Below are positions 1-63,339 of a DNA stretch of 63,339 nt, in pieces. The position numbers were made by a program, and so were the translations under genes. The stretch is from Actinomycetota bacterium. GTDB lineage: Bacteria; Actinomycetota; Geothermincolia; Fen-727; Anoxymicrobiaceae. The stretch's first letter is position 1, and the number at the start of each line of letters is the position of its first letter. The stretch is taken from NCBI GenBank assembly GCA_020062425.1, contig JAGUWJ010000010.1, positions 1 through 63,339 of the forward strand. The letters are read 5' to 3'. A model generated the notes under the pieces. That model made no database searches. It was not told the origin of the DNA and was given only the letters and a program-made list of their open reading frames with translations.

Positions 1-388
1 AAACTCGGGAGGAAATCTCACTCCTCTTGGCATGTTGACCCCTTTCTCGGGACACTATTGTGTCCGAACTCAGGGTGTCACGAAAGCGGGTCAACTCCAT
101 CTTGGCCTCGGCATTCAGAAGGTCATCCAGTGAGCTTTGCGTCCCCTCGATCTGGCTTGATAGCACTGCCTCTTTTCGCACGTACATAAAGACGAACAAA
201 TCGGGATCGGGAAGCGTTTGCACGGAGCCGTCGAGGCGTCCGAGAGCGCGATCGGCATCAGATAGAAGCCTTTGCATCTCCACGTCTATTTCCAGCGGAG
301 GATCAGGAGGAAGCGGGGCAGGCATAAAGGCTTTGTATCCCTGAAGCTGCCTTATATACTGTCCTGCGCGGGTCTTCTTATTGGTCAT
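1..388 (-). CDS. Fic/DOC family protein, N-terminal part; runs off the window edge and may be degraded
   Basis: Hand translation from ATG at 388: MTNKKTRAGQYIRQLQGYKAFMPAPLPPDPPLEIDVEMQRLLSDADRALGRLDGSVQTLPDPDLFVFMYVRKEAVLSSQIEGTQSSLDDLL, the typical Fic N-terminal domain pattern. After about aa 95 the sequence no longer looks Fic-like. The frame stays open to position 1. Confidence 0.5.
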   Translation of the reverse strand, partial: MTNKKTRAGQYIRQLQGYKAFMPAPLPPDPPLEIDVEMQRLLSDADRALGRLDGSVQTLPDPDLFVFMYVRKEAVLSSQIEGTQSSLDDLLNAEAKMELTRFRDTLSSDTIVSRERGQHAKRSEISSRV

Positions 389-601
389 CTGAGTTACCCA
401 TTAGAGTTGAAATCTGCCTTCAATATAGTCGAGATTATAGACCATATTAAAGGTAAACTTCAATATAGAGTAGCAAATAGCAACTTGTTGAATTCAAGCT
501 GCAGTATCACGGGCCGGACCAGCATGGTTCTCCCAAACCAGATCATCGAGGCATGGCGCTTCGGGTGTCAACTTCAACCGACCGCTTGGCATCCCCCCGA
601 T

Positions 602-1900
602 TCATCCGCCGGGCCTGGTCTCGGGGATGTTGCGCACGACCAGCAGGAAGCCGGCGAAGCCCAGCGCCGCCAGGATGAGGATGGACCACCGGTAATCGAG
701 CGTGCCTGTGGGAGAGGTACGGTGGAAGAGCTCGACGAGCAGGGGAACAACGACCTGCCCGACGCTGCCCAGGGCGAAGAGAACACCCACGGCCGTCCCC
801 GCCAGTTGCGGGCCCACGTCCTCAATCTCACCGAGCATTGTGAAAAGCACCGGCTGGGCCGCCAGCATTATGAAACCGAGTGCGGCAGCGCAGGCTGCAA
901 CGAGTGAGTGGACTGGCAGAAACGCTATGCAGATGGAAAGGGGCACTGCCGCCACGGCCGGCATCAAGATGAAAGGCCGGCGCCTGCCGATCCTGTCAGA
1001 GACGGCCGGCAGGATAGCTGACCCCGCGATGCCGCCGACCGTTACGGCACCGGCTACCAGTGCCGCGAATCGGGTGCTGAAGCCGTGGAAACCCATCAGC
1101 TTCTCCATGGTGATGAGCAGGGTGATGTAGAAACCCATGCCGTAGAAGAAGATCAGGCTCAGCGCACGGAAATCCGGAAGCGCGAGCAGCCTGCGCACCA
1201 CTGCCGGATCGGGAGCCATGCGGCCTTCCGCGGGCGGGGCCTCCGGCTCTCGCCTGACCAGCGCGAAGAAGAGCAGGGCGGCGACCGACACCACTATCGC
1301 GAAGACGTCCAGCACCCTGCTCACCGCCGCCAGGGCCTGCTCGGACGAAGGGGAAGCGGGCACCTGGCCTATGAGAGCCGCCATGGGGAAGACGGCGGCG
1401 TTGCCCAGCAGCAGGCTCATGGTGGTCAGACCGGTAGCGGTCGCTCTCTGGCTTTCAGGGAACCACTTCACGGGCATCTGGAAGATGCAGACGACGCAGC
1501 AGCAGGCTCCCGCGGAGATGATCACCTGCAACGCCAGGAGTATCCAGTAAAGAGTGTGGCCGGGCAGCCCCAGGTTGGCGGCAACCGCCCTCATGATGGC
1601 TGCCGGTACCATCAAGCCGAGCCCGAGTGACACGGTGAACCTGAATCCCCGCCGGTCGGCCAGTTTGCCGATCAAGGCGGCAAGTGCGATAAAGACCAGG
1701 GGATCGACCAGGGCCAGGAGGCGAACCGCGAAATGGCCCACGCCGAGCGCCGTCTGCACTTCGGTCTCTATTGGCGCGAAGGTCAGCCAGAGGAGCGCCT
1801 GCGAGAAGAGCACCAGACCGAAAGCGGCGAGCACCACCCAGCGGTAGCCGGTCATAGGACTGTCAGGGACCTTGTTGCGTTCGAATGTATTCAACAGCAT
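602..1900 (-). CDS. MFS transporter
   Basis: 432 aa, about 12 hydrophobic segments, GKLADRRGFR loop motif between TM2 and TM3. Confidence 0.85.
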   Translation of the reverse strand: MLLNTFERNKVPDSPMTGYRWVVLAAFGLVLFSQALLWLTFAPIETEVQTALGVGHFAVRLLALVDPLVFIALAALIGKLADRRGFRFTVSLGLGLMVPAAIMRAVAANLGLPGHTLYWILLALQVIISAGACCCVVCIFQMPVKWFPESQRATATGLTTMSLLLGNAAVFPMAALIGQVPASPSSEQALAAVSRVLDVFAIVVSVAALLFFALVRREPEAPPAEGRMAPDPAVVRRLLALPDFRALSLIFFYGMGFYITLLITMEKLMGFHGFSTRFAALVAGAVTVGGIAGSAILPAVSDRIGRRRPFILMPAVAAVPLSICIAFLPVHSLVAACAAALGFIMLAAQPVLFTMLGEIEDVGPQLAGTAVGVLFALGSVGQVVVPLLVELFHRTSPTGTLDYRWSILILAALGFAGFLLVVRNIPETRPGG

Positions 1901-2009
1901 ATCAAGGACACTTTATCTGAAGAATCGCGGTAAGCAAACCACCCATCGAGGCGTCCAGATGATAAGATGCTGATGACGTGATAGAGGCATTCAACCGAAA
2001 GGGCTTATC

Positions 2010-2411
2010 ATGAGAAAGAGCATCGTGCTCGTGTCCATCCTGTTGATTCTCATTCCGGCCGTCGTCCTCGCCGGGTGCGGTGGAGGAGGGGAGTCGAGCG
2101 GTAATACCGCGGAAGCGACCGCGAAGGAGTTCTTCGCGGCGTACGCGGATCAGGACGCCGACACCTCCTGGGACCTGCTTGCGTCCGAATCGACAAAGAC
2201 GGTCAAGAAGGCCGACTGGGAAGAGTTCCTGAAGGAATCGCCGGGCATGGAGTTCACGGTTGGCGAAGTGACTGTCAACGGTGACAAAGCCACCGCCGAG
2301 GTGACGGCTGTCGCTGGGGAAGAGAAGAGCACAGAGACTGTGCCTTTGGTCAAGGAAGACGGCGCCTGGAAAGTGAACCTGGCCGCGATAGAGACGCAGA
2401 GTAGCCAATAA
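2010..2411 (+). CDS. Small secreted lipoprotein, function unknown
   Basis: Signal peptide with lipobox VLAGC followed by a Gly-rich linker; 133 aa. Confidence 0.7.
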   Translation: MRKSIVLVSILLILIPAVVLAGCGGGGESSGNTAEATAKEFFAAYADQDADTSWDLLASESTKTVKKADWEEFLKESPGMEFTVGEVTVNGDKATAEVTAVAGEEKSTETVPLVKEDGAWKVNLAAIETQSSQ

Positions 2412-2565
2412 CCGGGTAGGATCAACACGAAGAGGAAACGCCTGCCGGGCCCGCGCAGCTTCGCCTAAAACACGTAAAAGACTCTGCAGAGGAATTGAAA
2501 GAAGCTGCCCAGCAGGGTGAACACATGAAAGAACGGATGGGCATGCTTGAGAGAGAACAGTATCA

Positions 2566-2856
2566 TCAGCCGCCGGCGATAGGTGGGAAGATGGCCACCG
2601 TATCTCCGTCATGGACTGTGCAATCCAAACCCCCGGGCAATGCACGGTAGTGGTGTCCGTTGAGCAGAATAGGGTTCTCCGGGCGGATCGCTCCCGTCTC
2701 AGGATCAAACACTCTGTTTTGGAAAGCCTCTCCAAGACGCTCTGCTGTCTGGCTGAGAACTTCCCGTATGGTCGCCCCGGGCAGTTCGAGCTCTACCTCA
2801 CCAGTACCGCCCATCGCGGTCTTGATCTGCAGATAGCCTTTTACCCTTATCGCCAA
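2566..2856 (-). CDS. MoaD/ThiS-family ubiquitin-like small protein (C-terminal GG)
   Basis: 96 aa ending ...VAIFPPIAGG. Size and the LLNG...DGD.V.IFPP.AGG pattern are typical of MoaD/ThiS sulfur carriers. Last gene of the operon. Confidence 0.7.
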   Translation of the reverse strand: MAIRVKGYLQIKTAMGGTGEVELELPGATIREVLSQTAERLGEAFQNRVFDPETGAIRPENPILLNGHHYRALPGGLDCTVHDGDTVAIFPPIAGG

Positions 2857-2862
2857 AGGAGA

Positions 2863-3672
2863 TCACCCGTCCGCCTGTCTCCCGGCCTTCTCGGCGGATG
2901 ATTCTGCCATCGTGGCATCCCGAAACCCCAACCTGCCCAGGATTTCGCCGACAGCGAGCAGACTCGGCGCATCGTCAGGGAGCTCCCATATAGACCTGCC
3001 GGTCCGGTCGAACTCGATCACCTTTCTGTCCATCGGAATCATTCCCGCCAATTCCAGGCCCAGCTCTTTCGACTTTTCCAGCAACTCCTCAACCCCATTC
3101 TCCACCCGGTTGAGGATGAGTCGTATCCGGAAGGAACCTTCCACACCGTAATCCGTTGCGATTTTCTTCAGGTGTGCCGCGGTCTGCAGTCCCTTTACGG
3201 TAGGGTCCGAGACAATGAGCAGTGTATTGATGCTGCCCAGTACCCTCCTGTTAATCTGCTCGATCCCGGCTTCGCAATCAACTAAAGTCAGTTCATATCG
3301 CTCGGCGAGTGATTCAATCCCGTGCTTCAAGAGCTCGTTTATGCCGCAGTAACACCCGGGACCCTCGGCCCGGCCGATTGCGAAGAAGGAGTAGTCAGGC
3401 TGTTCAACCAGTGCTTCCTCTATGAGGACGTCACGCATGTGCCGCTCGCCGATCTTTCTCCTCTCCTCGGGATTTTCAATAAGCCTCTTCCGGTAATCCC
3501 CGATTGTGGCTACCGACCCCATGCCAAGGGCAATAGCCAGGCTCACCGGGGGATCGGCGTCAATGATGAGCGGGCGGTATCCCTGGGCGATCAATAACTT
3601 CGCGGCTATGGCCGTGAAGGTGGTCTTGCCGGCGCCTCCCTTTCCCGTAACCGCGATAGTCTCCGGCGGCAT
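2863..3672 (-). CDS. CooC-type MinD/ParA-family ATPase (metallocentre maturation factor-like)
   Basis: Deviant Walker A IAVTGKGGAGKTT, IIDADP, and a CxC motif (GPGCYCG) as in CooC. Start moved to ATG 3672 (MPPETIAVTGKGG), which follows GGAAAGGGGA; the ORF-track start is 3699. Confidence 0.75.
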   Translation of the reverse strand: MPPETIAVTGKGGAGKTTFTAIAAKLLIAQGYRPLIIDADPPVSLAIALGMGSVATIGDYRKRLIENPEERRKIGERHMRDVLIEEALVEQPDYSFFAIGRAEGPGCYCGINELLKHGIESLAERYELTLVDCEAGIEQINRRVLGSINTLLIVSDPTVKGLQTAAHLKKIATDYGVEGSFRIRLILNRVENGVEELLEKSKELGLELAGMIPMDRKVIEFDRTGRSIWELPDDAPSLLAVGEILGRLGFRDATMAESSAEKAGRQADG

Positions 3673-3703
3673 GGCATTAATCCCCTTTCCGGCAGTCATT
3701 CAC

Positions 3704-4516
3704 TCACTCACCGCCGACCGCGCTGGTGCGCAATTGCCTCTTGGCCCTTTCCTCGGCGAAGAGCGCCGCGCCGAGCGCACCGATGATCTGCGGGTCGACA
3801 TTCGGTAACTCGAGCTGCTCCAGACCTAGTATTTCCTTTAACTGGGAGACGACGGCGACATTCTTGGCGACCCCGCCGGTCATGGCCACTTCGGGCTTGA
3901 TCCCTACACGCTTGGCCAGTTTGCTGATTCGTTCGGCCATGGCCGAACATACTCCGGAAGCGATGCGCTGTGGGGTTTCTCCGTCGTATAGCAGGCATAG
4001 CACGTCGTACATAGCAAGAACGCTGCAGGTCTTTGTGATACCGACGGTATCCTCAGCCGACAGGGCCAGGGGTCCCAGCTGTTCCAATTCCACACCGAGA
4101 GATTTGGCCATCAACTCCAGGAATCTCCCCGTCCCCGCGGCGCACTTGTCGTTCATGACGAAGTCGACCATGTATCCCAGCTTGTCCACGCGGATGACCT
4201 TGCAGTCCTGGCCGCCTATGTCGATTATGGTCCTCACGTTCGGATTGGCCCAGTGTGCTCCCCTGCCGTGGCAGGATATCTCAGAGATGCTGCTCTGGGC
4301 GAACTCGATGCGCTCGCGGCCGTAGCCTGTGCTCACGCAGTAATCCAGGTCTTCGAACTCCAATCCCGCCTTGGCGAGCGCCTGGGCGGTGACCTCCCGC
4401 GCGGTATCCTCCGGCCGCGGTCGCACGCGGATTATCTCGTACCCAATAATCTTGTCGTCTTCGAGAAGAACAGCTTCGCCGCTCAGGGAGCCTACGTCGC
4501 AACCGGTAAATATCAC
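3704..4516 (-). CDS. BcrA/BcrD/BadF/BadG/HgdC-family ATPase (electron-activating subunit)
   Basis: Motifs GCDVGS, DIGGQD, NDKCAAGTGRFLE, TGGVAKN. Start set to GTG 4516, preceded by AGGAGAGAAAT. The longer ORF-track form (to 5044) overlaps the upstream gene and its N-terminus is Arg/Gly junk. Confidence 0.85.
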   Translation of the reverse strand: MIFTGCDVGSLSGEAVLLEDDKIIGYEIIRVRPRPEDTAREVTAQALAKAGLEFEDLDYCVSTGYGRERIEFAQSSISEISCHGRGAHWANPNVRTIIDIGGQDCKVIRVDKLGYMVDFVMNDKCAAGTGRFLELMAKSLGVELEQLGPLALSAEDTVGITKTCSVLAMYDVLCLLYDGETPQRIASGVCSAMAERISKLAKRVGIKPEVAMTGGVAKNVAVVSQLKEILGLEQLELPNVDPQIIGALGAALFAEERAKRQLRTSAVGGE

Positions 4517-4527
4517 ATTTCTCTCCT

Positions 4528-5319
4528 CTATTCCAGGGACTTTTCTCTCGCAAGCAATGCTGCGCCGACTGCGGTCAATTCCTGCGGGTCGAATCTGATC
4601 TCTTCCACCTTCACGCCGACGATCTCCTCCAGCGCCTTGACCACGCTGCTGTTCTTGACCACACCCCCGGTCACCAGCAGGTCGGGTTCGAATCCCACCC
4701 GGTTCAGCATGGTCGCCGCGCCGGAAGCTATGGCGTAGGCGATACCGGAAGATATGCTCGAGACGGCCTCCCCTTCGTTCAGGTGGGATACGATCTCGCT
4801 CTCTCCGAAGACCGCGCATTGCGCGCTGATGCGGGCTCTTTCGGGGGCTGCCTGGGCCAGGGGGCAGAGCTCCTCCACGCCCAGCTCCAGGGCCTGTGCA
4901 GCCTGCTCTATGAAAAAACCGGTACCCGCGGCACAGCGGTCGTTGGTACGGTACTCGAGGACCCGGCCGTCTTCGTTCAAGACGACCACCGTGGTACTCA
5001 GTCCTCCTAGGTCGATGACGGTGCGGACCCCGGGATGGGCCCAATTCACCCCACGCGCCAGGGCGCTTATAGCGCTGGTGGAAAGGTGGGGGAATGGAAT
5101 GTACCTCTCTCCCCAGCCGGTTCCCCCGACATTTCCGATCTCCTCAATGGTCACCTTCGCCATCTCCAGCGCTCTGCTGGTGGAATCCTCGATTGCCTGG
5201 ACCAATCGCCCCTCGTTCCTGGTGATATCGAACCCGATTACCGTGCCATCCATGAGGACTACGGTTTTCGTGGACATTGCGCCCGCGTCGCATCCCAGAG
5301 ATGCCTGCATGTTCTTCAT
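4528..5319 (-). CDS. BcrA/BcrD/BadF/BadG/HgdC-family ATPase, second distinct paralog
   Basis: Motifs GCDAGA, DLGG, NDRCAAGTGFFIE, TGGVVKN; GGAGG ribosome-binding site upstream of ATG 5319. Confidence 0.85.
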   Translation of the reverse strand: MKNMQASLGCDAGAMSTKTVVLMDGTVIGFDITRNEGRLVQAIEDSTSRALEMAKVTIEEIGNVGGTGWGERYIPFPHLSTSAISALARGVNWAHPGVRTVIDLGGLSTTVVVLNEDGRVLEYRTNDRCAAGTGFFIEQAAQALELGVEELCPLAQAAPERARISAQCAVFGESEIVSHLNEGEAVSSISSGIAYAIASGAATMLNRVGFEPDLLVTGGVVKNSSVVKALEEIVGVKVEEIRFDPQELTAVGAALLAREKSLE

Positions 5320-5363
5320 ATTCCGCAGTTTCCTCCGTTTATTCCTGCTGCAACACCGGCAGG

Positions 5364-6815
5364 TCAGGAAAATGTTGTCTCGACAAACTCGCCTACAATG
5401 CGCCGCAGCTCTGCCGGCGGAGTGAAGCGCTTGTCGAACATGTCCAGCTCGAACCTGAGACAGGGAACTCCAGTCTTCTCTTTGATCTTATCGCTCATGA
5501 GCTTGTTGAGCGCCCAGTAATGCTTGCAGGCCATGTTTCCCCCGAGTATCAGCGCGTCGGCCTTGTGGCCTTTTACCACAGTCTCGAAGTCGTTGATCCA
5601 AATGTCCGAGAAGGTCATGCTCTGCCTTCCCATGGGCATGTTGATAACGCGCCAGGCCAGGCCTTCGATCATGGACTCCACGCTGCTCGTGTCGACCAAC
5701 CCGATATCGGGGTCGAAGTACGTCAGGGTATCCGCCATGTACGTGACCCCATGCTCCTCCTCCAACCAGTCGAAGAAGGGCAGATCGTAAGCTTCCCAGG
5801 TATAGCCCCAGGCGAACCGCTTCTCCTTCTTGTCTTCAGGTATGACGCCCTCGCCTTTGTCCGCCTTGGCCTTGACCACTTCGTAGACCTCTTTGAAATA
5901 GGCCGCTGCCATCGGTGACCCGATCCCGGTGAGGAAGATGGTGTCCGCCGGCCGGTGCCAGCCGGTATCCGGGCAGGGCACGTTTTTCTTCAGCTCCTGG
6001 GTCTTTATGAAGTAGTCGACGGCCTGGTTTCCATAATCGACGTGCTCCCTCAGCTTATCCTCGTCGAGGGTGTTGCCGGTCATCTTCTCAATTGCCTCGA
6101 TCATCCTCTTCGTCTCGTCCACCAGGAACTTGAGGCTCCGCTCGTCACGATAATACGGTGTCTCTATGGGGACCAGCGGAATCCCCAACTTGCGGGCCGT
6201 CCACTCGTACAGCTTATTACTGGGATCGCACGGGGTGGTGACCTTGAACAGCATATCCGGATTGGGGACCACTCCCATGAGGAGGAATCCGGCAGTGCCC
6301 TTCTGTGTCGAGCACAGGTGGTCGGGGTAGCCCTCGGCCTCGATGCGGTCTATTCCTTCCTCGCACCCGTTATTGTACAGAGCCGCGGTAAGACCGCATA
6401 TGAGCTCGTAGCAAATGGGCATTATGCCCATTGCGAAACACAACTCCACGCTGACGGCGAAGTAGTTGTAGCAGAGCGGCTTCCCCGAGTCCAGACCCTC
6501 GAGCACGTAGTCGGCGTAGTCCTTCATGTGCCTGCAGAACGCCGCGGCGGTGGGCCTGTTCTTCTCCTTGATGATGGTATCCACCAGAGCCGGCTGGACC
6601 ATGTCGAAATTCGCGAGCAGCCCCTCGGGGAGGATATCATACATTACCTCCCGGCCGCCCCACTCCTCGAGGTCATAAAGGCTCTCCTGGTCCAGCACGA
6701 AGTTGGCCAGCTCCATGGTGGTCTTCCAGTTCTCGAATATGGTGCGGTCCTTGTGGTTACCTTCCGTTTCGCTCACCTCGCCCGGGCTTGAACCTTTCGA
6801 AACTCTTTCATTCAT
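5364..6815 (-). CDS. BcrB/HgdB-type 2-hydroxyacyl-CoA dehydratase/benzoyl-CoA reductase D-family subunit, tandem copy 2
   Basis: Collinear with the 6827-8230 product over its whole length. The start is uncertain: the codon equivalent to the copy-1 ATG reads ACG here, so upstream ATG 6815 (MNERVSKG...) is used. Confidence 0.75.
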   Translation of the reverse strand: MNERVSKGSSPGEVSETEGNHKDRTIFENWKTTMELANFVLDQESLYDLEEWGGREVMYDILPEGLLANFDMVQPALVDTIIKEKNRPTAAAFCRHMKDYADYVLEGLDSGKPLCYNYFAVSVELCFAMGIMPICYELICGLTAALYNNGCEEGIDRIEAEGYPDHLCSTQKGTAGFLLMGVVPNPDMLFKVTTPCDPSNKLYEWTARKLGIPLVPIETPYYRDERSLKFLVDETKRMIEAIEKMTGNTLDEDKLREHVDYGNQAVDYFIKTQELKKNVPCPDTGWHRPADTIFLTGIGSPMAAAYFKEVYEVVKAKADKGEGVIPEDKKEKRFAWGYTWEAYDLPFFDWLEEEHGVTYMADTLTYFDPDIGLVDTSSVESMIEGLAWRVINMPMGRQSMTFSDIWINDFETVVKGHKADALILGGNMACKHYWALNKLMSDKIKEKTGVPCLRFELDMFDKRFTPPAELRRIVGEFVETTFS

Positions 6816-6826
6816 CTCGTGCAAAC

Positions 6827-8230
6827 TCAGGGAAATGTGGTCTCGACAAACTCCCCCACTATGCGGCGCAGCTCGGCCGGTGGAGTAAAGCGCTTGTCGA
6901 ACATGTCCATCTCGAACCTGAGACAGGGGATTCCCGTCTGCTCTTTTATCTTGTCGCTCATGAGTTTGTTGAGCGCCCAGAAGTGTTTGCAGGCCATGTG
7001 GCCCCCGAGTATCAGCGCGTCGGCCTTGTGGCCTTTTACCACCGTCTCGAAGTCGCTGATCCACATGTCGGAGAAGCCCATTGTCTGCCTGCCCATGGGC
7101 ATGTTCATCACCCGCCAGGCCAGGCCCTCGATCATGGTCTCGACGCTGCTCGTGTCGATCATTCCGACATCCGGGTCGAAGTAGGTCAGGGTGTCCGCCA
7201 TGTACGTGACCCCGTGCTCCTCCTCCAGCCAGTCGAAGAAAGGCAGGTCGTAACACTCCCAGGTGTATCCCCAGGCGAATCGCTTCTCCTTCTTTCCTTC
7301 GGGGATCACCCCTTCGCCCTTGTCCGCTTTGGCTTTCACAGCTTCGTAGAGATTTTTGAAATAGGCCGCCGACATGGGCGTTCCGATGCCGGTGAGGAAG
7401 ATGGTGTCCGCCGGCCGGTGCCAGCCGGTGTCCGGGCAGGGCATGATCTTCTTCAGTTCCTGGGTCTTGATGAAGTACTCAACGGTCTCGTTTCCATAGC
7501 CGACGTGCTCCCTCAGCTTATCCTCATCGAGGGTGTTGCCGGTCAGCTTCTCCATCGCCTCGATCATCCTCTTGATGTCATCCATGAGGTACTTGATGCT
7601 GCGCTCGTCTCGATAATACGGTGATTCGATAGGGATCAGTGGAATATTCAGCTCGTGAGCCGTCCACTCGTACAGTTTGTTGCTGGCATCGCAAGGCGTG
7701 GTGGGCTTTAGAAGCAGGTCCGGCTTGGGGACAACTCCCATGAGCAGGAAGCCAGCGGTACCTTTCTGCGTAGAGCAAAGGTGGTCCGGATATCCCTCGG
7801 CCTCGATGCGGTCGATACCCTCCTCGCAGCCGTTGTTGTACAGAGCCGCCGTCAAACCGCATATGAGCTCGTAGCAGATGGGCATTATGCCCATGGCGAA
7901 ACAGAGTTCAACGCTGATGGCGAAGTAGTTGTAGGCGAGCGGAATCCCCGACTCGAGTCCTTCGAGCATGAAGTTGGTGTAATCAAGCATGTTCTTACAG
8001 AACGCCTCGGCACTGGGCCTGTTCTTCTCCTTGATGATGGTATCCACCAGAGCCGGCTGGATCATATCGAAATTCTCGAGCATCCCCTCTGGAAGGATGT
8101 CGTAGATCACTTCCCGGCCCCCCCAGTCCTCGAGGTTGTAAAGGCCTTCCTGGTCCAGGACGAACAGGGCCAGCTCCATTGTGGTCTTCCAGTTCTCGAA
8201 TATGGTGCGGTCCTTGTGGTTGTTTCCCAT
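6827..8230 (-). CDS. BcrB/HgdB-type D-family subunit, tandem copy 1
   Basis: Conserved Cys-containing blocks (ELICGLTAALYNNGCEEG, HLCSTQKG, TTPCD). ATG 8230 lies 8 nt after AAGGAGG; the ORF-track GTG 8239 sits inside that ribosome-binding site. Confidence 0.85.
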   Translation of the reverse strand: MGNNHKDRTIFENWKTTMELALFVLDQEGLYNLEDWGGREVIYDILPEGMLENFDMIQPALVDTIIKEKNRPSAEAFCKNMLDYTNFMLEGLESGIPLAYNYFAISVELCFAMGIMPICYELICGLTAALYNNGCEEGIDRIEAEGYPDHLCSTQKGTAGFLLMGVVPKPDLLLKPTTPCDASNKLYEWTAHELNIPLIPIESPYYRDERSIKYLMDDIKRMIEAMEKLTGNTLDEDKLREHVGYGNETVEYFIKTQELKKIMPCPDTGWHRPADTIFLTGIGTPMSAAYFKNLYEAVKAKADKGEGVIPEGKKEKRFAWGYTWECYDLPFFDWLEEEHGVTYMADTLTYFDPDVGMIDTSSVETMIEGLAWRVMNMPMGRQTMGFSDMWISDFETVVKGHKADALILGGHMACKHFWALNKLMSDKIKEQTGIPCLRFEMDMFDKRFTPPAELRRIVGEFVETTFP

Positions 8231-8235
8231 CTTGC

Positions 8236-9360
8236 TCACCTCCTTGCTATCCTCTCCATGAATGCCTCTATCCTTGTCCTGAACCTCCCGATGTCGGAGA
8301 GCATGTACTCCCTTTCCAGGGTGAGGACGGGAATGCCCATTTCCTCCAAGTCCTCTGTGAGCATCACGTTATCGGCCCCGTGGGTGTCGCAGAAGACGAT
8401 CTTCTGCAGGATGATCCCGTCCACATCCGCCCCCCGGGCCATCTCTTCGTTGAACTTGAGCCTGTTGTCGTATTCCCCGAGCATGCGTGGGCAGGGGTTG
8501 TGGTAGTAGTAACGCTTGGCTAGGGCCTGTATGGGATTGCCGTTCTCCTCGACCAGATTGAGGAAATGCCTCGAGCCGTAGCAGAGCGAATCAGTGACAA
8601 CCACTCCGCCGAGGTCCTCGATTATCTCCAGCAGATGGGGGTCATCCATGGCTGAGCCGCCCACCATGAGTCGGGCGCTGTATTCGACGTGCTCGCCGCT
8701 GCTCTCGATCTCTCCCAAAGCCTCCGCAAGCAGCTCGTTGTACCTGTCCCGGGGCATGTGGAAGGCGGACAGTACGATGCGCATGGCATCCGCCCCGCTC
8801 AAGGGCACGTCTTCAGCCTTTCTCATATCGTATAGCTTCTCGACCAGGCGCCTGCTCTCGTTGTAGACCTTGATCGCCTCTCGAACGCTATCGTCAGAGA
8901 TCCTCTTGCCGAAATTCGTGCGCAGCTGCTCCCGGAAATTGAGGATCTCCTCCTCGTACCACTTGAAGCCTCCTTCGTAGATGGAGTGGGGTACCGTTAT
9001 CATGTAGAGGTAATCCGTATTGATGTGCTTGTCCCAGATCTCGTACATCCTGCGAATCTGCTCGCATCCGTTCAGGAAGCAGAATCCGTCCAGGAAATCG
9101 TATTCCCCGGAAAGGCCAGCCTGCAGGATGCAGCGCGCGTAAGTGCAGTTGAACCTGTGCATATATACGTCAGCCAGGTTCGTCTCCGTACAGCCCCGGC
9201 ACTCCACACGGTAAGGCAGCAGCCCGCTCGCCCATATCAGTTCCTCGGGGACATATCCGCATGCCGAGCCGACTATCCGGCGCCCCGAGTCCTTCCACTC
9301 CTTGACATAGGGGTTGTCCCTTCTGTCAGGAAGCGCCAGAAGTTCCTGTAACGCACTCAT
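8236..9360 (-). CDS. BcrC/HgdA-type D-family subunit
   Basis: MSALQELL...GSACGYVPEELIWASGLLPYR...CTYARC...NGCEQIRRMYE... is typical of the HgdA/BcrC family. ATG 9360 follows GGAGGAGG. Confidence 0.8.
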   Translation of the reverse strand: MSALQELLALPDRRDNPYVKEWKDSGRRIVGSACGYVPEELIWASGLLPYRVECRGCTETNLADVYMHRFNCTYARCILQAGLSGEYDFLDGFCFLNGCEQIRRMYEIWDKHINTDYLYMITVPHSIYEGGFKWYEEEILNFREQLRTNFGKRISDDSVREAIKVYNESRRLVEKLYDMRKAEDVPLSGADAMRIVLSAFHMPRDRYNELLAEALGEIESSGEHVEYSARLMVGGSAMDDPHLLEIIEDLGGVVVTDSLCYGSRHFLNLVEENGNPIQALAKRYYYHNPCPRMLGEYDNRLKFNEEMARGADVDGIILQKIVFCDTHGADNVMLTEDLEEMGIPVLTLEREYMLSDIGRFRTRIEAFMERIARR

Positions 9361-9435
9361 GTAACACCTCCTCCGTACAATGCGGAAAGCGAACCCGCGC
9401 TCTCCACTCACCGGTCATTCGCTATGCAAATGCAG

Positions 9436-11112
9436 TCATGCTTCTTCTGATTGGGCCACCTCCTCATCTCTCAGGACCTTCTTGAAGACCTTCTCGGTAA
9501 CCGTCAACGGGAGAGCGTCCCTGAATTCCAACGTCCTGGGTACTGCATAGGGGGGAAGCTTCTCCCTGCAATGAGCGATGATCTCGTCCTCTCCCACCTC
9601 GCCCTTGTACTCGTTCGACAGGACAACGAAGGCCTTTATCCGTTCGCTGCCCGGCCGTTCAGGATCGGGAATCCCGATTGCAGCGGCCACCGAGACGGCG
9701 GGGTGCTCGAATAGGACATCGTCCACCACAGTGGAATAGACTTTGTTGCCGGATACGTTGATCATGTCCTTGGTCCGGTCCACCAGGAAGAAGTAGCCGT
9801 CCTCGTCCATCCGGCAGAGGTCCCCCGTGGGCAACCAACCGTCCTCGAGACCATCCCCCGCTGTAGGCCAGTACCCCTTCATGACCTGCGGACCGCGCAC
9901 GTAGAGCTCTCCGACCTCACCCTGGGGAACCTCTTTGCCTGTTCCCGGATCCACCACCTTCGATTCCGTGTCCACGACGGGCAGCCCTATGGAGCCCGTC
10001 TTCTCGAAGGGCATGAACCCGGTTATCTTCGCGAAGCTGGAGAGGTTGAAGTGAGTGAGAGGGCCGGTCTCCGTCAGCCCGTAAGCCTCTGTTATGGGCA
10101 TCCCGGTGACTTTGCGGAAGCGTTTTCCGACTTCGGGGGGAAGAGGGGCCGCGCCCGAAGTGAAGGTGGTGTTGGTCCGGGTCAACTTCTCCTCGGTCAA
10201 CCTCATGTACTGGGTAGGCACCAGCGTGGCAAGGAACGGCCTGCTTTTGAGCGCCTCCGCGATGGCAGCGTTGTCCCTGGGATCGGGGATCATTATCATC
10301 TGCAGGCCCCAGTTCACGGCCGACCGCATTCCGAGGTGGCCGTAGGCGTGAAACACGGGTACACCGATGAGTATGGAAGCCTTGCCCTTGACACCCTTCT
10401 CGAGGGGACCCAGTACCCATGGGAGCAGCTGCATAGTGTTTGCGACCATATTGAAGTGTGTCAGCATCACGCCCTTTGGCCTGCCGGTCGCTCCCCCCGT
10501 GAACACCAGCAGGGCCAGGTCCTCCCTGGGATCGATCTCGACGTCCGGCGGCTCCGGTTCATGGGCCGCCAGCAAGTCCTGGAACTGGAGAGTCCCCTCT
10601 TCGTCGTCGGCCACTGCCGGCTCGGCGGCGTATTCCCGCGGGTGTGTGAGGATCACAGACTCGAGCGCTGTCTCGGCCTTGACGCTTTTCACCAGGTCGC
10701 AAGAGCGATTAAGGCAGATGATGGCCCTCGCGCCCGACTCCCCCAACTCCCATATCAGGTCACGCTCACGGTGCAGGGGGCTGCAGGGCACATGGGCGCT
10801 GCCGGTCTTCTGTATCGCATATTCACTGATGACGAACTGGGGGCAGGTGGGAAGGATTGTCGCAACCTTGTCACCCTTGCCGATGCCCAGGTCGGCGAGC
10901 GCCGACGCCAGCCTGTCCACCTGTTCGTGCAGTTCACGCCATGTAATGTGGTTTCCCAGGTAGAGGCAGGCTGGCCGGTTGGGATAAGCGGCGGCCGTAT
11001 CGTCGAGCAGCTTGAAGGCCGGCACCTCGGGATAGGGCTCGAAGGTCTGGGCCAGGGCGAAATTCGCCAGCTTGTACCCGGACTTCCATGGCCTTGTATC
11101 GTAAACGCCCAT
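9436..11112 (-). CDS. AMP-forming acyl-CoA synthetase/ligase
   Basis: AMP-binding motifs (LVFTGGATGRPKGV, YGLTE, TGDL, NVSGNKV). ATG 11112 shares one base with the TGA stop of the upstream AOR gene (TGATG coupling). Confidence 0.85.
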   Translation of the reverse strand: MGVYDTRPWKSGYKLANFALAQTFEPYPEVPAFKLLDDTAAAYPNRPACLYLGNHITWRELHEQVDRLASALADLGIGKGDKVATILPTCPQFVISEYAIQKTGSAHVPCSPLHRERDLIWELGESGARAIICLNRSCDLVKSVKAETALESVILTHPREYAAEPAVADDEEGTLQFQDLLAAHEPEPPDVEIDPREDLALLVFTGGATGRPKGVMLTHFNMVANTMQLLPWVLGPLEKGVKGKASILIGVPVFHAYGHLGMRSAVNWGLQMIMIPDPRDNAAIAEALKSRPFLATLVPTQYMRLTEEKLTRTNTTFTSGAAPLPPEVGKRFRKVTGMPITEAYGLTETGPLTHFNLSSFAKITGFMPFEKTGSIGLPVVDTESKVVDPGTGKEVPQGEVGELYVRGPQVMKGYWPTAGDGLEDGWLPTGDLCRMDEDGYFFLVDRTKDMINVSGNKVYSTVVDDVLFEHPAVSVAAAIGIPDPERPGSERIKAFVVLSNEYKGEVGEDEIIAHCREKLPPYAVPRTLEFRDALPLTVTEKVFKKVLRDEEVAQSEEA

Positions 11113-12974
11113 CAGGTGGCACCGATCCTTTCCACGACGTAGTCCAGGCCCAACTCCTTCAACTTCTCCGCTGTCGGCTTCCCCGTCGCCTTGTCCCAAC
11201 CCCGGAACTCGTAATAGGCATCGAGCAGGGGCTCCAGGTCGACCACCAGGCCTTCGGCCGGTCCTTCCGGCAGCGGCTCCTCCAGGAGCCGCTTCGGCAG
11301 CGTGTCGTCGGCGCGCGAAGCGCCTTCCCGAACGTTGAAAGCTCTCGCGAGGTTATATATCCGCTCGCCCGCCGTCCTGAACTCGGCCACGTCCATGTCC
11401 CAGCCCGTCGCCGAAGCGATCATGGGGACTACCTCCTCGGCCATCAGAGCCATCCCCATGAACTTGCAGGCGCCAAGGGCGTCGAACGTGGTCAGCGCAT
11501 CCTCCATGTCCTTGACAACCTTGGCCTCCGCCGGGTTTTCCACCGTCACATCTTCAATGGTGCTTTCCTCCACGATAAGGAAGGGAATGTCCAGGAACGT
11601 GGGCCCCTGCACGTAGGCGGTGACGTGGTCGCCTCCACGGTTCGCCGTGGCGAACCCAAGCCCGGTTATCTTGGTCGCCCTGCAGTCGTAGCAGGCCAGC
11701 TCCAGGCCTTTGACGTGCATGGCGAATCTCTCGCTGCCCTGCCCCAGTTTCTCCGACACCCGCTTGGTGCCCTCCGCCAACAGGTCGCCGAGGCCTTCAC
11801 GATTTGCAATACGGTGCACCATGTCCACCATGCCGGCGGCATCGCCGAAATGCAGCTCGATCCCGCCCGCCTGTTCCGCCGTCAGGAGTCCTTTCTCGAA
11901 GCACTCCATCGCGAACGCTATGGTGCTACCCGTCGAAATGGTATCCAGGCCGTAGTCGTTGCAGATTATGGAAGCGTGCGTTATGGGCTCGAGATCGTTG
12001 ACGTCGCACATCGGGCCGAAGACCCCGACGCTCTCGTACTCCGGTCCTTCTCCCTTTGCCTTGTACGGGCCGGACTCGATTTGAGTCTCCCGTCCACACG
12101 CGATCGGACAGGCAAAGCAGGCTCTTCGCCCGGTCAGGATACTCTCGTTGATGGCCGGCCCGTTGATGTCATCAGTATAAGAGCAGACGCCCGTCTGCCA
12201 GTTCCTGGTCGGCAGGCCGCCCTTCACGTTGACCATGTCGATCACCATGACAGTGCCGTAGACCTCAAGCGTCATCTTAAGGAGGCTTTCGTTGACCAGG
12301 TCTGACGCGGCCCTCGTGGCTTCCTTGAAGGCTTCCTTGTCCGCAATCTCGATCTTCTGAGAGCCGGAGGCGGCTATGGCCTTGAGGTTCTTCGACCCCA
12401 TGACTGCCCCGAGCCCGCATCTGCCGAGTGCCCTGTGCTCATCGTTCATGATGGCGGCGTACCTTACCAGGTTCTCGCCGGCGATGCCTATGCATGACAC
12501 GTTGAACTTCTTCCCCAGGTCCTCCTTGAGCGCCGATGTCGTCTCGAAGACATTCTTGCCCCAGAGGCTTGCCGCGTCCTGAAGCCGTGCCGTGCCGTCG
12601 TCGATGACCAGGACGACCGGAGCGTCCGCCTTGCCCTCGAGGATGATGCCGTCGTATCCGGCCTGCTTCAGATCGCGGCCCCATTTGCCTCCTGAATTGG
12701 CCTCCCCCCAAAAACCGGTAAGGGGAGACTTTGCAACCGCGGAAAACCTGCCGGAACTGGGTGACGTGGTCCCCGTCAAAGGTCCGGTCATATATATCAA
12801 CTTGTTCTCCGGGCCCAGTGGATCGATGCCGGGGGGGACCTCCTCGATGAGGTACTTGGTCGCCAGGCCGCTCCCGCCGAGGAGCATGCGTGCGTCTTCT
12901 TCGGGGAGTGGCTCTTCCGATATGGTCCCGCTGGAGAGATTGACTCTCAGCACTTTTCCCATGAATCCGTACAT
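11112..12974 (-). CDS. aor: Tungsten-type aldehyde:ferredoxin oxidoreductase family protein
   Basis: N-terminus MYGFMGKVLRVNLSSG; motifs GPEYESVG, CFACPIACGRE, DTISTG, DALGACKF; 620 aa. Confidence 0.9.
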   Translation of the reverse strand: MYGFMGKVLRVNLSSGTISEEPLPEEDARMLLGGSGLATKYLIEEVPPGIDPLGPENKLIYMTGPLTGTTSPSSGRFSAVAKSPLTGFWGEANSGGKWGRDLKQAGYDGIILEGKADAPVVLVIDDGTARLQDAASLWGKNVFETTSALKEDLGKKFNVSCIGIAGENLVRYAAIMNDEHRALGRCGLGAVMGSKNLKAIAASGSQKIEIADKEAFKEATRAASDLVNESLLKMTLEVYGTVMVIDMVNVKGGLPTRNWQTGVCSYTDDINGPAINESILTGRRACFACPIACGRETQIESGPYKAKGEGPEYESVGVFGPMCDVNDLEPITHASIICNDYGLDTISTGSTIAFAMECFEKGLLTAEQAGGIELHFGDAAGMVDMVHRIANREGLGDLLAEGTKRVSEKLGQGSERFAMHVKGLELACYDCRATKITGLGFATANRGGDHVTAYVQGPTFLDIPFLIVEESTIEDVTVENPAEAKVVKDMEDALTTFDALGACKFMGMALMAEEVVPMIASATGWDMDVAEFRTAGERIYNLARAFNVREGASRADDTLPKRLLEEPLPEGPAEGLVVDLEPLLDAYYEFRGWDKATGKPTAEKLKELGLDYVVERIGAT

Positions 12975-13096
12975 CTCAGTTCCTTTCCCTTAAGAGCTCC
13001 ACGCTTTCGCCAGCTCCGCATGACCTGCCGTCACGTGCGGCCAGCAGGGTTTGAGACGGTCGAGGCCGGAGACGCCTCGCATATGGATTTCAGGGA

Positions 13097-13528
13097 CTAT
13101 TCGCCGAGGTAGCTGGCTTCAAAGGAACTGATGGAGTCCGCCACCGCCCTGATGAACTTGGCATTGCGCATAACCTTGCTCATGTCACCCTTGAGTGTGA
13201 AGATGCCCTTGACCACGCCTTCGATGAAGTCTTTCTCTCCCTTTACCACTTCCTTGAAGGCACCGTAGTCACCCGTGCACAAGAACCCCGCCTCGACCTC
13301 GGAAGGGTCTTTGAGCTCGCGCGAATCCTTGCACTTCCCGGTGCCGGGTTCGGGCTCCAGGTAAACATAGTGTGTTTCCTCCAGGCCCGACCCGGGCAAG
13401 ACCTCGAATACCCAGCTCCCGTTCCAGCCGACTCCCCACTTCGTGCCCGTTTCCGCGACTCGTTCGCTGCCGTTGATTGCTACTTTCCAGGCGTCACACC
13501 ATTCCTGAGATGGATATAGAACTGCCAT
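13097..13528 (-). CDS. SCP2 sterol-carrier-like domain protein
   Basis: 143 aa; the C-terminal part, FTLKGDMSKVMRNAKFIRAV, matches the SCP2 fold signature. Confidence 0.65.
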   Translation of the reverse strand: MAVLYPSQEWCDAWKVAINGSERVAETGTKWGVGWNGSWVFEVLPGSGLEETHYVYLEPEPGTGKCKDSRELKDPSEVEAGFLCTGDYGAFKEVVKGEKDFIEGVVKGIFTLKGDMSKVMRNAKFIRAVADSISSFEASYLGE

Positions 13529-13558
13529 TTCCCAGACCTCCTTTTCCCTGTCTTCTGC

Positions 13559-14818
13559 CTAAATGGTTTCAGTCTCGTACCAGTACCTGGCGTTCTCCAG
13601 TATCTTGAGGGCCTTTCCGCCCATCCACAGACCGATTACTTTCTGGTCCCTCCAGTGCTTCTCGATATCGCCTTCCCTCGAGTACCCGTAGGAGCCCATG
13701 AAGTCCATAGCCCGGGAACAGGCCCACTCAACTGCGGTTGTGGCGTGGACGGCCAGCCCCCTCGTCTTCAGGCAGAATTCGTCGCTCCAGGGATCCATGC
13801 CGTAGATCTCCGGGTGGTCGTGCTCTCGGATATAGGCCCAGGTCCACGCCGAGGTGGACTCGATAGCAATGGCGACATCGGAGAGCATGTCCGCGCAGAT
13901 GCTGTGCTCCTTGAGTTTCTTTCCGGCGATGACCCTCTCGTTCGTCCACTTCTTGATGATCTCGTAGACGTTCTTCATGACTCCGATGCACATGGCGGCG
14001 GAGCCTATGTTTCCCGTGCTGATGCAATGCCGCCAGTATTCCACGTCGTCCCCGGGGCCATGTGCCCTGTACCGCTTCGGCACACGCACATGGTCGAACC
14101 AGATGTCGGTGTTCATGTCCGCCGACATCCCGGCTTTCAGGTACGGCTTGCCTACCGAGACGCCTTCTGCATCGGCCGGGACGAAGATGTATGCGATGTC
14201 TTTAAGATCAGTAGAACCTGGATTCGTACTGCATACGACTCCGAAGAGATCGGCTATCTCACCTGAGTTAGTGGGCCAGATTTTGTGACCGTTTACTATC
14301 CATTCGTCCCCGTCGAGGGTAGCGCTGGTCGCGATCGTTCTGCCCTTCATTACTCCGACGTTCTCCACGTCGGCGCCGCTTGCCGGCTCCGTCATGGCAT
14401 GGCACCCCACATAGAGGTCATCGCCACAGAACTTCTCACCAAACTCTATACAGAGCTCCATGTTCCTATGCGGCTCTGCGAGGATCGGGATCAACGGCCA
14501 GACCGAACAGGCTACCGCCACGGAGAAGCCGGAGTCGATCCTGGCCAGCTCTTCGATCACAATGGCGATCATAGCCATCAACTCCGGCATATCCGTTCCG
14601 CCGGCCTCGGCGGGAAAGAAGGCAGGATTTATCCCCAGGTCTACCAGCACTTCCTTCATAAGCGGCTTGACAAGTTCGTGTTTTTGCCAGTCACCGTCGA
14701 TCTCGCGCCGGATAGGCATCAGCTTGTCTTCGGCCCACTCCCGGATGACCTTGCCAATGTCGTTCACGAAATCCGAACACCACTCCTTCGGCCGAATAAA
14801 ATCATCTATTGTCGGCAT
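13559..14818 (-). CDS. Acyl-CoA dehydrogenase family protein
   Basis: ACAD pattern (MTEPASGADV, W.TN, C-terminal helical domain). ATG 14818 follows GGAAGGAGG. Confidence 0.85.
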   Translation of the reverse strand: MPTIDDFIRPKEWCSDFVNDIGKVIREWAEDKLMPIRREIDGDWQKHELVKPLMKEVLVDLGINPAFFPAEAGGTDMPELMAMIAIVIEELARIDSGFSVAVACSVWPLIPILAEPHRNMELCIEFGEKFCGDDLYVGCHAMTEPASGADVENVGVMKGRTIATSATLDGDEWIVNGHKIWPTNSGEIADLFGVVCSTNPGSTDLKDIAYIFVPADAEGVSVGKPYLKAGMSADMNTDIWFDHVRVPKRYRAHGPGDDVEYWRHCISTGNIGSAAMCIGVMKNVYEIIKKWTNERVIAGKKLKEHSICADMLSDVAIAIESTSAWTWAYIREHDHPEIYGMDPWSDEFCLKTRGLAVHATTAVEWACSRAMDFMGSYGYSREGDIEKHWRDQKVIGLWMGGKALKILENARYWYETETI

Positions 14819-14990
14819 GCTTTGCCTCCTTCCTTTCTCGACATTCCGGGCCATGTCCCGAGCTGACCCTTGCTCTTCGCCGTAGCTCTGTCATATATCC
14901 CCTCCCCTGCATGTGGTTTTAGAGGACTCATCGCAGCGAATGCCGAGGAAAGTGCTTCACTGCAGAGGCCTCTTCTCAATTCTTGTAGCC

Positions 14991-15005
14991 GCAAAAAGCG
15001 TGCCA
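14991..15005 (-). promoter_or_regulatory. Sigma-54 (-24/-12) promoter for the ACAD-to-MoaD operon
   Basis: The minus strand reads TGGCACGCTTTTTGC, which is TGGCAC-N5-TTGC with exact spacing. It lies about 170 nt upstream of ATG 14818 and faces the operon. Confidence 0.65.
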
Positions 15006-15114
15006 AAAACGCTTTTCCTGAAGTCGAAATTTGAAAATAACCGAAAAAAGTAAGTCACCATGCGCATATCGACTGGTAGTTCTCGTCCGACAGGTCTTCT
15101 GTTTCCAGCGGGTG

Positions 15115-15145
15115 TTGTACCTATGTGGAACAGAGTGTCGTACAA
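15115..15145. promoter_or_regulatory. Candidate enhancer (UAS) inverted repeat TTGTAC-N19-GTACAA
   Basis: Inverted repeat located 110-140 bp upstream of the -24 element, inside an AT-richer divergent intergenic region of roughly 500 bp. Confidence 0.3.
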
Positions 15146-15324
15146 TAAAGGCGAGGAATTGGGACAGGCTGTCGCAGAATGCGTTTGAGCATTTACATCC
15201 GGCCGAGTTCCTGATATTACTAAACGGCCGGAGTTCTAAAGAAGCGAAGACCTCGAGGATACGGACACCGCAGACAGCTGGCTTCACCCACTGGCAGGGA
15301 GAAGAAGGGGGACAGACTGTCACT

Positions 15325-16704
15325 ATGCGCGCGCAGATGAAATTGACGCCCGGCGTCTCCGTTCGAGGCGCGCCATCTCTTCACCATGCCCGATTTGCCA
15401 ACCTTATGGAGATGCCTTCCGATGCGTTCCTGAGATTCCTGGAGCAGGCGGCGGAGTCAAATCCCTGCCTGGGGGTCCAACCGGGACGACAGGATTATTA
15501 CCTGGATGGGGGGCGATTGTCCCCGATTGAAGACAAAGCGGTACGAGTTCGTGATTCCGTCGACGCCGGCCGCTTCGTCTCCCGGGATAGCAGCCGCGAC
15601 GAGATCGACAGGTGCAGCGTCCCCGACCACTTCACTGGATCTTTGCGATTGTACCTGCAGTCGTCGATGCGGAAGGCGAATGGACCGGCTTTGGAGGCGG
15701 CTGCCGAGGCTGTCATTCCGTTTATCGATGACCGGGGATTCCTGAGCGAGGAGCCAGAGGAGATCGCCTCCGACAGCGGATTCTCCAAGGAGGAGATAAG
15801 CCGGGCAATCGGGGTCATCAAGTCTATCCCGCCCGGCGGGGTAGGCTCGCGCAACCTGCCCGATTTCTTGTGGTGGCAATGCCGGGGATCGAAATGGGAT
15901 ACGCCCGCCATGCATCGGTTGACCCACGACCTTCTGCGCGACGTCGCGAGGGGCAACATCTCCAGGATCCGGCGTGAGCTGCGCGTCGGCGAACAGAAGG
16001 TCCGGAGCATGGTCCAGGTACTGAAAGGCCTGCGGCCTTACCCGACCCACGGAATGGACATTCAGCCTTCTGACTCGCCAGGGCTTGCCCGACTGTCACC
16101 CGACTTCTGGGTCCGCTGTCCGGGAGACGGAAGCTGTATGCTCGAGATGCGCGAGCCGGACATCGAAATCCAGCACATTACGGCCCCAACTGATCCCAGT
16201 TCCGTATCGAGGGCGCCCTCAGGCCAGAAACCGGAATCGGAATGGGATTTGAAGGCCCGGTCGCTCGCACTGGAGGCGCGAGACCTGCGGGAAGTAGCAA
16301 TAGAGCGAGGGCGCGTATTACGCAGAGTCGCGGCAGCCCTCATCGAGGTGCAAAAGGAGTGGCTGTCGGCCAGGAACGATTATCTCGAGCCGCTGACGGA
16401 ATCGGAGCTGGCGGAGCAGCTCGACATCCCCTTGAGCACGGTGAGCCGCGCTCTGAAGGACAGGTATGTCGCCTGTCCCCGCGGCACCTATCCGCTCAAG
16501 CACCTCCTTTCACGAGGCCTGTCCGCCGCGGACAACATCGGCGTCTCGAAGGATTTCGTATGCCAGCTGATCGCCAGACTCGACCGCGAAGCAGAAGGAA
16601 GGAAGATCACCGACGCGGAGATGGCGAAGCTTCTGGAGCAGCAGGGAATACATGTAGCCAGGCGAACCGTCAACAAATACCGCAACCAGATGAGTGGATT
16701 TTGA
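15325..16704 (+). CDS. rpoN: RNA polymerase sigma-54 factor, divergent form
   Basis: C-terminal HTH and RpoN box (ARRTVNKYRNQM); core-binding-like region; short, Gln-poor region I. ATG 15325 follows GAAGGGGGA. Confidence 0.8.
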   Translation: MRAQMKLTPGVSVRGAPSLHHARFANLMEMPSDAFLRFLEQAAESNPCLGVQPGRQDYYLDGGRLSPIEDKAVRVRDSVDAGRFVSRDSSRDEIDRCSVPDHFTGSLRLYLQSSMRKANGPALEAAAEAVIPFIDDRGFLSEEPEEIASDSGFSKEEISRAIGVIKSIPPGGVGSRNLPDFLWWQCRGSKWDTPAMHRLTHDLLRDVARGNISRIRRELRVGEQKVRSMVQVLKGLRPYPTHGMDIQPSDSPGLARLSPDFWVRCPGDGSCMLEMREPDIEIQHITAPTDPSSVSRAPSGQKPESEWDLKARSLALEARDLREVAIERGRVLRRVAAALIEVQKEWLSARNDYLEPLTESELAEQLDIPLSTVSRALKDRYVACPRGTYPLKHLLSRGLSAADNIGVSKDFVCQLIARLDREAEGRKITDAEMAKLLEQQGIHVARRTVNKYRNQMSGF

Positions 16705-16749
16705 TATGGAGAGGGTGGAACACGAAAACGGGATGCTGGAGGTAGCGGC

Positions 16750-18780
16750 GTGAAAACCCATATGGGAGAGACGATTTCCGCTCCTTCTGAAGAGTACCTG
16801 GAAAAAGTCCAGGCAGCCTGGAGGAAGTATGCCGAGACAGGGGTTCTGGACAGGGATAGCGTAAGGCCGGCTATCGCCAACTCATGGGAACGCTGCGCCA
16901 GGCTGGGCCTGGATCCGTGCTCGCGCAGTATCCAGACGACTGTCGAGGACGAGGGGGTGCGCCGACGCATAATCGAGAACGAGGCGTTCCTCGAGACCGC
17001 GCGTCCGTTCATGGCAAACCTCTACAACTCTTTGAAGGAAGTAGACCTTATGATCGCTCTCCTGGACAGGGACGGCCTGATACTTGAGATCATGGGGGAT
17101 GGTTTGATAACCGACCTATGCGCCTGGGGAGGCCTGGTACAGGGGCAGTTCTGGACGGAGGAGACCATAGGCACTACCGCACCTTCCATCACCCTTGTGA
17201 CCGGGGACCCGCAGCAGGTCGTTGCTGAGGAACACTGGCTCGAGATATGCAAGGGATGCACCTGCGCCGCGGCGCCTATCAAAGGCCCCGACGGCGTGCT
17301 GGTGGGGGTCCTGAACATAACTGCCCTTTACGAGGAGGCCGGCGCGCACCTCCATACGTACGGTATGGCCATCGCGGCATCGAGAGCGATCGAGACCGCC
17401 CTGAAGGTCCGGTCCATCTCGGTTCAGCTTGACACCGCCAATAAGTTCCTGCATTCGGCCATACGCTCCATATCAGACGGCCTTATTCTCCTGGATCACG
17501 ACTTGGAGGTAATCGATGCGAATCCCCTGGCCAGGAAGATAATCGGGCCAAGCCTCGTACCCGGCGCGAACTTGCAGAACGCGTTTAAGGACCGCCGGGA
17601 TTACAAGCGGATCAGGAAAGTGCTGATGGGACGCGAGGGCTTCTACGGACAGGAGCTGATATTCGTGAACCCATCGGGGGACGATCAGCGGTTCATCGTC
17701 GATGCGGAGCCGGTGATGGATAAGGACAGGGAGTGTATTGGAGTACTGCTGGTCTTGCGGGAGATGGGCAGGGCAAGGAAGCTGGCGCACCGGATGTACG
17801 GAGCTCACGCCATCTATACCTTCGACGACCTGATTGGAAACGAAGTGGAGTTCCGGCTGTGCCTGAAGAACGCGAAACTGGCCGCCAGCGCCGACTGCCC
17901 GATTGTATTGACCGGTGAGAGTGGAACGGGCAAAGAGATGTTCGCCCAGGCCATCCACAACTTCTCCGATCGCGCCAGCGGGCCTTTCATCCCCATCAAC
18001 TGCGCGGCGATCCCGCGCGACCTCCTGGAGAGCGAGCTATTGGGATATGAGGAGGGGGCCTTCACTGGAGCGAAGAAAGGCGGCAACCCGGGCAAGTTCG
18101 AACTCGCCGACCAGGGCACCATCTTCCTGGACGAGATTGATTCCATGCCCCTGGAACTACAGGCCAAGCTGCTGCGGGTCCTGGAGGAAAAGCGCGTCCT
18201 CCGGCTGGGAGGCATGAGCTTCATCCCGGTTGACGTACGGGTGGTGGCGGCATCGTGTAAAGACCTGCAGCAGAAGGTACGCGAGGATAGCTTCCGCGGC
18301 GACCTCTTCTTCCGTATCAATGTCGTGAATATAGACCTACCCCCTCTGCGGGAGAGGCGCGGGGACATACCGCTGCTGGCCAGCCACTTCGTGGCAAAGT
18401 ACTCGAAATCGCCTGATGATGCCAAGAGGTACCTGCAGCCAGAGATCCTTGAAACGCTCCAGGCCTACGATTGGCCCGGAAATGTGCGGGAGCTTTCCAA
18501 CTGGGCGGAGCGGATCCTTGCGGTAGGCGGCATGCAGTATGAGCCAAGGCGGGCGGCAGTGCCGTCACCGATAGTGATCGATGGTGAAGAGGCCACTACT
18601 GCCGGCCTGGAGAACAATGGGCGCAAGCTGGGTGAGGCCGAGGCCTTGTGCATTTCGGAAGCCATCAAGAGTAACAGGTATAACATGTCGAAAGCAGCGG
18701 CGGACTTGGGGATAAGCCGCTCCACTCTGTACAGGAAGATGGCTAAGTACGACATCGACGGGCACAGGCACGCAGGATAA
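16750..18780 (+). CDS. Sigma-54-dependent transcriptional activator (GAF/PAS sensory N-terminus, AAA+ domain, Fis-type HTH)
   Basis: Walker A GESGTGKE, GAFTGA loop (EGAFTGA), Walker B IFLDEI, C-terminal HTH (NMSKAAADLGISRSTLYRKM). Confidence 0.9.
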   Translation: MKTHMGETISAPSEEYLEKVQAAWRKYAETGVLDRDSVRPAIANSWERCARLGLDPCSRSIQTTVEDEGVRRRIIENEAFLETARPFMANLYNSLKEVDLMIALLDRDGLILEIMGDGLITDLCAWGGLVQGQFWTEETIGTTAPSITLVTGDPQQVVAEEHWLEICKGCTCAAAPIKGPDGVLVGVLNITALYEEAGAHLHTYGMAIAASRAIETALKVRSISVQLDTANKFLHSAIRSISDGLILLDHDLEVIDANPLARKIIGPSLVPGANLQNAFKDRRDYKRIRKVLMGREGFYGQELIFVNPSGDDQRFIVDAEPVMDKDRECIGVLLVLREMGRARKLAHRMYGAHAIYTFDDLIGNEVEFRLCLKNAKLAASADCPIVLTGESGTGKEMFAQAIHNFSDRASGPFIPINCAAIPRDLLESELLGYEEGAFTGAKKGGNPGKFELADQGTIFLDEIDSMPLELQAKLLRVLEEKRVLRLGGMSFIPVDVRVVAASCKDLQQKVREDSFRGDLFFRINVVNIDLPPLRERRGDIPLLASHFVAKYSKSPDDAKRYLQPEILETLQAYDWPGNVRELSNWAERILAVGGMQYEPRRAAVPSPIVIDGEEATTAGLENNGRKLGEAEALCISEAIKSNRYNMSKAAADLGISRSTLYRKMAKYDIDGHRHAG

Positions 18781-18855
18781 CCGGAACAAGGCTCGTCGCC
18801 AGCCCGGGTTTTTCTACGACGCGAGATTCCTGCAAGAGCCGATCATACGAATAAC

Positions 18856-19398
18856 ATGAACAAAAAACCAATGATCAAATCAGAATTGATCGCTCCATGC
18901 GGGATGAACTGCGCACTCTGTATGGCCCGCCTTCTGAGGAAAGACAAATGCCCCGGTTGTAGGGGTGACGAAACGAATAAAACCAAATCATGTATCAACT
19001 GCACAATACTCAACTGCGACACACTGAAAGAAACCAGGTCGAAATATTGCTCGGCAAAATGTGAGAAGTATCCTTGTCGAAGGTTGAGAGACCTGGACAA
19101 GAGATACAGGACCAAATATCACATGAGCATGATTGAAAACCTGGAGAGTATCCAAAAGGTCGGTATCAGGGCATTTGTCAGGAATGAAAGAGTGAGATGG
19201 ACCTGTTCAGAACGTGGCGGCATATTCTGTGTTCACAGAGGGTGTTGTTCCGATTGCGGAAAAGTGAAATATGAGCCGACATCTTCCCCGACATCCCGCA
19301 ACGTATGGCGAAGCAATGGTGTGCACATCAAGCGAGCCGGTCGGTCATGTGCCGGAACGCAAAGCTTCCGGCGGCCCTGGAACAGACATACTGAGTAG
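18856..19398 (+). CDS. Cys-rich DUF3795-like protein
   Basis: CGMNCALC...CPGC...CINC...C pattern. Visibly lower GC than the flanks. The 3' end overlaps a convergent ORF, so the C-terminus is uncertain. Confidence 0.55.
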   Translation: MNKKPMIKSELIAPCGMNCALCMARLLRKDKCPGCRGDETNKTKSCINCTILNCDTLKETRSKYCSAKCEKYPCRRLRDLDKRYRTKYHMSMIENLESIQKVGIRAFVRNERVRWTCSERGGIFCVHRGCCSDCGKVKYEPTSSPTSRNVWRSNGVHIKRAGRSCAGTQSFRRPWNRHTE

Positions 19399-19747
19399 CG
19401 GCGAAAAGCCCGCACACAGCCACCCCGATCAGCACGAGACACGGGAAGGATATCGGCTGACTCTTGAGACCGAACAGGTGGCCGAGGTCGTGTCTTGTCG
19501 ATGTGTCCACGAGTGCCAGCGACACCGCGCCGACCGCTGCAGCTCCCGAGACTGCTGCGAAAAAGACTGCCGCGTTACGAATCCCCTCAATGCTATCGGC
19601 ATCTGAACGTGCGAGCCTTGCCCCCACGTAGCCGCCCGCAAGCGTCCCCAGCACCAGGTTTCCGATCGGTACCCCCATGAAGAAGGCAAAAACCGCCAGT
19701 GACCAGAACAGGAAAAGGGACAACAACCAGCCAAACCCTGGCGTCAT
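19328..19747 (-). CDS. Hypothetical membrane protein (possibly the 3' part of a frameshifted gene)
   Basis: From ATG 19747: MTPGFGWLLSLFLFWSLAVFAFFMGVPIGNLVLG..., with 3-4 hydrophobic helices. Confidence 0.4.
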   Translation of the reverse strand: MTPGFGWLLSLFLFWSLAVFAFFMGVPIGNLVLGTLAGGYVGARLARSDADSIEGIRNAAVFFAAVSGAAAVGAVSLALVDTSTRHDLGHLFGLKSQPISFPCLVLIGVAVCGLFAATQYVCSRAAGSFAFRHMTDRLA

Positions 19748-19982
19748 AGAATCGGAGCGCCCACCTTTTAAGAAATATAATGTCGAGTGTGATGCCTGTT
19801 GCAAGCCCGATTGCTGCGCAGGCGGCGATAACCGACTCGGGGACTTCAAGCAGACCGTATACTCTCAGTCCGGCGGATACCCACCAGCCCGTGAGGGCGA
19901 GTGTCAGGGGGCAGATGATGCCAATCAGGATTTGCGCACTTCTAGATGGTCGATCGCCCATATCGGAATAATATAGCAACAA
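19593..19982 (-). CDS. Hypothetical membrane protein (possibly the 5' part of a frameshifted gene)
   Basis: The N-terminal 70 aa are helical and hydrophobic. The tail after about 19750 becomes Arg/Gly-rich and overlaps the next ORF in another frame. Confidence 0.35.
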   Translation of the reverse strand: MLLYYSDMGDRPSRSAQILIGIICPLTLALTGWWVSAGLRVYGLLEVPESVIAACAAIGLATGITLDIIFLKRWALRFYDARVWLVVVPFPVLVTGGFCLLHGGTDRKPGAGDACGRLRGGKARTFRCR

Positions 19983-20068
19983 TTACGGCGAGCATACTCT
20001 TGGACTTGCCCCTTTCACGGACGTCTCGAGCTTGAGGACCTCGCCACCCTCGGGAAAGCGCAGGTGGC

Positions 20069-20731
20069 CTACAGGACGAAGAAGACAATACACAAGAACT
20101 GGAGCAGAGTGCCCAGCAGGGTGAACACGTGAAAGACCGTATGGGCATACTGCTTCTTCCTGCCGATCACGTAGAGAATGGCGCCGATGGTGTACGAGAT
20201 GCCCCCCGCGAGCAGCAGCAGGGAACCCCCCCAGCCGAGCACGCGAAATACCGGAACGATGGCGACCAGCGCGGACCATCCCATGACCAGGTAACACGCG
20301 AACGAGAAGTACTCGTACCTCTTGATGTCGATCGCGGTGAGCGTCACCGCAGTCGCCGCCACGGTCCACTGGAAAACGACGGCCGCCCACGCCAGTGCCG
20401 GATACTCGGGCTCGAGCGCGACCAGCGCGATGATGGTATAGGTGCCGGCGATATAGAGATATATCGTGCAGTGATCGATAACCTGAAAGACTTTCTTCGC
20501 CATCGGATGCTTGAGTCCGTGGTATATGCTGGAGGTGGTGTACAGCAATATCATCGAGCCCGCATAGATCAACGACGCGATAATCTCTACCGGGGTCTCC
20601 GAAAGGATCAGGCACCACACCAGGGCGACAAAACCCAGCACCGCTCCCGCGATATGTGAACACGTGTTGCACATCTCTTCGCTTTGCGAGTAGCCGCGAA
20701 GCTGTCTATCGGCAAGTTTCGTTCTCTTCAT
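20069..20731 (-). CDS. Hemolysin III/PAQR family membrane protein
   Basis: 7-TM pattern with SSIYH and DH..IY..IAGTYT motifs. Confidence 0.85.
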   Translation of the reverse strand: MKRTKLADRQLRGYSQSEEMCNTCSHIAGAVLGFVALVWCLILSETPVEIIASLIYAGSMILLYTTSSIYHGLKHPMAKKVFQVIDHCTIYLYIAGTYTIIALVALEPEYPALAWAAVVFQWTVAATAVTLTAIDIKRYEYFSFACYLVMGWSALVAIVPVFRVLGWGGSLLLLAGGISYTIGAILYVIGRKKQYAHTVFHVFTLLGTLLQFLCIVFFVL

Positions 20732-20978
20732 TCAGGCACTATTCCTTATCCGTACAAATGCGGGTTTATGCCTTTTATCATGCCTGTTTCGCGGAGGCAA
20801 GCGTACGGACAAGCCGGGCCGGCGGCATGGCTCAAGGTTCAGGGGCCATCAACACAAGACATAGAGGCTGTCAATAGAGTTCAGAAGGGAGAAAGGGTAT
20901 CCTTCGTTGGTGGAGGGGATCAGAGTTTTGGACATTCCCTGCTGAAAGCTTGGTATCAAGAATAGGCGGTGGTAGATC

Positions 20979-21629
20979 ATGACGGAATGGCGGTTTGACG
21001 AGAGGAGCAATGTCGAGCTCGACAGGGTAATCGAGGCGAGGAGGACTATACGGTCGTTTACCGAGCGTGTTCCCCCGCGCGATCATGTCGAGAAGATAAT
21101 CAGGGCGGGGCTCCTGGCACCGTTCGCGTCGGTAGCAGTCGAAGGTTGCGAGAACTTCAGGTTGTTCTTCGTAATGGAGAAAGGGAGCGCGGCGTTCGCT
21201 GAAGCGGCGAAGATAATCAGGGCTCGCACCGTGGCGGCGTTCGAGGCGATGAAGCAGAACCTGCCCGATGGTGCCAACCTCCCGGCATTTGCAGGTAGGT
21301 TGCAGGCCATCGCGGATGGAGGGGAACTCGGGTTCGAGAGTGCTCCTTACTTCGTGGTTATCGCTGAGCGGAGGGGTTTCCCGCCGGTCGAGGCGCGCTC
21401 GCTCGCTCACGTGCTCGAGAACATGTGGTTGAAGGCAACCGCCCTGGGGATTGGTCTCAGGCTTATATCGGCGACGGGCCAGCAGTCCGATGATCCTGAG
21501 TTCTGCGGCCTGCTGGGGATCTCACCCGGGGAGTTCGGACTCGACGGGTGCGCACTCGGCTACCCCACAGAGGTTCCGGAGCCGACACGCCGCCCCAACT
21601 TCGAGGATGTCGTCAGCTGGCTTGACTGA
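20979..21629 (+). CDS. Nitroreductase family protein
   Basis: RRTIRSF motif near the N-terminus; 216 aa, a typical size. Confidence 0.8.
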   Translation: MTEWRFDERSNVELDRVIEARRTIRSFTERVPPRDHVEKIIRAGLLAPFASVAVEGCENFRLFFVMEKGSAAFAEAAKIIRARTVAAFEAMKQNLPDGANLPAFAGRLQAIADGGELGFESAPYFVVIAERRGFPPVEARSLAHVLENMWLKATALGIGLRLISATGQQSDDPEFCGLLGISPGEFGLDGCALGYPTEVPEPTRRPNFEDVVSWLD

Positions 21630-21656
21630 GAAAGGCACTTTGAGTTGATGGGCAGG

Positions 21657-23093
21657 TCAGTCGTGTCCCTCTTGCGTCTTCTTTCTGGCCGTTTTGGAGA
21701 ACTGCAGGTAGGCTTCCATGGCCAGCACGCAGGACTTGATGTCGGTGTAAACGGGAACGCCGAACTCGTCCCAGCATTCCTCGTAAAGCTTGAAGTAACG
21801 CATATTGCCGAATATCCAGGACACCATGGGCTTGCCGTGCTTATTGAGCTCCTTTCCTATCTTGTCGAAGGGAAAGTACTCCACGGTGCGGTCGGCGAAC
21901 GGCAGGAGTATCACCCCATCCACCTGGTTGTCGGCAAGGACGTCTCGCAGGATCTCGATGAATGCGTCTATGCCCTTCTGCTCAATAGTGGGCCATATGT
22001 CGACGGGATTGCCGGGAGGCATCCAATCAGGGAACACTTTCGTGAGTCTCTCGAGGGTCTTCTGTTCCAGGCTCGCTATCTTCATGCCGGACGATCTGGC
22101 CATGTCCACGGTTGCGACGCCGGCCCCGCCGGTCACGGTCACCACGGCGATGTTGTTGGCTTCCTCGGTGGCAAGCGTGAACGGCTCCGGGTGCAGTGAG
22201 AACGCCTTTCCGACGTTCATGAGGTCGTGGAAGTCCTCCAGCCTGATGACGCCCGCCTGTTTCAACGCGCCGTCGATCACCTCATCGGTTCCCGCCAGGC
22301 TCGCCGTGTGCGAAAGCGCGGCCCGGGCCGACTCCTCGTACCTTCCGCCCTTGATCACCGCCAGCGGCTTACGGCCCACCATCTCGCGCGCGACCTCGAG
22401 GAAGCCCCGGCCGTCGTCTATCGATTCCAGGTAAGCGACGACCGCTTCCGTCTTCGGGTCTTCCGCAAGGTAGCGCAGCACCTCGACCTCGTTCACATCC
22501 AGCTTGTTCCCTATGGCGCATGCCTTGCTGACCGTGAAGAAGCCGGAGATGACGTACTGGATCATGAAGCCCGCCGCGAGCATACCGCTCTGCGAGATTA
22601 TCCCCAGGCAGCCGGGCTTGAGCCGTTCGCGGGCCTTTCTCAGGAGCATGAACGGCGCGAAGATGAACGGGTCGGTGTTGACCAGCCCGGTGCAGTTGGG
22701 GCCCCATATCCTCAAGCCCGACTTTTCAGATATCTCCTTGCATCGGTCGCTCAACCGCTTGCCATCGCCCCCGACCTCCGCGAACCCGCCCGACTCGATG
22801 AGCGCGGCCTTCACCCCAGCCTCGACAGCGTCCTCCAGCACCTCGGGCACCATTGCCGCCGGTACGAAGACTATCGCCATCTCCACCTTGCCCTTCAGCT
22901 CGCGCAGGGATGGGTAGCATTTCACGCCCAGTATCTCGTCCCTTCCCGGGTTTACCGGGTACACCGGCCCCTCGTAGGAATCGAGCATGTTGTAGATTAT
23001 CCCGTAGCCTCCCTTGCCCTCGGTCGGGGTGGCTCCCACCACCGCCACGCTCTCGGGGGCGAAGAAAGAATCGAGACCAGCTCTTTCAGGCAT
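21657..23093 (-). CDS. ADP-forming acyl-CoA synthetase alpha-type (CoA-binding plus CoA-ligase domains), no ATP-grasp part
   Basis: SVAVVGAT...YPVNP...YPSL...AIVFVPA, then a succinyl-CoA-synthetase-like flavodoxin domain. Confidence 0.8.
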   Translation of the reverse strand: MPERAGLDSFFAPESVAVVGATPTEGKGGYGIIYNMLDSYEGPVYPVNPGRDEILGVKCYPSLRELKGKVEMAIVFVPAAMVPEVLEDAVEAGVKAALIESGGFAEVGGDGKRLSDRCKEISEKSGLRIWGPNCTGLVNTDPFIFAPFMLLRKARERLKPGCLGIISQSGMLAAGFMIQYVISGFFTVSKACAIGNKLDVNEVEVLRYLAEDPKTEAVVAYLESIDDGRGFLEVAREMVGRKPLAVIKGGRYEESARAALSHTASLAGTDEVIDGALKQAGVIRLEDFHDLMNVGKAFSLHPEPFTLATEEANNIAVVTVTGGAGVATVDMARSSGMKIASLEQKTLERLTKVFPDWMPPGNPVDIWPTIEQKGIDAFIEILRDVLADNQVDGVILLPFADRTVEYFPFDKIGKELNKHGKPMVSWIFGNMRYFKLYEECWDEFGVPVYTDIKSCVLAMEAYLQFSKTARKKTQEGHD

Positions 23094-23245
23094 GCCAAGC
23101 TCCTCGTTAGTTACAGCGTAAAGCCTATTCTAATCGGAAATGCGAATACAGCGCGTGACCAGAGTCAGAACCAGAGAAAAGGGATATAACACCTGGTGTC
23201 AGACACCGTAAGGTAAGTCACAGCACCCGAACTGGGTAAAAGTAA

Positions 23246-23911
23246 TCAGTACTGCCAGCCCAGGATGCCCAGGGCGAGCACGTTCATCACGATGGGCACG
23301 CCCCAGATGACGCCGATGAAGATGAGCTTGTGCTTCATGGTCTTCATGTCGAGCATGACGTTTATTGCCGCGAACCAGTAGAAATACCCCACGAAGAAGA
23401 TAAGCCAGATGCCGGCCCACGAGAGGTTCCACCATGAGTATTCCCATACCAGGTGATCGCCGATGTTCAACACTACCTCGATGAAGACGGCGAGCGACGC
23501 GTAGAAGATGGCGAAGAACCAGCGGTTGGGCAAGCCCAGGATCCTGGTTTCCTTTTCCGGGAGCAGGGAATAGTAGTAGACGAGACCGAATAAGGCGAAG
23601 GCGAAGATTATCTCCAGGTTCCATCCCACAAAGACCCTGAGCGCGGTGTCGCCGGGAGTGGTCCACACCGCCGAGCGCTCCGAGAGATGGAAGACGTAGC
23701 CGTTCCAGGTCTCATTGAAGAAGTCGCAGCCGAGGAGCACCAGTACGGCGAGGAGAGGGTCCCAGTTCTTTGAAAGGAGTGAACCTCTGAACTCCTTTGC
23801 GAGTATGTACGTCAGCACGAGCAGCAGGGGAACGGCATACCACTTGAGCATGGAAAGATCTCTCAAGCCCTCGAGGGCTTGGCGGGAGGCCTCGGTGTAA
23901 GTGAAGAGCAT
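23246..23911 (-). CDS. Hypothetical Trp-rich polytopic membrane protein
   Basis: 221 aa with about 6 hydrophobic helices; no motif recognised. Confidence 0.55.
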   Translation of the reverse strand: MLFTYTEASRQALEGLRDLSMLKWYAVPLLLVLTYILAKEFRGSLLSKNWDPLLAVLVLLGCDFFNETWNGYVFHLSERSAVWTTPGDTALRVFVGWNLEIIFAFALFGLVYYYSLLPEKETRILGLPNRWFFAIFYASLAVFIEVVLNIGDHLVWEYSWWNLSWAGIWLIFFVGYFYWFAAINVMLDMKTMKHKLIFIGVIWGVPIVMNVLALGILGWQY

Positions 23912-24266
23912 GCTCCCCTCCTTCTCGAGGAATATTCCTTTTACAAATAGTTAAAGAGTATGCCCTGGATATCCTCTTTCAGAAGGCCATGGGGGAGAAC
24001 TGCCGGCCCCGCCCGCATGACTGAAGATCAGGTGAAGACCAGCCTCGTTGACTACGCTCAGAGCATGCAGACCTCTAAGCCGGAGGGCATCCCCGAGGAC
24101 AAGATCCCGAGGCGACGGAGGTACTGGACTCCGCCCTGTCCTCCGCCATGAAGATGTCATTCAACGTGATGGCGGCTATCATGCTGCTGGGCCTGCTGCT
24201 CAGTCCTTCATGCCGAGGACGGAACCCGAGCCGGAGATGACGCCGGGCTGACCGGCATGAAACCAG

Positions 24267-24716
24267 CTACAGCCCGAGCTCTTGGAGGAGCTGCGAGGGC
24301 GAACAGACGAGCATGCCCGACTTCTTTTTTAATGCCGCGTTTTTCAGGAAATGGTTGTCACCGGTCACGAAGAAGTCGGAGCCCCCGGCCAGGGCAGCGG
24401 CGAATATGCACGCATCGCCCTCGTTCAATGTGTCAGTCCAACGGCGATATTCCCCCGGGTTGGGGTCGCTTACAATCGAGATGGGAGAGTTCAGAAAGAA
24501 CTTGCTCAGAGCCGGCAGCGCCTGCGGGAGCTTCCTGTCGAACGTGCGGACGACTTCTTCCAATGTCTGCCGTGAGACAACCACCTTGATCCCGCCTTGC
24601 AGCATGAGCTCGAGGATGCGGCCCGGGGCGCCATCCGGGGAGTAGAGGCCAGAGAAGATGACGTTGCTGTCGAGAAAGACGAGAGGCGGCTTATTGTCTC
24701 TCGCTGCCGCGCTCAC
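24267..24716 (-). CDS. PIN-domain toxin (VapC-like)
   Basis: VFLDSNV acidic motif and FFVTGDNHFL C-terminal motif. The 5' end overlaps the antitoxin gene by 26 nt. Confidence 0.75.
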   Translation of the reverse strand: MSAAARDNKPPLVFLDSNVIFSGLYSPDGAPGRILELMLQGGIKVVVSRQTLEEVVRTFDRKLPQALPALSKFFLNSPISIVSDPNPGEYRRWTDTLNEGDACIFAAALAGGSDFFVTGDNHFLKNAALKKKSGMLVCSPSQLLQELGL

Positions 24717-24972
24717 GTGTTATCTCCCGCCTGGCCCTGCGGGCTTCCTTGAGCAGGTCCTGTTCGGATACACCGTAGCGCCCGAACGCCTCACGGATCT
24801 CTTCAACGGCGTCGAGCGCTTTGCTCTTTCTGGGGGTGGCTTTCAGAACGGAGCCCTCGACCACCAGCTCCAGGGTGTCCCCCGGAGCGATACCCAGCTC
24901 CTCGCAGACTTCCCTGGGGATGGTCACCTGGCGCTTGGGGCGTACGACAACATCCGTTCCCCGTGATGACAT
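24691..24972 (-). CDS. AbrB/MazE/SpoVT-family antitoxin
   Basis: MSSRGTDVVVRPKRQVTIPREVCEELGIAPGD (looped-hinge-helix motif). ATG 24972 follows AGGAGG. Confidence 0.75.
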   Translation of the reverse strand: MSSRGTDVVVRPKRQVTIPREVCEELGIAPGDTLELVVEGSVLKATPRKSKALDAVEEIREAFGRYGVSEQDLLKEARRARREITRERGSERQ

Positions 24973-25114
24973 TTCAATCCTCCTGCGTAGGACGTCCGAC
25001 ATCCTACATCTGATTCTACCCGATCCTCGCATGACAGGCAACAGCCTGAACCGGCCTGGAAATAGGAAAGGCACCACCGTCGTGCGGCAGTGCCCTGTCA
25101 ACTCGCAGTCCCGG

Positions 25115-26350
25115 CTAGGCCTTCTCGAATATGTGTATTGTCATCGAAGCCTCCTCGACCCCGATGTTGCCGCCGCCGTTCTCGGTCATGCCGATGCGCG
25201 CTCCCTCGACCTGGCGCGGGCCGGCTTCCCCTCTGACCTGGGTGACGACCTCGTGTATCTGGGCGAGCCCCGAGGCGCCGATGGGGTGTCCCCGGCACTC
25301 CAGGCCGCCGGATGTGTTTAGTGGCAGGCTGCCCCCCAGGGTGGTCGCGCCCGATTCCGCCAGAACGCCGCCTTCACCCTCCGGGCAGAAGCCCAGCGCC
25401 TCCGCCTGGTGCAGCTCCCCGTAAGCGGTGGCGTCGTGCACCTCGGCGGTGTGGATGTCTTCCGGCCCCAGGCCCGACGCCTCGTACGCCTGGTGGGAGA
25501 GGCGCACCCCGATGTCCTCGTCGTCCAGGTCGCGGTCGCGGCCGGAGGCCAGCACGGAAGCCCTGATCCTTACCGGCCTGGCACCGTTCAGCTTTTTCAG
25601 GTATCTGGTTGAGCAGAGTATGGCGCCCGCGCCTCCGTCGCCGACGGGGGCGCACATGGCGCGGGTCAGCGGGTAAGCGATCAGCTTGTCGTTCAGCACT
25701 TCTTCCACGCTCATCTTCACCTGGTACTGCGCGTTCGGGTTCATGGAACTGTGGAAGTGGTTCTTGGAGGCGATGACCGCGAGCTGGTTCTGGGTGGACC
25801 CGTACTTGGCCATGTGCCAGCGCGCGCCCACGGCGTAGAGGTCCATGAACACCGAGCGGTCCTCGCCGGGCGCACCGGTGTCGGGGATGTCATGGTTCAG
25901 CGACTCGCTCAAGGCCAGGAACCCCTGCACATGCTTCTCGAAGTCCTCAACGTCGAGGCAGGTAGCGTACGACTTGAGCGACATCATCTTGTCCTCGTGG
26001 GTTATCTTCTCAGACCCGAGCGCGAGGACCACGTCGTACATCCCGGCCTTTATCGCCGTGTACGCCAGGTGGAACGAGGTTGAAGCTCCGGCGCAGGCGT
26101 TCTCGGTGTTCACGATGGGTATCGCGTCCACCCCCATGGCCCGCAGCATCACCTGCCCCCTGATGGAATGCTGGTCCGCGAACATGCCCCAGAAGGTGTT
26201 GGCGACGTACGCCGCCTGGAGGTCCTTCGCGTCCAGGCCTGCGTCGGCCAGGGTCTTCTCCACGGCTTCCTTTGCCAGCGCCTTCACCGAGCTGTCGTAA
26301 TGCTTGGCGAACCTGGTGGTGCCCACCCCGATTACATAAACATCATCCAT
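25115..26350 (-). CDS. Thiolase-family protein (SCPx/DitF-like acetyl-CoA C-acyltransferase)
   Basis: NTENACAGAST active-site Cys block and C-terminal GHP.GASG block. Confidence 0.85.
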   Translation of the reverse strand: MDDVYVIGVGTTRFAKHYDSSVKALAKEAVEKTLADAGLDAKDLQAAYVANTFWGMFADQHSIRGQVMLRAMGVDAIPIVNTENACAGASTSFHLAYTAIKAGMYDVVLALGSEKITHEDKMMSLKSYATCLDVEDFEKHVQGFLALSESLNHDIPDTGAPGEDRSVFMDLYAVGARWHMAKYGSTQNQLAVIASKNHFHSSMNPNAQYQVKMSVEEVLNDKLIAYPLTRAMCAPVGDGGAGAILCSTRYLKKLNGARPVRIRASVLASGRDRDLDDEDIGVRLSHQAYEASGLGPEDIHTAEVHDATAYGELHQAEALGFCPEGEGGVLAESGATTLGGSLPLNTSGGLECRGHPIGASGLAQIHEVVTQVRGEAGPRQVEGARIGMTENGGGNIGVEEASMTIHIFEKA

Positions 26351-26401
26351 ATGTTCTGAACTACCTTCCCCAATCCGCGGGCGCGCCCGCGGTCACTGTC
26401 T

Positions 26402-27649
26402 CTATGACTGCTTGATGACGGCCTCCGCGGCGACCAGCCCCAGGAAGTCGTTTGAGCCGTCCTCTATCATGCTGGCCCTGGAATCGCGGAAAAGCTTCTC
26501 GATGGTCGACTCCTTGGAGACGCCGTAGCCGCCGTGGAGCTGCACCGCGTCGGAAGCCACCTCGAAAGCGGCCTGGGTGCAGAACACCTTCGCCGCGATT
26601 GAGTACTGAGTATACGGAGGGTTGGTGCAGAAGTTGAAATCCATCACCTGGCGCGACAGCGCCCTGCACGCCTCGACCTTCTTGAACATGTCGAAGAGCT
26701 TGGCCTGTACGTTCTGGTGCTCGATGAGCTTCTTGCCGCCCTGCACGCGTTCCTTGCAGTAGGCCAGCGCCTCGTCGAATGCGGCACGCGCCACCCCTGT
26801 GAAGGCGCAGCCCATGCAGACGTTGGCCGTGGCCAGGGTTATGTCCAGCAGGGCTTCATACGACTCCTGGTCCACCAGCATGTTCTCCTTGGGGACGCGG
26901 ACGTCATCGAAGTAGATCTCGCCCTGGTTGAGCGCCCTCAGGCCCAGCTTGTCCAGCGGTTTTCCCCTGGTCACCCCGGGAAGGTCCAGCGGGACGATGC
27001 AGATGCCTCCCCCCGCCATTCCCATCTCCGGCTCGATGGTAAGGTACACCGCCGCCTGGGTCGCGACAGTGCCCATCGACACCCAGGCCGCCTTGGTGCC
27101 GTTGATGACCCACTCGTCTCCGTCGAGCTTAGCCCTCACCGAGCCGGCGCACTCCTTCTGGCAGAACTGGTCCGTATACGGGGCGAGGGTGTCCGAGCCG
27201 TGGTCGGGCTCGGTGATGGCCCAGCAGCCCATTATGCTCGCTTCGGTGTCCTCGCAGAAGGGGACGATGAAGGTCTCCACAAGGTAGTCCGTGGGGACCA
27301 TACTGCAGAGAAAGGCGGGAAAGCAGACTACACCGAAGGCGGTCCAGAAATCGACGCTCCCCCAGGCGACCTCCTCGAAGAGCATGTGCACCTCGATGGG
27401 GGAGAACCCGCCTCCTCCGTAGATCTCCGGGATGAGTATCTTGTGGAGCCCGATCTGGTACCCCTTCTTCATAACATCCCAGAAGATGGAGTCCTTGGCG
27501 ATGACCGCCTCGGGGTCCAGCTTGTCCAGCTCGAGGCTGGCCGGCCTCAAGACGTCGCGGGCGAAGTCGTGCACCAGGTCTCTCTGCATCTCCTGGGTTT
27601 TGGTCAGATTAAGGTTCAGGTCAAGGTAAGAGGGAGGCACACGCACCAT
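26402..27649 (-). CDS. Acyl-CoA dehydrogenase family protein
   Basis: ITEPDHGSD, W.S.G and C-terminal QLHGGYG motifs. Confidence 0.85.
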   Translation of the reverse strand: MVRVPPSYLDLNLNLTKTQEMQRDLVHDFARDVLRPASLELDKLDPEAVIAKDSIFWDVMKKGYQIGLHKILIPEIYGGGGFSPIEVHMLFEEVAWGSVDFWTAFGVVCFPAFLCSMVPTDYLVETFIVPFCEDTEASIMGCWAITEPDHGSDTLAPYTDQFCQKECAGSVRAKLDGDEWVINGTKAAWVSMGTVATQAAVYLTIEPEMGMAGGGICIVPLDLPGVTRGKPLDKLGLRALNQGEIYFDDVRVPKENMLVDQESYEALLDITLATANVCMGCAFTGVARAAFDEALAYCKERVQGGKKLIEHQNVQAKLFDMFKKVEACRALSRQVMDFNFCTNPPYTQYSIAAKVFCTQAAFEVASDAVQLHGGYGVSKESTIEKLFRDSRASMIEDGSNDFLGLVAAEAVIKQS

Positions 27650-27688
27650 CTCCTTTCTGCCACCACAGCAAGAGACCGTCAGCCGCTC

Positions 27689-29299
27689 TCAAGCCGCGTA
27701 ATCCTCGAGCTTGAATACGTTGTCCGCTTCCGGGGAGAACTGCTCTTTCAATATGCGATCGAGGTACTTCTCGGACGGGCTCTTCGGTATCTCGTCGACC
27801 ACCTGGAGGTAGCTCGGTACGGAGTTACGCTCCAGCCCCTTCATGGCCGCTTCGAAGACGGAGGCCGGGTCCAGCGTCTTCCCTTCGAACAGTGTGACGG
27901 CGGCCACCAGGTCGCTCTCGCCGGGGGCACCTGAAGCGGCGGGTATGCCGTAGACGCAGACCTCGGAGATGTCCGGGTGCTCGCCGATGACCTTCTCCAC
28001 GTACTCCGGCTTGATGAAGTCGCCGGACCTCCGCAGAGCGGTCCCCTTGCGGTAGTCGAAGAAGAGCCAGCCCTCCTCGTCGCGGTGGATCATGTCGCCG
28101 GTGCGCAACCAGCCCCCCCGGGTCTTCTCGGCCGAGGCCTTGGGCTTGCCGTAGTAATCGACTTCCGCGGCCTGTCCGGCTTGACGGCATATCAGTTCGC
28201 CAGTGATCCCGGCCGCGACCTCGTTGTCGTCATCGTCGACGATCTTCATCTCCATCACGCCCTCGATGGGCTTGCCGAAGGAGCCAAGAGGCCCCTCACC
28301 GATGGGCTTGAACGCGAAGCCGCCTTCGATAGCACCGTACCATTCCAGTATCTGCACGCCGAAACGCTTCTCGAACGCCTCCCAGAGTGGAAGGGGGGTC
28401 CCGGCCGAGATGACGACCTTCACCGGGTTGTCGGCGTCGTCGGGCCTGGGCGGCTCGTTGAATATGCCCGACATCATCCCGCCCAGCAGTGAGAACGTCG
28501 TGCAGCCGTACTTGCGGCAGATGTCCCATATGCGGCTCTTTGAGAAGCGCTGGCCGATGACCGCGGGTATGCCCAGCGACAGCGCCGGTATCATGGTCAC
28601 AGCCTGGGCGTTACCGTGGGTCAGCGAGAGGCCGGTGTAAGGGATGTCCTCCGGCGTGTACTTCCAGACCATCTGCGCCAGCACCACGTACATGAGGGTG
28701 CGCGACGACTTTATCTGAACGCCCTTGGGGTTGCCGGTCACCCCTGACGTATAGATTATCTCAAGCGGCAGGTTCGGGTCGTCGATGCGGCCTTTCAACT
28801 CCTGTACATCCGGCACGTCCAGCATCTCCTGGATGTTGGTGTACTTCTCTTTGAGACCGGGGTCGGCGTCCGGCTTCAGGTTCAAGATCACGTTCTGAAC
28901 GTCGGGAGCGTTCCCCACCGCTGCTTCCACGTCGGGCAGGAGATCAGCCGTGGTGATGACCCCTTTCGAGTTGGAGTCGGTGAGCTGGTAGGTGAGCTTC
29001 TCTCCCTTAGAGCGGGGGTCGATGGGCACCGACACGATGCCGGTCAGTGCGGCGGTCACGAACGAGTAGACCACCTCAGGGTGATTCCGCATGACGAGCG
29101 CCAGCTTGTCGCCTTTCTTGAAGCCCAGGTCCAGAAGCCCCTGGGCCAATTTGAAGGAGTTGGAGAGTATCTCCCGGTACGTGAACTGCTCGTCCGGGTA
29201 CAACCCGCCGTTTTCGAAGATCATCCCCGTCGCGTCCGGCTTCTCCTCCACCCTGGACTCCAGGATGTTGGAAAGCAGCGCAGGGTTTCTCTCAGCCAT
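27689..29299 (-). CDS. AMP-forming acyl-CoA synthetase/ligase
   Basis: IIYTSGVTGNPKG, YGAIEG, TGDM, and the conserved C-terminal Lys region. Confidence 0.85.
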   Translation of the reverse strand: MAERNPALLSNILESRVEEKPDATGMIFENGGLYPDEQFTYREILSNSFKLAQGLLDLGFKKGDKLALVMRNHPEVVYSFVTAALTGIVSVPIDPRSKGEKLTYQLTDSNSKGVITTADLLPDVEAAVGNAPDVQNVILNLKPDADPGLKEKYTNIQEMLDVPDVQELKGRIDDPNLPLEIIYTSGVTGNPKGVQIKSSRTLMYVVLAQMVWKYTPEDIPYTGLSLTHGNAQAVTMIPALSLGIPAVIGQRFSKSRIWDICRKYGCTTFSLLGGMMSGIFNEPPRPDDADNPVKVVISAGTPLPLWEAFEKRFGVQILEWYGAIEGGFAFKPIGEGPLGSFGKPIEGVMEMKIVDDDDNEVAAGITGELICRQAGQAAEVDYYGKPKASAEKTRGGWLRTGDMIHRDEEGWLFFDYRKGTALRRSGDFIKPEYVEKVIGEHPDISEVCVYGIPAASGAPGESDLVAAVTLFEGKTLDPASVFEAAMKGLERNSVPSYLQVVDEIPKSPSEKYLDRILKEQFSPEADNVFKLEDYAA

Positions 29300-29335
29300 G
29301 ACGAGTCTCCTTTACCTGTGCTGTCACGGTTTCCG

Positions 29336-29980
29336 CTACTCGACCGCTCCGATGAACCTGCGGACGAAAGAGGGGAAATCTCTCTCGAACCTCTTCAGCC
29401 ACTCCTCCTCGGTCCAGAATTTATGCCGGTCGAAGTACGGGTCGGTCTGCTGGTAGCTCACTCCGACGCCCACGCAGAAGTCGACGTCGGTGATTATCTC
29501 GCATGCCATGGCCGCGGTGCCCATCGTCTGGAAGACGCGGCAGTGGAGCCCCATCCGCCAGGCCGCCGCGGACGCGGCCATAGCAGCCATGTGCACGTCG
29601 TACACGGCGAAATGGCAGCAGGGGCCGTTGGCTACAAGCCCCTCGACGAGGTCGGCCTTGTTTAATTCGGCGCAGGTGGCGAACCCGCAGGCCCCGCAGT
29701 CGTAGTTGTAGGCCGACTTGCGCCCGGCCCCGATGAGCAGCCCGCGGGCGTCTTCCTTGGCGAGGTCGATGAAGCTCATGCCGTCTCTTTCGGCCAGGGG
29801 AGAGACTCCGGCTACCCCTTCGCAGAAACCGCCCAGGTCGTCGAACTCCTCCGGCCCGAACGCCACCATGACCAGCTTCTTCTTCCCGAACGTGAGAGCG
29901 GTGTTGGCAGACACGGTCATGAGCTCGACCGCCCTGTCCATCCCTCCGCGCAGCAGGTCGTCCTTGTTGAAAATAGCCAT
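29336..29980 (-). CDS. DUF2148-like Cys-motif (ferredoxin-domain-like) protein
   Basis: DCGACGFATC block plus a Met/Ala-rich core; paralog of the next gene. Confidence 0.6.
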   Translation of the reverse strand: MAIFNKDDLLRGGMDRAVELMTVSANTALTFGKKKLVMVAFGPEEFDDLGGFCEGVAGVSPLAERDGMSFIDLAKEDARGLLIGAGRKSAYNYDCGACGFATCAELNKADLVEGLVANGPCCHFAVYDVHMAAMAASAAAWRMGLHCRVFQTMGTAAMACEIITDVDFCVGVGVSYQQTDPYFDRHKFWTEEEWLKRFERDFPSFVRRFIGAVE

Positions 29981-29993
29981 GTCCTCACCCCCT

Positions 29994-30665
29994 TTAGCAG
30001 TAGATCGACCGGAACGTCGGGAACAGGCGCCCTATCAGGCGGTTCTCCAGCTCGGCCGAGTTGTACTTGGCGTAATCTTTGGGCAGGTCTTTGAACGGGT
30101 TCTTCTCAGTGACCGAGGCCATGAACCCGAGCGCGAGGTCCGACTTGTAGGGTGTCAGGCCCATCCTCACGGCCGCCGCCCCGACGGACATCTTTATGGT
30201 GTGGTCGATACCCAGCTGCCGGGCCAGCGTCACGGCGCCGCCCAGCGCGTAGGCAATGTTCATGGAGCGCAGCAGGCAGAAGGGTCCCCGGAAGGCGACG
30301 CCCGGCTTGTCCTCGAGCTTGGGCACGTCTCTCCACAGGTCGCAGAGGCTGTAACCGCACAGGTTGCAGTTCGAGTCCATGGGGTCGTGACCGGAACGCC
30401 GGTCGGCCATGACCAGGACCACGTCGGAGTCCTTGACCTGCACCGCGTCGGAGCGGAAGAACTCCCAGGCGGTATTTTCTGACGCCATCTTGTCGATGAC
30501 GATCGCCATCTCTTCGATGGTGTCCCGGTCCTCGATGTACTGCACGCTTATCTCGTCGATGCCGCCCACCCTTGGTGCGGTCACTGCCGAGGCGAGCAGC
30601 AGCTTGCCCGCCAGGCGGACAGCCTCTTGTCGCTTCTCGTCGTACTCGCGTAAGGCCTTTTCCAT
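29994..30665 (-). CDS. DUF2148-like protein, paralog
   Basis: Same architecture; CNLCGYSLC block at the equivalent position. Confidence 0.6.
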   Translation of the reverse strand: MEKALREYDEKRQEAVRLAGKLLLASAVTAPRVGGIDEISVQYIEDRDTIEEMAIVIDKMASENTAWEFFRSDAVQVKDSDVVLVMADRRSGHDPMDSNCNLCGYSLCDLWRDVPKLEDKPGVAFRGPFCLLRSMNIAYALGGAVTLARQLGIDHTIKMSVGAAAVRMGLTPYKSDLALGFMASVTEKNPFKDLPKDYAKYNSAELENRLIGRLFPTFRSIYC

Positions 30666-30729
30666 GGTGACCTCCGTTTCCCTGGAAAGCGTCAGCTATG
30701 CCGTTCGGCCGGATGTGGAAACGCGAGAC

Positions 30730-31137
30730 TTAGACGTCCGTGGGAAGACCGTACTTCTCGCAGACACCCGGATACGCGTCGAAGGCGGGCTGCAAAAGTG
30801 GAAGCAGGCCAAGAACCTTGGCCATGGGACCCTTGGCCTTGACCTTCCGCTTGGCCAGCAGTACGGGCAGGGTGGCCTTCTGGAGCCAGAAGGCGTGACA
30901 GTCGTCGCCGGAGATCCACATCTCGATATCCCCTGTTGCGTCGCACGGCCCGGTGACTATGGTCGGTGTGGGATCACCGTGCAGCAGCCATATCTGCCCT
31001 TCTGGATCGTGGATGTAGAAAACGATGTTGATGTTCTCGGCGTTGGCTTTCGGACCTACCTCCGGATCGTCGGCCAGCATCTGGAACAGGCTTCCAAGGA
31101 CCTCGTGCATTTTCTCCGTGCTTTCGAAGATCGGCAT
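30730..31137 (-). CDS. SCP2 sterol-carrier-like domain protein
   Basis: 135 aa; GDDCHAFWLQKATLPVLLAKRKVKAKGPMAKVL matches the SCP2 C-terminal pattern. Confidence 0.6.
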   Translation of the reverse strand: MPIFESTEKMHEVLGSLFQMLADDPEVGPKANAENINIVFYIHDPEGQIWLLHGDPTPTIVTGPCDATGDIEMWISGDDCHAFWLQKATLPVLLAKRKVKAKGPMAKVLGLLPLLQPAFDAYPGVCEKYGLPTDV

Positions 31138-31185
31138 GAAACCACCCCCCGCGTCGAGTACCTCTACCCGTCAGTAGGCTCGGCA

Positions 31186-31201
31186 AGCATTTTCGACCCC
31201 A
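31186..31201 (-). promoter_or_regulatory. Weak candidate sigma-54 promoter (GG-N10-GC spacing)
   Basis: The minus strand reads TGGGGTCGAAAATGCT. The invariant GG and GC are correctly spaced, about 50 nt upstream of ATG 31137; the other consensus positions match poorly. Confidence 0.3.
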
Positions 31202-31294
31202 AGCCTCAAAAGAGCTTCCTAATCTTATAACCGGCATATATACGCGTCAATTTATTTCTTGACAGGGACCGGTTAACGAATCCACGACAGTTTT

Positions 31295-31323
31295 TTGACA
31301 GATGGGGGGCGCACACATAGTAT
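31295..31323 (+). promoter_or_regulatory. Sigma-70-like promoter TTGACA-N17-TAGTAT
   Basis: Read directly, about 28 nt upstream of ATG 31351. Confidence 0.5.
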
Positions 31324-31350
31324 CTGACCAGGATGAGAGGGAGGTCCACC

Positions 31351-31767
31351 ATGGCGGAAGTGGCGCTCGCACCCGGTGCGGAGGGGATAGAACTCGCGGG
31401 AATGCTGGTCCAGATGCTCTCTGTGAGCCTGGAGAGGCCTGAGAAGAAGAAAGTCTTGGACAATCTGAAAACGAGGGTCTATCTCTACGTGACCGACATG
31501 GACCTGGGCATGACCATGGAGTTCGACAAGGGGAGGCTGATCATCCACTCCGGCAAGGTCGGCGACCCGAAGATATCTATCATCACCGATTCCGAGACCC
31601 TGCTGGAGCTTGTCTACATCAACATCAAATTCGGGATGCCCTACTACTTCGACGAGACGGGCCGCGGCATCCTGAAGCGGCTTCTCAAGCGCGACCTGAA
31701 GATCAAGGGTATGCTCACCCACGTGGTCGCCCTCACCAAAGTCACAAAGGTCATCTCCGTCAACTGA
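31351..31767 (+). CDS. SCP2 sterol-carrier-like domain protein
   Basis: LKRLLKRDLKIKGMLTHVVALTKV C-terminal pattern. ATG 31351 follows GGGAGG; the ORF-track start 31333 would sit on the -10 box. Confidence 0.6.
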   Translation: MAEVALAPGAEGIELAGMLVQMLSVSLERPEKKKVLDNLKTRVYLYVTDMDLGMTMEFDKGRLIIHSGKVGDPKISIITDSETLLELVYINIKFGMPYYFDETGRGILKRLLKRDLKIKGMLTHVVALTKVTKVISVN

Positions 31768-31900
31768 GCGTGCTAGGCTCACTGTCAGGAACAATCGCGT
31801 ACGGCCTGTCACCCGTCCGGCGGATTGACTTCCTCGCAAAGCATACATTTAGAATATTTCCGTACTTGAGGGCAACCCGGATGAGGCAGGGGGCAGGGTA

Positions 31901-33898
31901 ATGAAGTCTTATCTCGTAAAAAACACGGCGCGCCGCGCGCTGGTGGTGATGGCCGTGTTAGGGTGCGTTCTCATCATGGGAGCGCCTCTCTGCGCCGCCG
32001 CGCCGCCCGCGACAGCGCCGGCCTCCCAGAAGACTCTGGGGAAGGCAGCCGGCGCGCAGGACTTCGCGCCGAATGAGGTCGTGGTCAAATTCAAGTCCGG
32101 CGCAGGTAGCAAGGCCGTCTCCAACACGTTCTCTGAACTGGGCGCGACCAGGCGGGAGACCAACCAGAAGCTCGGGTTCATGAAGATTCGGGTGCCGTCC
32201 GGCAAGACGGTGCAGCAGACGGTGGACGCGCTCAACAAGCTGCCCATCGTGGAGTACGCCGAGCCCAACTACGTGCTGAACCTCCTGTGGACCCCGAACG
32301 ATCCCCGGTTCCCTGACCAGTGGCACTTCGACAACCCGCAGTACGGGGGCATAGGGATGAAAGCGGCCTGGGACGTCACCCGGGGCAATCCCGACGTGGT
32401 GGTGGCGGTGGTGGACACCGGCGTGGCCTACGAGAACTACACGCAGGGCACCAAGAGATACTACCAGGCTCCCGACCTCGCACAGACGAGTTTCGTCCCC
32501 GGTTACGACTACGTCAACAACGACACGCACCCTAACGACGACAACTGCCACGGGACGCACGTCACGGGCACCGTGGCCCAGAGCACCAACAACGCCCTGG
32601 GGGTCGCCGGAATTGCGAGCGGGTGCTCCATCATGCCGGTCAAGGTCCTGAGCTCCGCGGGCTCCGGGACCGCTACCCAGATAGCCAACGGCATCACCTT
32701 CGCCGCCGACCACGGTGCCCACGTGATCAACATGAGCCTGGGCACCACCGCCGCCAGCAGCACTATCGAGAACGCGGTCAAGTACGCCTATCAGAAAGGC
32801 GTGGTCATCGTCTGCGCGGCCGGGAACAACGCCGCCGCCGTCAATTACCCGGCGGCTTACGACGCTTACTGCATAGCGGTCGGAGCCACCAAGTACGACG
32901 AGGTGTATACAAGCTATTCCAGCTACGGGGCCTCGCTCGACCTGGCGGCGCCGGGCGGGAACACAGGAGAGGACCTGAACGGGGACGGCTACGGGGACGG
33001 GGTGCTGCAGCAGACTTTCAACCCCAGCACCAAGAACACCAGTGAATTGGGATATTACTATCTGAACGGGACCTCCATGGCCTCGCCCCACGTCGCCGGG
33101 GTGGCCGCGCTGGTGATCTCGAAGTACGGGCTCAAGGGCCGACCCGACTCGGTGAGGAACATCCTCCAGGCCACTGCCGAAGACAAGGGAACCTCCGGCT
33201 GGGACACCCGCTACGGCCACGGGCTCGTGAACGCGGTGGCCGCGGTAAGCGTGCCCGGGCCTCGCATATCGAGCATCAGCCCTTCCAGTGGTAACGCCGG
33301 GACGATCGTCACACTGAACGGCTTCCTCTTCGGGACCTCGCAAGGGACCTCGTCGGTATCGTTCGGCGGCGTGCCGGCGACCGAGTATGTATCATGGTCC
33401 GACTCGAAGATAGTGGTGAAGGTCCCGGCGGGAGTCTCGGGACAGGTCGGCGTGACCGTGAAGGTCGGCTCGAGCGTCTCGAACGCGGTCCCGTTCCTGG
33501 GGACGGACCTCGGCGTCTTGTCCATCAGCCCCAACTCCGTGACCCAGGGCTCCACCAATGTGAGCGCCCAGGTGACCGGCTTCGGCTTCGCACCGGGCGC
33601 GACCGTACGGCTCGAGATGGGCGGTTCCGTGATAAACGCGTCAAGCAACACGTTCGTATCCAGCACTCAGGTAAACTGCACCTTCAGCTTCGCGGGCGCC
33701 CAGACCGGCGGCTACGACGTATTGGTCTCGTCCGGCGGGAAAGAGGCGCGGCTTGCCGGCGGCCTGCGTGTCAGCGCGTCATCCGGCTCGGCGTGTGGCT
33801 CAGGCGCGGGGTTCTCCGCGCTGCTGGGAGGGCTCATGCTGGGACTGCTCTCCGCAGCGGGCACGCGGGGATTGGCGAGACGTCGCCACAGACTCTGA
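31901..33898 (+). CDS. Secreted S8 subtilisin-like serine peptidase with IPT/TIG domains and a C-terminal anchor/sorting-like tail
   Basis: Signal peptide; catalytic blocks VAVVDTGV, HGTHVTGT, GTSMASPHVAG; two IPT-like modules; tail GSACGSGAGFSALLGGLMLGLLSAAGTRGLARRRHRL. Confidence 0.9.
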   Translation: MKSYLVKNTARRALVVMAVLGCVLIMGAPLCAAAPPATAPASQKTLGKAAGAQDFAPNEVVVKFKSGAGSKAVSNTFSELGATRRETNQKLGFMKIRVPSGKTVQQTVDALNKLPIVEYAEPNYVLNLLWTPNDPRFPDQWHFDNPQYGGIGMKAAWDVTRGNPDVVVAVVDTGVAYENYTQGTKRYYQAPDLAQTSFVPGYDYVNNDTHPNDDNCHGTHVTGTVAQSTNNALGVAGIASGCSIMPVKVLSSAGSGTATQIANGITFAADHGAHVINMSLGTTAASSTIENAVKYAYQKGVVIVCAAGNNAAAVNYPAAYDAYCIAVGATKYDEVYTSYSSYGASLDLAAPGGNTGEDLNGDGYGDGVLQQTFNPSTKNTSELGYYYLNGTSMASPHVAGVAALVISKYGLKGRPDSVRNILQATAEDKGTSGWDTRYGHGLVNAVAAVSVPGPRISSISPSSGNAGTIVTLNGFLFGTSQGTSSVSFGGVPATEYVSWSDSKIVVKVPAGVSGQVGVTVKVGSSVSNAVPFLGTDLGVLSISPNSVTQGSTNVSAQVTGFGFAPGATVRLEMGGSVINASSNTFVSSTQVNCTFSFAGAQTGGYDVLVSSGGKEARLAGGLRVSASSGSACGSGAGFSALLGGLMLGLLSAAGTRGLARRRHRL

Positions 33899-34038
33899 AA
33901 GCATCATCCGACCGGGAATGCATGTTCCTCCCGGGATGAGAACTGGCGGCCGCCCCCCGCGAGTTGTAGAATACGGGGGTTATGAGCGGCCGCCGGTTCA
34001 TACGGGGCCCCGACACTTGTCTCTACGAGGGAGGAACC

Positions 34039-34431
34039 ATGAAGCGGCAGGACGATATCGACAATGAGCTTCTCAAGGCATTCGCCTTTGCGCGCCTTCT
34101 TCCGGTCCGCGTGAACGGCTACATCGGGGCGGGGACGGGGAGCCTCATCATACAGGCTGTCATCGCGTTAACCGTGGGCGGCCTCTTCGCGCTCAAGATC
34201 TACTGGCGAAGGATAAAGGCGTTCTTCACGCGCAAAGAAGCGGACGTGGAGGACCTGGAGCAGAGGAAAGCGGAAGCCTTGAGCGCGGTACATGCCGAGG
34301 CGGATGAGACCTCCGGCGAGGAAGCCGGCACTGAATCGATCGAGGCGGCGCTCCTTCCCGAGGCCGCGGCGGTCGCGTCGGAGTTCGACCCGGCCGAACC
34401 TGGGGCGGTCGAAGGCGAAGAGGGCATCTGA
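34039..34431 (+). CDS. Small single-pass membrane protein with an acidic C-terminus
   Basis: ATG 34039 follows GAGGGAGG; one TM helix (SLIIQAVIALTVGGLFALKIYW). Confidence 0.5.
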   Translation: MKRQDDIDNELLKAFAFARLLPVRVNGYIGAGTGSLIIQAVIALTVGGLFALKIYWRRIKAFFTRKEADVEDLEQRKAEALSAVHAEADETSGEEAGTESIEAALLPEAAAVASEFDPAEPGAVEGEEGI

Positions 34432-34436
34432 GCAGG

Positions 34437-35819
34437 GTGGACGGCGGCAGCGGCACGGTAGCGGGCTCTTTCAGGGACCCCAGCGGCTTTCTCTTCAGGA
34501 GGGACGGAAAGCTCTTACGGCAGATCAACCAGCGTTACCGTAAAGACTACGAACTGCTGGTGAGATCCGGCCTGTATGAAGAGCTCAACGGGGCAGGCCT
34601 CCTTATAACACACCGCAGAGCGGATGTCCCGCCGTTCAAACCCGACGGCTCCTACCTGGTGATCGAGCCGGAGGAGGTCCCTTTCATCTCGTACCCCTAC
34701 GAGTGGTGCTTCAGCCAGCTAAAGGACGCGGCGCTTGCTACGCTTGATATCCAGAAGAGGGCGCTCGAGCGCGGGATGTCGCTCAAGGACGCCAGCGCCT
34801 ACAACATCCAGTTCCTCAGGGGCAGGCCGGTCCTGATAGACACGCTCTCTTTCGAGAAGTACGAGGAGGGGCGCCCGTGGATAGCTTACAGCCAGTTCTG
34901 CAGGCACTTCCTGGCCCCGCTCTACCTGATGTCGCGCAAGGACAACCGCATGGGCGTGCTTCTGAAGTCTTTCATCGACGGCATCCCTCTCGACCTGGCG
35001 AGCACCCTCCTGCCGTTCCGGACCAGGCTCAGGCTGCCCATACTCCTGCATATCCACCTGCACGCCCGCAGCGAGAAGAAGTACTCGGAGGAGCAGATAG
35101 ACCCGGAAACCATCAAGGGCATAAGCCGCAAGGGTCTCCTGGCCCTGCTGGACAGCCTGGAGGCGACCACCCGCAAACTGAAGTGGAAGGCGGGCGGCAC
35201 CGAGTGGGCCGAGTACTACGACGAGACCAACTACTCGGCAGAGGCTTTCGAGCAGAAGAAGAACATAGTCAGGGAGTTCCTCGAGGCGGTGGGTGCCCGT
35301 GAGGTCTGGGACGTGGGGGGAAACGTCGGCGTCTTCAGCAGGGTAGCGCTGGAGACCGCGGCGCGCGTTGTCTGCATGGATATTGACCCCTCCTGCGTGG
35401 AGGCGAACTACAGGAAGTGCCTGGAGGACGGAGAGGAGAACCTTCTTCCGCTGCTGATCGACCTGTTCAACCCAAGCCCGGCCATCGGTTGGGAGGCGGA
35501 AGAGAGGATGTCCATCTTCCAGAGGGGGCCGGTCGACACGGTTCTCGCCCTGGCCCTTATCCACCACCTCATCATCTCCAACAACGTACCCATGGCGCGC
35601 GTCGCATCGTTTTTCGCGGGGCTCTGCACCAACCTGGTCATCGAGTTCGTCCCCAAGTCCGACTCGCAGGTGCAGCGGCTGCTATCCGCGAGGGAGGACA
35701 TCTTCGACGACTACACCCTGGAAGGCTTCCTGGCCGGGTTCTCGGAGCTCTTCCGCGTGGAACGGCGGGTTGCGGTGCCCTCATCTGAGCGTATCCTCTT
35801 TCTCATGAGGAGGAGATAG
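34437..35819 (+). CDS. Class I SAM-dependent methyltransferase with a large uncharacterised N-terminal domain
   Basis: N-terminal FRDPSGFLF...YPYEWCF block; SAM motif I-like VWDVGGNVGVFS in the C-terminal third. Confidence 0.65.
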   Translation: MDGGSGTVAGSFRDPSGFLFRRDGKLLRQINQRYRKDYELLVRSGLYEELNGAGLLITHRRADVPPFKPDGSYLVIEPEEVPFISYPYEWCFSQLKDAALATLDIQKRALERGMSLKDASAYNIQFLRGRPVLIDTLSFEKYEEGRPWIAYSQFCRHFLAPLYLMSRKDNRMGVLLKSFIDGIPLDLASTLLPFRTRLRLPILLHIHLHARSEKKYSEEQIDPETIKGISRKGLLALLDSLEATTRKLKWKAGGTEWAEYYDETNYSAEAFEQKKNIVREFLEAVGAREVWDVGGNVGVFSRVALETAARVVCMDIDPSCVEANYRKCLEDGEENLLPLLIDLFNPSPAIGWEAEERMSIFQRGPVDTVLALALIHHLIISNNVPMARVASFFAGLCTNLVIEFVPKSDSQVQRLLSAREDIFDDYTLEGFLAGFSELFRVERRVAVPSSERILFLMRRR

Positions 35820-35823
35820 GCGC

Positions 35824-37335
35824 TTGTTCCCCGTGCATGTGGTATTCCTCGCGCTGGTGCCGACCCTCTTTCTCTTCTCTAACAACGCCGGACAGGCCCG
35901 CTACTCGGACATGCTCGTACCGGCCGGGCTGACCGTGGCGGTCACGCTGGCGCTGCTCGTGTTCCTGCGCCTCGTGCTCAAGGACTGGCAGGCGTCGGCG
36001 CTCATTGTCTCCAGCGCCCTGGTCCTCTTCTTCACTTACGGCAGGGTCACCGAGGCGCTCGGCGACTCGGGGGGTGTGCAGGTGGCCGTGGCGGCTCTTT
36101 ACGTCGCCCTCCTCTTCCTTGCCTCGGTGTTCGCCGTGAAAAAGAAAGGAGAGCTCGAAAGGCAGACAAAGGTCCTGAACGTCATGGCGGTCACCCTGCT
36201 CCTGCTCTCCGCGGCCGGCATCGCCGTGAACGCCATGAGGAAGGAGATACAGCCCCAGCTCAGGAGTGACGAGGTGAGGCACCTGGCGTCGTCCGGTGAG
36301 GTGTCGAGGCCCGACTCGTCGGAGCTTCCAGACATCTACTACATAATCCTCGATGGCTACGCGAGCCAGAGCACGCTCGAGAGGGAATTCGGCTTCGACA
36401 ACAGTGATTTCGTGGAGTTCCTCCAGGGCAGGGGGTTCTTCGTCGCCGGAGACAGCAGGAGCAACTACTGCCAGAGCCGCCTTTCGCTCTCCTCGTCGCT
36501 CAACCTGAAGTACATAAACTACCTGACCAAGGACCTGGGCAGGAACTCGCGGAGAGCCGGAGTCTTGAACAGGATGATAGAGGATAACGGGCTGGCACTC
36601 TTTTTGAAGTCGATGGGTTACCACTTCGCTTTCTTCGGGAGCAACTGGTCCGGAACTCGCTCCAACCGCAACGCGGACACCAGCGTTACCGAGAGCAACT
36701 GGCTCAAGGGCGAGTTCATGGTGGCCCTGCTCAAGACGACCTCTCTGCGTCCTCTCATCGGTCAAGAAGAGGGCTTGTACACCAGGGAAGGCGTTCTGCG
36801 GGCGTTCTCGGTCATTCCGGAGATGAGCACTCGTGTAGACGGGCCTCTTTTCGTCTTCGCCCACATAGTGCCGCCACACCGGCCTTTCCTGTTCGACCGC
36901 AACGGGGGCCCGCTGGACGAGGAGTCTAACGATTGGAGCGACACCGAGAAGTACATCGACCAGCTCATCTTCGTGAACAACAAGACCAGGGAGCTCGTCG
37001 ACGAGATATTGGATAACTCCGAGAAGCCGCCGGTTATAGTGATACAGGCGGACCATGGGCCTATGCCCGGCGGCGACCCGGAGGTGATAGCCTCCCCGGA
37101 TGCGCGCACCGCCCGCTTGAGATCCGGCATACTGAATGCCTATTACCTTCCCGGCGGTGAGGGCGCCCTTTACGGCAGCATCTCCCCGGTCAACTCTTTC
37201 AGGGTGATCCTGAACGATCTCTTCGGGCTGGAGCTGGAGCTCCTCGAGGACAGATCGTATTCCTCGTCGTACAGCAAGCCGTATGATTTCAGGGACATAA
37301 CCGACCTGGTCCGCGAGGGCACTTCCGGGCGGTAG
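35824..37335 (+). CDS. Membrane-anchored sulfatase/alkaline-phosphatase-superfamily transferase (LTA-synthase-like)
   Basis: Four to five N-terminal TM helices, then LPDIYYIILDGY... and a HIVPPHRPF block. TTG start taken from the ORF track. Confidence 0.65.
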   Translation: MFPVHVVFLALVPTLFLFSNNAGQARYSDMLVPAGLTVAVTLALLVFLRLVLKDWQASALIVSSALVLFFTYGRVTEALGDSGGVQVAVAALYVALLFLASVFAVKKKGELERQTKVLNVMAVTLLLLSAAGIAVNAMRKEIQPQLRSDEVRHLASSGEVSRPDSSELPDIYYIILDGYASQSTLEREFGFDNSDFVEFLQGRGFFVAGDSRSNYCQSRLSLSSSLNLKYINYLTKDLGRNSRRAGVLNRMIEDNGLALFLKSMGYHFAFFGSNWSGTRSNRNADTSVTESNWLKGEFMVALLKTTSLRPLIGQEEGLYTREGVLRAFSVIPEMSTRVDGPLFVFAHIVPPHRPFLFDRNGGPLDEESNDWSDTEKYIDQLIFVNNKTRELVDEILDNSEKPPVIVIQADHGPMPGGDPEVIASPDARTARLRSGILNAYYLPGGEGALYGSISPVNSFRVILNDLFGLELELLEDRSYSSSYSKPYDFRDITDLVREGTSGR

Positions 37336-37542
37336 ACCCGGTCCAACCACGTTATTTACCCCGGTTTCCTTCGGGAAACAGCTTCCTATGCTTAATGAGG
37401 CTGCACGAAAGGTCGAAGCAACTAGAGGTTGGAATGATTGGATGAATGATGATTCCTGTGGCTGGGAGATCTCGATCTGAGTTGGTTTACGGCATTTCTG
37501 TCTGCCCGAAACCCCACCCAGGACCATAAAGGGGGTACCGTC

Positions 37543-39492
37543 ATGAGAGGCAATCATCCCGGGAGGAAAACAGTTGCGAGGACCGTTGTCGGCGTCGTCG
37601 TCGCGTTGTTCTTGACGGTTCTTTTCACGAGCGGGGCTATGGCCGTGACGCCTGTTACGGAGCCGGACCCGCAGTCTATTACCCCGGACCAGGGTGCCAG
37701 GGGCACCACTGTTAACCCCACCATTACCGGAGTCAGCCTGGGCCTAGTGAACAATGTGTACCTGTCCAGGTCCGGCGAGACCGATATCAAAGCCGAGGCG
37801 GGCAGCGTCACCGCTTCCGGTACCCAGGTCTCCTTCACGCTGGAGATACCGGCGGGCGCCGCACTTGGTGACTGGGACGTGGAAGTATGGGAACCCGCGG
37901 CGGGTATTCCTTTCGGGACGAACATCGACGATTACCACGGTATTATCTACGACGGCTTCACCATCACCCAATCCGCTTCGCCCAACGCTCCGGTGATAAC
38001 CTCGATATCGCCTGCAAGAGGCGCGGTGGGGACGGGCGTTCTGATAAGCGGCAAGAACTTCGGGTCATCCCGGGGGAACTCTTACGTGAACTTCGGCTCC
38101 TCCAAAGCTTCGAGCTATGCCTCCTGGAGCAGTTCTCAGATAAGCTGCACGGTACCCGTGCTTGACACCGGGCCTGTCAGCGTGACCGTCACAACGAAGT
38201 ACGGAACCTCGAATTCAAAGACGTTCACGATTACCTTTCCTATCTGGTACCTGGCGGAGGGATCGACCGCCTGGGGATACTCGGCCTACATATCGATCGA
38301 GAATCCCAACGACGAGGCGGTCACCGCCAAGGTTACGTATATGACAGAAAGCGGGCCGGAGGAAAGGCCTGACGTCCAGCTTTCCCCGATGTCTCAGGCG
38401 ACTCTAAACCCCGAATCGGACATCGGACAGAAGAACTTCTCCACGATGGTCGAGTGCCGTGAGGGGAAGACTATTGCGGTTGACCGCACCATGTACTGGA
38501 CCGGCGAGGGTGCCGCGAGCCAGGAAGGGCACTGCTCCGTGGGAGTCCCGGCCCCCGACACGACCTGGTACCTCGCTGAGGGCTCATCCGAGTGGGGATT
38601 CGATTGCTGGCTGCTGATTCAGAACCCTAACGACGAAGAGGCCACGTGCCAGGTGACCTATATGATAGAAGGGTCCGCTCCGGTGACCCTGGAGAAGAAG
38701 GTTCCGGGGAATTCTCGCAAGACCTACAATATGGAGACGGATATCGGCAAGAGGGACGCGTCCATAAAGGTAGAGTCCGACATCCCGGTCATCCCCGAGC
38801 GTGCCATGTACAGGAACAGCCGCAGGGAAGGTCACGACTCCATCGGGACCATTTCGCCAGCGTTGGAGTACTACCTTGCCGAGGGGACTACGGCGTACGG
38901 GTTCACCACCTATATCCTCATACAGAACCCGAACGACAGCGAGACCGAGGTTAACCTGACCTACATGACTACCCAGGGCGAAGTGCAGCACCCTGAAAAC
39001 CCGATACGCATGCCGGCCAACTCGAGGAAAACCGTGAGGGTCAACGATTTCATGCCGGGCAAGGACTTCTCGACAAGGGTAGTCGGCTCGCAGGTTATCA
39101 TCGCCGAGCGCGCGATGTATTGGGACGCCGGACTCGGTGAGGCATGTCACGACTCGATCGGGGTCAGCGAAGGACACAAGACCTTCTATCTGCCCGACGG
39201 GCAGACGTCGGACGGTCGTGAGACCTATACCCTGGTCCAGAACCCCAACGGAGAGGCTGTGACGGTCGAGGTGACTTACCTCACACCGGACGGAACGGCG
39301 AACGTGACTTTCGAGGACACGGTCGCTGCGAACTCGCGTCAGACCTATGTCATGGCGGACAAGATCCTCGACGGCAGGGCTTCGGTGATGGTCACCAGCA
39401 AGACCGCGGGGAAAGACATTATTGTCGAGCGAGCAATGTACTGGAACGCCAGGGGCGCCGGCACAGGTACGCTGGGCGGCTTTGAGGACTGA
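37543..39492 (+). CDS. Secreted protein: signal peptide, two IPT/TIG-like domains, four WY(L/F)AEG-type repeats
   Basis: Repeats start at aa 235, 342, 444 and 548 (WYLAEGSTAWGY, WYLAEGSSEWGF, YYLAEGTTAYGF, FYLPDGQTSDGR). Each ends in (D/E)R(A/T)MYW. Confidence 0.85.
   Translation: MRGNHPGRKTVARTVVGVVVALFLTVLFTSGAMAVTPVTEPDPQSITPDQGARGTTVNPTITGVSLGLVNNVYLSRSGETDIKAEAGSVTASGTQVSFTLEIPAGAALGDWDVEVWEPAAGIPFGTNIDDYHGIIYDGFTITQSASPNAPVITSISPARGAVGTGVLISGKNFGSSRGNSYVNFGSSKASSYASWSSSQISCTVPVLDTGPVSVTVTTKYGTSNSKTFTITFPIWYLAEGSTAWGYSAYISIENPNDEAVTAKVTYMTESGPEERPDVQLSPMSQATLNPESDIGQKNFSTMVECREGKTIAVDRTMYWTGEGAASQEGHCSVGVPAPDTTWYLAEGSSEWGFDCWLLIQNPNDEEATCQVTYMIEGSAPVTLEKKVPGNSRKTYNMETDIGKRDASIKVESDIPVIPERAMYRNSRREGHDSIGTISPALEYYLAEGTTAYGFTTYILIQNPNDSETEVNLTYMTTQGEVQHPENPIRMPANSRKTVRVNDFMPGKDFSTRVVGSQVIIAERAMYWDAGLGEACHDSIGVSEGHKTFYLPDGQTSDGRETYTLVQNPNGEAVTVEVTYLTPDGTANVTFEDTVAANSRQTYVMADKILDGRASVMVTSKTAGKDIIVERAMYWNARGAGTGTLGGFED
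38239..39450 (+). repeat. Array of four ~105 aa protein-coding repeats (FAEG-type module)
   Basis: Periodicity counted by hand on the translation. Confidence 0.8.
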
Positions 39493-39515
39493 TCTTCTGG
39501 CGAGCGGTCAGGTCG

Positions 39516-40592
39516 TCATAAGATCCTGACCGCGCCGGAGAGGTCGTTTCGCTCGGACAGCGACGATATCCTCACTACGTCACCGGAGTGGGGCGCATGT
39601 ATGTACTGACCCTGCCCGATGTAGATGCCGACGTGTCCCCACCCGTGGAAGCCGACGATGTCACCGGGCTTCAGCTCGCCCGGGGTGACCGGGGTGCCGC
39701 ACCTCGCCTGTGCGTAGGAGCTATGCGGGAGCGCTACGCCCGCGGCAGTCCCGTAGCAGTACTGGGTGAGCCCGGAGCAGTCGAAAGAAGATGGGCCGGA
39801 CCCGGCGCTAACGTACGGTTTCCCGAGCTGCATGTGCGCTAACGCTACGACCTTCTCTTTCGAGTCCTTCGGGCCGGGCTTCCCGTAGGCGGCGGCCGCG
39901 GCGATGGGCCTGTCGGATTCTACCGTGGTGTTGATATCGAATCCGGTGATGTACGCGCCCGCGTTCACCGAGAGCCTGCTCTGTCCCTTGATCTCGAGGG
40001 CTGTTCCGGCGGGGGCGCCGAGGTCCGAGCTGAAAGCTACGTTTACCCGCGCGGGTCTCTTGCTGGGATTGTGGAGAAGGACCCACGTCTCGCACCCTTC
40101 TCCTGCTGTAGAGCCACCGGTGAAGCGCCAGCTCGAGCCTGTCCGGGCGGTGCCGGGCGAGGCCCGGTCCAGGCCGCGGGCCGGGTTCTTCACCCTGGTC
40201 CAGGCGTATACAGCCTGGTCGGACTTGAGGGCAACCGCGACGTCGAAGCTCTCGACCTGTCCTCCCACGTTCACGCAGGCCATGCTGGAGGCTTGGACTT
40301 GCGCGCTGAGGGCTCCGGCCTCGCCTCCGCTGGTGTGGAAGGCCAGAGAGACGGTTGCTTCTTCCGAGCCGGGGTTCTCGAGCATTACCCAGGTCTCGAA
40401 CCCTCCGGCGGTGGCGCTGTCCGGCAGGTACCAGGTCTTCCTAGGGCTTCCCGAACTCGAATCCAGCCCCGATACGTCAGCCGATGCGCGAGCGACCGGA
40501 ACTGCGGCCATCAGTATCGAGAAGAGCGCTAGAACAGCAGGGATTATCACCATACGTTTTAGCTTCACTTTTCTGGGCGTCTTCGTTTTCAT
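39516..40592 (-). CDS. Secreted NlpC/P60 (C40) peptidase with two degenerate FAEG-type repeats
   Basis: Signal peptide; WYLPDSATAGGFETWVMLENPG and WRFTGGSTAGEGCETWVLLHNPS repeat heads; catalytic FDCSGLTQY and GHVGIYIG blocks. ATG 40592 follows AAGGAGA. Confidence 0.85.
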   Translation of the reverse strand: MKTKTPRKVKLKRMVIIPAVLALFSILMAAVPVARASADVSGLDSSSGSPRKTWYLPDSATAGGFETWVMLENPGSEEATVSLAFHTSGGEAGALSAQVQASSMACVNVGGQVESFDVAVALKSDQAVYAWTRVKNPARGLDRASPGTARTGSSWRFTGGSTAGEGCETWVLLHNPSKRPARVNVAFSSDLGAPAGTALEIKGQSRLSVNAGAYITGFDINTTVESDRPIAAAAAYGKPGPKDSKEKVVALAHMQLGKPYVSAGSGPSSFDCSGLTQYCYGTAAGVALPHSSYAQARCGTPVTPGELKPGDIVGFHGWGHVGIYIGQGQYIHAPHSGDVVRISSLSERNDLSGAVRIL

Positions 40593-41031
40593 TACACATC
40601 TCCTTAATGCATGAAGCCGTCCGCGCGGGCGCAGGCCGGCAACATCGCGCTCGGTTGAATGCCCCCGACTCGCCCGGAAACCGGGACAGGGCATGGTGAA
40701 AACAGGAAGAAATCACTGGAAAAATCGATGGGATTCTCCTTGAAGGGTTAAGAGACTAGAGTGTGCTGGACTTCGGTGGCGTTGGCTTGTGGATGCTCAA
40801 CACAAAGACCCGCACCGGTTCCGTTTTGCTCGACATATGCGCAAACGCTCTATTCATAATGTGCACTCTTCAGGGAGCAGGGCGTCTCGCTCGCGGCGCT
40901 CCAGCACTCCCGCCAGACCCTTTCCGTCGTGGCGAACCATTGACAACGACATAAAGATTCGCCCGTTTCGGGGTAAATACCTTCCCAAAGGTCGAGGAGT
41001 ATACAGCAGTTCGGCCGCGCGCGCAAACGAA

Positions 41032-41913
41032 TCACTCTAATGGGTTACCGTGCTGTATGAACTCGAGCATCTCGTTGACAGCCTCCGGAGAGGAAGCCCA
41101 GGGCGTTGGCTCGGTGGGGAACCAGTCGCGTTTCCTGAACTCCTCTTCTGGCCAGGGGAACGGCAGTTCGATTACCGTCCCGGGAGTATCGATGGTCTCC
41201 AGCGCATCCAGCATGCTCCGGAGTATCTCCAGGTGGGTGTCACCGTCTCCGGGGCGGCCCCAGATCATCCCGAAGGGGAACTCTATGGCGGCGGCGCGTG
41301 GCACTCCTATCTTCTCCGTCACGAAAGGCATGTTGGTGAGCGAGATGGTCACTAGGCCGCTCTTCTCGAGGACCCGCTGTACCAGCCCCACGGACTGGTT
41401 GCACAAGGGTCACCCGGACGAGAGGAGCACCACGTCCACGTCCATCTCGCGCAGACGGTCGGCCATGAGCGGCGCGGTCTCCCTGAGGAGGGTGCCGACC
41501 TTCGGCTGATAACCCATTATGGTCAGGTGTTTCTCCGATATCGCACCTATCCTGCCTTCGGCGAGTACCTGCTCAAGCGCGGCGAGCGGCATCATGCATC
41601 CGACGTCGTCCAGGACGTGATCGTTGCGGTAGTGAAGGTGCGCGGCGCGCAAGTCACCCTGTGAGATGTCACGAGGTATCTCGCGGAACGAGGGGTCGCC
41701 CCATAGGGGCTCCCGCCGCTCCCGGTCAAGGTCGAACGGTCGGTCACACTCCTGGTAGAGCCCTCCCGATGAGACCAACGCGACAGTGCACTCCTGGAGA
41801 GGTCTGCCGAGCGGAGTCCAGGGGATCTCCTCAGCGCTCATGTCGGTGTACGGCCAGACCTTGAGCGATTCCGCGAGTGTCCTTGGCATGAACTTGAAGC
41901 TGTCTACCGTCAT
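41032..41913 (-). CDS. GrdB-family (selenoprotein B-like) protein with an in-frame TGA, putative selenocysteine
   Basis: ORFs 41410-41973 and 41032-41406 are in the same frame, separated only by TGA (41410-41412). The joined sequence reads ...VVLLSSG-U-PLC-NQSVG..., a UxxC motif. ATG 41913 follows AGGAGG. Confidence 0.6.
41375..41403 (-). other. Candidate bacterial SECIS hairpin
   Basis: mRNA ACCAGUC-CGUGG-GGCUGGU (7 bp including one G:U pair, 5 nt loop containing GU) starts 11 nt after the UGA; 3 further base pairs lie below an internal loop. Confidence 0.4.
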
Positions 41914-42003
41914 CTGGTGACCTCCTTTGGCGGGACGACGACATTTTATCATCTGCTCGAACCCGTGTATCAACTTTCGTTCTCAACCCGTTTCACAAGC
42001 GGA

Positions 42004-43146
42004 ATGATAATGCCGATAGAGGTTGTGGAAGCAAAACCACTGGCTGGAGTGGCAATGAGCGACACGTTCGATGGGGCGGAGCCCGTCCGCATCTTGATCT
42101 TCGCTTTCGACCTGGAAGGCCGCCTGCTCGCCTGGAACGACCATGTGGTCCGGGTGACGGGTTACGCCGACCCGGAGTTGCGCGACATGAGTTTCACCGA
42201 CCTTCTGGCAGGAGGCGTCGAATCGATAGGCGAGGTCATCGCCAGCGGATCGGACGCGCGGGAGATCGCGTTGAGAGCGGAGCTGGTCCGCAAGGACGGG
42301 AGCAGGGAGCCTTACGAGTTCCAGGTGGGACCGCTCAGGGACCACGACGTTGTAACTCCGGGCATAACGGTCATAGGCACCGACATCAGCGTCCGCAGTG
42401 ACATGCTGGATGAGTTGACACAGACCCTGTCCGAGAAGGCGGAAGTCGAGGAGCACCTCGAGGAGCTGGAAAACCTCTTTGCCGTGGCCGCCCACGAGCT
42501 GCGCCACCCGGCTACCATATTCAAGGGTTACTCGACGCTGTTGCTCGACATGAAGGGGGATCCAGACCCGAAGGTCCTCGAGGAGGCCTTGCGCTCCATC
42601 GACTCCTCCGCGGACAGGCTCGTCCACATGGTGGAGGAACTCTTCGAGTCGGCGCTCATCGAGCGCCAGGAGATGGAGCTCGAGTACCGGGAGGTGTTCC
42701 CATCGTCGCTGATCGACTCAGCAATGGAGCGGGTGGTCACGCTGGGGTTCGACCTCAAGTACGCGGTGCGCCCGTTCGATGGTGAGCCGTCGAGGATGAC
42801 GGTCGACCCGGTCCGGCTGCAGGAGGTGCTGGCCATTCTTATCGAGAACGCGGCCAAGTACACTCCTGAGGGCGAAACGGTGGAGATCTGGTTCGAACAG
42901 GACGACGGGGGTACCGTGCTGACCGTCGCCGACAGGGGACCCGGCGTGCCGGAGAAGGACCGCGAGAGGATATTCGAGAGGTTTTACCAGGTCGAGGACG
43001 TCATGCACCACTCCAAACCTGGCATCGGCCTCGGCCTGCATATAGCGAGGTACATCGTCGACGCCCACGGCGGCTGGATCAAGATGGAGCCCAGGGACGG
43101 CGGCGGCACACTGTTCTCCTTCATGGTGCCCGTGAAACAACGCTAG
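42004..43146 (+). CDS. Cytoplasmic PAS-domain sensor histidine kinase, no adjacent response regulator
   Basis: H-box AAHELRHPAT, N-box ENAAKYT, G1 DRGPGVP, G2 GIGLGLHIA; no TM segment. The start could be 42004 or 42010. Confidence 0.8.
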   Translation: MIMPIEVVEAKPLAGVAMSDTFDGAEPVRILIFAFDLEGRLLAWNDHVVRVTGYADPELRDMSFTDLLAGGVESIGEVIASGSDAREIALRAELVRKDGSREPYEFQVGPLRDHDVVTPGITVIGTDISVRSDMLDELTQTLSEKAEVEEHLEELENLFAVAAHELRHPATIFKGYSTLLLDMKGDPDPKVLEEALRSIDSSADRLVHMVEELFESALIERQEMELEYREVFPSSLIDSAMERVVTLGFDLKYAVRPFDGEPSRMTVDPVRLQEVLAILIENAAKYTPEGETVEIWFEQDDGGTVLTVADRGPGVPEKDRERIFERFYQVEDVMHHSKPGIGLGLHIARYIVDAHGGWIKMEPRDGGGTLFSFMVPVKQR

Positions 43147-43224
43147 TGCAAAACGGGATCAAACCACTAGTATTCTAGATTGCAGCGATAGTTAGTCTGA
43201 TTCGTTTTCCGTATGGAGTGAAAT

Positions 43225-44448
43225 ATGGATATCACCAAAGTGCTTGTGGTCGGATCGGGGTACATGGGCAACGGCATCGCGCAGGCAGCGGCGCTTGCGG
43301 GCTATGACGTCACTATGTGCGATATCGCCTCAGAGCGATTGGAGGCGGGAATGCGCGAAATTGATAGCTCTCTGGAAAGACTTCTCCGCAAGGAGAGGAT
43401 AACCCCGGAGGCGCGCCGGGCCGCACTTCAGAACATCCGTACCGCGACCGGCCTCGATGGTGCGTCGGGCGCGGATATCGTGGTGGAAGCGGTGCCCGAG
43501 AACCTCGAGCTGAAGAAAGAGCTGTTCGCCGAGCTGGAGAACACCTGCCCTCCCCAGGCGATACTCGCCACCAATACTTCCGCCATTCCGATCACCGCCA
43601 TCGCGGCAGCGGTAGCGAGCCCGCAGCGTGTGGTGGGCACGCACTTCTTCGGCCCGGTCCCCATGATGCGACTCTGCGAGGTGATAAGCGGCCTTCTGAC
43701 CTCGGAGGAGACACTGGCCGCGGCTGCCGGGTGGGTGACTTCGCTGGGTAAGGAGGCGGTCCTGGTCAGGAAAGACCACACCGGCTTCGTGGCGAACCGG
43801 GTCATGATCCCCGCTTCGCTGGAGGTAGCGCGCATGGTAGAGGAGGGGATCGCGACGCCCCCGGAGATAGACCTCGCCATAACCATGGGAACGACAGTCG
43901 GACCCCTCGAGATAATGGACAACGCCGGGATAGAGGTCAGCGTGAACTCCGCCATGTCAATCTACAACGACACCCACGAGCCGAGGTTCTTCCCCCCTCC
44001 GCTCATGAGGAGGATGGTAGCCGCGGGCATGCTCGGAAGGAAGAGCGGCAGGGGGTTCTACGACTACTCCAGCGGAGGCAAGGCCGCGAATCCCGCCATA
44101 ACCTGCGGTGCTTCGCCCCGAGAGGAGTTGAGCGAGGAGGCGATGCGCGAGCGCAACGCTAGGATAGCCGCCCGGTTCATGTTCGCCTCCATGCTCGAGG
44201 CGGCGCGCGTGGTGGAGGCCGGCGTCGCGACGCCGGCGGACACCGACAGGGCGGTGAAACTGGGCTTCAACATGCCGGTGGGGCCGCTCGAGATAGCGGA
44301 CGGAATTGGGCTGGATGAGGTCGTGTCGCGGGCGGAATCGATCTATCGAGACACGCACGACGAGAAGTATCTTCCGCCCCGGATACTCCTCGAGATGGTC
44401 GCGCGCGGGCGCACCGGTAGTAGAGGTGTAGGGGGCTTCCACGAGTAG
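43225..44448 (+). CDS. 3-hydroxyacyl-CoA dehydrogenase (NAD-binding domain plus duplicated C-terminal domain)
   Basis: VLVVGSGYMGNGIAQ Rossmann motif, HFF.P block, and a second C-terminal-domain copy. Confidence 0.85.
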   Translation: MDITKVLVVGSGYMGNGIAQAAALAGYDVTMCDIASERLEAGMREIDSSLERLLRKERITPEARRAALQNIRTATGLDGASGADIVVEAVPENLELKKELFAELENTCPPQAILATNTSAIPITAIAAAVASPQRVVGTHFFGPVPMMRLCEVISGLLTSEETLAAAAGWVTSLGKEAVLVRKDHTGFVANRVMIPASLEVARMVEEGIATPPEIDLAITMGTTVGPLEIMDNAGIEVSVNSAMSIYNDTHEPRFFPPPLMRRMVAAGMLGRKSGRGFYDYSSGGKAANPAITCGASPREELSEEAMRERNARIAARFMFASMLEAARVVEAGVATPADTDRAVKLGFNMPVGPLEIADGIGLDEVVSRAESIYRDTHDEKYLPPRILLEMVARGRTGSRGVGGFHE

Positions 44449-44463
44449 ACCGCCTCGGGCGGC

Positions 44464-44916
44464 TCATTTCTTCTTCGCGGCGTACCAGTGGCGGGGCCCT
44501 TCATCCGCCCATTCGACCACGCCGACCTTCTTTATCTTGCGCAGGTTCTTCAGGTGGGCGTCGCCGTGGACGTGCTCCAGAAACTCAAGCTTCCTGCACT
44601 CAGGGAAATCGGCACATTCCCAGCAGCCCTCGAGCTCTTTCTTCAGTGCGCACTGCGCCACCTCGCAGAAGCGGGACCGCGAGCCGCCGCGGCAGCCCTT
44701 ACAACGGAGCTTTACCATGGCACCGAGGACCGCGTAACACTGAGGGTACTCCTGGAACTCCTTGAAAGGGATTATCTCGGCCACCTTATCGAACCGGGCG
44801 TCCCGGAGTTCCTTGCGCAGGTCGCGGGCGAGGTCCGGGATGGTGCCCTTTCCGAAAGAGCAGTCGCCGCAGTAGAGGCCGCAATAAGACGTCTTTCGGA
44901 GATGCTGGTCGCTCAA
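44464..44916 (-). CDS. Cys-rich DUF3795-like protein
   Basis: YCGLYCGDC...CKGCRGG...C..C...CWEC pattern. Confidence 0.65.
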   Translation of the reverse strand: MSDQHLRKTSYCGLYCGDCSFGKGTIPDLARDLRKELRDARFDKVAEIIPFKEFQEYPQCYAVLGAMVKLRCKGCRGGSRSRFCEVAQCALKKELEGCWECADFPECRKLEFLEHVHGDAHLKNLRKIKKVGVVEWADEGPRHWYAAKKK

Positions 44917-45072
44917 TTCCCGGCTCCCTTGTCAGTTCGCCCCCGACGGGGGTGCACGGACCGCCCCTCGAAAAGAGGAAGGTCGGGCCGGGAGCCCATG
45001 CCACCTGCCAGTATAGCAGTAGCAGGTATACCCGGCCCGGCCTCGGCCCTCGTCCCGCCTCCTGCCCCGCAC

Positions 45073-46938
45073 CTATGGGGTAGCGTTGGCTTTCACGAAA
45101 TCGATAAGCGGCCTTATCACCTCGTTGGGCCGGCGCGTCGATGTGTTAGCGGACGCCATCAGCACATCGAGGTGGTTGTACCCCTTTATGAATTCGAAGG
45201 TCCCCGGCACCAGCACTCCCATGATGGTGTCTTTCAGAACCCCCTGCTCCGCTACGAACTCGATCTGCGGCATAGCCGCCACCTTGTCCGCGTGCATCAC
45301 GTTGAGCCCGTACTCAGGCCCGAACGGCATCGAGCCGCCGATGAGGTCGATTATGAGCCTCATCGAGAAGTACCACTCGGTCAGGTTGAGCGGCCCCTTG
45401 TGCAGGGCACGGGCAACGTCCTTGATGTCACTGACCTCGTTGGTGGTCGTAGTATACGTGGTTGCCTGCTTCGTGTCCTTGAAGTAGGGATCAACGGCGG
45501 TCCCGACCTCGTCGAAGTCCACCCAGGAGTAGAGCGGGCCGGTCCCCAGCTTGGTGACCGGGCCGGCGTCGTTTGCGATGAAGTACGGGGGTTTGCCCAG
45601 TATGTTCGCGACGATCTGCGAGAGGCCTGGTACGGCATAGAGCAGGTCATTGGCGGGGAAGCTCTTCTTTACCACGGAGCCTCCCTGGAGGAACCCCATG
45701 CTGGTCTGGATCATGGATAGCGGCGTGAAGCTGTCGTCGAAGACCACGCCCAGGACCGCCTCGTTGGTGTACTTGAAATCCCGTATCTCGGGTCTGCCCG
45801 CGGAGAAAGTCTCCAGATCGACCGAGTGCAGGAACTTGAGCAGCGTCTTCAAGTTGTACGAGTAAGGGATCTCTTTGATGAGGTAGCATTCGTCGTCGGG
45901 GTAATAGTAGGCGGCGATGCTGAGCGCCTCCAGCAGGCCCATTGCTTCCGCGGTGAGCATAGGGATAGGCAGTATGACCGGGTTCACCCCTTTTCTCATA
46001 CCCGCCACCAGGCCCGAGTAGACAAAGTCCGTCATATTGGAGGCCTGGTCCCAGATGAACTTCGGGAGGAAACCGGCGTAGAGGTCCACAATCTCAGGGA
46101 TGGCCTTGACCGTGGTGTCCAGTCCGAAGAGCCCCGCGCAGTTGTTGTAGCCCGCGTCGTCGAGGGTCGCCGGGTCTCCGTCCTTGTCCCAGGCGGCGAA
46201 CATTGAGGTCATGATGCCGCCCAGCGAATGTCCTCCGACGAAAACCTTCTTCTTCCTGGTCTCCCGGTCGGGCACCATTGTCTCCATCACCGTGAAGACG
46301 TCCTCGGTGTCGAGCTCGAGGCCGAACTCGGAGAGGTAGGGTACCTGCTTGTCGGTGAGGAAGCCGTCGAACGTTCCCCCTCCGGGAGTGATCTCCTTTC
46401 CCAGGTAGTAGTAATCCACCGCAGCTTGAGCCGCCTCGTCCAGGGGCATGCCTGCCGCGACCTTGTCCTCGAGGTAGTTCGCTGCGGAGAGATCCTCGAT
46501 GCGGTTGTTCCGGCGCTCCACCGCCCAGCACTCGATGTTCTTGTTGTCTTTGACTTTTGCCTGGTAGACGAGGTTGCGCGCGATGTACTCGAAGCCGTTC
46601 GCGCCCTCGAGTATGCCGGGGAGCATGACCAGCATCGCGTCCGCCGCGTCGCTGTTCACACCTCCGTCATCCGCCAGCGTGCTGTTGTCCGCCGGCCGGA
46701 AGCGGAGGAAATGTATCTTGTCGCATTCAGCCGGGGCGCCCCATTCTGGAGGCAGGGGTGAGTCGATTATCTCTTCCTCCATGACCACGGCGGCATCGAC
46801 CTCCGCCTGGGAGTAGTCGCGTACGGCGCCGGTCGGCTGTCTAGCTTCCGGGACCGGCCCCCCCTGCTGGTAACACCCGGCGAGGACTACCAGCAGGATC
46901 AGGATCACAAGGGTCGCGATGATCTGTTTCTTTCCCAT
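45073..46938 (-). CDS. Secreted alpha/beta-hydrolase lipoprotein (lipase/esterase-like)
   Basis: Lipobox VLAGC; nucleophile elbow GGHSLGG. ATG 46938 follows GGGGGA. Confidence 0.75.
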   Translation of the reverse strand: MGKKQIIATLVILILLVVLAGCYQQGGPVPEARQPTGAVRDYSQAEVDAAVVMEEEIIDSPLPPEWGAPAECDKIHFLRFRPADNSTLADDGGVNSDAADAMLVMLPGILEGANGFEYIARNLVYQAKVKDNKNIECWAVERRNNRIEDLSAANYLEDKVAAGMPLDEAAQAAVDYYYLGKEITPGGGTFDGFLTDKQVPYLSEFGLELDTEDVFTVMETMVPDRETRKKKVFVGGHSLGGIMTSMFAAWDKDGDPATLDDAGYNNCAGLFGLDTTVKAIPEIVDLYAGFLPKFIWDQASNMTDFVYSGLVAGMRKGVNPVILPIPMLTAEAMGLLEALSIAAYYYPDDECYLIKEIPYSYNLKTLLKFLHSVDLETFSAGRPEIRDFKYTNEAVLGVVFDDSFTPLSMIQTSMGFLQGGSVVKKSFPANDLLYAVPGLSQIVANILGKPPYFIANDAGPVTKLGTGPLYSWVDFDEVGTAVDPYFKDTKQATTYTTTTNEVSDIKDVARALHKGPLNLTEWYFSMRLIIDLIGGSMPFGPEYGLNVMHADKVAAMPQIEFVAEQGVLKDTIMGVLVPGTFEFIKGYNHLDVLMASANTSTRRPNEVIRPLIDFVKANATP

Positions 46939-47197
46939 GGACGATTCCCCCAATCAATCGTTCCTCGGCACCTGCATCTGTAATGGACACGGCAAAGAGA
47001 TCATATCGTGTGATATTGCTGGCTGCCGATTCCCCCGGAGACACCCCCTTTGCCGTAGCAGCAAGCCGGCCGGCCCCGCTCGACGTCACTGCCGCACAAC
47101 AAGATAAGGTACGTGAAGCGGGTGCTTACCGTGAACATTATTGGCATAGATGTCATATGTCAATACTGCGAAATGGGGATTTTTCAGTCCAAGCCGC

Positions 47198-48664
47198 TCA
47201 GACCAGCACGGAGTCGCGCATCCTCTCCCTGTACAGGTAGTACTGCGACATGGCGCTTATCGAAGCGCAGGCGGCCTCCACCGAGTCGAAGGTCATGGGC
47301 AGGTCACCCGTGAACGCTTCGGCGGTGTCCGCCAGGAGAAGCTCCACGTTCGCCACCACGTACAGAGGGATTCCCGACTCGCTTCCCAGCGAGTACAGGT
47401 CCCACAGCGCTTTGTGGAAGTGCTTCATGCCGAGTTCCCATAGGGCGGCCATGTCGAAACCCCGGCCGCCCCTCTCCTGGATGTTCACTCCCTTGTGCCG
47501 CTCGGCCTCGACGAAGATGAACATTACCGAATCGACCTCGCCGCTTCGCATTACTATGTCAAGCACCGGTTTCAATATGGTCAGGTCTAGGCCCGCTACG
47601 AGGTCTATCGGATTTCCAGGCACGAAGTGGTCGGGCAATAACTCCACTACCTTTGCCAGCGTCTCGTCCGAGAGCTTAGCGACTTCCAGGCCGAAATCGG
47701 AGCAGGCGTCCGCCGCTATGACCCCGAGACCCCCACCGCTAGTGACTATGCCGACCCTGCGGCCGGTGGGCAGAGGCCTGTTCAGGAAGCTCGCCGCCGC
47801 AATGCTCGTCTCTTCGATGGTGTGAGTCAGGACAACCCCCGCCTGGCGGCACGCTGACTCGAAGATCGTCTCCGACACCGCCATGGCGCCTGTGTGGGAT
47901 CTGGCCGCCTGCATTCCGGAGCTGGTGCGGCCGCCCTTCAGGAGGACCACCGGCTTATTCGCGGCGGAGGTGCGTGAGAGTTCCAGAAATCGGCGTCCGT
48001 CGTCCACCCCCTCGACGTAGGCGACTATCACTTCGGTGTCATCGTCGCCCGCCATGTACCTGATGTAGTCCTCGGTCTTCAGCATGGCCTCATTGCCGCT
48101 TGATACAGCCCTGGAGACGCCGAAGCCAGCGTCGAGTATGCCGCCTATGAGCATATTCAGGATGTTGCCGCTCTGGCAGATGAAGCCGACCGAGCCGCTC
48201 CTGGGGTAGAAGACCGGCATCCACGAGTAGAACAGGTGCCTGGGGCAGGCTACGCCCTGACCGTTCGGTCCCACCAGGACCATTCCCGCGGACTCCGCCA
48301 TCGCCACCATCTCCGCTTCCATCGCGGCGCCCTCGACCCCCAGCTCCCTGAACCCGGCGCTGATGACCACCGCCGCCGGGACGTCCTTGGCGATACAGTC
48401 CTCGATGGCGTTCAGAACGTAACGAGCGGGAACGGTTATCACCGCCAGGTCCACTCTTCCGGGTATGTCTCGCACCGACGGGTAGCACTTCATATCCATC
48501 ACGGTTTCGTAGTTGGGATTGACCGGGTATATCTCCCCCTCATAACCACCGGAGACGAGGTTGTTGAGTATGACGAAACCCCACTTGACTTTTCCCTCGG
48601 TTGCGCCGACGAACGCTACCGACGCGGGCTCGAATGCGAAGTTGAGCCTGCTTGCCTCCACCAC
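47198..48664 (-). CDS. ADP-forming acyl-CoA synthetase alpha-type protein, second copy
   Basis: SVAFVGAT...YPVNP...YPSV...AVITVPA; collinear with the 21657-23093 product. GTG 48664 is proposed as the start by alignment with the paralog N-terminus. Confidence 0.7.
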   Translation of the reverse strand: MVEASRLNFAFEPASVAFVGATEGKVKWGFVILNNLVSGGYEGEIYPVNPNYETVMDMKCYPSVRDIPGRVDLAVITVPARYVLNAIEDCIAKDVPAAVVISAGFRELGVEGAAMEAEMVAMAESAGMVLVGPNGQGVACPRHLFYSWMPVFYPRSGSVGFICQSGNILNMLIGGILDAGFGVSRAVSSGNEAMLKTEDYIRYMAGDDDTEVIVAYVEGVDDGRRFLELSRTSAANKPVVLLKGGRTSSGMQAARSHTGAMAVSETIFESACRQAGVVLTHTIEETSIAAASFLNRPLPTGRRVGIVTSGGGLGVIAADACSDFGLEVAKLSDETLAKVVELLPDHFVPGNPIDLVAGLDLTILKPVLDIVMRSGEVDSVMFIFVEAERHKGVNIQERGGRGFDMAALWELGMKHFHKALWDLYSLGSESGIPLYVVANVELLLADTAEAFTGDLPMTFDSVEAACASISAMSQYYLYRERMRDSVLV

Positions 48665-48824
48665 TTTGAAACGACCTTTCTCTCCTGGTGCGCCGGCATG
48701 CGCCGGGCGCCGTGCAACAACAGTAAACAAGCCGGGAACGGAGGTCACTGGCTTGTGACACGTTATTATACTACTGTTCAAACAGGAAGAGCGGCTAGGA
48801 GCGCCGATACGCTGTGGAGAGCAA

Positions 48825-49334
48825 TCAGGGCGAGGTTCCCGGCTGCTCCTGTGCCCCCTTTATCATCTCCTCTATCTGAGCGCGCTCGGGGTGGTCCGGG
48901 TTGATCTCCAGCGCCTTCTGCAGGTAGGCGGCCGCCTCTTCGGTCTCTCCACGGTAGTAGAGGGTAGCGCCCAGGTTCACCAGGGGGGCGTAATTCCGCG
49001 GATCGAGCTCGATCGACTTCCGGAACGCGGCGATCTCCCTTTCGACGTAATCCGCGTCACCGGTCTTGTTGAACTGGAAACGGTACGCCATACCCAGCAG
49101 GTTGTAGCCCTCGGACGATTCGGGGTCCTTTTTCACCGCCTCGCTGTAATAGTCGATAGCCGCTTCGTAGTCGCCGCTCTCGAAGGCGCTTTCCCCTTTT
49201 TCCAGCAGCGAGGTCGCAGAATCCCCGCTCCAGAAGCCGTAGAAGAATCCCAGGCCGACCCCCGCGGCAAGAAGGAACGCCAGGAATATGGCTATTGCGA
49301 CCACGAATCCCTTGCGCTTTCTTCTGCTTGTCAT
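48825..49334 (-). CDS. Membrane-anchored TPR-repeat protein
   Basis: N-terminal TM helix, then three or more TPR-like units (AIDYYSEAVKKDP..., AAFRKSIELDP..., AYLQKALEINP). Confidence 0.8.
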   Translation of the reverse strand: MTSRRKRKGFVVAIAIFLAFLLAAGVGLGFFYGFWSGDSATSLLEKGESAFESGDYEAAIDYYSEAVKKDPESSEGYNLLGMAYRFQFNKTGDADYVEREIAAFRKSIELDPRNYAPLVNLGATLYYRGETEEAAAYLQKALEINPDHPERAQIEEMIKGAQEQPGTSP

Positions 49335-49611
49335 TGAACCGTTCCACTTTGCAGCCCTCGTCCTTTGGTGTTCATACTAGAGTCATTCATCCGGAGCCCC
49401 TCGAGTTCCTTTCAGCCGGAACGGCCCGTCAGCTGTTTTCTGCGCTTCGAGTAACCCGTTCTGGTGGTCTGTTGCTGGCCCCTTCTCCGTATTAATGTAT
49501 AGGTGTGCCGTTGTAGTATTCAGGGGCACACCGGCGGTACCGAAACCATGAATACGGCGGATGCGCCCGCGCGAGAGGCTTGAGCAAGCAAGAACAAGGG
49601 GGCTTCACTTC

Positions 49612-52600
49612 ATGAGCTCACTAGAGAAGCGGCGCTCGAGCCGAAGACGAAAGACCGCCTCGAGAGCGCTTGCCGCGCTTTCCGCCCTGGGACTCGCCCT
49701 CCTCGTCGTCGCCCCGGGGGTCTGTACCCGGTCGGGCGGTGGACTGTCGGTGACGCTCGAAGTGAGAGAGAGGGCGGGGGTGACGCGCCGAGCCGAGCCG
49801 GTGACGTCCGGTGTGCCCGTTGCGAAGTCCCTTGACCTTCGGACCGCTGACGGCTTGAGGCTGCTCGATTCCAGCGGGCGTGAGGTCCCGGCTCAGTTCG
49901 CTGTAACATCGAGGTGGGGGGGCTCTCCGAGCGACGCTTCCCGGCCCATACGCTGGCTGCTCATCGATTTCCAGGCGGATGTCGGTGCGGGCGGCACGGC
50001 TGCCTACCGGCTCGAGGGCGGCGGCGATGGCAGCGTGCGCGGCACTACCTTGAGAGTGACCAGGAGCGACGCGCAAGTCCTGGAGATATCGACCGGCCCG
50101 GCCCACTTCGCCTTTGGAAAGCGCGCTTTCCGGCTCTTCGATTCGGTGCATGTCGGGGGACAGCGGCTGCTGAGTGCGGCGAGCTCGTCCGGCATCATCG
50201 CGACAGACACCTCCGGCAGAGTCTACAGTTCCGCCGTCTCGGCGCCGAGCGAGGTGGCGCTCGAGGTGAACGGTCCCCTGCGCAAGACCGTTCGGGTGAA
50301 AGGGGCCCTTGCGGGTCCCGGCGGGAAGCTGCTCCATTACACAGCCAGGATATCGCTCTTCGCCGGGCACACCCGGGCGAGGGTAGCGCTGTCGGTGATC
50401 AACAAGCGTGACCCCGTGGAGGAGGGGGGCCAGCCCCAGGTCTGGCACATCGGCTCCCCCCGGAGCGCTTCTTTCCGCGATCTCTCTCTGAGGTTGGAGT
50501 GCAACGGGATAACCGGTGCCCGGTTCGTCCTGGGCGGCGTGGCGGGCGGCTCGCACGGCCCCGCCGGCTCCGCGAAGGTCTACCAGGACTCGAGCGGCAC
50601 CGCACACTGGGACCGCCACCGCGGCAACCATCCCCGTCCGCAGAGCTACGTATCGTTCCGCGGATACAAGGTCTACCGCGACGGCTCCCAGGTGGCGTCG
50701 GGTACGCAGGCGAGCCCCTGGCTCGACCTCTCAGGCGCGCAGGGAGGCGTCGAGGTGGCCGCCCGGGACTTCTGGCAGAACTTCCCCAAGGCGCTGCGCG
50801 GCTCCGGCGGGGCCGTAGAGGCCGGGCTTTTTCCCACCGAGTACGCGGGCAACTATTCGTTCAGGCCGCAGGAACAGAAGACCCATGAGCTGCTCTTCAA
50901 CTTCCACGGGGGTTCTCCCGCGATGGAGGAGCTGTCGGGCCTTGCGGCCTCCCTCCAGGAGCCGCTCTTCGCGCAGGCGACCCCAACCTACTACCTCTCT
51001 TCGGGAGCGTTAGGGCGGGTCACCGGGCTTACGGGGGACCCGGAGTTCGACGCGTACGAGCGGCTGAACACCAGCACCCTGGGCGGGGGCGAGACGGACC
51101 TGTACAAGGTCAGGGACGAGGCGGACTTCTACGGCTGGCAGGACTACGGCGACGTCCCCATCGACTACGAGGACGGCGGCACAGGAACGTTCAACCAGAA
51201 GTATAACTTCGACTACGGGATGATGCTCCAGTTCATGAGGACGGGTGATTTCAGGTGGTTCACGCTGGCCGACTCCGGGGGCAGGCACGTCGCGGACCTG
51301 GACGTCCTCCACTTCCAGGGGGAGCCTGACGTGTGGTGGGAGGGGGGGTTCTTCGGTCATTCCTATCACGACGAGGACAGCAACTCCAACCCCAACCGGA
51401 ACGAAGGGGCGCCGCACCCCGACCTGGTCTTCGGGGCGCCCGGCCTCTTTCTCCTGCACTACATGACCGGCAACAGGGTCGCTTACGACACCGCCATGGA
51501 GATAAGCAAGAACATCCGATACCGCTTCGACAACTCCTTCGGGCGGGGGAACGACCAGGGTTACGCCAACGCTTACGATTACGACAACGAGTGCGAGAGC
51601 CCCAGGCCGTTCGCTCACGGGCTGATGGTGCTCGTCGAGGCGTTCCGGGCCACGGGTGACGAGAGTTACCTCGCCACGTCCGGGTGGCTCATCAGGAACG
51701 CACACTCCGCCACCGACATGTTCATCACCGACCCCGTCCCGGGGGACAGGCGCTACACCAAGATCTTCACCTGGGACCTGCTGGAGCTGTCTCTGGGCAG
51801 GTACCTGGACCTCTGCGCTGAGTCCGACAGGCGCGACCCCGCGGGCGCGCGGGAACTCCTTCTCTCCTTGGCGCGGCAGGAGGCGGAGGTGATGTGGCGC
51901 ACTGACGAGCGCGGCAACAAGGGAGTGCCTTACGCCTGGATGCGGGACGGCACGCCCTGGGGCTGGGAGGACTACGAGGTGGCGGTCAATGTATGCAACT
52001 GGCACCTGCTGACCGCCGACGCACTTGCCTACGCATACGCCTACGGCGGGGGAGCGGGGCTCATGGACAGGGCCCGGGAGGCGTTCAAGACGGGCTCCGA
52101 CCCCGTCCTGGAGTACTATGAACCCACTTATACCGCGACGAAGGAGGCCACCAACAGCGCCAACTTCGGCCTGGTCTACATGCACCAGCGCCACCCTCCG
52201 GGCGACGCGCCCAGCGCAAGCGAGCAGTTCCAGGAGTGGCTTTGCCTGGAGAACCCCGGCGCGGCGGCGGCGAGCGTCACTATCGAGTACTTCATGGACG
52301 GCGGAGCAGGTCGCTCCCAGGTCGTGGAGGTGCCCGCCAGGAGCCGGAGGACCGTGAGCGTAAACGAGGCCGTCGGCGGCGGCAGGGACGTTTCGGCGAG
52401 GGTCACCGGGAGCGCGCCGGTGGTGGTGGAGAGACCGATGTACTTCAACTACCACGGCGCGTGGCAGGGTGGGCACTGCACCCCCGGCGCGCTCGAACCC
52501 GCGCGGAAGTGGTACTTCGCGGAAGGCTGCACCAGACCGGGGTTCGAGGAGTGGCTCACGGTCCAGAACCCCGGAGGATCGGATGCCCACCTGACCCTCA

Positions 52601-53499
52601 CTTACATGCTCGAGGGTGAGGGTACGAGCCGGCAGGAAGTTACCGCGCCGGCCGCCAGCCGCACCACGATAAGCGTGAACGGCTTTCTCGGGGTCGGGCA
52701 CAACGTCTCAACCCTGGTGGTGAGCGACCAGCCGGTGGTGGTGGAGCGGCCCATGTACTTCCTCTACCGGGACAAGTGGTCGGGAGGCCATACGGTCGTG
52801 GGCGCGCGTGAGCCGTCGCGAGAGTGGCACTTCGCAGAGGGAACGACTCGGTCGAACCCGTTCGACGGTTCGTACGAGGAGTGGATCTGCCTGCAGAACC
52901 CGAACGACAGGCCAGCCACGGCGCACGTCACATACCTGCTGGACTCGGGCGCGGAGGTGCCGCGGGATTACAGGGTGGAGGCGTCGAGCAGGCTGACCGT
53001 GGACGTGAACATGGCGGTGGGGCCCGACCGCGACGTGAGCGCGAAGATAGACTCTGACCTCCCCCTGGTGGCGGAGCGGCCGCTCTACTTCAACTACAGG
53101 AACTCACTCGACGGCGGGCACGCGGTGGTGGGGTCCGCGGGCGCCGGCACCCGCTGGCATTTCGCCGAGGGTTGCACCAGGGACGGTTTCCAGACCTGGC
53201 TCTGCGTTTCGAACCCCCAGGCTGAGAGCGTCGAGGCCACGGTGGATTACTACCTGGCCAGCGGTCGCACGGCGGCGCGAAGGGTGGTCCTGCCTCCCCG
53301 CAGCCGCACCACCATCGACGTGAACCGGGACGTCGGGCCGATGGAGGACGTCAGCATGCACCTGGTGAGCGACGCGCCTGTAATGGTGGAGCGACCCGTC
53401 TACTTCAATTACGGCCCGGGCTGGGCGGGAGGGGACGTCGCAGCGGGCTCAGCCAGGCCTGAGGAGACCTGGTATTTCGCGGAGGGATGCACCCGCTAG
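49612..53499 (+). CDS. Very large secreted protein: ~860 aa uncharacterised N-terminal region plus four FAEG-type repeats and a truncated fifth
   Basis: ATG 49612 follows AAGGGGG; signal-anchor LAALSALGLALLVVAPG. Repeat heads FQEWLCLENPG, WYFAEGCTRPGFEEW, WHFAEGTTRS...YEEW, WHFAEGCTRDGFQTW. The protein ends ...WYFAEGCTR-TAG. Confidence 0.85.
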   Translation: MSSLEKRRSSRRRKTASRALAALSALGLALLVVAPGVCTRSGGGLSVTLEVRERAGVTRRAEPVTSGVPVAKSLDLRTADGLRLLDSSGREVPAQFAVTSRWGGSPSDASRPIRWLLIDFQADVGAGGTAAYRLEGGGDGSVRGTTLRVTRSDAQVLEISTGPAHFAFGKRAFRLFDSVHVGGQRLLSAASSSGIIATDTSGRVYSSAVSAPSEVALEVNGPLRKTVRVKGALAGPGGKLLHYTARISLFAGHTRARVALSVINKRDPVEEGGQPQVWHIGSPRSASFRDLSLRLECNGITGARFVLGGVAGGSHGPAGSAKVYQDSSGTAHWDRHRGNHPRPQSYVSFRGYKVYRDGSQVASGTQASPWLDLSGAQGGVEVAARDFWQNFPKALRGSGGAVEAGLFPTEYAGNYSFRPQEQKTHELLFNFHGGSPAMEELSGLAASLQEPLFAQATPTYYLSSGALGRVTGLTGDPEFDAYERLNTSTLGGGETDLYKVRDEADFYGWQDYGDVPIDYEDGGTGTFNQKYNFDYGMMLQFMRTGDFRWFTLADSGGRHVADLDVLHFQGEPDVWWEGGFFGHSYHDEDSNSNPNRNEGAPHPDLVFGAPGLFLLHYMTGNRVAYDTAMEISKNIRYRFDNSFGRGNDQGYANAYDYDNECESPRPFAHGLMVLVEAFRATGDESYLATSGWLIRNAHSATDMFITDPVPGDRRYTKIFTWDLLELSLGRYLDLCAESDRRDPAGARELLLSLARQEAEVMWRTDERGNKGVPYAWMRDGTPWGWEDYEVAVNVCNWHLLTADALAYAYAYGGGAGLMDRAREAFKTGSDPVLEYYEPTYTATKEATNSANFGLVYMHQRHPPGDAPSASEQFQEWLCLENPGAAAASVTIEYFMDGGAGRSQVVEVPARSRRTVSVNEAVGGGRDVSARVTGSAPVVVERPMYFNYHGAWQGGHCTPGALEPARKWYFAEGCTRPGFEEWLTVQNPGGSDAHLTLTYMLEGEGTSRQEVTAPAASRTTISVNGFLGVGHNVSTLVVSDQPVVVERPMYFLYRDKWSGGHTVVGAREPSREWHFAEGTTRSNPFDGSYEEWICLQNPNDRPATAHVTYLLDSGAEVPRDYRVEASSRLTVDVNMAVGPDRDVSAKIDSDLPLVAERPLYFNYRNSLDGGHAVVGSAGAGTRWHFAEGCTRDGFQTWLCVSNPQAESVEATVDYYLASGRTAARRVVLPPRSRTTIDVNRDVGPMEDVSMHLVSDAPVMVERPVYFNYGPGWAGGDVAAGSARPEETWYFAEGCTR
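52222..53496 (+). repeat. FAEG-type repeat array, ending inside a repeat head
   Basis: Read from the translation. Confidence 0.75.
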
Positions 53500-53579
53500 G
53501 GCTTCCCGCTCTCCCGTGCCCGGGAGTGCTTCTCCGTCCCAACGTGGATTTCGCCAGGTACTGGCAGGATCTACGGTAA

Positions 53580-53604
53580 GGTGCCTGACACCAACGGAAG
53601 TTTT
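53580..53604 (+). repeat. Copy a of the GGTGCCTGACACCAACGGAA repeat
   Basis: ggtgcctgacaccaacggaagtttt. Its 20-mer is identical to 56073-56092, and its 22-mer is identical to the reverse complement of 55998-56019. Confidence 0.85.
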
Positions 53605-53875
53605 ACGCGGCTTCGGGGTAATGGCGCCGGAAAGCGCGCTTGGTCGGCTTCCTGAACAGAGCCCTGAGGGAGCACCACCGGAGGAAGCCCACCGTAAGCA
53701 GGTACACTCCGGGGAGCACGAGGAGGGCGGCCTTCTGGCTGTCCTTCATCTGCGACCCGGCGAAGATAAGAGCCGCTCCGGTACCCATCCTGTTTATTCT
53801 TCCAAGCCCGTCTACGTTCTTCCAGAAGAACTTCCACTCGGGCTTCTCCAGGCCGGCTTCCTTCTTCTTGCTCAT
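53603..53875 (-). CDS. DUF2892-like small membrane protein
   Basis: 90 aa; the NVDGLGRINRMGTGAALIFAG pattern resembles the DUF2892/YgaP C-terminal motif; two hydrophobic helices. Confidence 0.5.
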   Translation of the reverse strand: MSKKKEAGLEKPEWKFFWKNVDGLGRINRMGTGAALIFAGSQMKDSQKAALLVLPGVYLLTVGFLRWCSLRALFRKPTKRAFRRHYPEAA

Positions 53876-54224
53876 CTGCCGTTCCCTCCTTCAGATATCC
53901 AAGCCAGTGTCACGCGACTGCCCCAGACTACACCCTGAGCCCATTGATATCCACCTCCCGGTGCGTCAATGAAAAAGACGCGCTGTTCAGGGGTGCTGCG
54001 GTCGCGCGTCTTCAGAGAGCTCAAGGTCTGAGCCCCACCAGTGCATCCCCGCGGTGAAATTCCAGAGCTGTACGAGGCTCCCCTCACCACTTCTCATGGT
54101 TTTCCGCGCCTCAAGGGTGATCACTGCGCGCCACCGAATAGAATAGTTGAGGCTCACGAGTTCAGGCGGACCGAAATGCCCGTGCCGGGTGCTGGTGGCG
54201 CCTCCGGGACTGGAGATCGGATAG

Positions 54225-55181
54225 ATGGCAGTGGCGGTGATCAAGACCGAGGCGCTGACCAAGCACTACGGCAAGGTGGTGGGCGTCGAGGACCTCTATC
54301 TCGAGGTGAACGAAGGGGAGGTCTTCGGCTTCCTCGGTCCCAATGGAGCCGGTAAGACCACCACCATACGCTGCCTGATGGGACTGCTGAAACCCACCTC
54401 CGGGCGCGGCGAAGTGCTGGGCCTGGACACGTGGAAGCAGAGCGTGTCGGTCAGGGAGAAAGTGGGCTACCTCGCCGGAGAGAGCGCCCTCTACGACAGG
54501 CTCACCGGGGAAGCCCTCATCCGCTTCATATCACGGTTCGACAACCACTCCGAGAGCCACGGGCTCGAACTCGCCGAAAGGCTTAACCTCACACTCGACC
54601 GCAAGGTGAGCGGCTACTCGCGGGGCATGAAACAGAAATTGGCGGTGGTGCTCGCCCTCATGAAGAAGCCGCCTCTGCTCATGATGGACGAGCCGACGAA
54701 CGCGCTCGACCCGCTTACCCAGCACATGCTCTACGAGATATTGAACGAGTACCGCGAGAGCGGCACCACCATAATGTTCTCCTCGCACAACCTTCCCGAG
54801 GTCGAGCGGATATGCGACCGGGTGGGAATAATCCGGGACGGCAACCTGGTAGCGACCGAGAGGATGCAGGACCTGAGGAACATGCGCCTGCGAAACGTCG
54901 AGATAACGTTCGCGCGCGAGGTCCCGGGAGAGCTCGGTTCCATTCCCGGGGTGTCAGACCTGGAGGAGCAGGCGGGTAACCGGGTACAGCTCAAGCTGAA
55001 GGGTGAGATAGACCCACTGGTGAAGATGATAGCCTCGTATGATGTTGCGGACCTGTCAGCGAAGCACGCGAGTCTCGAGGACGTCTTCTTCGAGTTCTAC
55101 GGCCTGGAGAAGGCGTCAGGGGACAGTGCGGTCGACGGGGAGGCTCCGGCGGACGGCGACCGGGAGGAGGGCTCCCGGTGA
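54225..55181 (+). CDS. ABC transporter ATP-binding protein (ABC-2 type)
   Basis: Walker A GPNGAGKTT, signature YSRGMKQKL, Walker B LLMMDEP. Confidence 0.9.
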   Translation: MAVAVIKTEALTKHYGKVVGVEDLYLEVNEGEVFGFLGPNGAGKTTTIRCLMGLLKPTSGRGEVLGLDTWKQSVSVREKVGYLAGESALYDRLTGEALIRFISRFDNHSESHGLELAERLNLTLDRKVSGYSRGMKQKLAVVLALMKKPPLLMMDEPTNALDPLTQHMLYEILNEYRESGTTIMFSSHNLPEVERICDRVGIIRDGNLVATERMQDLRNMRLRNVEITFAREVPGELGSIPGVSDLEEQAGNRVQLKLKGEIDPLVKMIASYDVADLSAKHASLEDVFFEFYGLEKASGDSAVDGEAPADGDREEGSR

Positions 55182-55984
55182 ACTGGAACCTGGTGCGTAA
55201 GACCGTTACCGACCGCTGGAAGTTCATCGCCGCGTACGCGGGCGCGATGTCGGCGTGGGTACTGATGCTTGCCGCCATCTTCCCCAGCTTCCAGAACATC
55301 AAAGGCATACAGGATGTCTTCGAGAGCTACCCGGAGAGCTTCACGCGCTTCTTCGGCATAGACAAGATAGACATATCTTCGTTCGACAACCTCATGGGCA
55401 TCGAGCTGTACGGGCTCATGATAGTGATCATTATCGGCTCGTTCATAATAGCGTTCGCCCGAAGTATGGTGGCGGGTGAGATACAGGACGGGACCATTGA
55501 CCTCCTGCTGGCCCAGCCGATACAGAGGTGGAAGGTTCTTACCAGCGAAGGCGCCGTGCTGCTGGGTGGGATAGTGTCGATAACGGCAGCAACGGTACTC
55601 TCTGTGTACGCGTTCGGGGCCGCGTTCGGTATAGAGGGTATATCCTACCGCGGGCACGCTGCTTTTATGCTGCTCGCGGTAGCTCTCTTCGCGGCTATCG
55701 CCGGGTACTCGATACTGCTTTCCGCGGTGATGCGCGAGCCGAGGAGGGTGGCCATGGCGGCAGCGGGCCTGACGCTCGTCTTCTACCTGGTGCACTTCGC
55801 CGCCGGTTACAACAGCGTGATGGAGAAGATCGACTGGTTCAGCATCTTCCGCTACTACGACCCCATGAAGGCGGTGCGGAGCGGCTCGGTTCCGGTAGGG
55901 GACATCCTCTTCCTGCTCGCCTTCGCGGCGGTATTCTTCTCAGCCGCGCTGGTGGTGTTCCAGCGCAGGGACATAGCTGTCTGA
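55178..55984 (+). CDS. ABC-2 family transporter permease
   Basis: 4-nt overlap with the ATPase gene; six hydrophobic segments. Confidence 0.8.
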   Translation: MNWNLVRKTVTDRWKFIAAYAGAMSAWVLMLAAIFPSFQNIKGIQDVFESYPESFTRFFGIDKIDISSFDNLMGIELYGLMIVIIIGSFIIAFARSMVAGEIQDGTIDLLLAQPIQRWKVLTSEGAVLLGGIVSITAATVLSVYAFGAAFGIEGISYRGHAAFMLLAVALFAAIAGYSILLSAVMREPRRVAMAAAGLTLVFYLVHFAAGYNSVMEKIDWFSIFRYYDPMKAVRSGSVPVGDILFLLAFAAVFFSAALVVFQRRDIAV

Positions 55985-55997
55985 ATTTCCCATTGGT

Positions 55998-56031
55998 ACT
56001 TCCGTTGGTGTCAGGCACCAACGGTAGTTTT
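55998..56031 (+). terminator. Copy b: hairpin CCGTTGGTG-TCAGG-CACCAACGG plus T-tract (terminator-like or palindromic operator)
   Basis: 9-bp perfect stem followed by tagtttt, 14 nt after the permease stop. Confidence 0.55.
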
Positions 56032-56065
56032 CAGTTGAGGGTCCGTCCACGATTTCGTTAGTGCC

Positions 56066-56099
56066 TTCCGTTGGTGCCTGACACCAACGGAAATTTTCG
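56066..56099 (+). terminator. Copy c: hairpin TTCCGTTGGTG-CCTGA-CACCAACGGAA plus ATTTT
   Basis: 11-bp perfect stem and T-tract, 36 nt upstream of ATG 56135. GTTGAGG (56034-56040) can pair with CCTCAAC (56101-56107) around it. Confidence 0.55.
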
Positions 56100-56134
56100 T
56101 CCTCAACAAAAATTTCCAAGGTACAATAACCTTC

Positions 56135-58471
56135 ATGAAGCGAATCACCACAGCAACCGTCATGGCATTACTGGTCATCCTGGCTCTCCCGGTCGCGGCG
56201 TTCCCGGCATGGAACGGTGGGCACATTGTCGCCGGCTGTCCGTCGGCGGCCAGGACATGGTACTTCGCGGAGGGCACAACCCGCAGCGGCTTCAACGAGT
56301 GGGTCTGCCTGCTCAACCCGAACGAGGCAGCGACCACCGCCGACTTGAAGTACATGCTGGCGGACGGCCAGACCATCGATAAGTCTTACTCTCTTCAGGG
56401 GAACAGCCGGACGACGGTGGACGTGAACTCAGACGTCGGCGCCGGAAAAGACGTATCCATCAAGATCGACGCCGCAGCTCCCGTAGTGGCCGAGCGCCCG
56501 ATCTACTTCCGTTACAACGGCACGCTCACGGGCGGCCACACGGTTCTCGGGGCCTCTGCTCCGCGCACGGAGTGGTACTTCGCTGAAGGGTCGTGCCGTC
56601 CCGGGTTCGACACCTACGTCTGCATTCAGAACCCCTCAGTATCGGACGCGCGCGTGAAGGTGACTTACATGCTCGGGTCCGGCGGTGTCGAAACTAAGGA
56701 GCTCGAAGTGGGGAAGCGGTCGAGGTCCACCGTTGTATCAAAGGAACAGCTGGGCGAAGGAGACGATCCCGCCCACGACTTCTCGATCAAGGTCGAATCA
56801 CTGGACGGATCCCCCGTGGTTGCCGAGCGCCCCATGTACTTCGCCTACAAGGGTGCTTGGACCGGCGGCCACGACGTGATGGGCGCGGCGGCTCCCGCCA
56901 GGACCTTCTACTTCGCAGAAGGTTCGTGCCGCCCCGGCTTCGATCCGTACATCTGCATCCAGAACCCGGGGGCCGCACTTGCACGTGTCAAGGTAACGTA
57001 CATGCTCGGGACCGGCGAGACGCGCACCCAGTCGCTCACCGTGGGAAAGAGGTCGCGCGCTACGGTCGTTGTGAAACAGCTTCTCGGGGAGTACGACGAC
57101 CAGGCCCATGACTTCTCCGCGCGCGTCGAGACCACAAACGGCACTACGATTATCGCCGAACGCCCCATGTACTTCGCCTACAAGGGTGCCTGGACCGGCG
57201 GCCACGACGTTGTTGGCGCACCTGCCCCCGCCAGGACCTTCTACTTTGCGGAAGGGACGTGCCGCCCCGGCTTTGATCCGTACATCTGCATCCAGAACCC
57301 TGGGGCCTCGCCCGCGGAGGTCAACATCACCTACCTGCTGGGAGACGGGGGTAGCACCACCCGGTCGCTCGCCATCGCGGCCGCCTCCCGGCAGACCGTA
57401 GAGGTGAAGCAGGTGCTGGGCGAGGCCAACGACGACTCCCACGATTTCTCATTGAGGGTCGAAGCCCTGGAGGGCGGGAAGATAGTCGTAGAGCGGCCCA
57501 TGTACTTCGACTACTACAGCACCGCGCGCTGGAGCCTCACCGCCGTGGGTGACGTGAACCTCGGTGGAGACGTATCCCCCACGCTGGCGGCTCGAGGATG
57601 GGCCTGGCCCTGGTCGACCGTGGGCGACCTGCTGCGCTCCACGACACTCACCTTCGCGAACCTGGAGTGCACCATGTCTTACACGGGGTCTCCAGTCCCC
57701 GGCAAGACGTTCACCTTCCGGGGGGACCCCGCGGCGCTCGCGGCCATGAGGGATGATGGAGGTGTGGACGTGGTGTCGCAAGCGAACAACCACGCCCGCG
57801 ACTACGGTGCACAGTCACTGCTGGACAGCCTTTCCTACCTCGACGCGGCCGGGATAAAGCACTGTGGTGCGGGGGCGGACTACGCCTCGGCGTACAGGCC
57901 GGCGTATCTCGACGCCAACGGGCTCCGCGTCGCCTTCCTCGCCTACGACGAGATCGGTTACTCGAGCTGGTACGCGGACACCGGCTTCCCCGGCGTGTGT
58001 GACGCCACCAACACCGGCCAGCTGGCTCAGGACGTGCGAGCGGCGAGGGAGGCTGCGGACATGGTCGTGGTCTCGTTCCACTGGGGCACCGAGCGCAAGA
58101 CCACGCCCGACCCCATACAGACGTCGCTCGCCCGCCTCGCCATCGACAACGGGGCCGACCTGGTGCTGGGTCACCACCCGCACGTGGCGCAGGGTTTCGA
58201 GTTCTATAACGGCAAGCTCATCGCCAACTCGTTGGGGAACTTCGTGTTCAACCCCGGCAGCGAACAGGGACGCTATACCATCCTGACGAGGTTCGACATG
58301 GACTCGCGGGGATTCGTCGGCGCCTCCGTCCGCCCGGTCTATATCAGCAACTGTAGACCCCAGCTCATGGGGGGCGCGGAAGGGGACGCCTGGATATCGC
58401 AGGTGGCTGCGCTCACCAGGGCGCTGGGCATCGGCGCCCGGGTCGAGGACGGGGTCATGTACTTCCCCTGA
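56135..58471 (+). CDS. Secreted protein: four FAEG-type repeats fused to a CapA/PgsA-like metallophosphatase-fold domain
   Basis: Signal peptide; repeat heads WYFAEGTTRSGFNEW, WYFAEGSCRPGFDTY, FYFAEGSCRPGFDPY, FYFAEGTCRPGFDPY. C-terminal FANLEC...NNHARDYG...GHHPHV blocks are typical of CapA. Confidence 0.85.
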   Translation: MKRITTATVMALLVILALPVAAFPAWNGGHIVAGCPSAARTWYFAEGTTRSGFNEWVCLLNPNEAATTADLKYMLADGQTIDKSYSLQGNSRTTVDVNSDVGAGKDVSIKIDAAAPVVAERPIYFRYNGTLTGGHTVLGASAPRTEWYFAEGSCRPGFDTYVCIQNPSVSDARVKVTYMLGSGGVETKELEVGKRSRSTVVSKEQLGEGDDPAHDFSIKVESLDGSPVVAERPMYFAYKGAWTGGHDVMGAAAPARTFYFAEGSCRPGFDPYICIQNPGAALARVKVTYMLGTGETRTQSLTVGKRSRATVVVKQLLGEYDDQAHDFSARVETTNGTTIIAERPMYFAYKGAWTGGHDVVGAPAPARTFYFAEGTCRPGFDPYICIQNPGASPAEVNITYLLGDGGSTTRSLAIAAASRQTVEVKQVLGEANDDSHDFSLRVEALEGGKIVVERPMYFDYYSTARWSLTAVGDVNLGGDVSPTLAARGWAWPWSTVGDLLRSTTLTFANLECTMSYTGSPVPGKTFTFRGDPAALAAMRDDGGVDVVSQANNHARDYGAQSLLDSLSYLDAAGIKHCGAGADYASAYRPAYLDANGLRVAFLAYDEIGYSSWYADTGFPGVCDATNTGQLAQDVRAAREAADMVVVSFHWGTERKTTPDPIQTSLARLAIDNGADLVLGHHPHVAQGFEFYNGKLIANSLGNFVFNPGSEQGRYTILTRFDMDSRGFVGASVRPVYISNCRPQLMGGAEGDAWISQVAALTRALGIGARVEDGVMYFP
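56255..57518 (+). repeat. FAEG-type repeat array; units 2-4 are very similar at the nucleotide level
   Basis: Long near-identical stretches, for example 56823-56970 versus 57160-57305. Confidence 0.8.
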
Positions 58472-58498
58472 GCACCATCTGGAACGCCCCGGACCTCA

Positions 58499-59050
58499 CT
58501 ATTCGTCTTCGGCTCGGCACTCCTCGACGTCGAGAGGCTTGAGGGTCTTGCCGTACCTCTCGGGCAGGGTCTGATAGAGACGCGTGCCGTGCCAGGTGAA
58601 CTCCGCCATCCGCTCGTCCACGTCCTTCACCACACGGGCCGGCACGCCCATGACCAGCTTGCCGGGAGGGATCTCCATCCTGGGCGGAACGACCGAACCG
58701 GCCCCGATGACACTGTTGTCCCCCGCGTGCGTCCCGTCGTTCAGGATTGCTCCCATCCCCACCATCACGTGCTCGTCGAGCGTGCAGGCGTGGAGTATGG
58801 CCCCGTGCCCTACGTGTGAGTTGGGTCCGAGCACCATGCTCGAGTTGAGCGGCGCGTGAAGCACCGCGTTCTCCTGGACGTTGGAGCCCTCGCCGATGAA
58901 GATGGTGCCCCAGTCGGCGCGCAGCACCGCGCCCGCTCCGATGAAGCAGGTCCCCGCAATGCGGACATCACCTATCAGCACAGCGTCGGGGTGGATGAAA
59001 GTCGTACTGCCGACACTGGGCCTGCGGCCTTCGAACTCGTAGATAGGCAT
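58499..59050 (-). CDS. Gamma-carbonic-anhydrase-like / PaaY-like hexapeptide-repeat protein
   Basis: Left-handed beta-helix hexapeptide pattern; His residues at the gamma-CA positions (NVQENAVLH, HVGHGAILH). Confidence 0.8.
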   Translation of the reverse strand: MPIYEFEGRRPSVGSTTFIHPDAVLIGDVRIAGTCFIGAGAVLRADWGTIFIGEGSNVQENAVLHAPLNSSMVLGPNSHVGHGAILHACTLDEHVMVGMGAILNDGTHAGDNSVIGAGSVVPPRMEIPPGKLVMGVPARVVKDVDERMAEFTWHGTRLYQTLPERYGKTLKPLDVEECRAEDE

Positions 59051-59068
59051 CGCTTTCCCCCGGGTTCT

Positions 59069-60976
59069 CTAAAGGCCCAGCTTCCCGCGCTTGCTCTCGA
59101 TATGTGCGAGCATTCCTTCAGCGGCCTCCACGGCGTCGGTCTCCACGTGCAGCACGCCACCGGTCACCTCAGGGCACTTCTCGGTGAGAAGGCTCACCAG
59201 GTTGGGAGCGCCGGTCACGAAAGGCACCGGGTTCACGTAGGTGTAAAGGCCCAGCGCCAGGGCGAAGATAGCGTCGATGGTGGCCTTCTGCTCCATGTAC
59301 TCAGGCGCGCACGCGACCACAGGGAGGTCAGGTATCGGTACGTCGCCGAGCGCCGAGGAGATGGCCGCCAGCAGGTCGGCTATGCGTCCGGTGTCGGTGC
59401 AGGTGCCGTAGCTCAACACCGGCGGCACCCCGAGCTTCGCACAGACCGCCTGAAGGCCCTCGCCGGCAAGCTTCGAGGCTTCGGGCAGGCACAGTCCCGC
59501 CACCTGGAGCGCCGCGCTGCCGCACCCCATGGAGAGTATGAGCACGTCGCGCTTGATGAGCTCCTTCGCAACGGCGACAGTATGGGCATCCTGCCCGTTA
59601 TCGCGAAGCGAAGTGCACGAGACCAGGCCGGCCACGCCACGGATGGATCCTTCCTTGATCGCGTCCAGCAGCGGGTCGAGAGAGCCGCCCAGTGCCTCGA
59701 GGATGCTCTCGGTGGAGAACCCCACAACCGCCTCGCCCATGTCCAGCCCGGTCACCGGCTTCACGCCCGCTCGCCTCTCCTTGAAGTTGTCTATGGCCAT
59801 ATCCAGCAGTTCCGCGGCCTGTTCCTCGGCCTTGTCAGGCAGATAATCCAAGCGGTCCGTGACGCCCTCGAACGCCACCAGGTCGCTCACAGGTATGAGC
59901 TTGAACCTGTACTTCTCGGCGTACATGGGGTCGACGGGCATCGAGCAGTTCATGTCGCAGGCGAACAGGTCCACGCACCCGGAGGCCAGCACCGCCTCCT
60001 GCATTATCCAGTTGCCGGTGAACCCGTAGAACGCGTCGTCCATCGGCCATCGCTGTATCATCTCCTGCCCGGTCTCGATGTTGGCGATGACACGAAGGCC
60101 TTTGGCGCCCGCGGCCTGAGCCTTCTTCTGCCATTCCTTGTGGTGGGCCAGCTGCACCATGGCGAACCCCAGGAACGGCTCGTGCCCGTTAGGCAGCGCG
60201 TTGACGTACTCGGGGTCGAGCACGCCCAGGTTGACACGCATGCTGTGAGGCCTGGGTATGCCGAAGAGGATGTCCTGGCAGTACTCGTTCACTATCTGGC
60301 TCTGGTAAGCCATTGCGACGCCCATGCGCATCGCCTTGAGAGCGAGGCTCTGGTAGAAGCCGTCCACGTTTGTGAGGCAGGAGCTGGTGGCGCGCAGCAT
60401 CTCGCCGTAGATACCGCCCGGGAAGAGGTCCAGCTTGCGCCAGAGATCTTTTCGCTCCGTCGTCGCGAGCGCTTCGACTATCGCGCTCGGCTCGTCGGCC
60501 TTCCTGTTGAAGTCGGCCTCCGCGAAGTCACAGAGCCTGAGCGCGACCTCCCCGTCACCGCCCGAGGTGTCGATCCCGAGCCGCCCCGCGAAGTCGTGGA
60601 GCTTCCCCGGCTCCTTGATCACGAAGGGGGTATCACCCCGCGCCGTGGCCCGGAGCGTCTTCAGGGTCTGCTCGGTGTGGTAGTGGTATGTCGAAGCCCC
60701 CATGACGTTCCGAAGGAGCATCATCCTCATCGCCATGCCGTCCGCGGTGATGCCGCAGGAGCCTCGCTTGTCCTTCTCGGCGTCGCTCCGGCAGGGGCCG
60801 TTCGAGCACAGGTCGCAGCGCACGCCCCCCATGCAGTACGGGCAGCGCTTGTCGGGATCGCCGCCCATGCCCTGGGCCTCGAAGCGGTCCCAGAGGTTGC
60901 TCATGCCGTCGGGCCTGAGCCGCTCCTCGACCACCTTGCGGACTGACTCGTGGTATGAAACCCTCTCGCCTTCCAT
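59069..60976 (-). CDS. cooS: Anaerobic Ni,Fe carbon monoxide dehydrogenase catalytic subunit
   Basis: N-terminal CPYCMGGVRCDLCSNGPCR cluster-binding pattern, GSCG, and C-cluster Cys/His blocks; 635 aa. Confidence 0.9.
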   Translation of the reverse strand: MEGERVSYHESVRKVVEERLRPDGMSNLWDRFEAQGMGGDPDKRCPYCMGGVRCDLCSNGPCRSDAEKDKRGSCGITADGMAMRMMLLRNVMGASTYHYHTEQTLKTLRATARGDTPFVIKEPGKLHDFAGRLGIDTSGGDGEVALRLCDFAEADFNRKADEPSAIVEALATTERKDLWRKLDLFPGGIYGEMLRATSSCLTNVDGFYQSLALKAMRMGVAMAYQSQIVNEYCQDILFGIPRPHSMRVNLGVLDPEYVNALPNGHEPFLGFAMVQLAHHKEWQKKAQAAGAKGLRVIANIETGQEMIQRWPMDDAFYGFTGNWIMQEAVLASGCVDLFACDMNCSMPVDPMYAEKYRFKLIPVSDLVAFEGVTDRLDYLPDKAEEQAAELLDMAIDNFKERRAGVKPVTGLDMGEAVVGFSTESILEALGGSLDPLLDAIKEGSIRGVAGLVSCTSLRDNGQDAHTVAVAKELIKRDVLILSMGCGSAALQVAGLCLPEASKLAGEGLQAVCAKLGVPPVLSYGTCTDTGRIADLLAAISSALGDVPIPDLPVVACAPEYMEQKATIDAIFALALGLYTYVNPVPFVTGAPNLVSLLTEKCPEVTGGVLHVETDAVEAAEGMLAHIESKRGKLGL

Positions 60977-61027
60977 CTCGCCCTCCTGTCACGTGAATAA
61001 GAGTTTGTATCCAGACGAGACAAGGTT

Positions 61028-61831
61028 CTACATACTGGAGCATATTCCTATCAACGCGCCGGACATGCCGCGGACCATCTCTCTCAAACCGGCGAGGTCG
61101 CCGCCCGACCCTGCGACCTCCCTCACCAGGGCGCTTCCGACTATGACCCCGTCCGCGTACCGGCCCACCTCGGCACATTGTTCCGGCGTGCTGATCCCGA
61201 GTCCGACCGCCAGGGGCGCATCGGTGCGCTCCCTTACCCGCTCGAGGAAAGGCCCGAGTTCGGGCGAGACGCTCTTCCTCACACCTGTCGTCCCGAGGAG
61301 CGACACGCAGTAGATGAAGCCGGTGGCCATCGTGGATATAAGATCGATCCTCTCGAGGCTCGTGGTCACGGAGCAGAAAGGTACAGTAGCGAGCCGCGCG
61401 GCGTCGCTTGCCGCTTTCCACGGGCCCATCTCCTCGGCCGGAAGGTCCGGTATGACCACACCGTCGACGCCGCATAGAACGGCATCCGCGGCGAAGTTCT
61501 CGAGGCCGTACCTGAAGACGGGGTTGAAGTACGTCATGAGCAGGACGGGCTTTTTCGCCTGCTCACGGACGCCTGCCGCCAGCTCCAGCATGCCCGCTGG
61601 AGTGGCGCCGCGGGATAGCGCGTCACACGACGCGGACTGTATCACCGGCCCGTCCATGACCGGGTCCGAGAACGGGATGCCGATCTCGACCGCATCGGCG
61701 CCGGCATCGAGCATGGCGAGGATGACCTCGCGGCTCGAAGCCATGTCGGGGAAGCCACCGGTGGCGTACGCGATGAGAACGCCGCGCCGACCCCTGACGT
61801 TCTCGAACATCTCCATAAGCCTGTTGCTCAT
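61028..61831 (-). CDS. trpA: Tryptophan synthase alpha chain
   Basis: [16 protein letters not shown] and GFIY.VS..GTTG motifs. Confidence 0.9.
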
Positions 61832-63045
61832 CCGAACCGCTCCCTCAATGTATCGATGTCCTTGTCGCCTCGACCGGAGAGGCAGACGACTATCCTCTTG
61901 TCGGGTCCGAGCGTCTCGGCCGTCCGCCTGGCGTAGGCGACGGCGTGGGCGCTCTCGAGCGCGGGCAGGATGCCCTCGCCGCGCGTGAGGAACAGCGCCG
62001 CCTCGAGAGCCTCGTCATCTCCGACCAGCTCGTAGGTCGCGAGGCCGTTCTCTTTAAGGTACGCGTGCTCCGGGCCTACGCCGGGGTAATCCAGCCCCGC
62101 CGAGACCGAGTGCGTCTCGGCCACCTGGCCGTCTTCGTCCTGAAGGAGGTAGCTCATCGCTCCATGCAGGACGCCGACGTCCCCCAGGCACAGGCTGCCG
62201 CCGTGTTCCCCGGGAGAGCTGCCCACACCTCCCGCCTCGATACCCACCAGCGTCGGCCCTTTCCCGATGAACGGGGAGAAGATGCCGATGGAGTTGCTGC
62301 CGCCTCCGACGCACGCCACGACAATGTCGGGCAACCGCCCCTCGACTTCGTCGAACTGCTCGAGGGTCTCCACACCGATGACCGACTGGAATCGGCGCAC
62401 CATGGCCGGGAACGGGTGGGGGCCCACCACAGACCCCATGCAGTAATGAGTGGTCCGGACGTTCTCCACCCAGTCGCGCAAGGCAGCATTCACGGAGTCC
62501 TTCAGGGTCCGGCTGCCCGTGCCGACGGGGATGACCCGCGCCCCCAGGAGTTCCATCCTGAACACGTTCATGGCCTGGCGCTCTATGTCCACCTCTCCCA
62601 TGTAGACCTCGCACTCGAGGCCGAGCAGCGCGGCGGCGGTCGCGCAGGCCACACCGTGCTGGCCAGCGCCGGTTTCCGCAATGACACGCGATTTACCCAT
62701 GTGCGACGCGAGCAGGCACTGGCCGAGAGAGTTGTTGAGCTTGTGCGACCCGGTGTGGCAGAGGTCCTCCCTCTTCAGGTATATAGCGGCTCCGCCCGCT
62801 TCGCGCGACATGTTCCGGGCGTGATAGAGCGGGGTCGGGCGCCCGGCGAAGTCGCGCAGCAACCGCTCAAGCTCACGGCGGAAGACGGGGTCTTCGCATA
62901 CACCCTGAAGGGCGTAGTCCAGCTCCTCGAGGGCGGCCATCAGGGGTTCGGGAACGAAGCGCCCCCCGAAGCCGCCGTAGTAGCCGGGCCGCGTTGAAAG
63001 GGCCGGGTCCGCCGCCCGTTCGAAGTCGTCTTGTATCTCAGCCAT
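61828..63045 (-). CDS. trpB: Tryptophan synthase beta chain
   Basis: [16 protein letters not shown] (PLP Lys), GGGSN, and the [11 protein letters not shown] block. Confidence 0.95.
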
Positions 63046-63339
63046 GGTTCACCTCGTAGTCGGCCTTCCTCGCGTTCTCGATGAAGCGGTACAGGAGGAC
63101 CGCGTCCTTTATTCCCGGTGCGCTCTCCACACCGCTCGAGACGTCTACCCCGTAAGGCCGTGCGGCCCTGACGGCATCGCCTACGTTTTCTGGTGTGAGT
63201 CCGCCTGCGACTATGACCCGTCTCCCACCCTCCAGGACTCGCGTCAGGCTCCAGTCGTAACCCGCCCGGCCGCCGCCTCCGGCCCCGTTGCCGCGGGGGC
63301 TGTCGAGAAGTACGGTGTCGCAGGGAAGCGCGCCCGCCC
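63038..63339 (-). CDS. trpF: Phosphoribosylanthranilate isomerase, C-terminal part (5' end outside the window)
   Basis: Hand translation: ...[23 protein letters not shown]...[38 protein letters not shown]...EVNHG*. The stop overlaps the trpB start. Confidence 0.8.

Follow-up and report, generated by a model that had tools for sequence, protein, structure and literature searches.

The 63-kb stretch of DNA analyzed here (63,339 nt, hereafter the window) carries an operon of 11 genes on the minus strand (2566-14818), in which HGD-D subunits and two BcrAD/HgdC-type ATPases are encoded beside a tungsten-type AOR, a CoA ligase, an ACAD family flavoprotein and an SCP2-like protein. The question raised by this locus is which reaction such a set of genes serves. 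We consider it fairly probable that the operon encodes a route in which a CoA ester is formed from a hydrophobic aldehyde or acid and then reduced in an ATP-driven step. The reductase itself is most likely related to benzoyl-CoA reductase, and it would form a separate, unstudied branch of the class-I aryl/acyl-CoA reductases.

Operon layout and the sigma-54 control region

The preliminary description counted 12 genes, one more than the operon holds, although every gene that it named was found on the minus strand. From the ACAD gene to the ThiS/MoaD-like gene, the junctions measure 30, 122, -1, 75, 5, 11, 44, 11, 4 and 6 nt. The tight packing described earlier was thus borne out at the AOR/ligase junction (TGATG, a 1-nt overlap), but not for all junctions as 1-12 nt, given that four of them span 30-122 nt. 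Terminator-like sites showed no excess over chance (10 observed versus 9.7 expected). Based on the one conserved sigma-54 promoter, the tight spacing and this lack of excess, the genes appear to form a single transcription unit.

A perfect sigma-54 -24/-12 promoter (TGGCACGCTTTTTGC; 14991-15005, minus strand) precedes the ACAD start by 172 nt, and it is the sole exact TGGCAC-N5-TTGC match in the window. The element was kept in three species (those of the window, L006 and L001), whereas the remaining spacer had diverged. Two GACAGnCTGTC palindromes (no strand assigned), which are candidate activator sites (UAS), were found approximately 160 nt (GACAGGCTGTC; 15163-15173) and 310 nt (GACAGACTGTC; 15311-15321) upstream of the promoter. 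The window contains no others, against an expectation of 0.16, and L006 has two copies at matching positions.

The second palindrome directly precedes the ATG of a divergent rpoN-like sigma-54 gene (15325-16704, plus strand; the ORF opens at 15031, and 15325 is the likely ATG). Its product contains Sigma54_CBD, Sigma54_DBD and the RpoN box ARRTVNKYR, its activator-interacting region is degenerate (E 0.027), and the same arrangement was observed in L006. This gene precedes a sigma-54-dependent activator gene (16750-18780, plus strand; PAS, AAA+ with GAFTGA, and a Fis-type HTH, HTH_8), which is likewise divergent and upstream of the operon. Activator orthologues adjoin the operon in L001 (67%), L006 (85%) and L024 (56%), and weaker ones were found elsewhere. 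We infer that the activator binds the GACAGnCTGTC palindromes. Sigma-54 control, as proposed earlier, is supported by the conserved -24/-12 element, the divergent activator and the two palindromes upstream of the promoter.

Subunits of the proposed reductase core

The small HGD-D subunit (374 aa; 8236-9360, minus strand) is BzdN-like: among solved relatives, BzdN scored highest (8s02_B, 203 bits), followed by HadC (140), DCCP (123) and MbdN (107). The double-cubane cysteines were assigned according to PMC11971306, the source of the BzdNO structures (8S02, 8S1T and 8S2R). With these assignments, C34, C72, C99, C260, C290 and C324 align with C36, C73, C100, C263, C293 and C327 of BzdN, and all six were invariant in 48 of 48 small-subunit homologues. 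HadC (beta), which binds [4Fe-5S], has four of the six, the first and fourth being missing. Judged by its sequence, the small subunit is predicted to bind an [8Fe-9S] double cubane for storing electrons and passing them on. Given that it has all six BzdN cysteines and that HadC is without two, a reductase is favored over a dehydratase; dehydratases have lost their [8Fe-9S] clusters (PMC11971306). The class-I layout that had been read from the two ATPase genes is strengthened by this independent evidence from the small subunit. The motif is informative in one direction: its presence favors a reductase, and its absence is no counter-argument, since MbdN has only three of the six cysteines.

The large HGD-D subunit is encoded by two tandem paralogues on the minus strand, copy 1 (467 aa; 6827-8230, or to 8239 with a GTG start) and copy 2 (5364-6815). 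C152, C180 and C414 were unchanged in each of 55 homologues and correspond to the three cysteines that bind the cluster in HadB, DCCP and MbdO; C119, E121, H150, H411 and H416 were also mostly conserved. The protein is predicted to be the catalytic subunit with a [4Fe-4S] site. In a Foldseek comparison with the AF2 model of copy 1 (pLDDT 89.6), TM-scores of 0.74 to BzdO, 0.71 to MbdO and 0.70-0.71 to HadB were obtained at identities of 18-20%, with BzdO at approximately 18%. HadB gave the best Foldseek E-value as well as the best sequence match among solved structures (35.5 bits), and a sequence search that allowed E values up to 10 did not return BzdO. Since the fold is as close to HadB as to BzdO, the active-site chemistry is not fixed by homology. 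Compared with BzdO, the large subunit carries an extra N-terminal segment of approximately 70 residues and, as additional conserved residues around the cluster, C119, H150, H411 and H416. The position of BzdO His131 (second cluster cysteine +3) appears to be Ser183 in an indirect alignment, an observation that runs counter to a reductase.

Both ATPases (minus strand) match Pfam BcrAD_BadFG. ATPase a (263 aa; 4528-5319) is the more divergent partner (MbdQ, 153 bits; HadI, 138 bits), and for ATPase b (270 aa, GTG start; 3704-4516) the scores were 202 bits for HadI, 198 for MbdQ and 187 for HgdC. The cluster cysteines of each were invariant (C129 and C168 in a; C125 and C164 in b). The two are 37.5% identical, and the a-then-b order was found in 24 loci, which upholds the earlier proposal that two distinct ATPases reflect the class-I reductase layout.

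Taken together, the core has the BzdNOPQ architecture: a six-cysteine small subunit, a three-cysteine large subunit with the conserved Glu E121, and two unlike BcrAD ATPases, both bridging-cluster cysteines being present in each. The Azoarcus/Aromatoleum-type class I enzyme has this four-part design, in which one small and one large D subunit are combined with two different BcrAD ATPases, and it also has the [4Fe-4S] cysteines with a nearby conserved Glu. An ATP-dependent four-subunit design is likewise shared with MbdONPQ, the 3-methylbenzoyl-CoA reductase of Thauera chlorobenzoica (9G87, 9GAI). However, none of the curated NCBIfam cut-offs for benzoyl-CoA reductase, dehydratase or double-cubane protein was reached by any subunit.

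Partner genes and distribution of the family

The family was found at 52 loci in species-representative genomes, all of uncultured organisms; the hosts are strict anaerobes and Asgard archaea. The full ACAD-to-CooC gene order was kept in approximately 20 species-level genomes, so the cluster is more than a chance association.

The AOR (620 aa; 11112-12974, minus strand) matches AFOR_N and AFOR_C at full length and shows a CxxCxxxC motif (CFACPIAC). It scored 531 bits to the P. furiosus AOR 1aor and to 9mqx and only 217 bits to BamB, and it falls in the AOR clade proper, of the tungsten type. The AOR-ligase-reductase order holds in approximately 19-20 species, and a ferredoxin-domain gene is inserted beside the AOR in 15 loci. 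These two observations fit an AOR that would supply the acid and also serve as a source of electrons. The operon of the window itself contains no ferredoxin gene, a point against the proposed route. The AMP-forming acyl-CoA ligase (558 aa; 9436-11112, minus strand; AMP-binding and AMP-binding_C domains) came nearest to NCBIfam models of fatty-acid CoA ligases (long- and medium-chain), none of whose cut-offs it reached, and no benzoate-CoA ligase model was among the best 25 of its 107 matches.

The ACAD family flavoprotein (419 aa; 13559-14818, minus strand) contains all three Pfam ACAD domains. Its best NCBIfam models were acryloyl-CoA reductase, Desulfococcus-type glutaryl-CoA dehydrogenase and cyclohexane-1-carbonyl-CoA dehydrogenase, with top scores of 103-111 bits versus cut-offs of 470-650. 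In approximately 19 loci, the same place is taken by an orthologue (68-84% identity); our guess is that the protein processes the reduced ester. Enoyl-CoA hydratase, ligase or ACAD genes also adjoin more distantly related forms of the core (L058, L060 and L062). CoA-ester chemistry is indicated both by the ligase and ACAD within the operon and by these neighbors.

The small SCP2-like protein (143 aa; 13097-13528, minus strand) is a remote match to Pfam SCP2 (15.4 bits, E 0.025, cut-off 21.3). SCP2 was the sole Pfam family matched by all 11 of the 11 orthologues tested (best E 9.7e-6), and the C-terminal 56 residues aligned to true SCP2 neighbors in hhalign with E 1.8e-4. The earlier SCP2 call is thus backed by the orthologues, although it is a distant one and the window protein itself stays below the cut-off. 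A role in carrying lipids or acyl-CoA is probable. One or two SCP2-like genes accompany the core per locus, and in L004 the core lies beside DUF1329/DUF1302 genes and a GMC flavoprotein gene. Because of these neighbors, the SCP2-like genes and the fatty-acid-type ligase, the suggested bulky hydrophobic substrate would fit the data.

The CooC-like P-loop ATPase (278 aa; 2863-3699, minus strand) found its best solved match in CooC1 (3kje; 73 bits, E 3e-19), the nickel-insertion ATPase for CO dehydrogenase, and the next was MinD (33 bits). The deviant Walker A motif GKGGxGKT and the metal-binding CxC (C116, C118), which are common to both proteins, were invariant in 35 of 35 homologues. Unlike CooC1, the present protein is linked to HGD-D subunits, and CO dehydrogenase is not nearby. 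Its gene occurs in 45 of 62 loci, always adjoined by HGD-D genes, including loci without an AOR; the gene goes with the reductase core rather than the AOR. The predicted function of the protein is to load the reductase with a metal or cluster. Its association with the reductase core is a new observation. The CooC-like ATPase is a constant partner in the present family, and no such partner is known from bzd clusters.

The ThiS/MoaD-like protein (96 aa; 2566-2856, minus strand; Pfam ThiS, E 2.3e-8) ends in Gly-Gly. Its gene was found in nine loci, eight of them with an AOR, and thus mostly tracks the AOR. It is probably a maturation factor for the tungsten-pterin cofactor of that enzyme; the aor operon of A. 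aromaticum contains MoaD-like aorD and aorE (PMC6365974).

Competing readings and a proposed route

One alternative is a 2-hydroxyacyl-CoA dehydratase whose substrate would be a hydrophobic 2-hydroxy acid and whose ketyl-radical reaction would be non-redox; the two ATPases would then be a heterodimeric activator required only catalytically. By analogy with the lactate/acrylate and phenyllactate pathways, the ACAD would reduce or oxidize the enoyl-CoA. The HadB matches of the large subunit, the marginally closest match of ATPase b to HadI and the clostridial AcrC, partner of lactyl-CoA dehydratase, as best model of the ACAD all point this way, and HadBC/HadI, the (R)-2-hydroxyisocaproyl-CoA dehydratase (3O3M, 4EHT), belongs to the same superfamily, with its catalytic Glu aligned. 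However, the complete cysteine set of the small subunit argues against it, as do HadB and HadC model scores of 62 and 156 bits versus cut-offs of 750 and 700. The Had system has one activator gene (a homodimer) and needs ATP catalytically only, in contrast to the two conserved ATPase genes here, and the CoA-transferase and 2-hydroxyacid dehydrogenase of its pathway are absent from the operon. We regard a dehydratase as unlikely. A double-cubane-type reductase of small molecules that carry no CoA (acetylene-, azide- or hydrazine-like, or an unactivated alkene), with the ligase, ACAD and AOR as functionally unrelated neighbors, is quite improbable. DCCP/DCCP-R of Carboxydothermus hydrogenoformans (6ENO, 7YYL) does have the same six-cysteine site and an ATP-driven BcrAD-type reductase partner, and the small subunit scored 202 bits on the NCBIfam model, but below its cut-off of 350. 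Some relatives adjoin proteins akin to the putative isoprene reductase IsrA (L059, and the Fer4L protein; PMC10134865). DCCP nevertheless consists of two copies of one protein and uses the double cubane itself to reduce small molecules, whereas the present family always pairs two very different subunits, the large one being without the second sub-cluster cysteines. In addition, several gene arrangements that are independent of one another connect enzymes of CoA-ester metabolism to the core.

It is very improbable that the cluster is a benzaldehyde/benzoate pathway with an ordinary Bzd-type reductase of benzoyl-CoA (or methyl-/hydroxy-benzoyl-CoA). The small subunit has BzdN as its nearest solved relative and is publicly annotated as "bzd-type benzoyl-CoA reductase N subunit", and AORs oxidize aromatic aldehydes (PMC6365974). 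However, its family forms its own clade, with 34% identity to BzdN, and the bzdN (206 bits), bzdO (28-33) and bzdQ (135-219) scores lie below cut-offs of 454, 449 and 380, BzdO being undetected from sequence. The context of BzdNOPQ is the benzoyl-CoA lower pathway, whose dienoyl-CoA hydratase, dehydrogenase and ring hydrolase (dch, had and oah/bamA) were not found among the window proteins scanned, a subset of the ORFs; here it is AOR, a ligase whose nearest models are those of fatty-acid rather than benzoate-CoA ligases, ACAD and an SCP2-like protein. The view that this is not the canonical benzoate set was thus sustained.

Strict anaerobes usually avoid ATP-dependent ring reductases, which counts against the favored reductase as well. 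A precedent is the NaphS2 system, a class-I-type ATP-dependent reductase of a bulky, partly alicyclic aryl-CoA in a strict anaerobe; its four genes lie near old-yellow-enzyme and ferredoxin genes, and the review that describes it mentions no AOR, SCP2 or CooC-like partner. NaphS2 was not recovered in our genome scan for large-subunit relatives, which used two peptide patterns only.

For the proposed ATP-driven reduction of a CoA ester, the following route may be envisaged. In the presence of an inducer, the PAS-domain activator would bind the GACAGnCTGTC sites and the sigma-54 promoter would open. The tungsten AOR would oxidize the aldehyde to the acid, passing two low-potential electrons to ferredoxin, and the ligase would convert the acid to a CoA thioester, a greasy ester that the SCP2-like protein may carry. 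Using ATP hydrolysis, a heterodimeric ATPase would drive ferredoxin electrons to the double cubane, from which two would reach the large-subunit [4Fe-4S] site and reduce the ester at a ring or another conjugated system needing energy input. The ACAD would then handle the reduced ester. Maturation of the catalytic metal site would fall to the CooC-like ATPase, whereas the MoaD-like protein would serve the tungsten cofactor. The two large-subunit paralogues (86% identical, with H411N in copy 2) would probably give two substrate specificities to one shared electron-delivery module. Tandem large-subunit genes were also observed in L014, L027, L039 and L025 and in Jordarchaeia (L036-38, L060).

Gene order and promoter region of the operon

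The region 2566-14818 was analyzed by ORF listing, translation, and Pfam and NCBIfam scans, and the co-directional minus-strand operon of the preliminary description was recovered, although eleven genes were found rather than the twelve it had counted. In order, these encode an acyl-CoA dehydrogenase (ACAD), an SCP2-like protein of 143 amino acid residues, an aldehyde:ferredoxin oxidoreductase (AOR), an AMP-forming ligase, a small HGD-D protein (small D, 374 residues), two large HGD-D proteins (large D copy 1, 467 residues, 6827-8230; copy 2, 483 residues, 5364-6815), two different BcrAD-family ATPases (a and b), a CooC-like P-loop ATPase and a ThiS/MoaD-like protein with a Gly-Gly C-terminus. 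The successive junctions measured 30, 122, -1, 75, 5, 11, 44, 11, 4 and 6 nt, and the AOR and ligase genes overlap by 1 nt (TGATG), as described. Terminator-like sites inside the operon were at chance level (10, against 9.7 expected) and sigma-70-like sites were modestly over chance (8, against 4.6 expected, sd 2.1), so the scan gave no argument against a single transcript, and co-transcription of the operon is likely. An MFS transporter gene (602-1900) was rejected as an operon member given the 665-nt gap and the lipoprotein-like gene on the opposite strand that lie between.

The proposed sigma-54 control was supported by the presence of both a predicted -24 GG/-12 GC promoter and a putative cognate AAA+ activator. 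The promoter, a perfect TGGCAC-N5-TTGC on the minus strand (14991-15005), was the sole exact match in the window. When the upstream regions of the window and its two closest relatives were aligned, the core TGGCACGCTnTTTGC was identical except for one spacer base in the close relative L006, and the rest of the upstream spacer was poorly conserved across the three sequences. The activator, which contains PAS, AAA+ and HTH_8 domains, is encoded divergently, upstream of the operon. With 0.16 occurrences expected in the 63-kb window, the palindrome GACAGnCTGTC was found exactly twice, ∼160 nt upstream of the promoter (15163-15173) and ∼310 nt upstream of it (15311-15321), and L006 carried two copies at matching positions; both palindromes are good candidates for activator binding sites.

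An rpoN-like sigma-54 gene (ORF 15031-16704, likely start 15325) is located divergently on the plus strand, upstream of the operon. It resembles a second copy and adjoins the operon's own activator, and the same arrangement was seen in L006, the closest relative, titled an Actinomycetota MAG. The encoded protein has a degenerate activator-interacting region (PF00309, E 0.027) together with an intact core-binding domain, DNA-binding domain and RpoN box. Actinomycetota are not generally known to have sigma-54. At ∼58.6%, the GC content of the operon falls below the ∼62% of the 24-62 kb region. Horizontal acquisition of the operon, its own sigma factor included, is a possibility.

Subunits of the predicted reductase core

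The gene set of a Bzd-type class I benzoyl-CoA reductase, namely two HGD-D subunits and two different BcrAD ATPases, was identified with Pfam and NCBIfam. ATPases a and b share 37.5% identity and occur in the same order in 24 loci; the pair of cysteines bridging the shared [4Fe-4S] cluster is retained in both. The [8Fe-9S] double cubane of the reductase subunit BzdN is bound by C36, C73, C100, C263, C293 and C327 (PMC11971306). When small D was compared with solved structures by phmmer, six cysteines (C34, C72, C99, C260, C290 and C324) aligned with these ligands, and all six were invariant in 48/48 small-D homologues. In a MAFFT alignment, the six positions read CCCCCC in small D, BzdN and the double-cubane protein DCCP, PCCACC in the dehydratase subunit HadC and QCCFSC in the reductase subunit MbdN. 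BzdN was the nearest solved relative (203 bits), followed by HadC (140), DCCP (123) and MbdN (107).

A dehydratase would be defined by a single activator gene, encoding a homodimeric ATPase, and by a beta subunit in which the six-cysteine set is incomplete; the double cubane is lost in dehydratases, with only a [4Fe-5S] remnant left in HadC (PMC11971306). Two distinct, conserved ATPase genes and a six-cysteine small D were found instead, and the absence of both dehydratase-defining features argues for the class I layout that had been proposed, the core being, as far as its sequences tell, of Bzd-type reductase architecture. It also differs from DCCP, a homodimer of a single HGD-D protein in which the double cubane is the active site, in having two dissimilar subunits that are always paired.

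The catalytic [4Fe-4S]-OH2 cluster of BzdO is bound by C95, C128 and C380 (PMC11971306), and a Bzd-type large subunit was characterized by three such cysteines together with the acid/base pair Glu65 and His131. In large D, the cysteines C152, C180 and C414 were invariant in 55/55 homologues and aligned with the cluster cysteines of HadB, DCCP and MbdO, and the conserved E121 aligned with a conserved Glu of HadB and MbdO. Three residues past the second cysteine, Ser183 was found rather than His, BzdO not being directly alignable by sequence. Large D has Tyr at the first double-cubane cysteine position and is without the second set of double-cubane cysteines. Its matches to solved structures were barely detectable (HadB 35 bits, DCCP 33, MbdO 25), and BzdO gave no match in this sequence search. 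A confident AlphaFold model (pLDDT 89.6) gave TM-scores of 0.74 to BzdO, 0.70-0.71 to HadB and 0.71 to MbdO at 18-20% identity, and large D is, as modelled, a catalytic-type subunit. Fold comparison was rejected as a discriminator between reductase and dehydratase, given that the TM-scores to both kinds of enzyme lie within 0.70-0.74, and the near-equal values do not settle the chemistry of large D.

Copies 1 and 2 of large D are tandem and 86% identical. Residue 411, which adjoins the third cluster cysteine, is His in copy 1 and in 47/55 homologues, Asn in copy 2 and Gly in one large-D copy of locus L014; an active-site difference between the duplicated catalytic subunits is therefore possible. 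Tandem duplication of large D was also observed in L014, L025, L027, L039 and Jordarchaeia.

The gene set had been regarded as non-canonical in the preliminary description, and the curated NCBIfam equivalog cut-offs upheld this view, as did the low identity of the catalytic subunit to BzdO, MbdO and HadB. No subunit passed the cut-off for a Bzd reductase (bzdN TIGR03190, 206 bits against 454; bzdO TIGR03191, 28-33 against 449; bzdQ TIGR03192, 135-219 against 380), for HadC (156 against 700) or HadB (56-62 against 750), or for the double-cubane protein (NF040772, 202 for small D and 54-56 bits, against 350). In the neighbour-joining phylogeny of small D, an analysis that had been proposed as a check, the small-D family formed a separate clade with BzdN as the nearest reference (34% identity). 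The operon core is probably an uncharacterised, widely distributed branch of ATP-dependent Bzd-type acyl/aryl-CoA reductases. In the literature searched, no published description of a cluster combining BCR, SCP2, AOR and CooC was found.

CooC-like ATPase and predicted metal site

The nearest solved match of the CooC-like ATPase was CooC1 (E 3e-19), with MinD next (33 bits), and a deviant Walker A motif GKGGxGK[ST] (GKGGxGKT) and a CxC metal-binding motif were invariant in 35/35 homologues. By tblastn, the gene was detected in 45 of the 62 homologous loci, and HGD-D genes adjoined it wherever it was found, including loci without AOR (L004, L058) and a Chloroflexota locus without a BcrAD ATPase within 8 kb (L062); two homologues chosen by identity level alone were both in HGD-D contexts. 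No CO dehydrogenase was present among the window proteins scanned, nor do the gene tables for related loci list one. Unlike CooC, which is linked to CO dehydrogenase/acetyl-CoA synthase, the CooC-like gene is thus linked to HGD-D genes, and its occurrence next to them even where AOR or BcrAD ATPase is missing points to a member of the reductase core.

The additional conserved large-D residues C119, H150, H411 and H416 adjoin the cluster cysteines in sequence. Large subunits without C119, H411 and H416 (L043-45 and the second gene set of L004 and of L026) had no CooC-like gene of their own, and the BzdNO double cubane assembles in E. coli without a CooC-like helper (PMC11971306). From this match and the helper-free assembly, we infer that the target of the CooC-like protein is the metal site of the catalytic subunit, for which it would be a dedicated maturation factor. 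A further-reaching reading, to which we give a rather low probability, is that the site in the catalytic subunit is not a plain [4Fe-4S] cluster but a more complex one, perhaps heterometallic (Ni-Fe-S), which the CooC-like protein builds. Counting for it are the CooC-like protein with its invariant CxC alongside the D subunits, the extra residues beside the cluster cysteines, the lack of an own CooC-like gene where these residues are missing, and a double cubane that is made unaided. Alternatively, the CooC-like dimer may supply or repair a conventional Fe-S cluster, or it may be an electron-transferring ATPase. If true, the Ni-Fe-S site would give the benzoyl-CoA reductase/dehydratase superfamily a cofactor of a new type; the target of the predicted maturation factor, once found, could reveal a new metal cofactor.

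Two gene associations were rejected as nickel evidence. In L059 (1725-5472), the genes of an 887-aa IsrA-like oxidoreductase (IsrA being a putative isoprene reductase), HypA and HypB lie directly downstream of a large-D gene. HypA and HypB were set aside because they adjoin this GltD-like, IsrA-type flavo-FeS protein; its family is itself associated with HypA and HypB, and the pair brings no independent nickel evidence. The trio matches a putative isoprene-reductase operon type of Acetobacterium wieringae (PMC10134865) and hints at a link of these reductases to the metabolism of unsaturated hydrophobic compounds. The CdhC-like proteins were set aside given that the one translated (L060) is without the A-cluster cysteine motif. 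Such CdhC-domain proteins (245-256 aa) were observed beside the core in L060 (12987-13757), L036, L038 (Jordarchaeia) and L061 (8975-9712, Desulfomonilia), where a second, shorter CooC-like gene follows directly after the CdhC-like gene. The Chloroflexota MAG locus L062 (5531-8780) contains genes for small D, a 426-aa large D, the CooC-like protein, a TRAP transporter and two ACADs; either its BcrAD ATPases are encoded elsewhere or the CooC-like protein is more than a maturation factor.

Conserved neighbourhood, proposed pathway and distribution

The AOR contains full-length AFOR_N and AFOR_C domains (Pfam E 2.4e-83 and 2.7e-139), and a CxxCxxxC motif for a [4Fe-4S] cluster is visible. With scores of 531 bits to the P. 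furiosus AOR (1aor), 375 to FOR and 217 to BamB, it is placed in the AOR clade proper. The ThiS/MoaD-like gene was found in nine loci, with AOR present in eight of them; MoaD-like genes occur in the Aromatoleum aor operon (PMC6365974). The SCP2-like window protein scored 15.4 bits against a gathering score of 21.3 for Pfam PF02036, and 11/11 orthologues matched SCP2 only (best E 9.7e-6), so that the SCP2 assignment is remote and consistent across orthologues. Its single-sequence AlphaFold model (pLDDT 42) was unusable.

Conservation of the gene neighbourhood, which the preliminary description had suggested surveying, was determined by BLAST of the window proteins against all loci, combined with gene-order maps and precomputed gene tables. 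The order ACAD-SCP2-like-AOR-ligase-small D-large D-ATPase-ATPase-CooC-like is kept in ∼20 species. In more distant relatives (38-46% identity), conservation is limited to small D, large D, both ATPases and the CooC-like gene, and other CoA-ester enzymes (enoyl-CoA hydratase, ligase and ACAD) are encoded near the core. Between the SCP2-like gene and AOR, 15 loci encode an extra 436-aa ferredoxin-domain protein and 8 have a true SCP2 gene; the window has only a 122-nt gap there (12975-13096). The 436-aa protein (L002, 3562-4869, and 14 further loci) comprises a winged-helix-like N-terminus, a Cys-rich FICHCCGCCCG stretch and a 2x[4Fe-4S] domain, and it is 24% identical (E 5e-21) to the N-terminal 300 residues of the IsrA-like protein of L059. 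It is present in most operon relatives and is lost in the lineage of the window and its close relatives L001 and L006.

By its gene order, the core is embedded in a conserved, predicted aldehyde-to-acid-to-CoA ester module. The AOR would oxidise an aldehyde to the acid and reduce ferredoxin, and the ligase would convert the acid to its CoA ester. With ATP, the heterodimeric ATPase would drive electrons from ferredoxin into the double cubane; two electrons would move on to the catalytic cluster, where the ester would be reduced. The hydrophobic CoA ester would be acted on or carried by the ACAD and the SCP2-like protein. The potential of the acid/aldehyde couple is roughly as low as that of the donor required by a class I reductase. 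The two electrons from AOR would equal the two used by the reductase, which would explain the linkage of AOR, ligase and reductase. The fatty-acid-like ligase, the SCP2-like genes and the neighbours in L004 (DUF1329/DUF1302 and a GMC-flavoprotein) fit a bulky, hydrophobic substrate.

Among 5.8 billion clustered proteins searched, only 91 large-D relatives were found, all from metagenomes or MAGs, and a profile search of 1.84 billion representatives yielded 373 proteins at E <= 1e-30. Among the 150 representatives listed, ∼6 matched from the first profile positions onward and thus appear to have the N-terminal extension of ∼70 residues. When one genome of each prokaryotic species was scanned, 52 loci were found, all titled MAG or uncultured organism, with hosts in Syntrophaceae, Desulfomonilia, Desulfarculales, Desulfobacterales, Binatia, Chloroflexota, 'Actinomycetota', Jordarchaeia and Freyarchaeota. 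The family reaches Desulfobacterota, Chloroflexota, Jord- and Freyarchaeia, and probably Actinomycetota. The hosts are anaerobic and come from peat, groundwater, digester and sediment.

No reductions known in biology are more demanding than those catalyzed by the ATP-driven reductases of the benzoyl-CoA reductase family, which amount to a biological Birch reduction, and the known substrates are few: benzoyl-CoA, its methyl and halogen derivatives, and tetrahydronaphthoyl-CoA. The present branch is conserved, phylogenetically wide and completely unstudied, and it would combine the full reductase architecture with a strongly divergent catalytic subunit and a CooC-type maturation factor of its own. 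Under automatic annotation, its genes are labelled as benzoyl-CoA reductase or dehydratase, and metagenomic surveys relying uncritically on these names could overestimate aromatic degradation. The substrate, once found, would add a new reaction to anaerobic carbon cycling.

Elsewhere in the window, a separate beta-oxidation-type operon on the minus strand (24267-29299) contains AMP-ligase, ACAD and SCPx-type thiolase genes, and a MazE/PIN toxin-antitoxin pair comes after it. NDP-forming acyl-CoA synthetase-like genes were observed at 21657-23093 and 47198-48781, and a 3-hydroxyacyl-CoA dehydrogenase gene at 43225-44448. As a recurrent domain theme, the right half of the window encodes four large secreted or cell-wall-type DUF5719 proteins (37543-39492, 39516-40694, 49561-53499 and 56135-58471), in which DUF5719 is combined variously with TIG, NlpC/P60, PGA_cap or PcRGLX-like domains.

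Follow-up and report, generated by a model that had tools for sequence, protein, structure and literature searches.

An ASRAH (DUF5719) repeat module, mostly in sets of four, on four secreted proteins from a Geothermincolia genome and on diverse extracellular relatives

Four proteins carrying the repeat

Within the window (the entire 63,339 nt stretch of Actinomycetota DNA analysed here), repeat units of a single type were confined to four ORFs, all present and designated proteins A to D. A motif scan assigned four units to protein A, two degenerate units to protein B, four units and a 9-residue stub to protein C, and four units to protein D. A search of the six-frame translation with an HMM built from the 14 units recovered exactly these 14 (77-127 bits) and the stub, with no further units elsewhere in the 63 kb; this HMM is self-trained, and the Pfam DUF5719 model provided an independent check. 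A heuristic placed a hydrophobic signal-like segment at the N-terminus of 4/4 window proteins. The initial annotation was correct in describing 14 units on four signal-peptide proteins. The repeat period, which it had put at about 105-125 aa, measured 102-111 aa. All 14 units share N21 and P22 of the QNP motif, as well as S51. The features are as follows.

37543-39492, + strand: protein A, 649 aa; after the signal peptide an Ig-like region, a single TIG domain and, C-terminally, an ASRAH tetrad
37990-38232, + strand: TIG domain of protein A, aa 150-230 (Pfam)
38242-39468, + strand: tetrad of protein A (14-unit HMM, 95-118 bits)
38242-38541, 38560-38841, 38866-39159 and 39178-39468, + strand: units of protein A (14-unit HMM)
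39516-40592/40694, - strand: protein B, 358 aa with Met 40592 as start; signal peptide, degenerate ASRAH dyad, NlpC/P60 domain
39549-39824, - strand: NlpC/P60 peptidase domain of protein B (Pfam NLPC_P60, 82 bits)
39885-40439, - strand: dyad of protein B, units at 40170-40439 and 39885-40133
49561/49612-53499, + strand: protein C, 1295 aa with Met 49612 as start; signal peptide, PcRGLX-like domain, permuted ASRAH tetrad
50065-50415, + strand: PcRGLX-like beta-sandwich of protein C (above threshold, 45 bits)
50980-51315, + strand: alpha/alpha-toroid match in protein C (weak, sub-threshold)
52213-53439, + strand: tetrad of protein C (14-unit HMM)
52213-52482, 52504-52800, 52819-53130 and 53152-53439, + strand: units of protein C (14-unit HMM)
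53470-53496, + strand: post-array strand 1 of protein C, WYFAEGCTR (from sequence), with the stop codon (TAG) at 53497-53499
56135-58471, + strand: protein D, 778 aa; signal peptide, pre-array strand 8, ASRAH tetrad, PGA_cap domain
56213-56236, + strand: pre-array strand-8-like NGGHIVAG of protein D, directly after the signal peptide (direct sequence comparison)
56252-57526, + strand: tetrad of protein D (14-unit HMM, 106-127 bits)
56252-56545, 56570-56881, 56900-57214 and 57233-57526, + strand: units of protein D (14-unit HMM)
57536-58252, + strand: PGA_cap (CapA-like) domain of protein D (Pfam, 235 bits)

The HMM and Pfam agree with the arrangements first proposed for proteins A (four copies), B (two degenerate copies before NlpC/P60) and D (four copies before a CapA-like domain). 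Only one of the two TIG domains originally assigned to protein A passes Pfam; aa 36-148 has no passing TIG match, and the protein has no catalytic domain. Likewise, the region of about 860 aa in protein C that had been called unknown contains the PcRGLX-like domain, together with the sub-threshold toroid match. The signal peptide of protein C has a Cys after its hydrophobic region, both units of protein B have lost the ERPMYF motif, and protein D has CapA-type orthologs among the relatives. Pfam gave no match to SLH, LysM, CWB2, SH3 or LPXTG on the four window proteins.

Family and fold of the unit

The unit folds as an eight-stranded beta-sandwich, belongs to the ASRAH superfamily and is catalogued as Pfam DUF5719 (PF18986); it is related to ASRT, the Anabaena sensory rhodopsin transducer. 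The Pfam model scored proteins A, B, C and D at 66.7, 29.5, 44.9 and 62.3 bits, respectively, against a gathering cut-off of 26.2, and relatives already bear the NCBI name "DUF5719 family protein"; the module is therefore not unassigned, as was first thought, and predictions for its superfamily (ASRAH/ASRT) date from 2009. When the 14-unit profile was searched against 177,635 PDB sequences, the top matches were the TM1070 and ASRT entries 1NC7 (E = 0.002) and 2II7 (E = 0.003). AlphaFold modelled a single unit with a pLDDT of 84 and the four-unit array of protein D with a pLDDT of 97.3 and a pTM of 0.94, in keeping with the autonomous fold that had been anticipated. The top 19 Foldseek matches of the single-unit model were all ASRT or TM1070 (TMq 0.61-0.76), followed by carbohydrate-binding modules (CBM22 and Ruminococcus CBMs) at about 0.44, and a unit taken from within the protein D array model superimposed on TM1070 with a TMt of 0.79 and an rmsd of 1.8 Å. 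The ASRAH hallmarks, a Trp opening strand 1 and an invariant Asn closing strand 2, were also found. The window module thus belongs to the extracellular branch of the ASRAH superfamily, and 8401 cluster representatives match it at E <= 1e-3.

The solo ASRT/TM1070 proteins (PF07100; PDB 2II7-2IIA, 1NC7), which make up family 1 in the ASRAH scheme of de Souza et al. 2009, share with the window units the eight-stranded fold (TM 0.61-0.79), the initial Trp of strand 1, the invariant Asn of the turn between strands 2 and 3 and four domains per functional particle. However, they are intracellular, single-domain, non-covalent homotetramers, whereas the window proteins are secreted, multidomain and carry four fused and diverged units; the PF07100 score here falls just under the cut-off (24.8 vs 25). 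The proposed ligand residues of the solo ASRT family are only partly kept: the SHEshChhN signature is lost because the His-bearing segment (6 residues) is deleted, but the ligand-contact Cys position of TM1070 is retained in half of the window units (7/14). The conserved polar residues (E, R, E-R, Y and H-D) are what one would expect of glycan clefts and of inter-unit salt bridges alike.

The tetrad and its terminal strands

Among complete ORFs in related loci, 56 of 72 carry four units, one carries eight and seven carry two; four units were likewise found in 240 of 269 fetched relatives and eight in 9, although the tetrad dominance in protein match lists is partly a ranking effect, since arrays with more units score higher. 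These counts and the confident array model indicate that the working, repeating entity is the tetrad rather than the single unit from which the initial annotation started, a conclusion that is new here.

Unit 1 of protein C is without strand 1 (WYFAEG), and its HMM match begins at model position 9, behind a Pro-rich linker. The terminal WYFAEGCTR had been read as a truncated fifth copy; we reject this reading, as the conserved post-array strand co-occurs with a strand-1-less unit 1, and WYFAEGCTR is instead predicted to be a permuted strand 1 that completes unit 1. A post-array strand 1 was present in 12/12 arrays with a strand-1-less unit 1 and in 0/278 others (Fisher p = 1.7e-21). The ending, both stub and stop position, is identical in the ortholog P0172, which is 64% identical to protein C over its full length, and the stub is also kept, with an unchanged stop position, in four other partner contexts. 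A reciprocal arrangement occurs in N-terminal arrays, 32 of which lack the unit-4 strand 8 and have a pre-array strand 8 (32 vs 2, 171 vs 28; p = 1.9e-20). Protein D is of this kind: its unit 4 stops after ERPMYF, with the GGH strand 8 absent, and NGGHIVAG fits the inter-unit linker motif W-T-G-G-H-D-V-x-G. Judged from sequence, the strand 1 stub is a conserved circular permutation that N-terminal arrays mirror with strand 8, which is also new here.

The strand count is always 4+4, which argues for a closed, Velcro-like ring. Since this strand bookkeeping is perfect across approximately 290 arrays and the array model has the high pTM given above, four consecutive units most likely form one rigid body, a closed pseudo-tetramer resembling the ASRT/TM1070 homotetramer. 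Where the array lies ahead of a catalytic domain, the N-terminus would supply strand 8 of the last unit; in the other class, represented by protein C, the C-terminus would supply strand 1 of the first. The Velcro closure of beta-propellers, in which one end of the chain lends a strand to the repeat at the opposite end and the register is circularly permuted among family members, is comparable by analogy only, since the units here are beta-sandwiches, not four-stranded blades, and closure is deduced here from sequence statistics.

Partner domains and possible function

A signal-like N-terminus was found by the same type of heuristic in 177/224 (79%) relatives starting with Met, arguing against mainly cytoplasmic homologs. 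Partners among the best 120 relatives include Polysacc_deac_1 (16 cases), TIG (12), Amidase_3 (7), YkuD and SpoIID (5 each) and PGA_cap (4), as well as M23, S8, GH114, VCBS and Cu-oxidase, and 81 non-array segments of relatives matched 45 Pfam families. The tetrad of protein A, which we term A-type (ERAMYW motif, strand 8 variant GAGTGTLGG), has position-matched best matches, 60-72% identical, in relatives whose N-terminal domains differ, and is carried by TIG, Metallophos, DUF11, Vgb_lyase propeller and DUF5122 propeller proteins. In Geothermincolia MAGs the tetrad therefore travels as a cassette, joined to secreted domains of dozens of unrelated kinds, a further new finding, and the early view of one non-catalytic module shuffled among unrelated extracytoplasmic proteins, with a partner diversity like that of SLH, CWB2 and LysM-type anchors, is supported.

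Sugar or peptidoglycan binding was predicted for secreted ASRAH tetrads by de Souza, Iyer and Aravind (2009); a literature search found no binding, localisation or structural experiment on any extracellular ASRAH or DUF5719 protein. Based on this prediction and on domain architecture, the tetrad is probably a multivalent, non-covalent anchor on cell-wall glycan that holds fused domains at the surface. After Sec export, the ring would display up to four equivalent predicted clefts and bind a repeating envelope glycan non-covalently, possibly the backbone of peptidoglycan or else a secondary wall polymer, thereby retaining the fused domain on the cell. Proteins retained in this way would range from enzymes that cleave or remodel the wall (NlpC/P60, amidase, deacetylase, YkuD, SpoIID) through CapA-like domains, propellers, lyases, oxidases, proteases and phosphoesterases to structural proteins with TIG domains only. 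ASRAH tetrads may be the envelope-anchoring system of the lineage, as the initial annotation suggested.

The weak structural similarity to CBM22 and Ruminococcus CBMs (TM ~0.44), the general sugar binding argued for in the 2009 paper and the glycan-active partners (PcRGLX-like in protein C; among relatives GH114, GH116, malectin and GtaA hairpin) would fit a classical carbohydrate-binding module, which would steer the enzyme to its soluble or insoluble polysaccharide substrate, for instance environmental plant or microbial glycans, rather than to the cell's own wall. Such a role seems unlikely for the cassette as a whole, because the same tetrad subtype occurs on partners that have no glycan as substrate (multicopper oxidase, subtilase, metallophosphoesterase/5'-nucleotidase, Vgb-lyase-like propellers, CapA-like and TIG-only proteins), and because the largest coherent partner group (deacetylase, Amidase_3, YkuD, SpoIID, M23, NlpC/P60) targets the cell's own peptidoglycan; since some partners are carbohydrate-active, substrate targeting is possible for a subset. 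We also consider it quite unlikely that the tetrad is a protein-protein docking module that self-associates or docks on a scaffold or S-layer in the manner of cohesin and dockerin, with TIG-plus-tetrad proteins forming a lattice. Solo ASRT/TM1070 proteins are obligate homotetramers, ASRT has been reported with a protein partner, the modelled array is rigid, eight-unit double tetrads occur, and protein A and 12 of the best 120 relatives consist of TIG/Ig-like domains and a tetrad only. Nevertheless, no gene emerged as a candidate for the receptor or scaffold, the tetramer interfaces are already met within the intramolecular tetrad, and the heavy association with peptidoglycan enzymes better suits a wall ligand.

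Homology to ASRT/TM1070, which are predicted metabolite sensors, and the alignment of the TM1070 ligand-contact Cys with a Cys in the relatives' consensus as well as in the window units would be in line with a sensor role, in which binding of a metabolite or free sugar to the tetrad controls the fused enzyme allosterically. This is very improbable given the extracellular location, the presence of the tetrad on enzyme-free proteins such as protein A, and the occurrence of one cassette, N- or C-terminal, on more than 40 unrelated folds through variable (Pro-rich) linkers; specific allostery is difficult to square with such an arrangement. Finally, the only hint that the repeat might be a chance, low-complexity or annotation artefact, and the protein C stub a sequencing or assembly truncation, is the abrupt TAG after WYFAEGCTR, and this explanation is refuted by above-threshold Pfam scores in four proteins, the 8401 matching representatives, the confident AlphaFold models and the conservation of the stub in the ortholog and the other partner contexts.

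With respect to wall anchoring, SLH (three motifs), CWB2 (three motifs), LysM, SH3b and choline-binding repeats are non-covalent Gram-positive wall anchors, and SLH and CWB2 pseudo-trimers form one compact pseudo-symmetric body. The tetrad would resemble these anchors in being non-catalytic, of fixed copy number, compact and appended at either terminus to many unrelated exoproteins, chiefly wall hydrolases, but it differs in fold and sequence, the window proteins match none of these in Pfam, and its symmetry is four-fold, not three-fold. Archetypal DUF5719 (ASRAH family 3) is a surface lipoprotein of actinomycetes and is related through the Pfam match, the shared phylum, an extracytoplasmic location and predicted polysaccharide binding. 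It is, however, a dyad that has a lipobox and particular extensions at both termini, and its gene lies in a conserved neighbourhood with a WhiB-family regulator and a glycosyltransferase, whereas the window tetrads, or the degenerate P60 dyad, are joined to enzymes and lie dispersed between metabolic genes. ASRAH family 2, the Chloroflexi tetrads associated with amidases in Roseiflexus, Chloroflexus and Herpetosiphon (de Souza et al. 2009), differs by description in that the present cassette is promiscuous on dozens of families, the window proteins are without an amidase and the lineage is Actinomycetota (Geothermincolia). The two are nonetheless alike in being secreted tetrads of tandem units fused to a peptidoglycan hydrolase with predicted peptidoglycan binding, and Amidase_3 fusions were found among relatives of the window tetrads, as in family 2.

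The repeat unit and its identity

The ORFs of the four repeat-carrying proteins, A to D, were all present as initially described. When all 63,339 bases were translated in six frames and searched with an HMM of the 14 units, the search recovered exactly these stretches (77-127 bits) and a short C-terminal stub, and nothing further; since this HMM was trained on the window units themselves, the independent test is Pfam PF18986. Units were placed by motif position and HMM as follows.

37543-39492 (+), protein A: four units, starting by motif position at aa 235, 342, about 446 and 548
39516-40592 (-), protein B: two degenerate units
49612-53499 (+), protein C: four units, the first lacking WYFAEG; after unit 4, the nine residues WYFAEGCTR (the stub) and a TAG stop
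56135-58471 (+), protein D: four units

The repeat period was 102-111 aa, not the 105-125 aa first proposed, and all 14 units keep three residues unchanged, Asn and Pro in QNP and Ser in S-R-x-T. Only one of the two IPT/TIG domains ascribed to protein A passed Pfam, the first Ig-like region giving no TIG match. The N-terminal 863 aa of protein C, originally listed as unknown, proved weakly PcRGLX-like (a polysaccharide-lyase-type beta-sandwich plus alpha/alpha toroid), and a PDB sequence search returned no solved relative for this region. A heuristic detected a hydrophobic signal-like segment at the N-terminus of all four proteins, followed by a Cys only in D (VAGC) and C (PGVC). The four genes lie within 63 kb, dispersed among metabolic and regulatory genes and sharing no common operon.

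Each of the four proteins exceeded the gathering cut-off (26.2 bits) of DUF5719 (PF18986), with whole-protein scores of 66.7 (A), 29.5 (B), 44.9 (C) and 62.3 (D) bits, and all are thus DUF5719 members by Pfam's criterion; a chance repeat was rejected on the same scores. Relatives bear the NCBI name 'DUF5719 family protein'. The module is therefore not unassigned, as the initial annotation had it, and its units are in addition members of the ASRAH superfamily, which includes ASRT, the sensory rhodopsin transducer from Anabaena, and Thermotoga TM1070, by fold, hallmarks and profile. With a 14-unit profile, the best two of 177,635 PDB sequences were TM1070 (1NC7, E = 0.002) and ASRT (2II7, E = 0.003), in an alignment that spanned the domain, beginning at the Trp of strand 1, passing the Asn turn and reaching the last strands. 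This link is borderline on sequence alone, and the fold backs it. A single-unit AlphaFold model (pLDDT 84, pTM 0.75) retrieved ASRT/TM1070 chains as its top 19 Foldseek matches in the PDB (TMq 0.61-0.76, 20-26% identity), the next being carbohydrate-binding modules at a TM of about 0.44. One unit of a four-unit array model, with eight strands per unit, superimposed on TM1070 as the eight-stranded beta-sandwich typical of ASRAH (TMt 0.79, rmsd 1.8 A).

The ASRAH hallmarks are a Trp after a polar residue opening strand 1 and a near-invariant Asn, in ungapped surroundings, ending strand 2 (PMC2739507). The first was found as [RTEK]-W/F-Y-F-A-E-G in 13 units, the exception being the permuted first unit of protein C (C1), and the second as N21 in 14 of 14; aligned to TM1070, the unit Trp falls on W7 and the unit Asn on N32. 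Seven of the 14 units (C1, C3, C4 and D1-D4), as well as the relatives' consensus, carry a strand-2 Cys (W-[VIL]-C-[ILV]-Q-N-P) that aligns with TM1070 Cys29, one of two residues seen touching ligand in TM1070. A conserved free Cys is unusual in secreted proteins and plausible in an anaerobe. In units D2-D4 the A-E-G-S-C loop adds a second Cys.

Described families, distribution and fusion partners

Our literature search, covering DUF5719 (PF18986), extracellular ASRAH proteins and links between the rhodopsin transducer and peptidoglycan, turned up the 2009 paper by de Souza, Iyer and Aravind alone, and no experimental paper. That paper defined the superfamily, predicted sugar or peptidoglycan binding for it, and distinguished three families (PMC2739507). 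Solo intracellular ASRT-like proteins form the first, secreted Chloroflexi tetrads 'always fused to an amidase' (N-acetylmuramoyl-L-alanine amidase) the second, and an actinomycete dyad lipoprotein encoded beside WhiB and a glycosyltransferase the third; among secreted proteins the ASRAH domains form dyads or tetrads (PMC2739507). The third family is further marked by a lipobox Cys, by extensions of its own at the N- and C-terminus, and by a conserved gene neighbourhood with WhiB, glycosyltransferase and inactive zincin (PMC2739507).

The window proteins, with 4, 2, 4 and 4 units, are likewise dyads and tetrads, but they lack defining features of each of these families. In contrast to the stand-alone, intracellular ASRT family proper (PF07100), they are multidomain with signal peptides, their units lack the SHEshChhN signature, and PF07100 reached 24.8 bits against a cut-off of 25, in one unit only; PF07100 is nevertheless among the precomputed Pfam matches of about half of the relatives. 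Unlike the second family, none of the four carries Amidase_3, which occurs in only 7 of the top 120 relatives, a separation based on fusion partner. The third family is the DUF5719 archetype; A, C and D differ from it as tetrads, whereas B is a dyad but fused to NlpC/P60, and neither WhiB nor a glycosyltransferase was among the scanned neighbours, which were kinase, beta-oxidation, CoA-ligase, ABC-transporter and CODH genes. The domain itself and the prediction that it binds sugar had been recorded before; what is new is a tetrad cassette that is promiscuous and circularly permutable and has expanded in Geothermincolia-type Actinomycetota.

The family is large. The tetrad of D as query gave 1659 proteins at E <= 1e-5 among 8000 candidates scored, and named relatives came from MAGs of Candidatus Geothermincolia, Candidatus Anoxymicrobiaceae or 'Actinomycetota'; the window's own placement in Geothermincolia is based on what its tetrad proteins match best. 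Among 1.84 billion cluster representatives (50% identity), the 14-unit profile matched 8401 at a threshold of E <= 1e-3; with E <= 1e-30 the number was 3437. With one genome per species, the pattern [WF][YH]FAEG[TSC][TC]R matched at least 588 stretches, 573 of them encoding a relative. The 78 related loci that were kept came from 29 assemblies (up to 7 loci per assembly within the best 80) and belonged to Actinomycetota or had no phylum label; finer labels were mostly Geothermincolia (Solincola, Anoxymicrobiaceae), with a few Acidimicrobiales or Actinomycetes, a picture tilted towards one subtype because the search was seeded with seven C- and D-type units.

Among the top 120 relatives, the partner domains were Polysacc_deac_1 (16), TIG (12), Amidase_3, YkuD (5), SpoIID (5) and PGA_cap (4), followed by M23, subtilase, GH114, VCBS/FG-GAP and multicopper oxidase. 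The related loci yielded 81 non-array segments containing 45 Pfam families, for example PGA_cap, TIG, FG-GAP, Metallophos/5'-nucleotidase, Cu-oxidase, GH116, malectin, Vgb_lyase propellers and beta-helix. An A-type tetrad remained 60-72% identical unit by unit while the other half of the protein was TIG only, Metallophos plus TIG, DUF11, a Vgb-lyase-like propeller or a DUF5122 propeller. Best hits between units 1-4 of close relatives were positionally diagonal in 166 of 236 cases, and this orthology fades below 55% identity, so that our claim, drawn from these comparisons, is limited to the tetrad moving as a cassette within subtypes. A signal-like N-terminus was detected heuristically in 177 of the 224 Met-starting relatives.

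Tetrad organization and strand register

Four is the prevailing unit number. Complete ORFs in the related loci had four units in 56 of 72 cases, two in seven, three in five (probably one unit missed in each), six in one and eight in one; this set was seeded by a single-unit pattern. Among fetched relatives with units, 240 of 269 had four and nine had eight, in protein lists that favour multi-unit proteins through scoring. Examples with eight units (a double tetrad) or six units are L051:2677-8733 (+), L033:3229-8505 (+) and the fetched proteins P0121-P0128. An AlphaFold model of the four units of D, made with a 100-sequence alignment, reached a mean pLDDT of 97.3 and a pTM of 0.94, so the tetrad is predicted to be a single rigid body rather than beads on a string. 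In this model, W-Y-F-A makes up strand 1, Q-N-P closes strand 2, E-R-P-M-Y-F is strand 7, and the 'linker' G-G-H-D-V-x-G is strand 8. The four-unit arrangement is shared by no solved single chain.

The strand content of the array ends follows a rule. Of 290 non-identical four- or eight-unit arrays, 12 lacked strand 1 in unit 1 (first-unit HMM match starting at model position 9 or later), and all 12, a few of which are mutually close relatives, carried a W[YH]FAEG strand behind their final unit; this strand followed none of the 278 arrays with strand 1 in place (Fisher p = 1.7e-21). Protein C is in the strand-1-less class, its first unit beginning '...PPGDAPSASEQFQEWLCLENP' (HMM position 9). 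Several relatives close after unit 4 with W-Y-F-A-E-G-Y-T-G-x and a stop, and P0172, a 64%-identical ortholog of C, also terminates in W-H-F-A-E-G-C-T-R and a stop. The stub of protein C, initially read as a truncated extra copy, is thus by its sequence pattern a circularly permuted strand 1 and no fifth copy; truncation or a pseudogene was rejected on the 12 of 12 versus 0 of 278 pattern and the matching end of the ortholog. The sequence after the TAG reads GF..., then similarity is gone, and 53516-54220 (about 700 bp after C) had no repeat homology in any frame; the minus strand contains a small hydrophobic ORF at about 53640-53880. Partners of arrays with the post-array strand are FG-GAP/VCBS propellers, PcRGLX-like domains and Amidase_3.

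A second register concerns strand 8. N-terminal tetrads that precede a catalytic domain (CapA-like, deacetylase, amidase) have W-[NT]-G-G-H-D-V-x-G directly after the signal peptide, and their last unit stops after E-R-P-M-Y-F. A pre-array strand 8 and a last unit without strand 8 occurred together in 32 arrays and neither occurred in 171, with 2 and 28 apparent exceptions that are mostly motif-matching misses (p = 1.9e-20). In protein D, for example, NGGHIVAGC lies ahead of unit 1 and no GGH follows unit 4. All three registers contain four copies of strand 1 and four of strand 8, and, wherever the domain boundaries truly lie, at least two of them pair an orphan strand at one end with a gap at the opposite end. 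This exact 4 + 4 bookkeeping would be expected of array ends that meet, and meeting ends imply a closed pseudo-tetramer with Velcro-like closure; we infer from the sequences that the tetrad forms such a ring, a counterpart of the homotetramers of ASRT and TM1070 and in line with the 2009 remark on dyads and tetrads. The strand-count rule offers a clean, testable case of ring closure via circular permutation in a beta-sandwich repeat.

A possible wall anchor and the surrounding genes

The analysis establishes the homology, the fold, the predominance of tetrads, a body predicted to be rigid, a predicted secreted location and promiscuous fusion; we infer that the tetrad serves as a multivalent wall-glycan anchor. 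The ring would offer up to four similar clefts, might bind with avidity to a repeating glycan of the envelope, either peptidoglycan or a secondary wall polymer, and would thereby retain the fused cargo at the cell surface, as SLH or CWB2 triplets do in functional terms. The cells' own peptidoglycan-remodelling enzymes, the largest coherent group of partners, favour this reading, as does the lack of other known anchors on the four window proteins: none had a Pfam match (E <= 0.1) to SLH, CWB2, LysM, SH3b or PG_binding, none ended in LPXTG, and a WxLIP_PGBD match was sub-threshold (13.9 versus 27.3 bits). Membership of the SLH, LysM or CWB2 families was accordingly rejected, and the likeness of the ASRT-like tetrad to SLH, CWB2, LysM and SH3b is one of functional analogy only. 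Caution comes from the ASRT ligand residues, which are only partly kept; the units have nothing corresponding to the His segment (LVSHES in TM1070), and half of them retain the Cys position. The earlier functional intuition of a surface anchor or ligand module remains reasonable, as it survived the tests proposed with it: an autonomous fold is predicted, and most relatives appear secreted.

Many tetrad partners have no carbohydrate substrate, a point that favours the anchor and counts against a carbohydrate-binding module that targets fused enzymes to their substrates, which we consider rather unlikely. We consider a protein-protein or lattice module unlikely and an extracellular small-molecule sensor very unlikely, and an artefact is scarcely credible. 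Beyond the anchor reading itself, it is conceivable, though we hold it only tentatively, that tetrad rings provide general, lineage-wide non-covalent surface display in Candidatus Geothermincolia and neighbouring uncultured Actinomycetota, as a fourth major Gram-positive wall anchor beside SLH, CWB2 and LysM/SH3b; each would recognise a wall glycopolymer via the four clefts of the Velcro-closed pseudo-tetramer, with permuted registers having evolved for cargo at either end. If so, the ring would be the first experimentally tractable handle on the ligand of the whole ASRT superfamily.

The anchor reading offers a working hypothesis on the function of a large orphan family, many of whose 8401 representatives are annotated only as 'hypothetical' or 'DUF5719', and would show how an uncultured anaerobic actinobacterial class displays exoenzymes, its own wall-remodelling enzymes included. 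In the secreted tetrads, the ASRT tetramer is available as one chain that is easy to express, and the ligand of this form could come from glycan arrays, with bearing on the role of ASRT; the cassette's scale of use and the ring-closure rule make them a good, tractable target.

Several other genes of the window were recorded.

31901-33898 (+): secreted fervidolysin-like subtilase (prodomain, Peptidase_S8, TIG) without an ASRAH unit; no match for its C-terminal 133 aa
35824-37335 (+): 503-aa polytopic membrane protein about 200 bp upstream of A, with a weak Sulfatase/alkaline-phosphatase-superfamily match (28.4 bits)
41032-41973 (-): two same-frame ORFs parted solely by a TGA codon in frame (41410-41412, ...VVLLSSG-TGA-PLCNQSVG...); the upstream one matches Pfam GRDB (glycine/sarcosine/betaine reductase B)
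45073-46953 (-): 626-aa protein with a lipobox-like LAGC after a signal segment and a faint alpha/beta-hydrolase match
59069-60976 (-) and 15031-18780 (+): CO dehydrogenase/prismane-family gene, sigma-54 gene and sigma-54 activator

Since the subtilase has no ASRAH unit, the tetrad is not used by every exoprotein of this genome, and lipoprotein anchoring, judging from the lipobox-like protein, seems to coexist with the tetrad system. The membrane protein upstream of A could, on its weak match, be an LtaS-type envelope-polymer transferase. No tRNA genes and no Rfam matches were found in the window. It looks as though ORF calling split one selenoprotein gene, with a U-x-x-C motif, into the two ORFs parted by TGA. 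Finally, the CO dehydrogenase gene fits an anaerobe.

What the first reader, a model, noticed from the sequence alone, without database searches (positions are those of the whole stretch)
41032..41913. Orphan GrdB-like gene with an in-frame UGA in a UxxC motif and a downstream hairpin: candidate selenoprotein
Two ORFs in the same frame are separated only by TGA 41410-41412. Read through, the protein is about 293 aa with ...DVVLLSSG-U-PLC-NQSVGLV..., a redox-type Sec-x-x-Cys motif at the position where the selenoprotein B family carries its Sec.
Eleven nt after the UGA, the mRNA can form ACCAGUC/CGUGG/GGCUGGU.
TGA is a genuine stop elsewhere, for example at the end of the AOR gene, so this is not a recoded genetic code.
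No grdA, grdC/D/E, prd or thioredoxin genes are adjacent. This is therefore not a glycine or proline reductase locus, and the substrate is unknown.
Basis: partly seen in the sequence, partly recalled or inferred. Interest (0 to 1): 0.6.

Follow-up and report, generated by a model that had tools for sequence, protein, structure and literature searches.

The report
Stand-alone PrdB-like selenoprotein gene
The two adjacent reading frames are one real gene for a 293-residue selenocysteine-containing enzyme related to subunit B of proline and glycine reductases; the family is already catalogued and widespread, so this is a correct but ordinary catch, and its substrate is still unknown.

Summary
On the minus strand, 41913-41032 is a single 293-codon gene with an in-frame UGA (41412-41410) in the motif SSG-U-PLC.

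The UGA is a selenocysteine codon:
- 78 of 79 related loci from at least 10 phyla keep TGA at this column, and the frame stays open for 116-135 more codons.
- Synonymous sites in the downstream hairpin are constrained to pair, while loop sites vary freely.
- AlphaFold2 folds the read-through protein as one domain (pLDDT 96).
- The genome has a selD-selA-selB-tRNA-Sec cluster, and TGA ends 29 of 50 long ORFs in the window.
- U168 and C171 align with the Sec and Cys of a genuine GrdB that sits next to GrdE in another genome.

The protein is closest to PrdB (TIGR04483, 151 bits) but falls below the equivalog cut-off of 300. No PrdA/GrdE or GrdA was found, no PrdC-model hit reaches its cut-off, and no neighbour is conserved across 80 loci.

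The family has been catalogued since 2005-2008 as environmental "proline reductase PrdB" UxxC selenoproteins. This scan has already noted stand-alone PrdB-like genes of this kind on other DNA (51 notes in at least 50 genomes). Novelty is low and the substrate is unknown.

The parts
41032..41913 (-). Complete gene for the stand-alone PrdB-like selenoprotein (293 codons plus the TGA stop at 41034-41032)
   Evidence: Translation with TGA=U. TIGR04483 E = 3e-44 and PF07355 33 bits. One-domain AlphaFold2 model, pLDDT 96.1, pTM 0.94.
41921..41926 (-). Shine-Dalgarno AGGAGG, 7 nt upstream of the ATG at 41913
   Evidence: Read directly from the sequence. Homologues also have 166-168 codons before the Sec codon, which favours this start over the in-frame ATG at 41952.
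41410..41412 (-). UGA codon 168, read as selenocysteine
   Evidence: TGA at this column in 78 of 79 related loci. It aligns with the in-frame TGA of a GrdE-adjacent GrdB in G044.
41401..41403 (-). Cys171 codon, the presumed resolving cysteine of the U-P-x-C motif
   Evidence: Invariant in 79 sequences. It aligns with the first Cys of the GrdB UxxCxxC motif.
41381..41399 (-). SECIS upper stem-loop: 8 bp (ACCAGUCC / GGGCUGGU) with a GUG triloop, 10 nt after the UGA
   Evidence: Fold, pair counts and synonymous-codon constraint in the stem but not in the loop.
41372..41410 (-). Extended SECIS fold, including a lower helix beneath the upper stem
   Evidence: Minimum-energy and centroid structure, -19.3 kcal/mol. 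Conservation of the lower helix was not tested.

Best explanation
This is one gene for a stand-alone, PrdB-like selenoenzyme.

Shown here:
- The UGA at codon 168 sits in a conserved U-P-x-C motif.
- It is followed by a hairpin under RNA-level selection, at the spacing expected of a bacterial SECIS.
- The genome encodes SelA, SelB, SelD and tRNA-Sec.
- The read-through product models as one compact domain.

Inferred: SelB-GTP carrying Sec-tRNA(Sec) binds the hairpin while the ribosome is at the UGA and inserts selenocysteine, giving a 293-residue protein.

Inferred by homology to PrdB and GrdB: Sec168 lies in the loop between a beta-strand and the N-terminus of a helix and acts as the nucleophile. 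Cys171 then attacks to form a Se-S bond, which a thiol reductant re-reduces. The likely chemistry is reductive cleavage of a carbon-heteroatom bond, or a selenol/thiol redox reaction, on a small polar substrate held by the invariant charged residues (E65, D73, R77, H92, H94, D103, E183, R206).

Unlike proline and glycine reductases, it works without a pyruvoyl-bearing PrdA/GrdE subunit and without GrdA. It is therefore not a D-proline or glycine reductase, and its substrate is unknown.
For: - Gene anatomy.
- Family assignment: TIGR04483 E = 3e-44, PF07355 over its cut-off.
- Sec machinery clustered on contig C13; selD itself contains a TGA.
- TGA conserved in 78 of 79 loci across Actinomycetota, Chloroflexota, Acidobacteriota, Gemmatimonadota, Spirochaetota, Thermodesulfobacteriota, Nitrospirota, Nitrospinota, Methylomirabilota and Lentisphaerota.
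- Downstream frame open for 116-135 codons and conserved as well as the upstream part.
- Hairpin: 86.9% of cells paired against 18-54% slid; stem synonymous sites fixed while loop sites are free. A second hairpin class with a different sequence, 6 nt further downstream, occurs in a distinct Chloroflexota clade.
- AlphaFold2 gives one domain, pLDDT 96.1 and pTM 0.94, with U168 between strand 161-165 and helix 171-184.
- U168 and C171 align with U349 and C352 of a GrdB-type protein (TIGR01918, 504 bits) encoded next to a GrdE-like gene.
- No PrdA/GrdE or GrdA, and no PrdC-model hit over its cut-off, in the genome. The PF09338 search does ring in G044, where the hits lie more than 1.6 Mb from that genome's PrdB-like gene, and finds nothing in four other large carrier assemblies.
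- No conserved neighbour in 81 loci by two methods.
- C. difficile PrdB has Sec at position 151 and its U151C form is inactive (PMC11229817). That fits the absence of Cys forms here.
Against: - No direct evidence of selenium incorporation or of expression.
- Hairpin energy alone is unremarkable (z = -1.84). The paralogue's hairpin is weaker still (z = 0.09).
- Strict compensatory changes are few: 2 pairs and 7 cells in class A, 1 pair in class B. The stem overlaps conserved amino acids, so the RNA argument rests mainly on synonymous-site bias among related sequences.
- The genome is 93.5% complete, so a missing partner gene cannot be fully excluded. PF04723 (GrdA) and TIGR04480 (PrdA) had no positive control.
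- The catalytic mechanism is purely by analogy.
- No genuine PrdB sequence was available for direct alignment.
Confidence: 0.88

Rival explanations
1. The TGA is a real stop: there are two separate genes, or only a truncated 167-residue product is made.
For: Gene callers produce 167-aa proteins for nearly all homologues. TGA is the commonest stop codon in the window.
Against: The downstream frame is open for 116-135 codons and equally conserved in 79 loci. The downstream piece has no RBS or conserved start of its own. The strand-Sec-helix unit and the whole fold span the TGA at pLDDT 96. The hairpin is under selection. The Sec column matches GrdB's Sec.
Confidence: 0.03
2. It is a genuine D-proline or glycine-type reductase B subunit whose PrdA/GrdE partner lies elsewhere or in the unassembled 6.5% of the genome.
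For: The best model hit is PrdB. The genome is incomplete. One carrier genome (G044) does have GrdE-type genes elsewhere.
Against: 151 bits against the equivalog cut-off of 300, and TIGR01918 also below cut-off. No PF09338 or TIGR04480 hit in the genome. Four other large carrier assemblies lack PF09338, and in G044 each GrdE-type gene has its own candidate B-subunit ORF next to it, one of them confirmed as GrdB-type. No conserved neighbour in 81 loci. On the tree GrdB sits on a very long branch away from this family.
Confidence: 0.05
3. It is a pseudogene or an assembly or sequencing error that created a nonsense codon.
For: A single in-frame stop in a metagenome-assembled genome.
Against: The same TGA is present in 78 of 79 independent assemblies from many phyla, in 13 further relatives' genomes and in the genome's own paralogue. 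There are no other stops or frameshifts.
Confidence: 0.01
4. The UGA is decoded as another residue (Trp, Gly or Cys) through a reassigned code or near-cognate read-through, not as Sec.
For: One relative has Gly at this column (L031). No direct selenium evidence exists.
Against: TGA terminates well-defined genes such as AOR and sigma-54. A complete Sec machinery is present. The SECIS-type hairpin is conserved at the correct spacing. The position is homologous to the experimentally established Sec of the PrdB/GrdB enzymes (PMC11229817).
Confidence: 0.02

Closest known systems
Environmental 'Proline reductase PrdB' UxxC selenoprotein family (Zhang, Fomenko and Gladyshev 2005, PMC1088965; Zhang and Gladyshev 2008, PMC2398784). 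Also listed as 'proline reductase' in Anaeromyxobacter and Geobacter (PMC1794560).
   Same: Pfam PF07355 domain, Sec in a UxxC motif, abundant in environmental bacteria outside the Stickland-fermenting clostridia, and far more Sec forms than Cys forms.
   Different: Nothing essential. This is a further member, from an Actinomycetota-related MAG. Those papers name the family after proline reductase; the passages I read do not discuss whether a PrdA partner is present.
PrdB, the 26-kDa selenoprotein subunit of clostridial D-proline reductase (TIGR04483; Kabisch et al. 1999; PMC11229817)
   Same: The best-scoring model (E = 3e-44) covers residues 31-253. Similar core size. Sec at the equivalent place (U151 in C. 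difficile, about profile position 150 here). UxxC motif. Cys substitution is apparently not tolerated.
   Different: 151 bits against the cut-off of 300. Extra sequence of about 30 residues at the N-terminus and about 40 at the C-terminus. No PrdA, and no PrdC-model hit over its cut-off. PrdD, PrdE, PrdH and PrdR were not searched. No conserved operon.
GrdB/GrdF/GrdH, the 47-kDa selenoprotein B of glycine, sarcosine and betaine reductases (TIGR01918; example fetched here: G044, L108 8576-9877)
   Same: Homologous C-terminal catalytic region (BLASTP E = 2e-14). Sec and the following Cys align exactly. H92, D103, G134, E183 and R206 are shared.
   Different: Lacks the GrdB N-terminal domain of about 200 residues and the second Cys of UxxCxxC. 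No GrdE or GrdA found; GrdC and GrdD were not searched genome-wide and do not appear among the neighbours. TIGR01918 score is 31 against a cut-off of 65.

Membership tests
Pfam PF07355 (GRDB superfamily) | Score above the gathering threshold | tested here: met
   33.1 bits against 22. The match covers residues 27-166 and ends at model position 346 of 347, just before the Sec.
D-proline reductase PrdB (TIGR04483 equivalog) | Score above the equivalog cut-off (300 bits) | tested here: not met
   151.1 bits for the window protein, 189.3 for its paralogue, 127.2 for L091.
D-proline reductase PrdB | Selenocysteine in a UxxC motif at the catalytic position | tested here: met
   U168-P-L-C171. Aligned directly to the Sec and Cys of a genuine GrdB. 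Correspondence to PrdB U151 is inferred from HMM coordinates only (PMC11229817).
D-proline reductase PrdB | Pyruvoyl proprotein partner PrdA encoded with it | tested here: not met
   No PF09338 or TIGR04480 hit in the genome. None among the window neighbours. The PF09338 search rings in G044 as a positive control.
D-proline reductase PrdB | PrdC electron-transfer protein | tested here: not met
   The best TIGR04481 hit is 213 bits against a cut-off of 490. These are RnfC-like proteins on other contigs.
Glycine/sarcosine/betaine reductase selenoprotein B (TIGR01918 subfamily) | Score above the cut-off (65.45), length of about 430 aa with the N-terminal domain, UxxCxxC motif | tested here: not met
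   31.3 bits. The protein is 293 aa and the motif is U-PLC-NQS without a second Cys. For contrast, the G044 GrdB scores 504 bits.
Glycine reductase complex | GrdA selenoprotein A and GrdE partners | tested here: not met
   No PF04723 and no PF09338 hit. PF04723 had no positive control, and the genome is 93.5% complete.
Bacterial selenoprotein gene | Conserved in-frame UGA with coding sequence continuing downstream | tested here: met
   78 of 79 loci; 116-135 further codons; equal conservation on both sides.
Bacterial selenoprotein gene | SECIS stem-loop shortly after the UGA with G/U in the apical loop | tested here: met
   8-bp stem 10 nt after the UGA with a GUG loop. Pairing and synonymous-site constraint. 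An alternative hairpin in class B. Not run through bSECISearch.
Bacterial selenoprotein gene | selA, selB, selC and selD present in the genome | tested here: met
   Contig C13: tRNA-Sec 11191-11282, selB 11313-13196, selA 13246-14616, selD 15396-16316.
Bacterial selenoprotein gene | Selenium actually incorporated | not testable with these tools
   Needs 75Se labelling or mass spectrometry.

The most novel reading that the evidence does not exclude
The stand-alone PrdB-like proteins are self-sufficient selenoenzymes. They would carry out a reductive carbon-heteroatom cleavage, or another selenol-dependent reaction, on an unrecognised substrate without any pyruvoyl partner. That would be a reaction type distinct from the known Stickland reductases. 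The near-complete absence of Cys forms (0 of 79 loci) would then reflect an obligate need for a selenium nucleophile.
Probability: 0.3. Interest if true: 0.55.

Novelty: new member of a known kind. Interest (0 to 1): 0.22.

Why it matters
For annotation, the gene is routinely split into two hypothetical ORFs, or labelled "D-proline reductase", in genomes that cannot reduce proline. Both labels are wrong.

For biology, this is one of the most widespread bacterial selenoprotein families: 398 hits among GTDB species representatives in one scan. It keeps Sec almost without exception and spreads across phyla, yet it has no known substrate, partner or solved structure. A biochemical assignment would fill a long-standing gap in the prokaryotic selenoproteome. 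This particular locus adds no new clue towards that.

Tried and rejected
- Conserved-neighbour search for a functional partner. blastp clustering of ORFs of at least 90 aa and tblastn of ORFs of at least 50 aa over 81 loci found only a MalT/LuxR-like regulator in about 10 Chloroflexota loci and generic ABC or acyl-CoA genes. A '118-aa upstream neighbour' cluster turned out to be the C-terminal half of the gene itself.
Not seen in these loci or in the window.
- Solved-structure relatives. None by sequence, by profile or by Foldseek against the PDB (best E = 0.078, only faint flavodoxin-like or B12-domain resemblance). None in BFVD.
- SelA co-occurrence among relatives. Not informative, because 36 of 41 genomes have selA.
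- Thermodynamic stability as evidence for the hairpin. Weak, so it was replaced by comparative tests.
- Read and transcript support.
- Direct alignment with a genuine PrdB. No such sequence could be fetched, so a GrdE-adjacent GrdB from G044 was used instead.
- Residue distances around U168. Model coordinates are not exposed.
- One search failed on a coordinate slip and was resent.

Full report
**Observation**

Reading the minus strand of 41032-41913 with TGA=U gives one frame of 293 codons. It starts at ATG 41913, seven bases after AGGAGG. It contains one in-frame TGA at 41412-41410 (codon 168) and ends at TGA 41034-41032. An in-frame ATG 13 codons further upstream (41952) has no RBS. Homologues have 166-168 codons before the Sec codon, so 41913 is the likely start.

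**What the protein is**

- NCBIfam gives D-proline reductase PrdB (TIGR04483) as the best model: E = 3e-44, 151 bits, residues 31-253 on model positions 19-233 of 238. This is well below the equivalog cut-off of 300.
- The GrdB-type models hit much more weakly. The subfamily model TIGR01918 scores 31 bits against a cut-off of 65.
- Pfam GRDB (PF07355) is over threshold, and its match ends at residue 166, two residues before the Sec.
- The protein is therefore a PrdB-sized member of the GrdB/PrdB superfamily, not an equivalog of either enzyme.

**Is the UGA a selenocysteine codon? Genome capacity**

The window's genome (2.51 Mb, 214 contigs, 93.5% complete) carries a cluster on contig C13:
- tRNA-Sec, 75.6 bits with Rfam; ARAGORN gives anticodon TCA
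- selB, 358 bits
- selA, 578 bits
- selD, 353 bits, itself containing one in-frame TGA

TGA is not reassigned. It closes 29 of the 50 ORFs of at least 250 codons in the window.

**Is the UGA a selenocysteine codon? Comparative evidence**

- A protein search returned 486 relatives. Of the best 120, 113 are 164-226 residues long (mostly 166-170) and match only the part of the query before the TGA. They are cut there by gene callers.
- A scan of one genome per GTDB species found 398 encoding loci, and the best 80 were fetched.
- In 78 of the 79 loci that reach the site, the codon is TGA followed by Pro-x-Cys. The exception, L031, has Gly-Ser.
- In every locus the frame continues for 116-135 codons and then ends on TAA, TAG or TGA.
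- Identity to the window protein is the same after the TGA as before it (medians 0.40 and 0.41).
- Among 40 relatives of the window's genome, 13 carry the gene, and every full-length match has the TGA.
- The window's genome has a second, diverged paralogue on contig C9 (16981-17697) reading TPG-U-LTC-HQSVGLI.

**The hairpin**

- A gapless alignment of 80 sequences from 3 nt before the UGA to 48 nt after it shows two classes.
- Class A (70 sequences, including the window) has an 8-bp stem starting 10 nt after the UGA, with a G-U-N triloop.
- In class A 86.9% of cells pair, against 18-54% when partners are slid by 1-3 columns. None of 500 shuffles reaches that percentage paired.
- The stem overlaps conserved residues (N/C-Q/W-S-V-G-L-V), so I tested synonymous sites:

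| Codon | Position | Observed | Background in the same genes |
|---|---|---|---|
| Ser +6 | stem | TCC 61/70 | 25% |
| Gly +8 | stem | GGA/GGG 68/69 | 43% |
| Leu +9 | stem | CTG 60/61 | 45% |
| Val +7 | loop | all four codons used | - |
| Val +10 | just after the stem | all four codons used | - |

- They are the signature of selection on RNA pairing.
- Class B (10 Chloroflexota sequences reading U-PDC-A/C-x-N) has lost that hairpin. Instead it has a 6-7-bp stem of different sequence 6 nt further downstream, with a CGUGCU loop: 91% paired against 13-51% slid, with one compensatory pair. It forms its own clade.
- Folding energy of the window's hairpin alone is unremarkable: -19.3 kcal/mol, z = -1.84, 11 of 200 shuffles as good. 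The case rests on the comparative data.

**One protein, not two**

AlphaFold2 with the 79-sequence alignment gives a single compact alpha/beta domain, mean pLDDT 96.1 and pTM 0.94. U168 lies in the loop between strand 161-165 and helix 171-184, with C171 at the helix N-terminus. The fold has no significant match in the PDB by Foldseek (best E = 0.078, with faint resemblance to flavodoxin-like B12-binding domains) or by sequence or profile search.

**Homology of the Sec position**

- The PF09338 (GrdE/PrdA) search rang twice in G044, the genome of locus L091, so I fetched those regions.
- In L108, a 434-residue GrdB-type gene lies directly after a GrdE/GrdG-like gene. It scores 504 bits on TIGR01918 and carries the motif U-GTC-TRC.
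- BLASTP against the window protein (E = 2e-14) aligns U168 with its U349 and C171 with its C352. H92, D103, G134, E183 and R206 are also shared.
- In C. difficile PrdB the Sec is U151 and the U151C protein is inactive (PMC11229817). The HMM coordinates place U168 at about that position.

**No partners**

- The window's neighbours are a divergent PAS histidine kinase, a 3-hydroxyacyl-CoA dehydrogenase, an NlpC/P60 protein and TIG/DUF5719 proteins.
- The genome has no PF09338, TIGR04480 (PrdA) or PF04723 (GrdA) hit. It has only RnfC-like sub-threshold hits to the PrdC model.
- PF09338 is also absent from four other large carrier assemblies. In G044 its two hits lie more than 1.6 Mb from the PrdB-like gene, and each has its own candidate B-subunit ORF beside it; the one in L108 is confirmed as GrdB-type.
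- Two neighbourhood analyses over 81 loci found no conserved neighbour.

**Evolution**

On a maximum-likelihood tree the window protein sits in a fully supported 7-member clade. Its companions are two Actinomycetota, two Spirochaetota, a deltaproteobacterium and a Methanothrix bin. This indicates horizontal spread, or mis-binning in the case of the last one. GrdB joins on a very long branch.

**Mechanism**

- Shown: the elements needed for SelB-dependent Sec insertion are all present and conserved.
- Inferred by homology: Sec168 is the nucleophile and Cys171 the resolving thiol of a reductase. The invariant residues E65, D73, R77, H92, H94, D103, E183 and R206 mostly lie at or just beyond strand ends in the model's secondary structure. 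They probably form the substrate pocket.
- The superfamily cleaves C-N bonds. NCBIfam's fluoroacetate reductase subunit model (FarE, NF053623) points to C-F cleavage as well. A reductive carbon-heteroatom cleavage is therefore the best guess. Without a pyruvoyl subunit, the substrate-activation step must differ.

**Comparison with what is known, and novelty**

- "Proline reductase PrdB" UxxC selenoproteins were the third most abundant selenoprotein family in the Sargasso Sea, with 42 Sec forms and 1 Cys form (PMC1088965).
- In GOS there were 235 Sec forms and 110 Cys forms (PMC2398784).
- A "proline reductase" selenoprotein was listed for Anaeromyxobacter and Geobacter in 2006 (PMC1794560).
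- This scan has already noted stand-alone PrdB-like genes of this kind on other DNA: 51 notes in at least 50 genomes.
- The finding is correct, but it is a new member of a known kind.

**Not done**

No read-level or transcript evidence was obtained.

Noticed in passing
G000 contig C9:16981-17697 (+), locus L100 about 1411-2211: A second, diverged PrdB-like selenoprotein gene in the same genome (33% identity, motif TPG-U-LTC-HQSVGLI, TIGR04483 189 bits). It lies between an NAD-dependent epimerase gene and a macro-domain gene. Its post-UGA hairpin is weak (5 bp, z = 0.09).
   Followed up: partly
G000 contig C13:11191-16316 (loci L001, L002, L008, L011): A compact tRNA-Sec / selB / selA / selD cluster on the minus strand. 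selD itself carries one in-frame TGA, so SelD is probably a selenoprotein too.
   Followed up: partly
L031:5824-6783 (Anaerolineae MAG; = P0052), and database proteins P0060, P0063, P0068, P0088, P0107, P0121: Rare full-length relatives carry Gly, Arg or Ser, never Cys, at the Sec column while keeping C171. They could be inactive, differently functioning, or sequencing variants. Only L031 was checked at DNA level (GGG).
   Followed up: partly
L024 (contig assigned to a Methanothrix sp. bin): This archaeal-bin contig carries a gene that is sister to the one in a deltaproteobacterial MAG (L021; 100/100 support). This suggests mis-binning or recent transfer.
   Followed up: no
L108:7255-9880 and L107 about 5700-8572 (genome G044, OZ244653.1): Two GrdE/GrdB-type loci in one genome. 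In L108 the B subunit (U-GTC-TRC) scores 487-498 bits on the glycine and sarcosine models and 430 bits on the betaine model, all below their specific cut-offs (602, 800 and 775). Its substrate class is therefore unassigned. The same genome also has the stand-alone PrdB-like gene.
   Followed up: partly
window 37543-40694 and 56135-58471; L019:916-2751: Several secreted-looking proteins with DUF5719 plus TIG, NlpC/P60, PGA_cap or ice-binding-like domains lie near the gene, both in the window and in the related Actinomycetota locus L019. This looks like lineage-specific cell-envelope genes and local synteny, not a functional link.
   Followed up: no
window 41914-42060: The divergent PAS histidine kinase ORF, as listed, starts at GTG 41917, only 3 nt from the selenoprotein's ATG. 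Its true start is probably further downstream. A terminator-like hairpin was reported on the minus strand at 42053-42036.
   Followed up: no
about 10 Chloroflexota loci (for example L028:6999-9719, L060:3167-5896, L083:987-3644): A MalT/LuxR-type regulator of about 900 aa lies within 0.1-2.8 kb of the PrdB-like gene in one Chloroflexota subgroup. It is the only recurrent neighbour found.
   Followed up: partly
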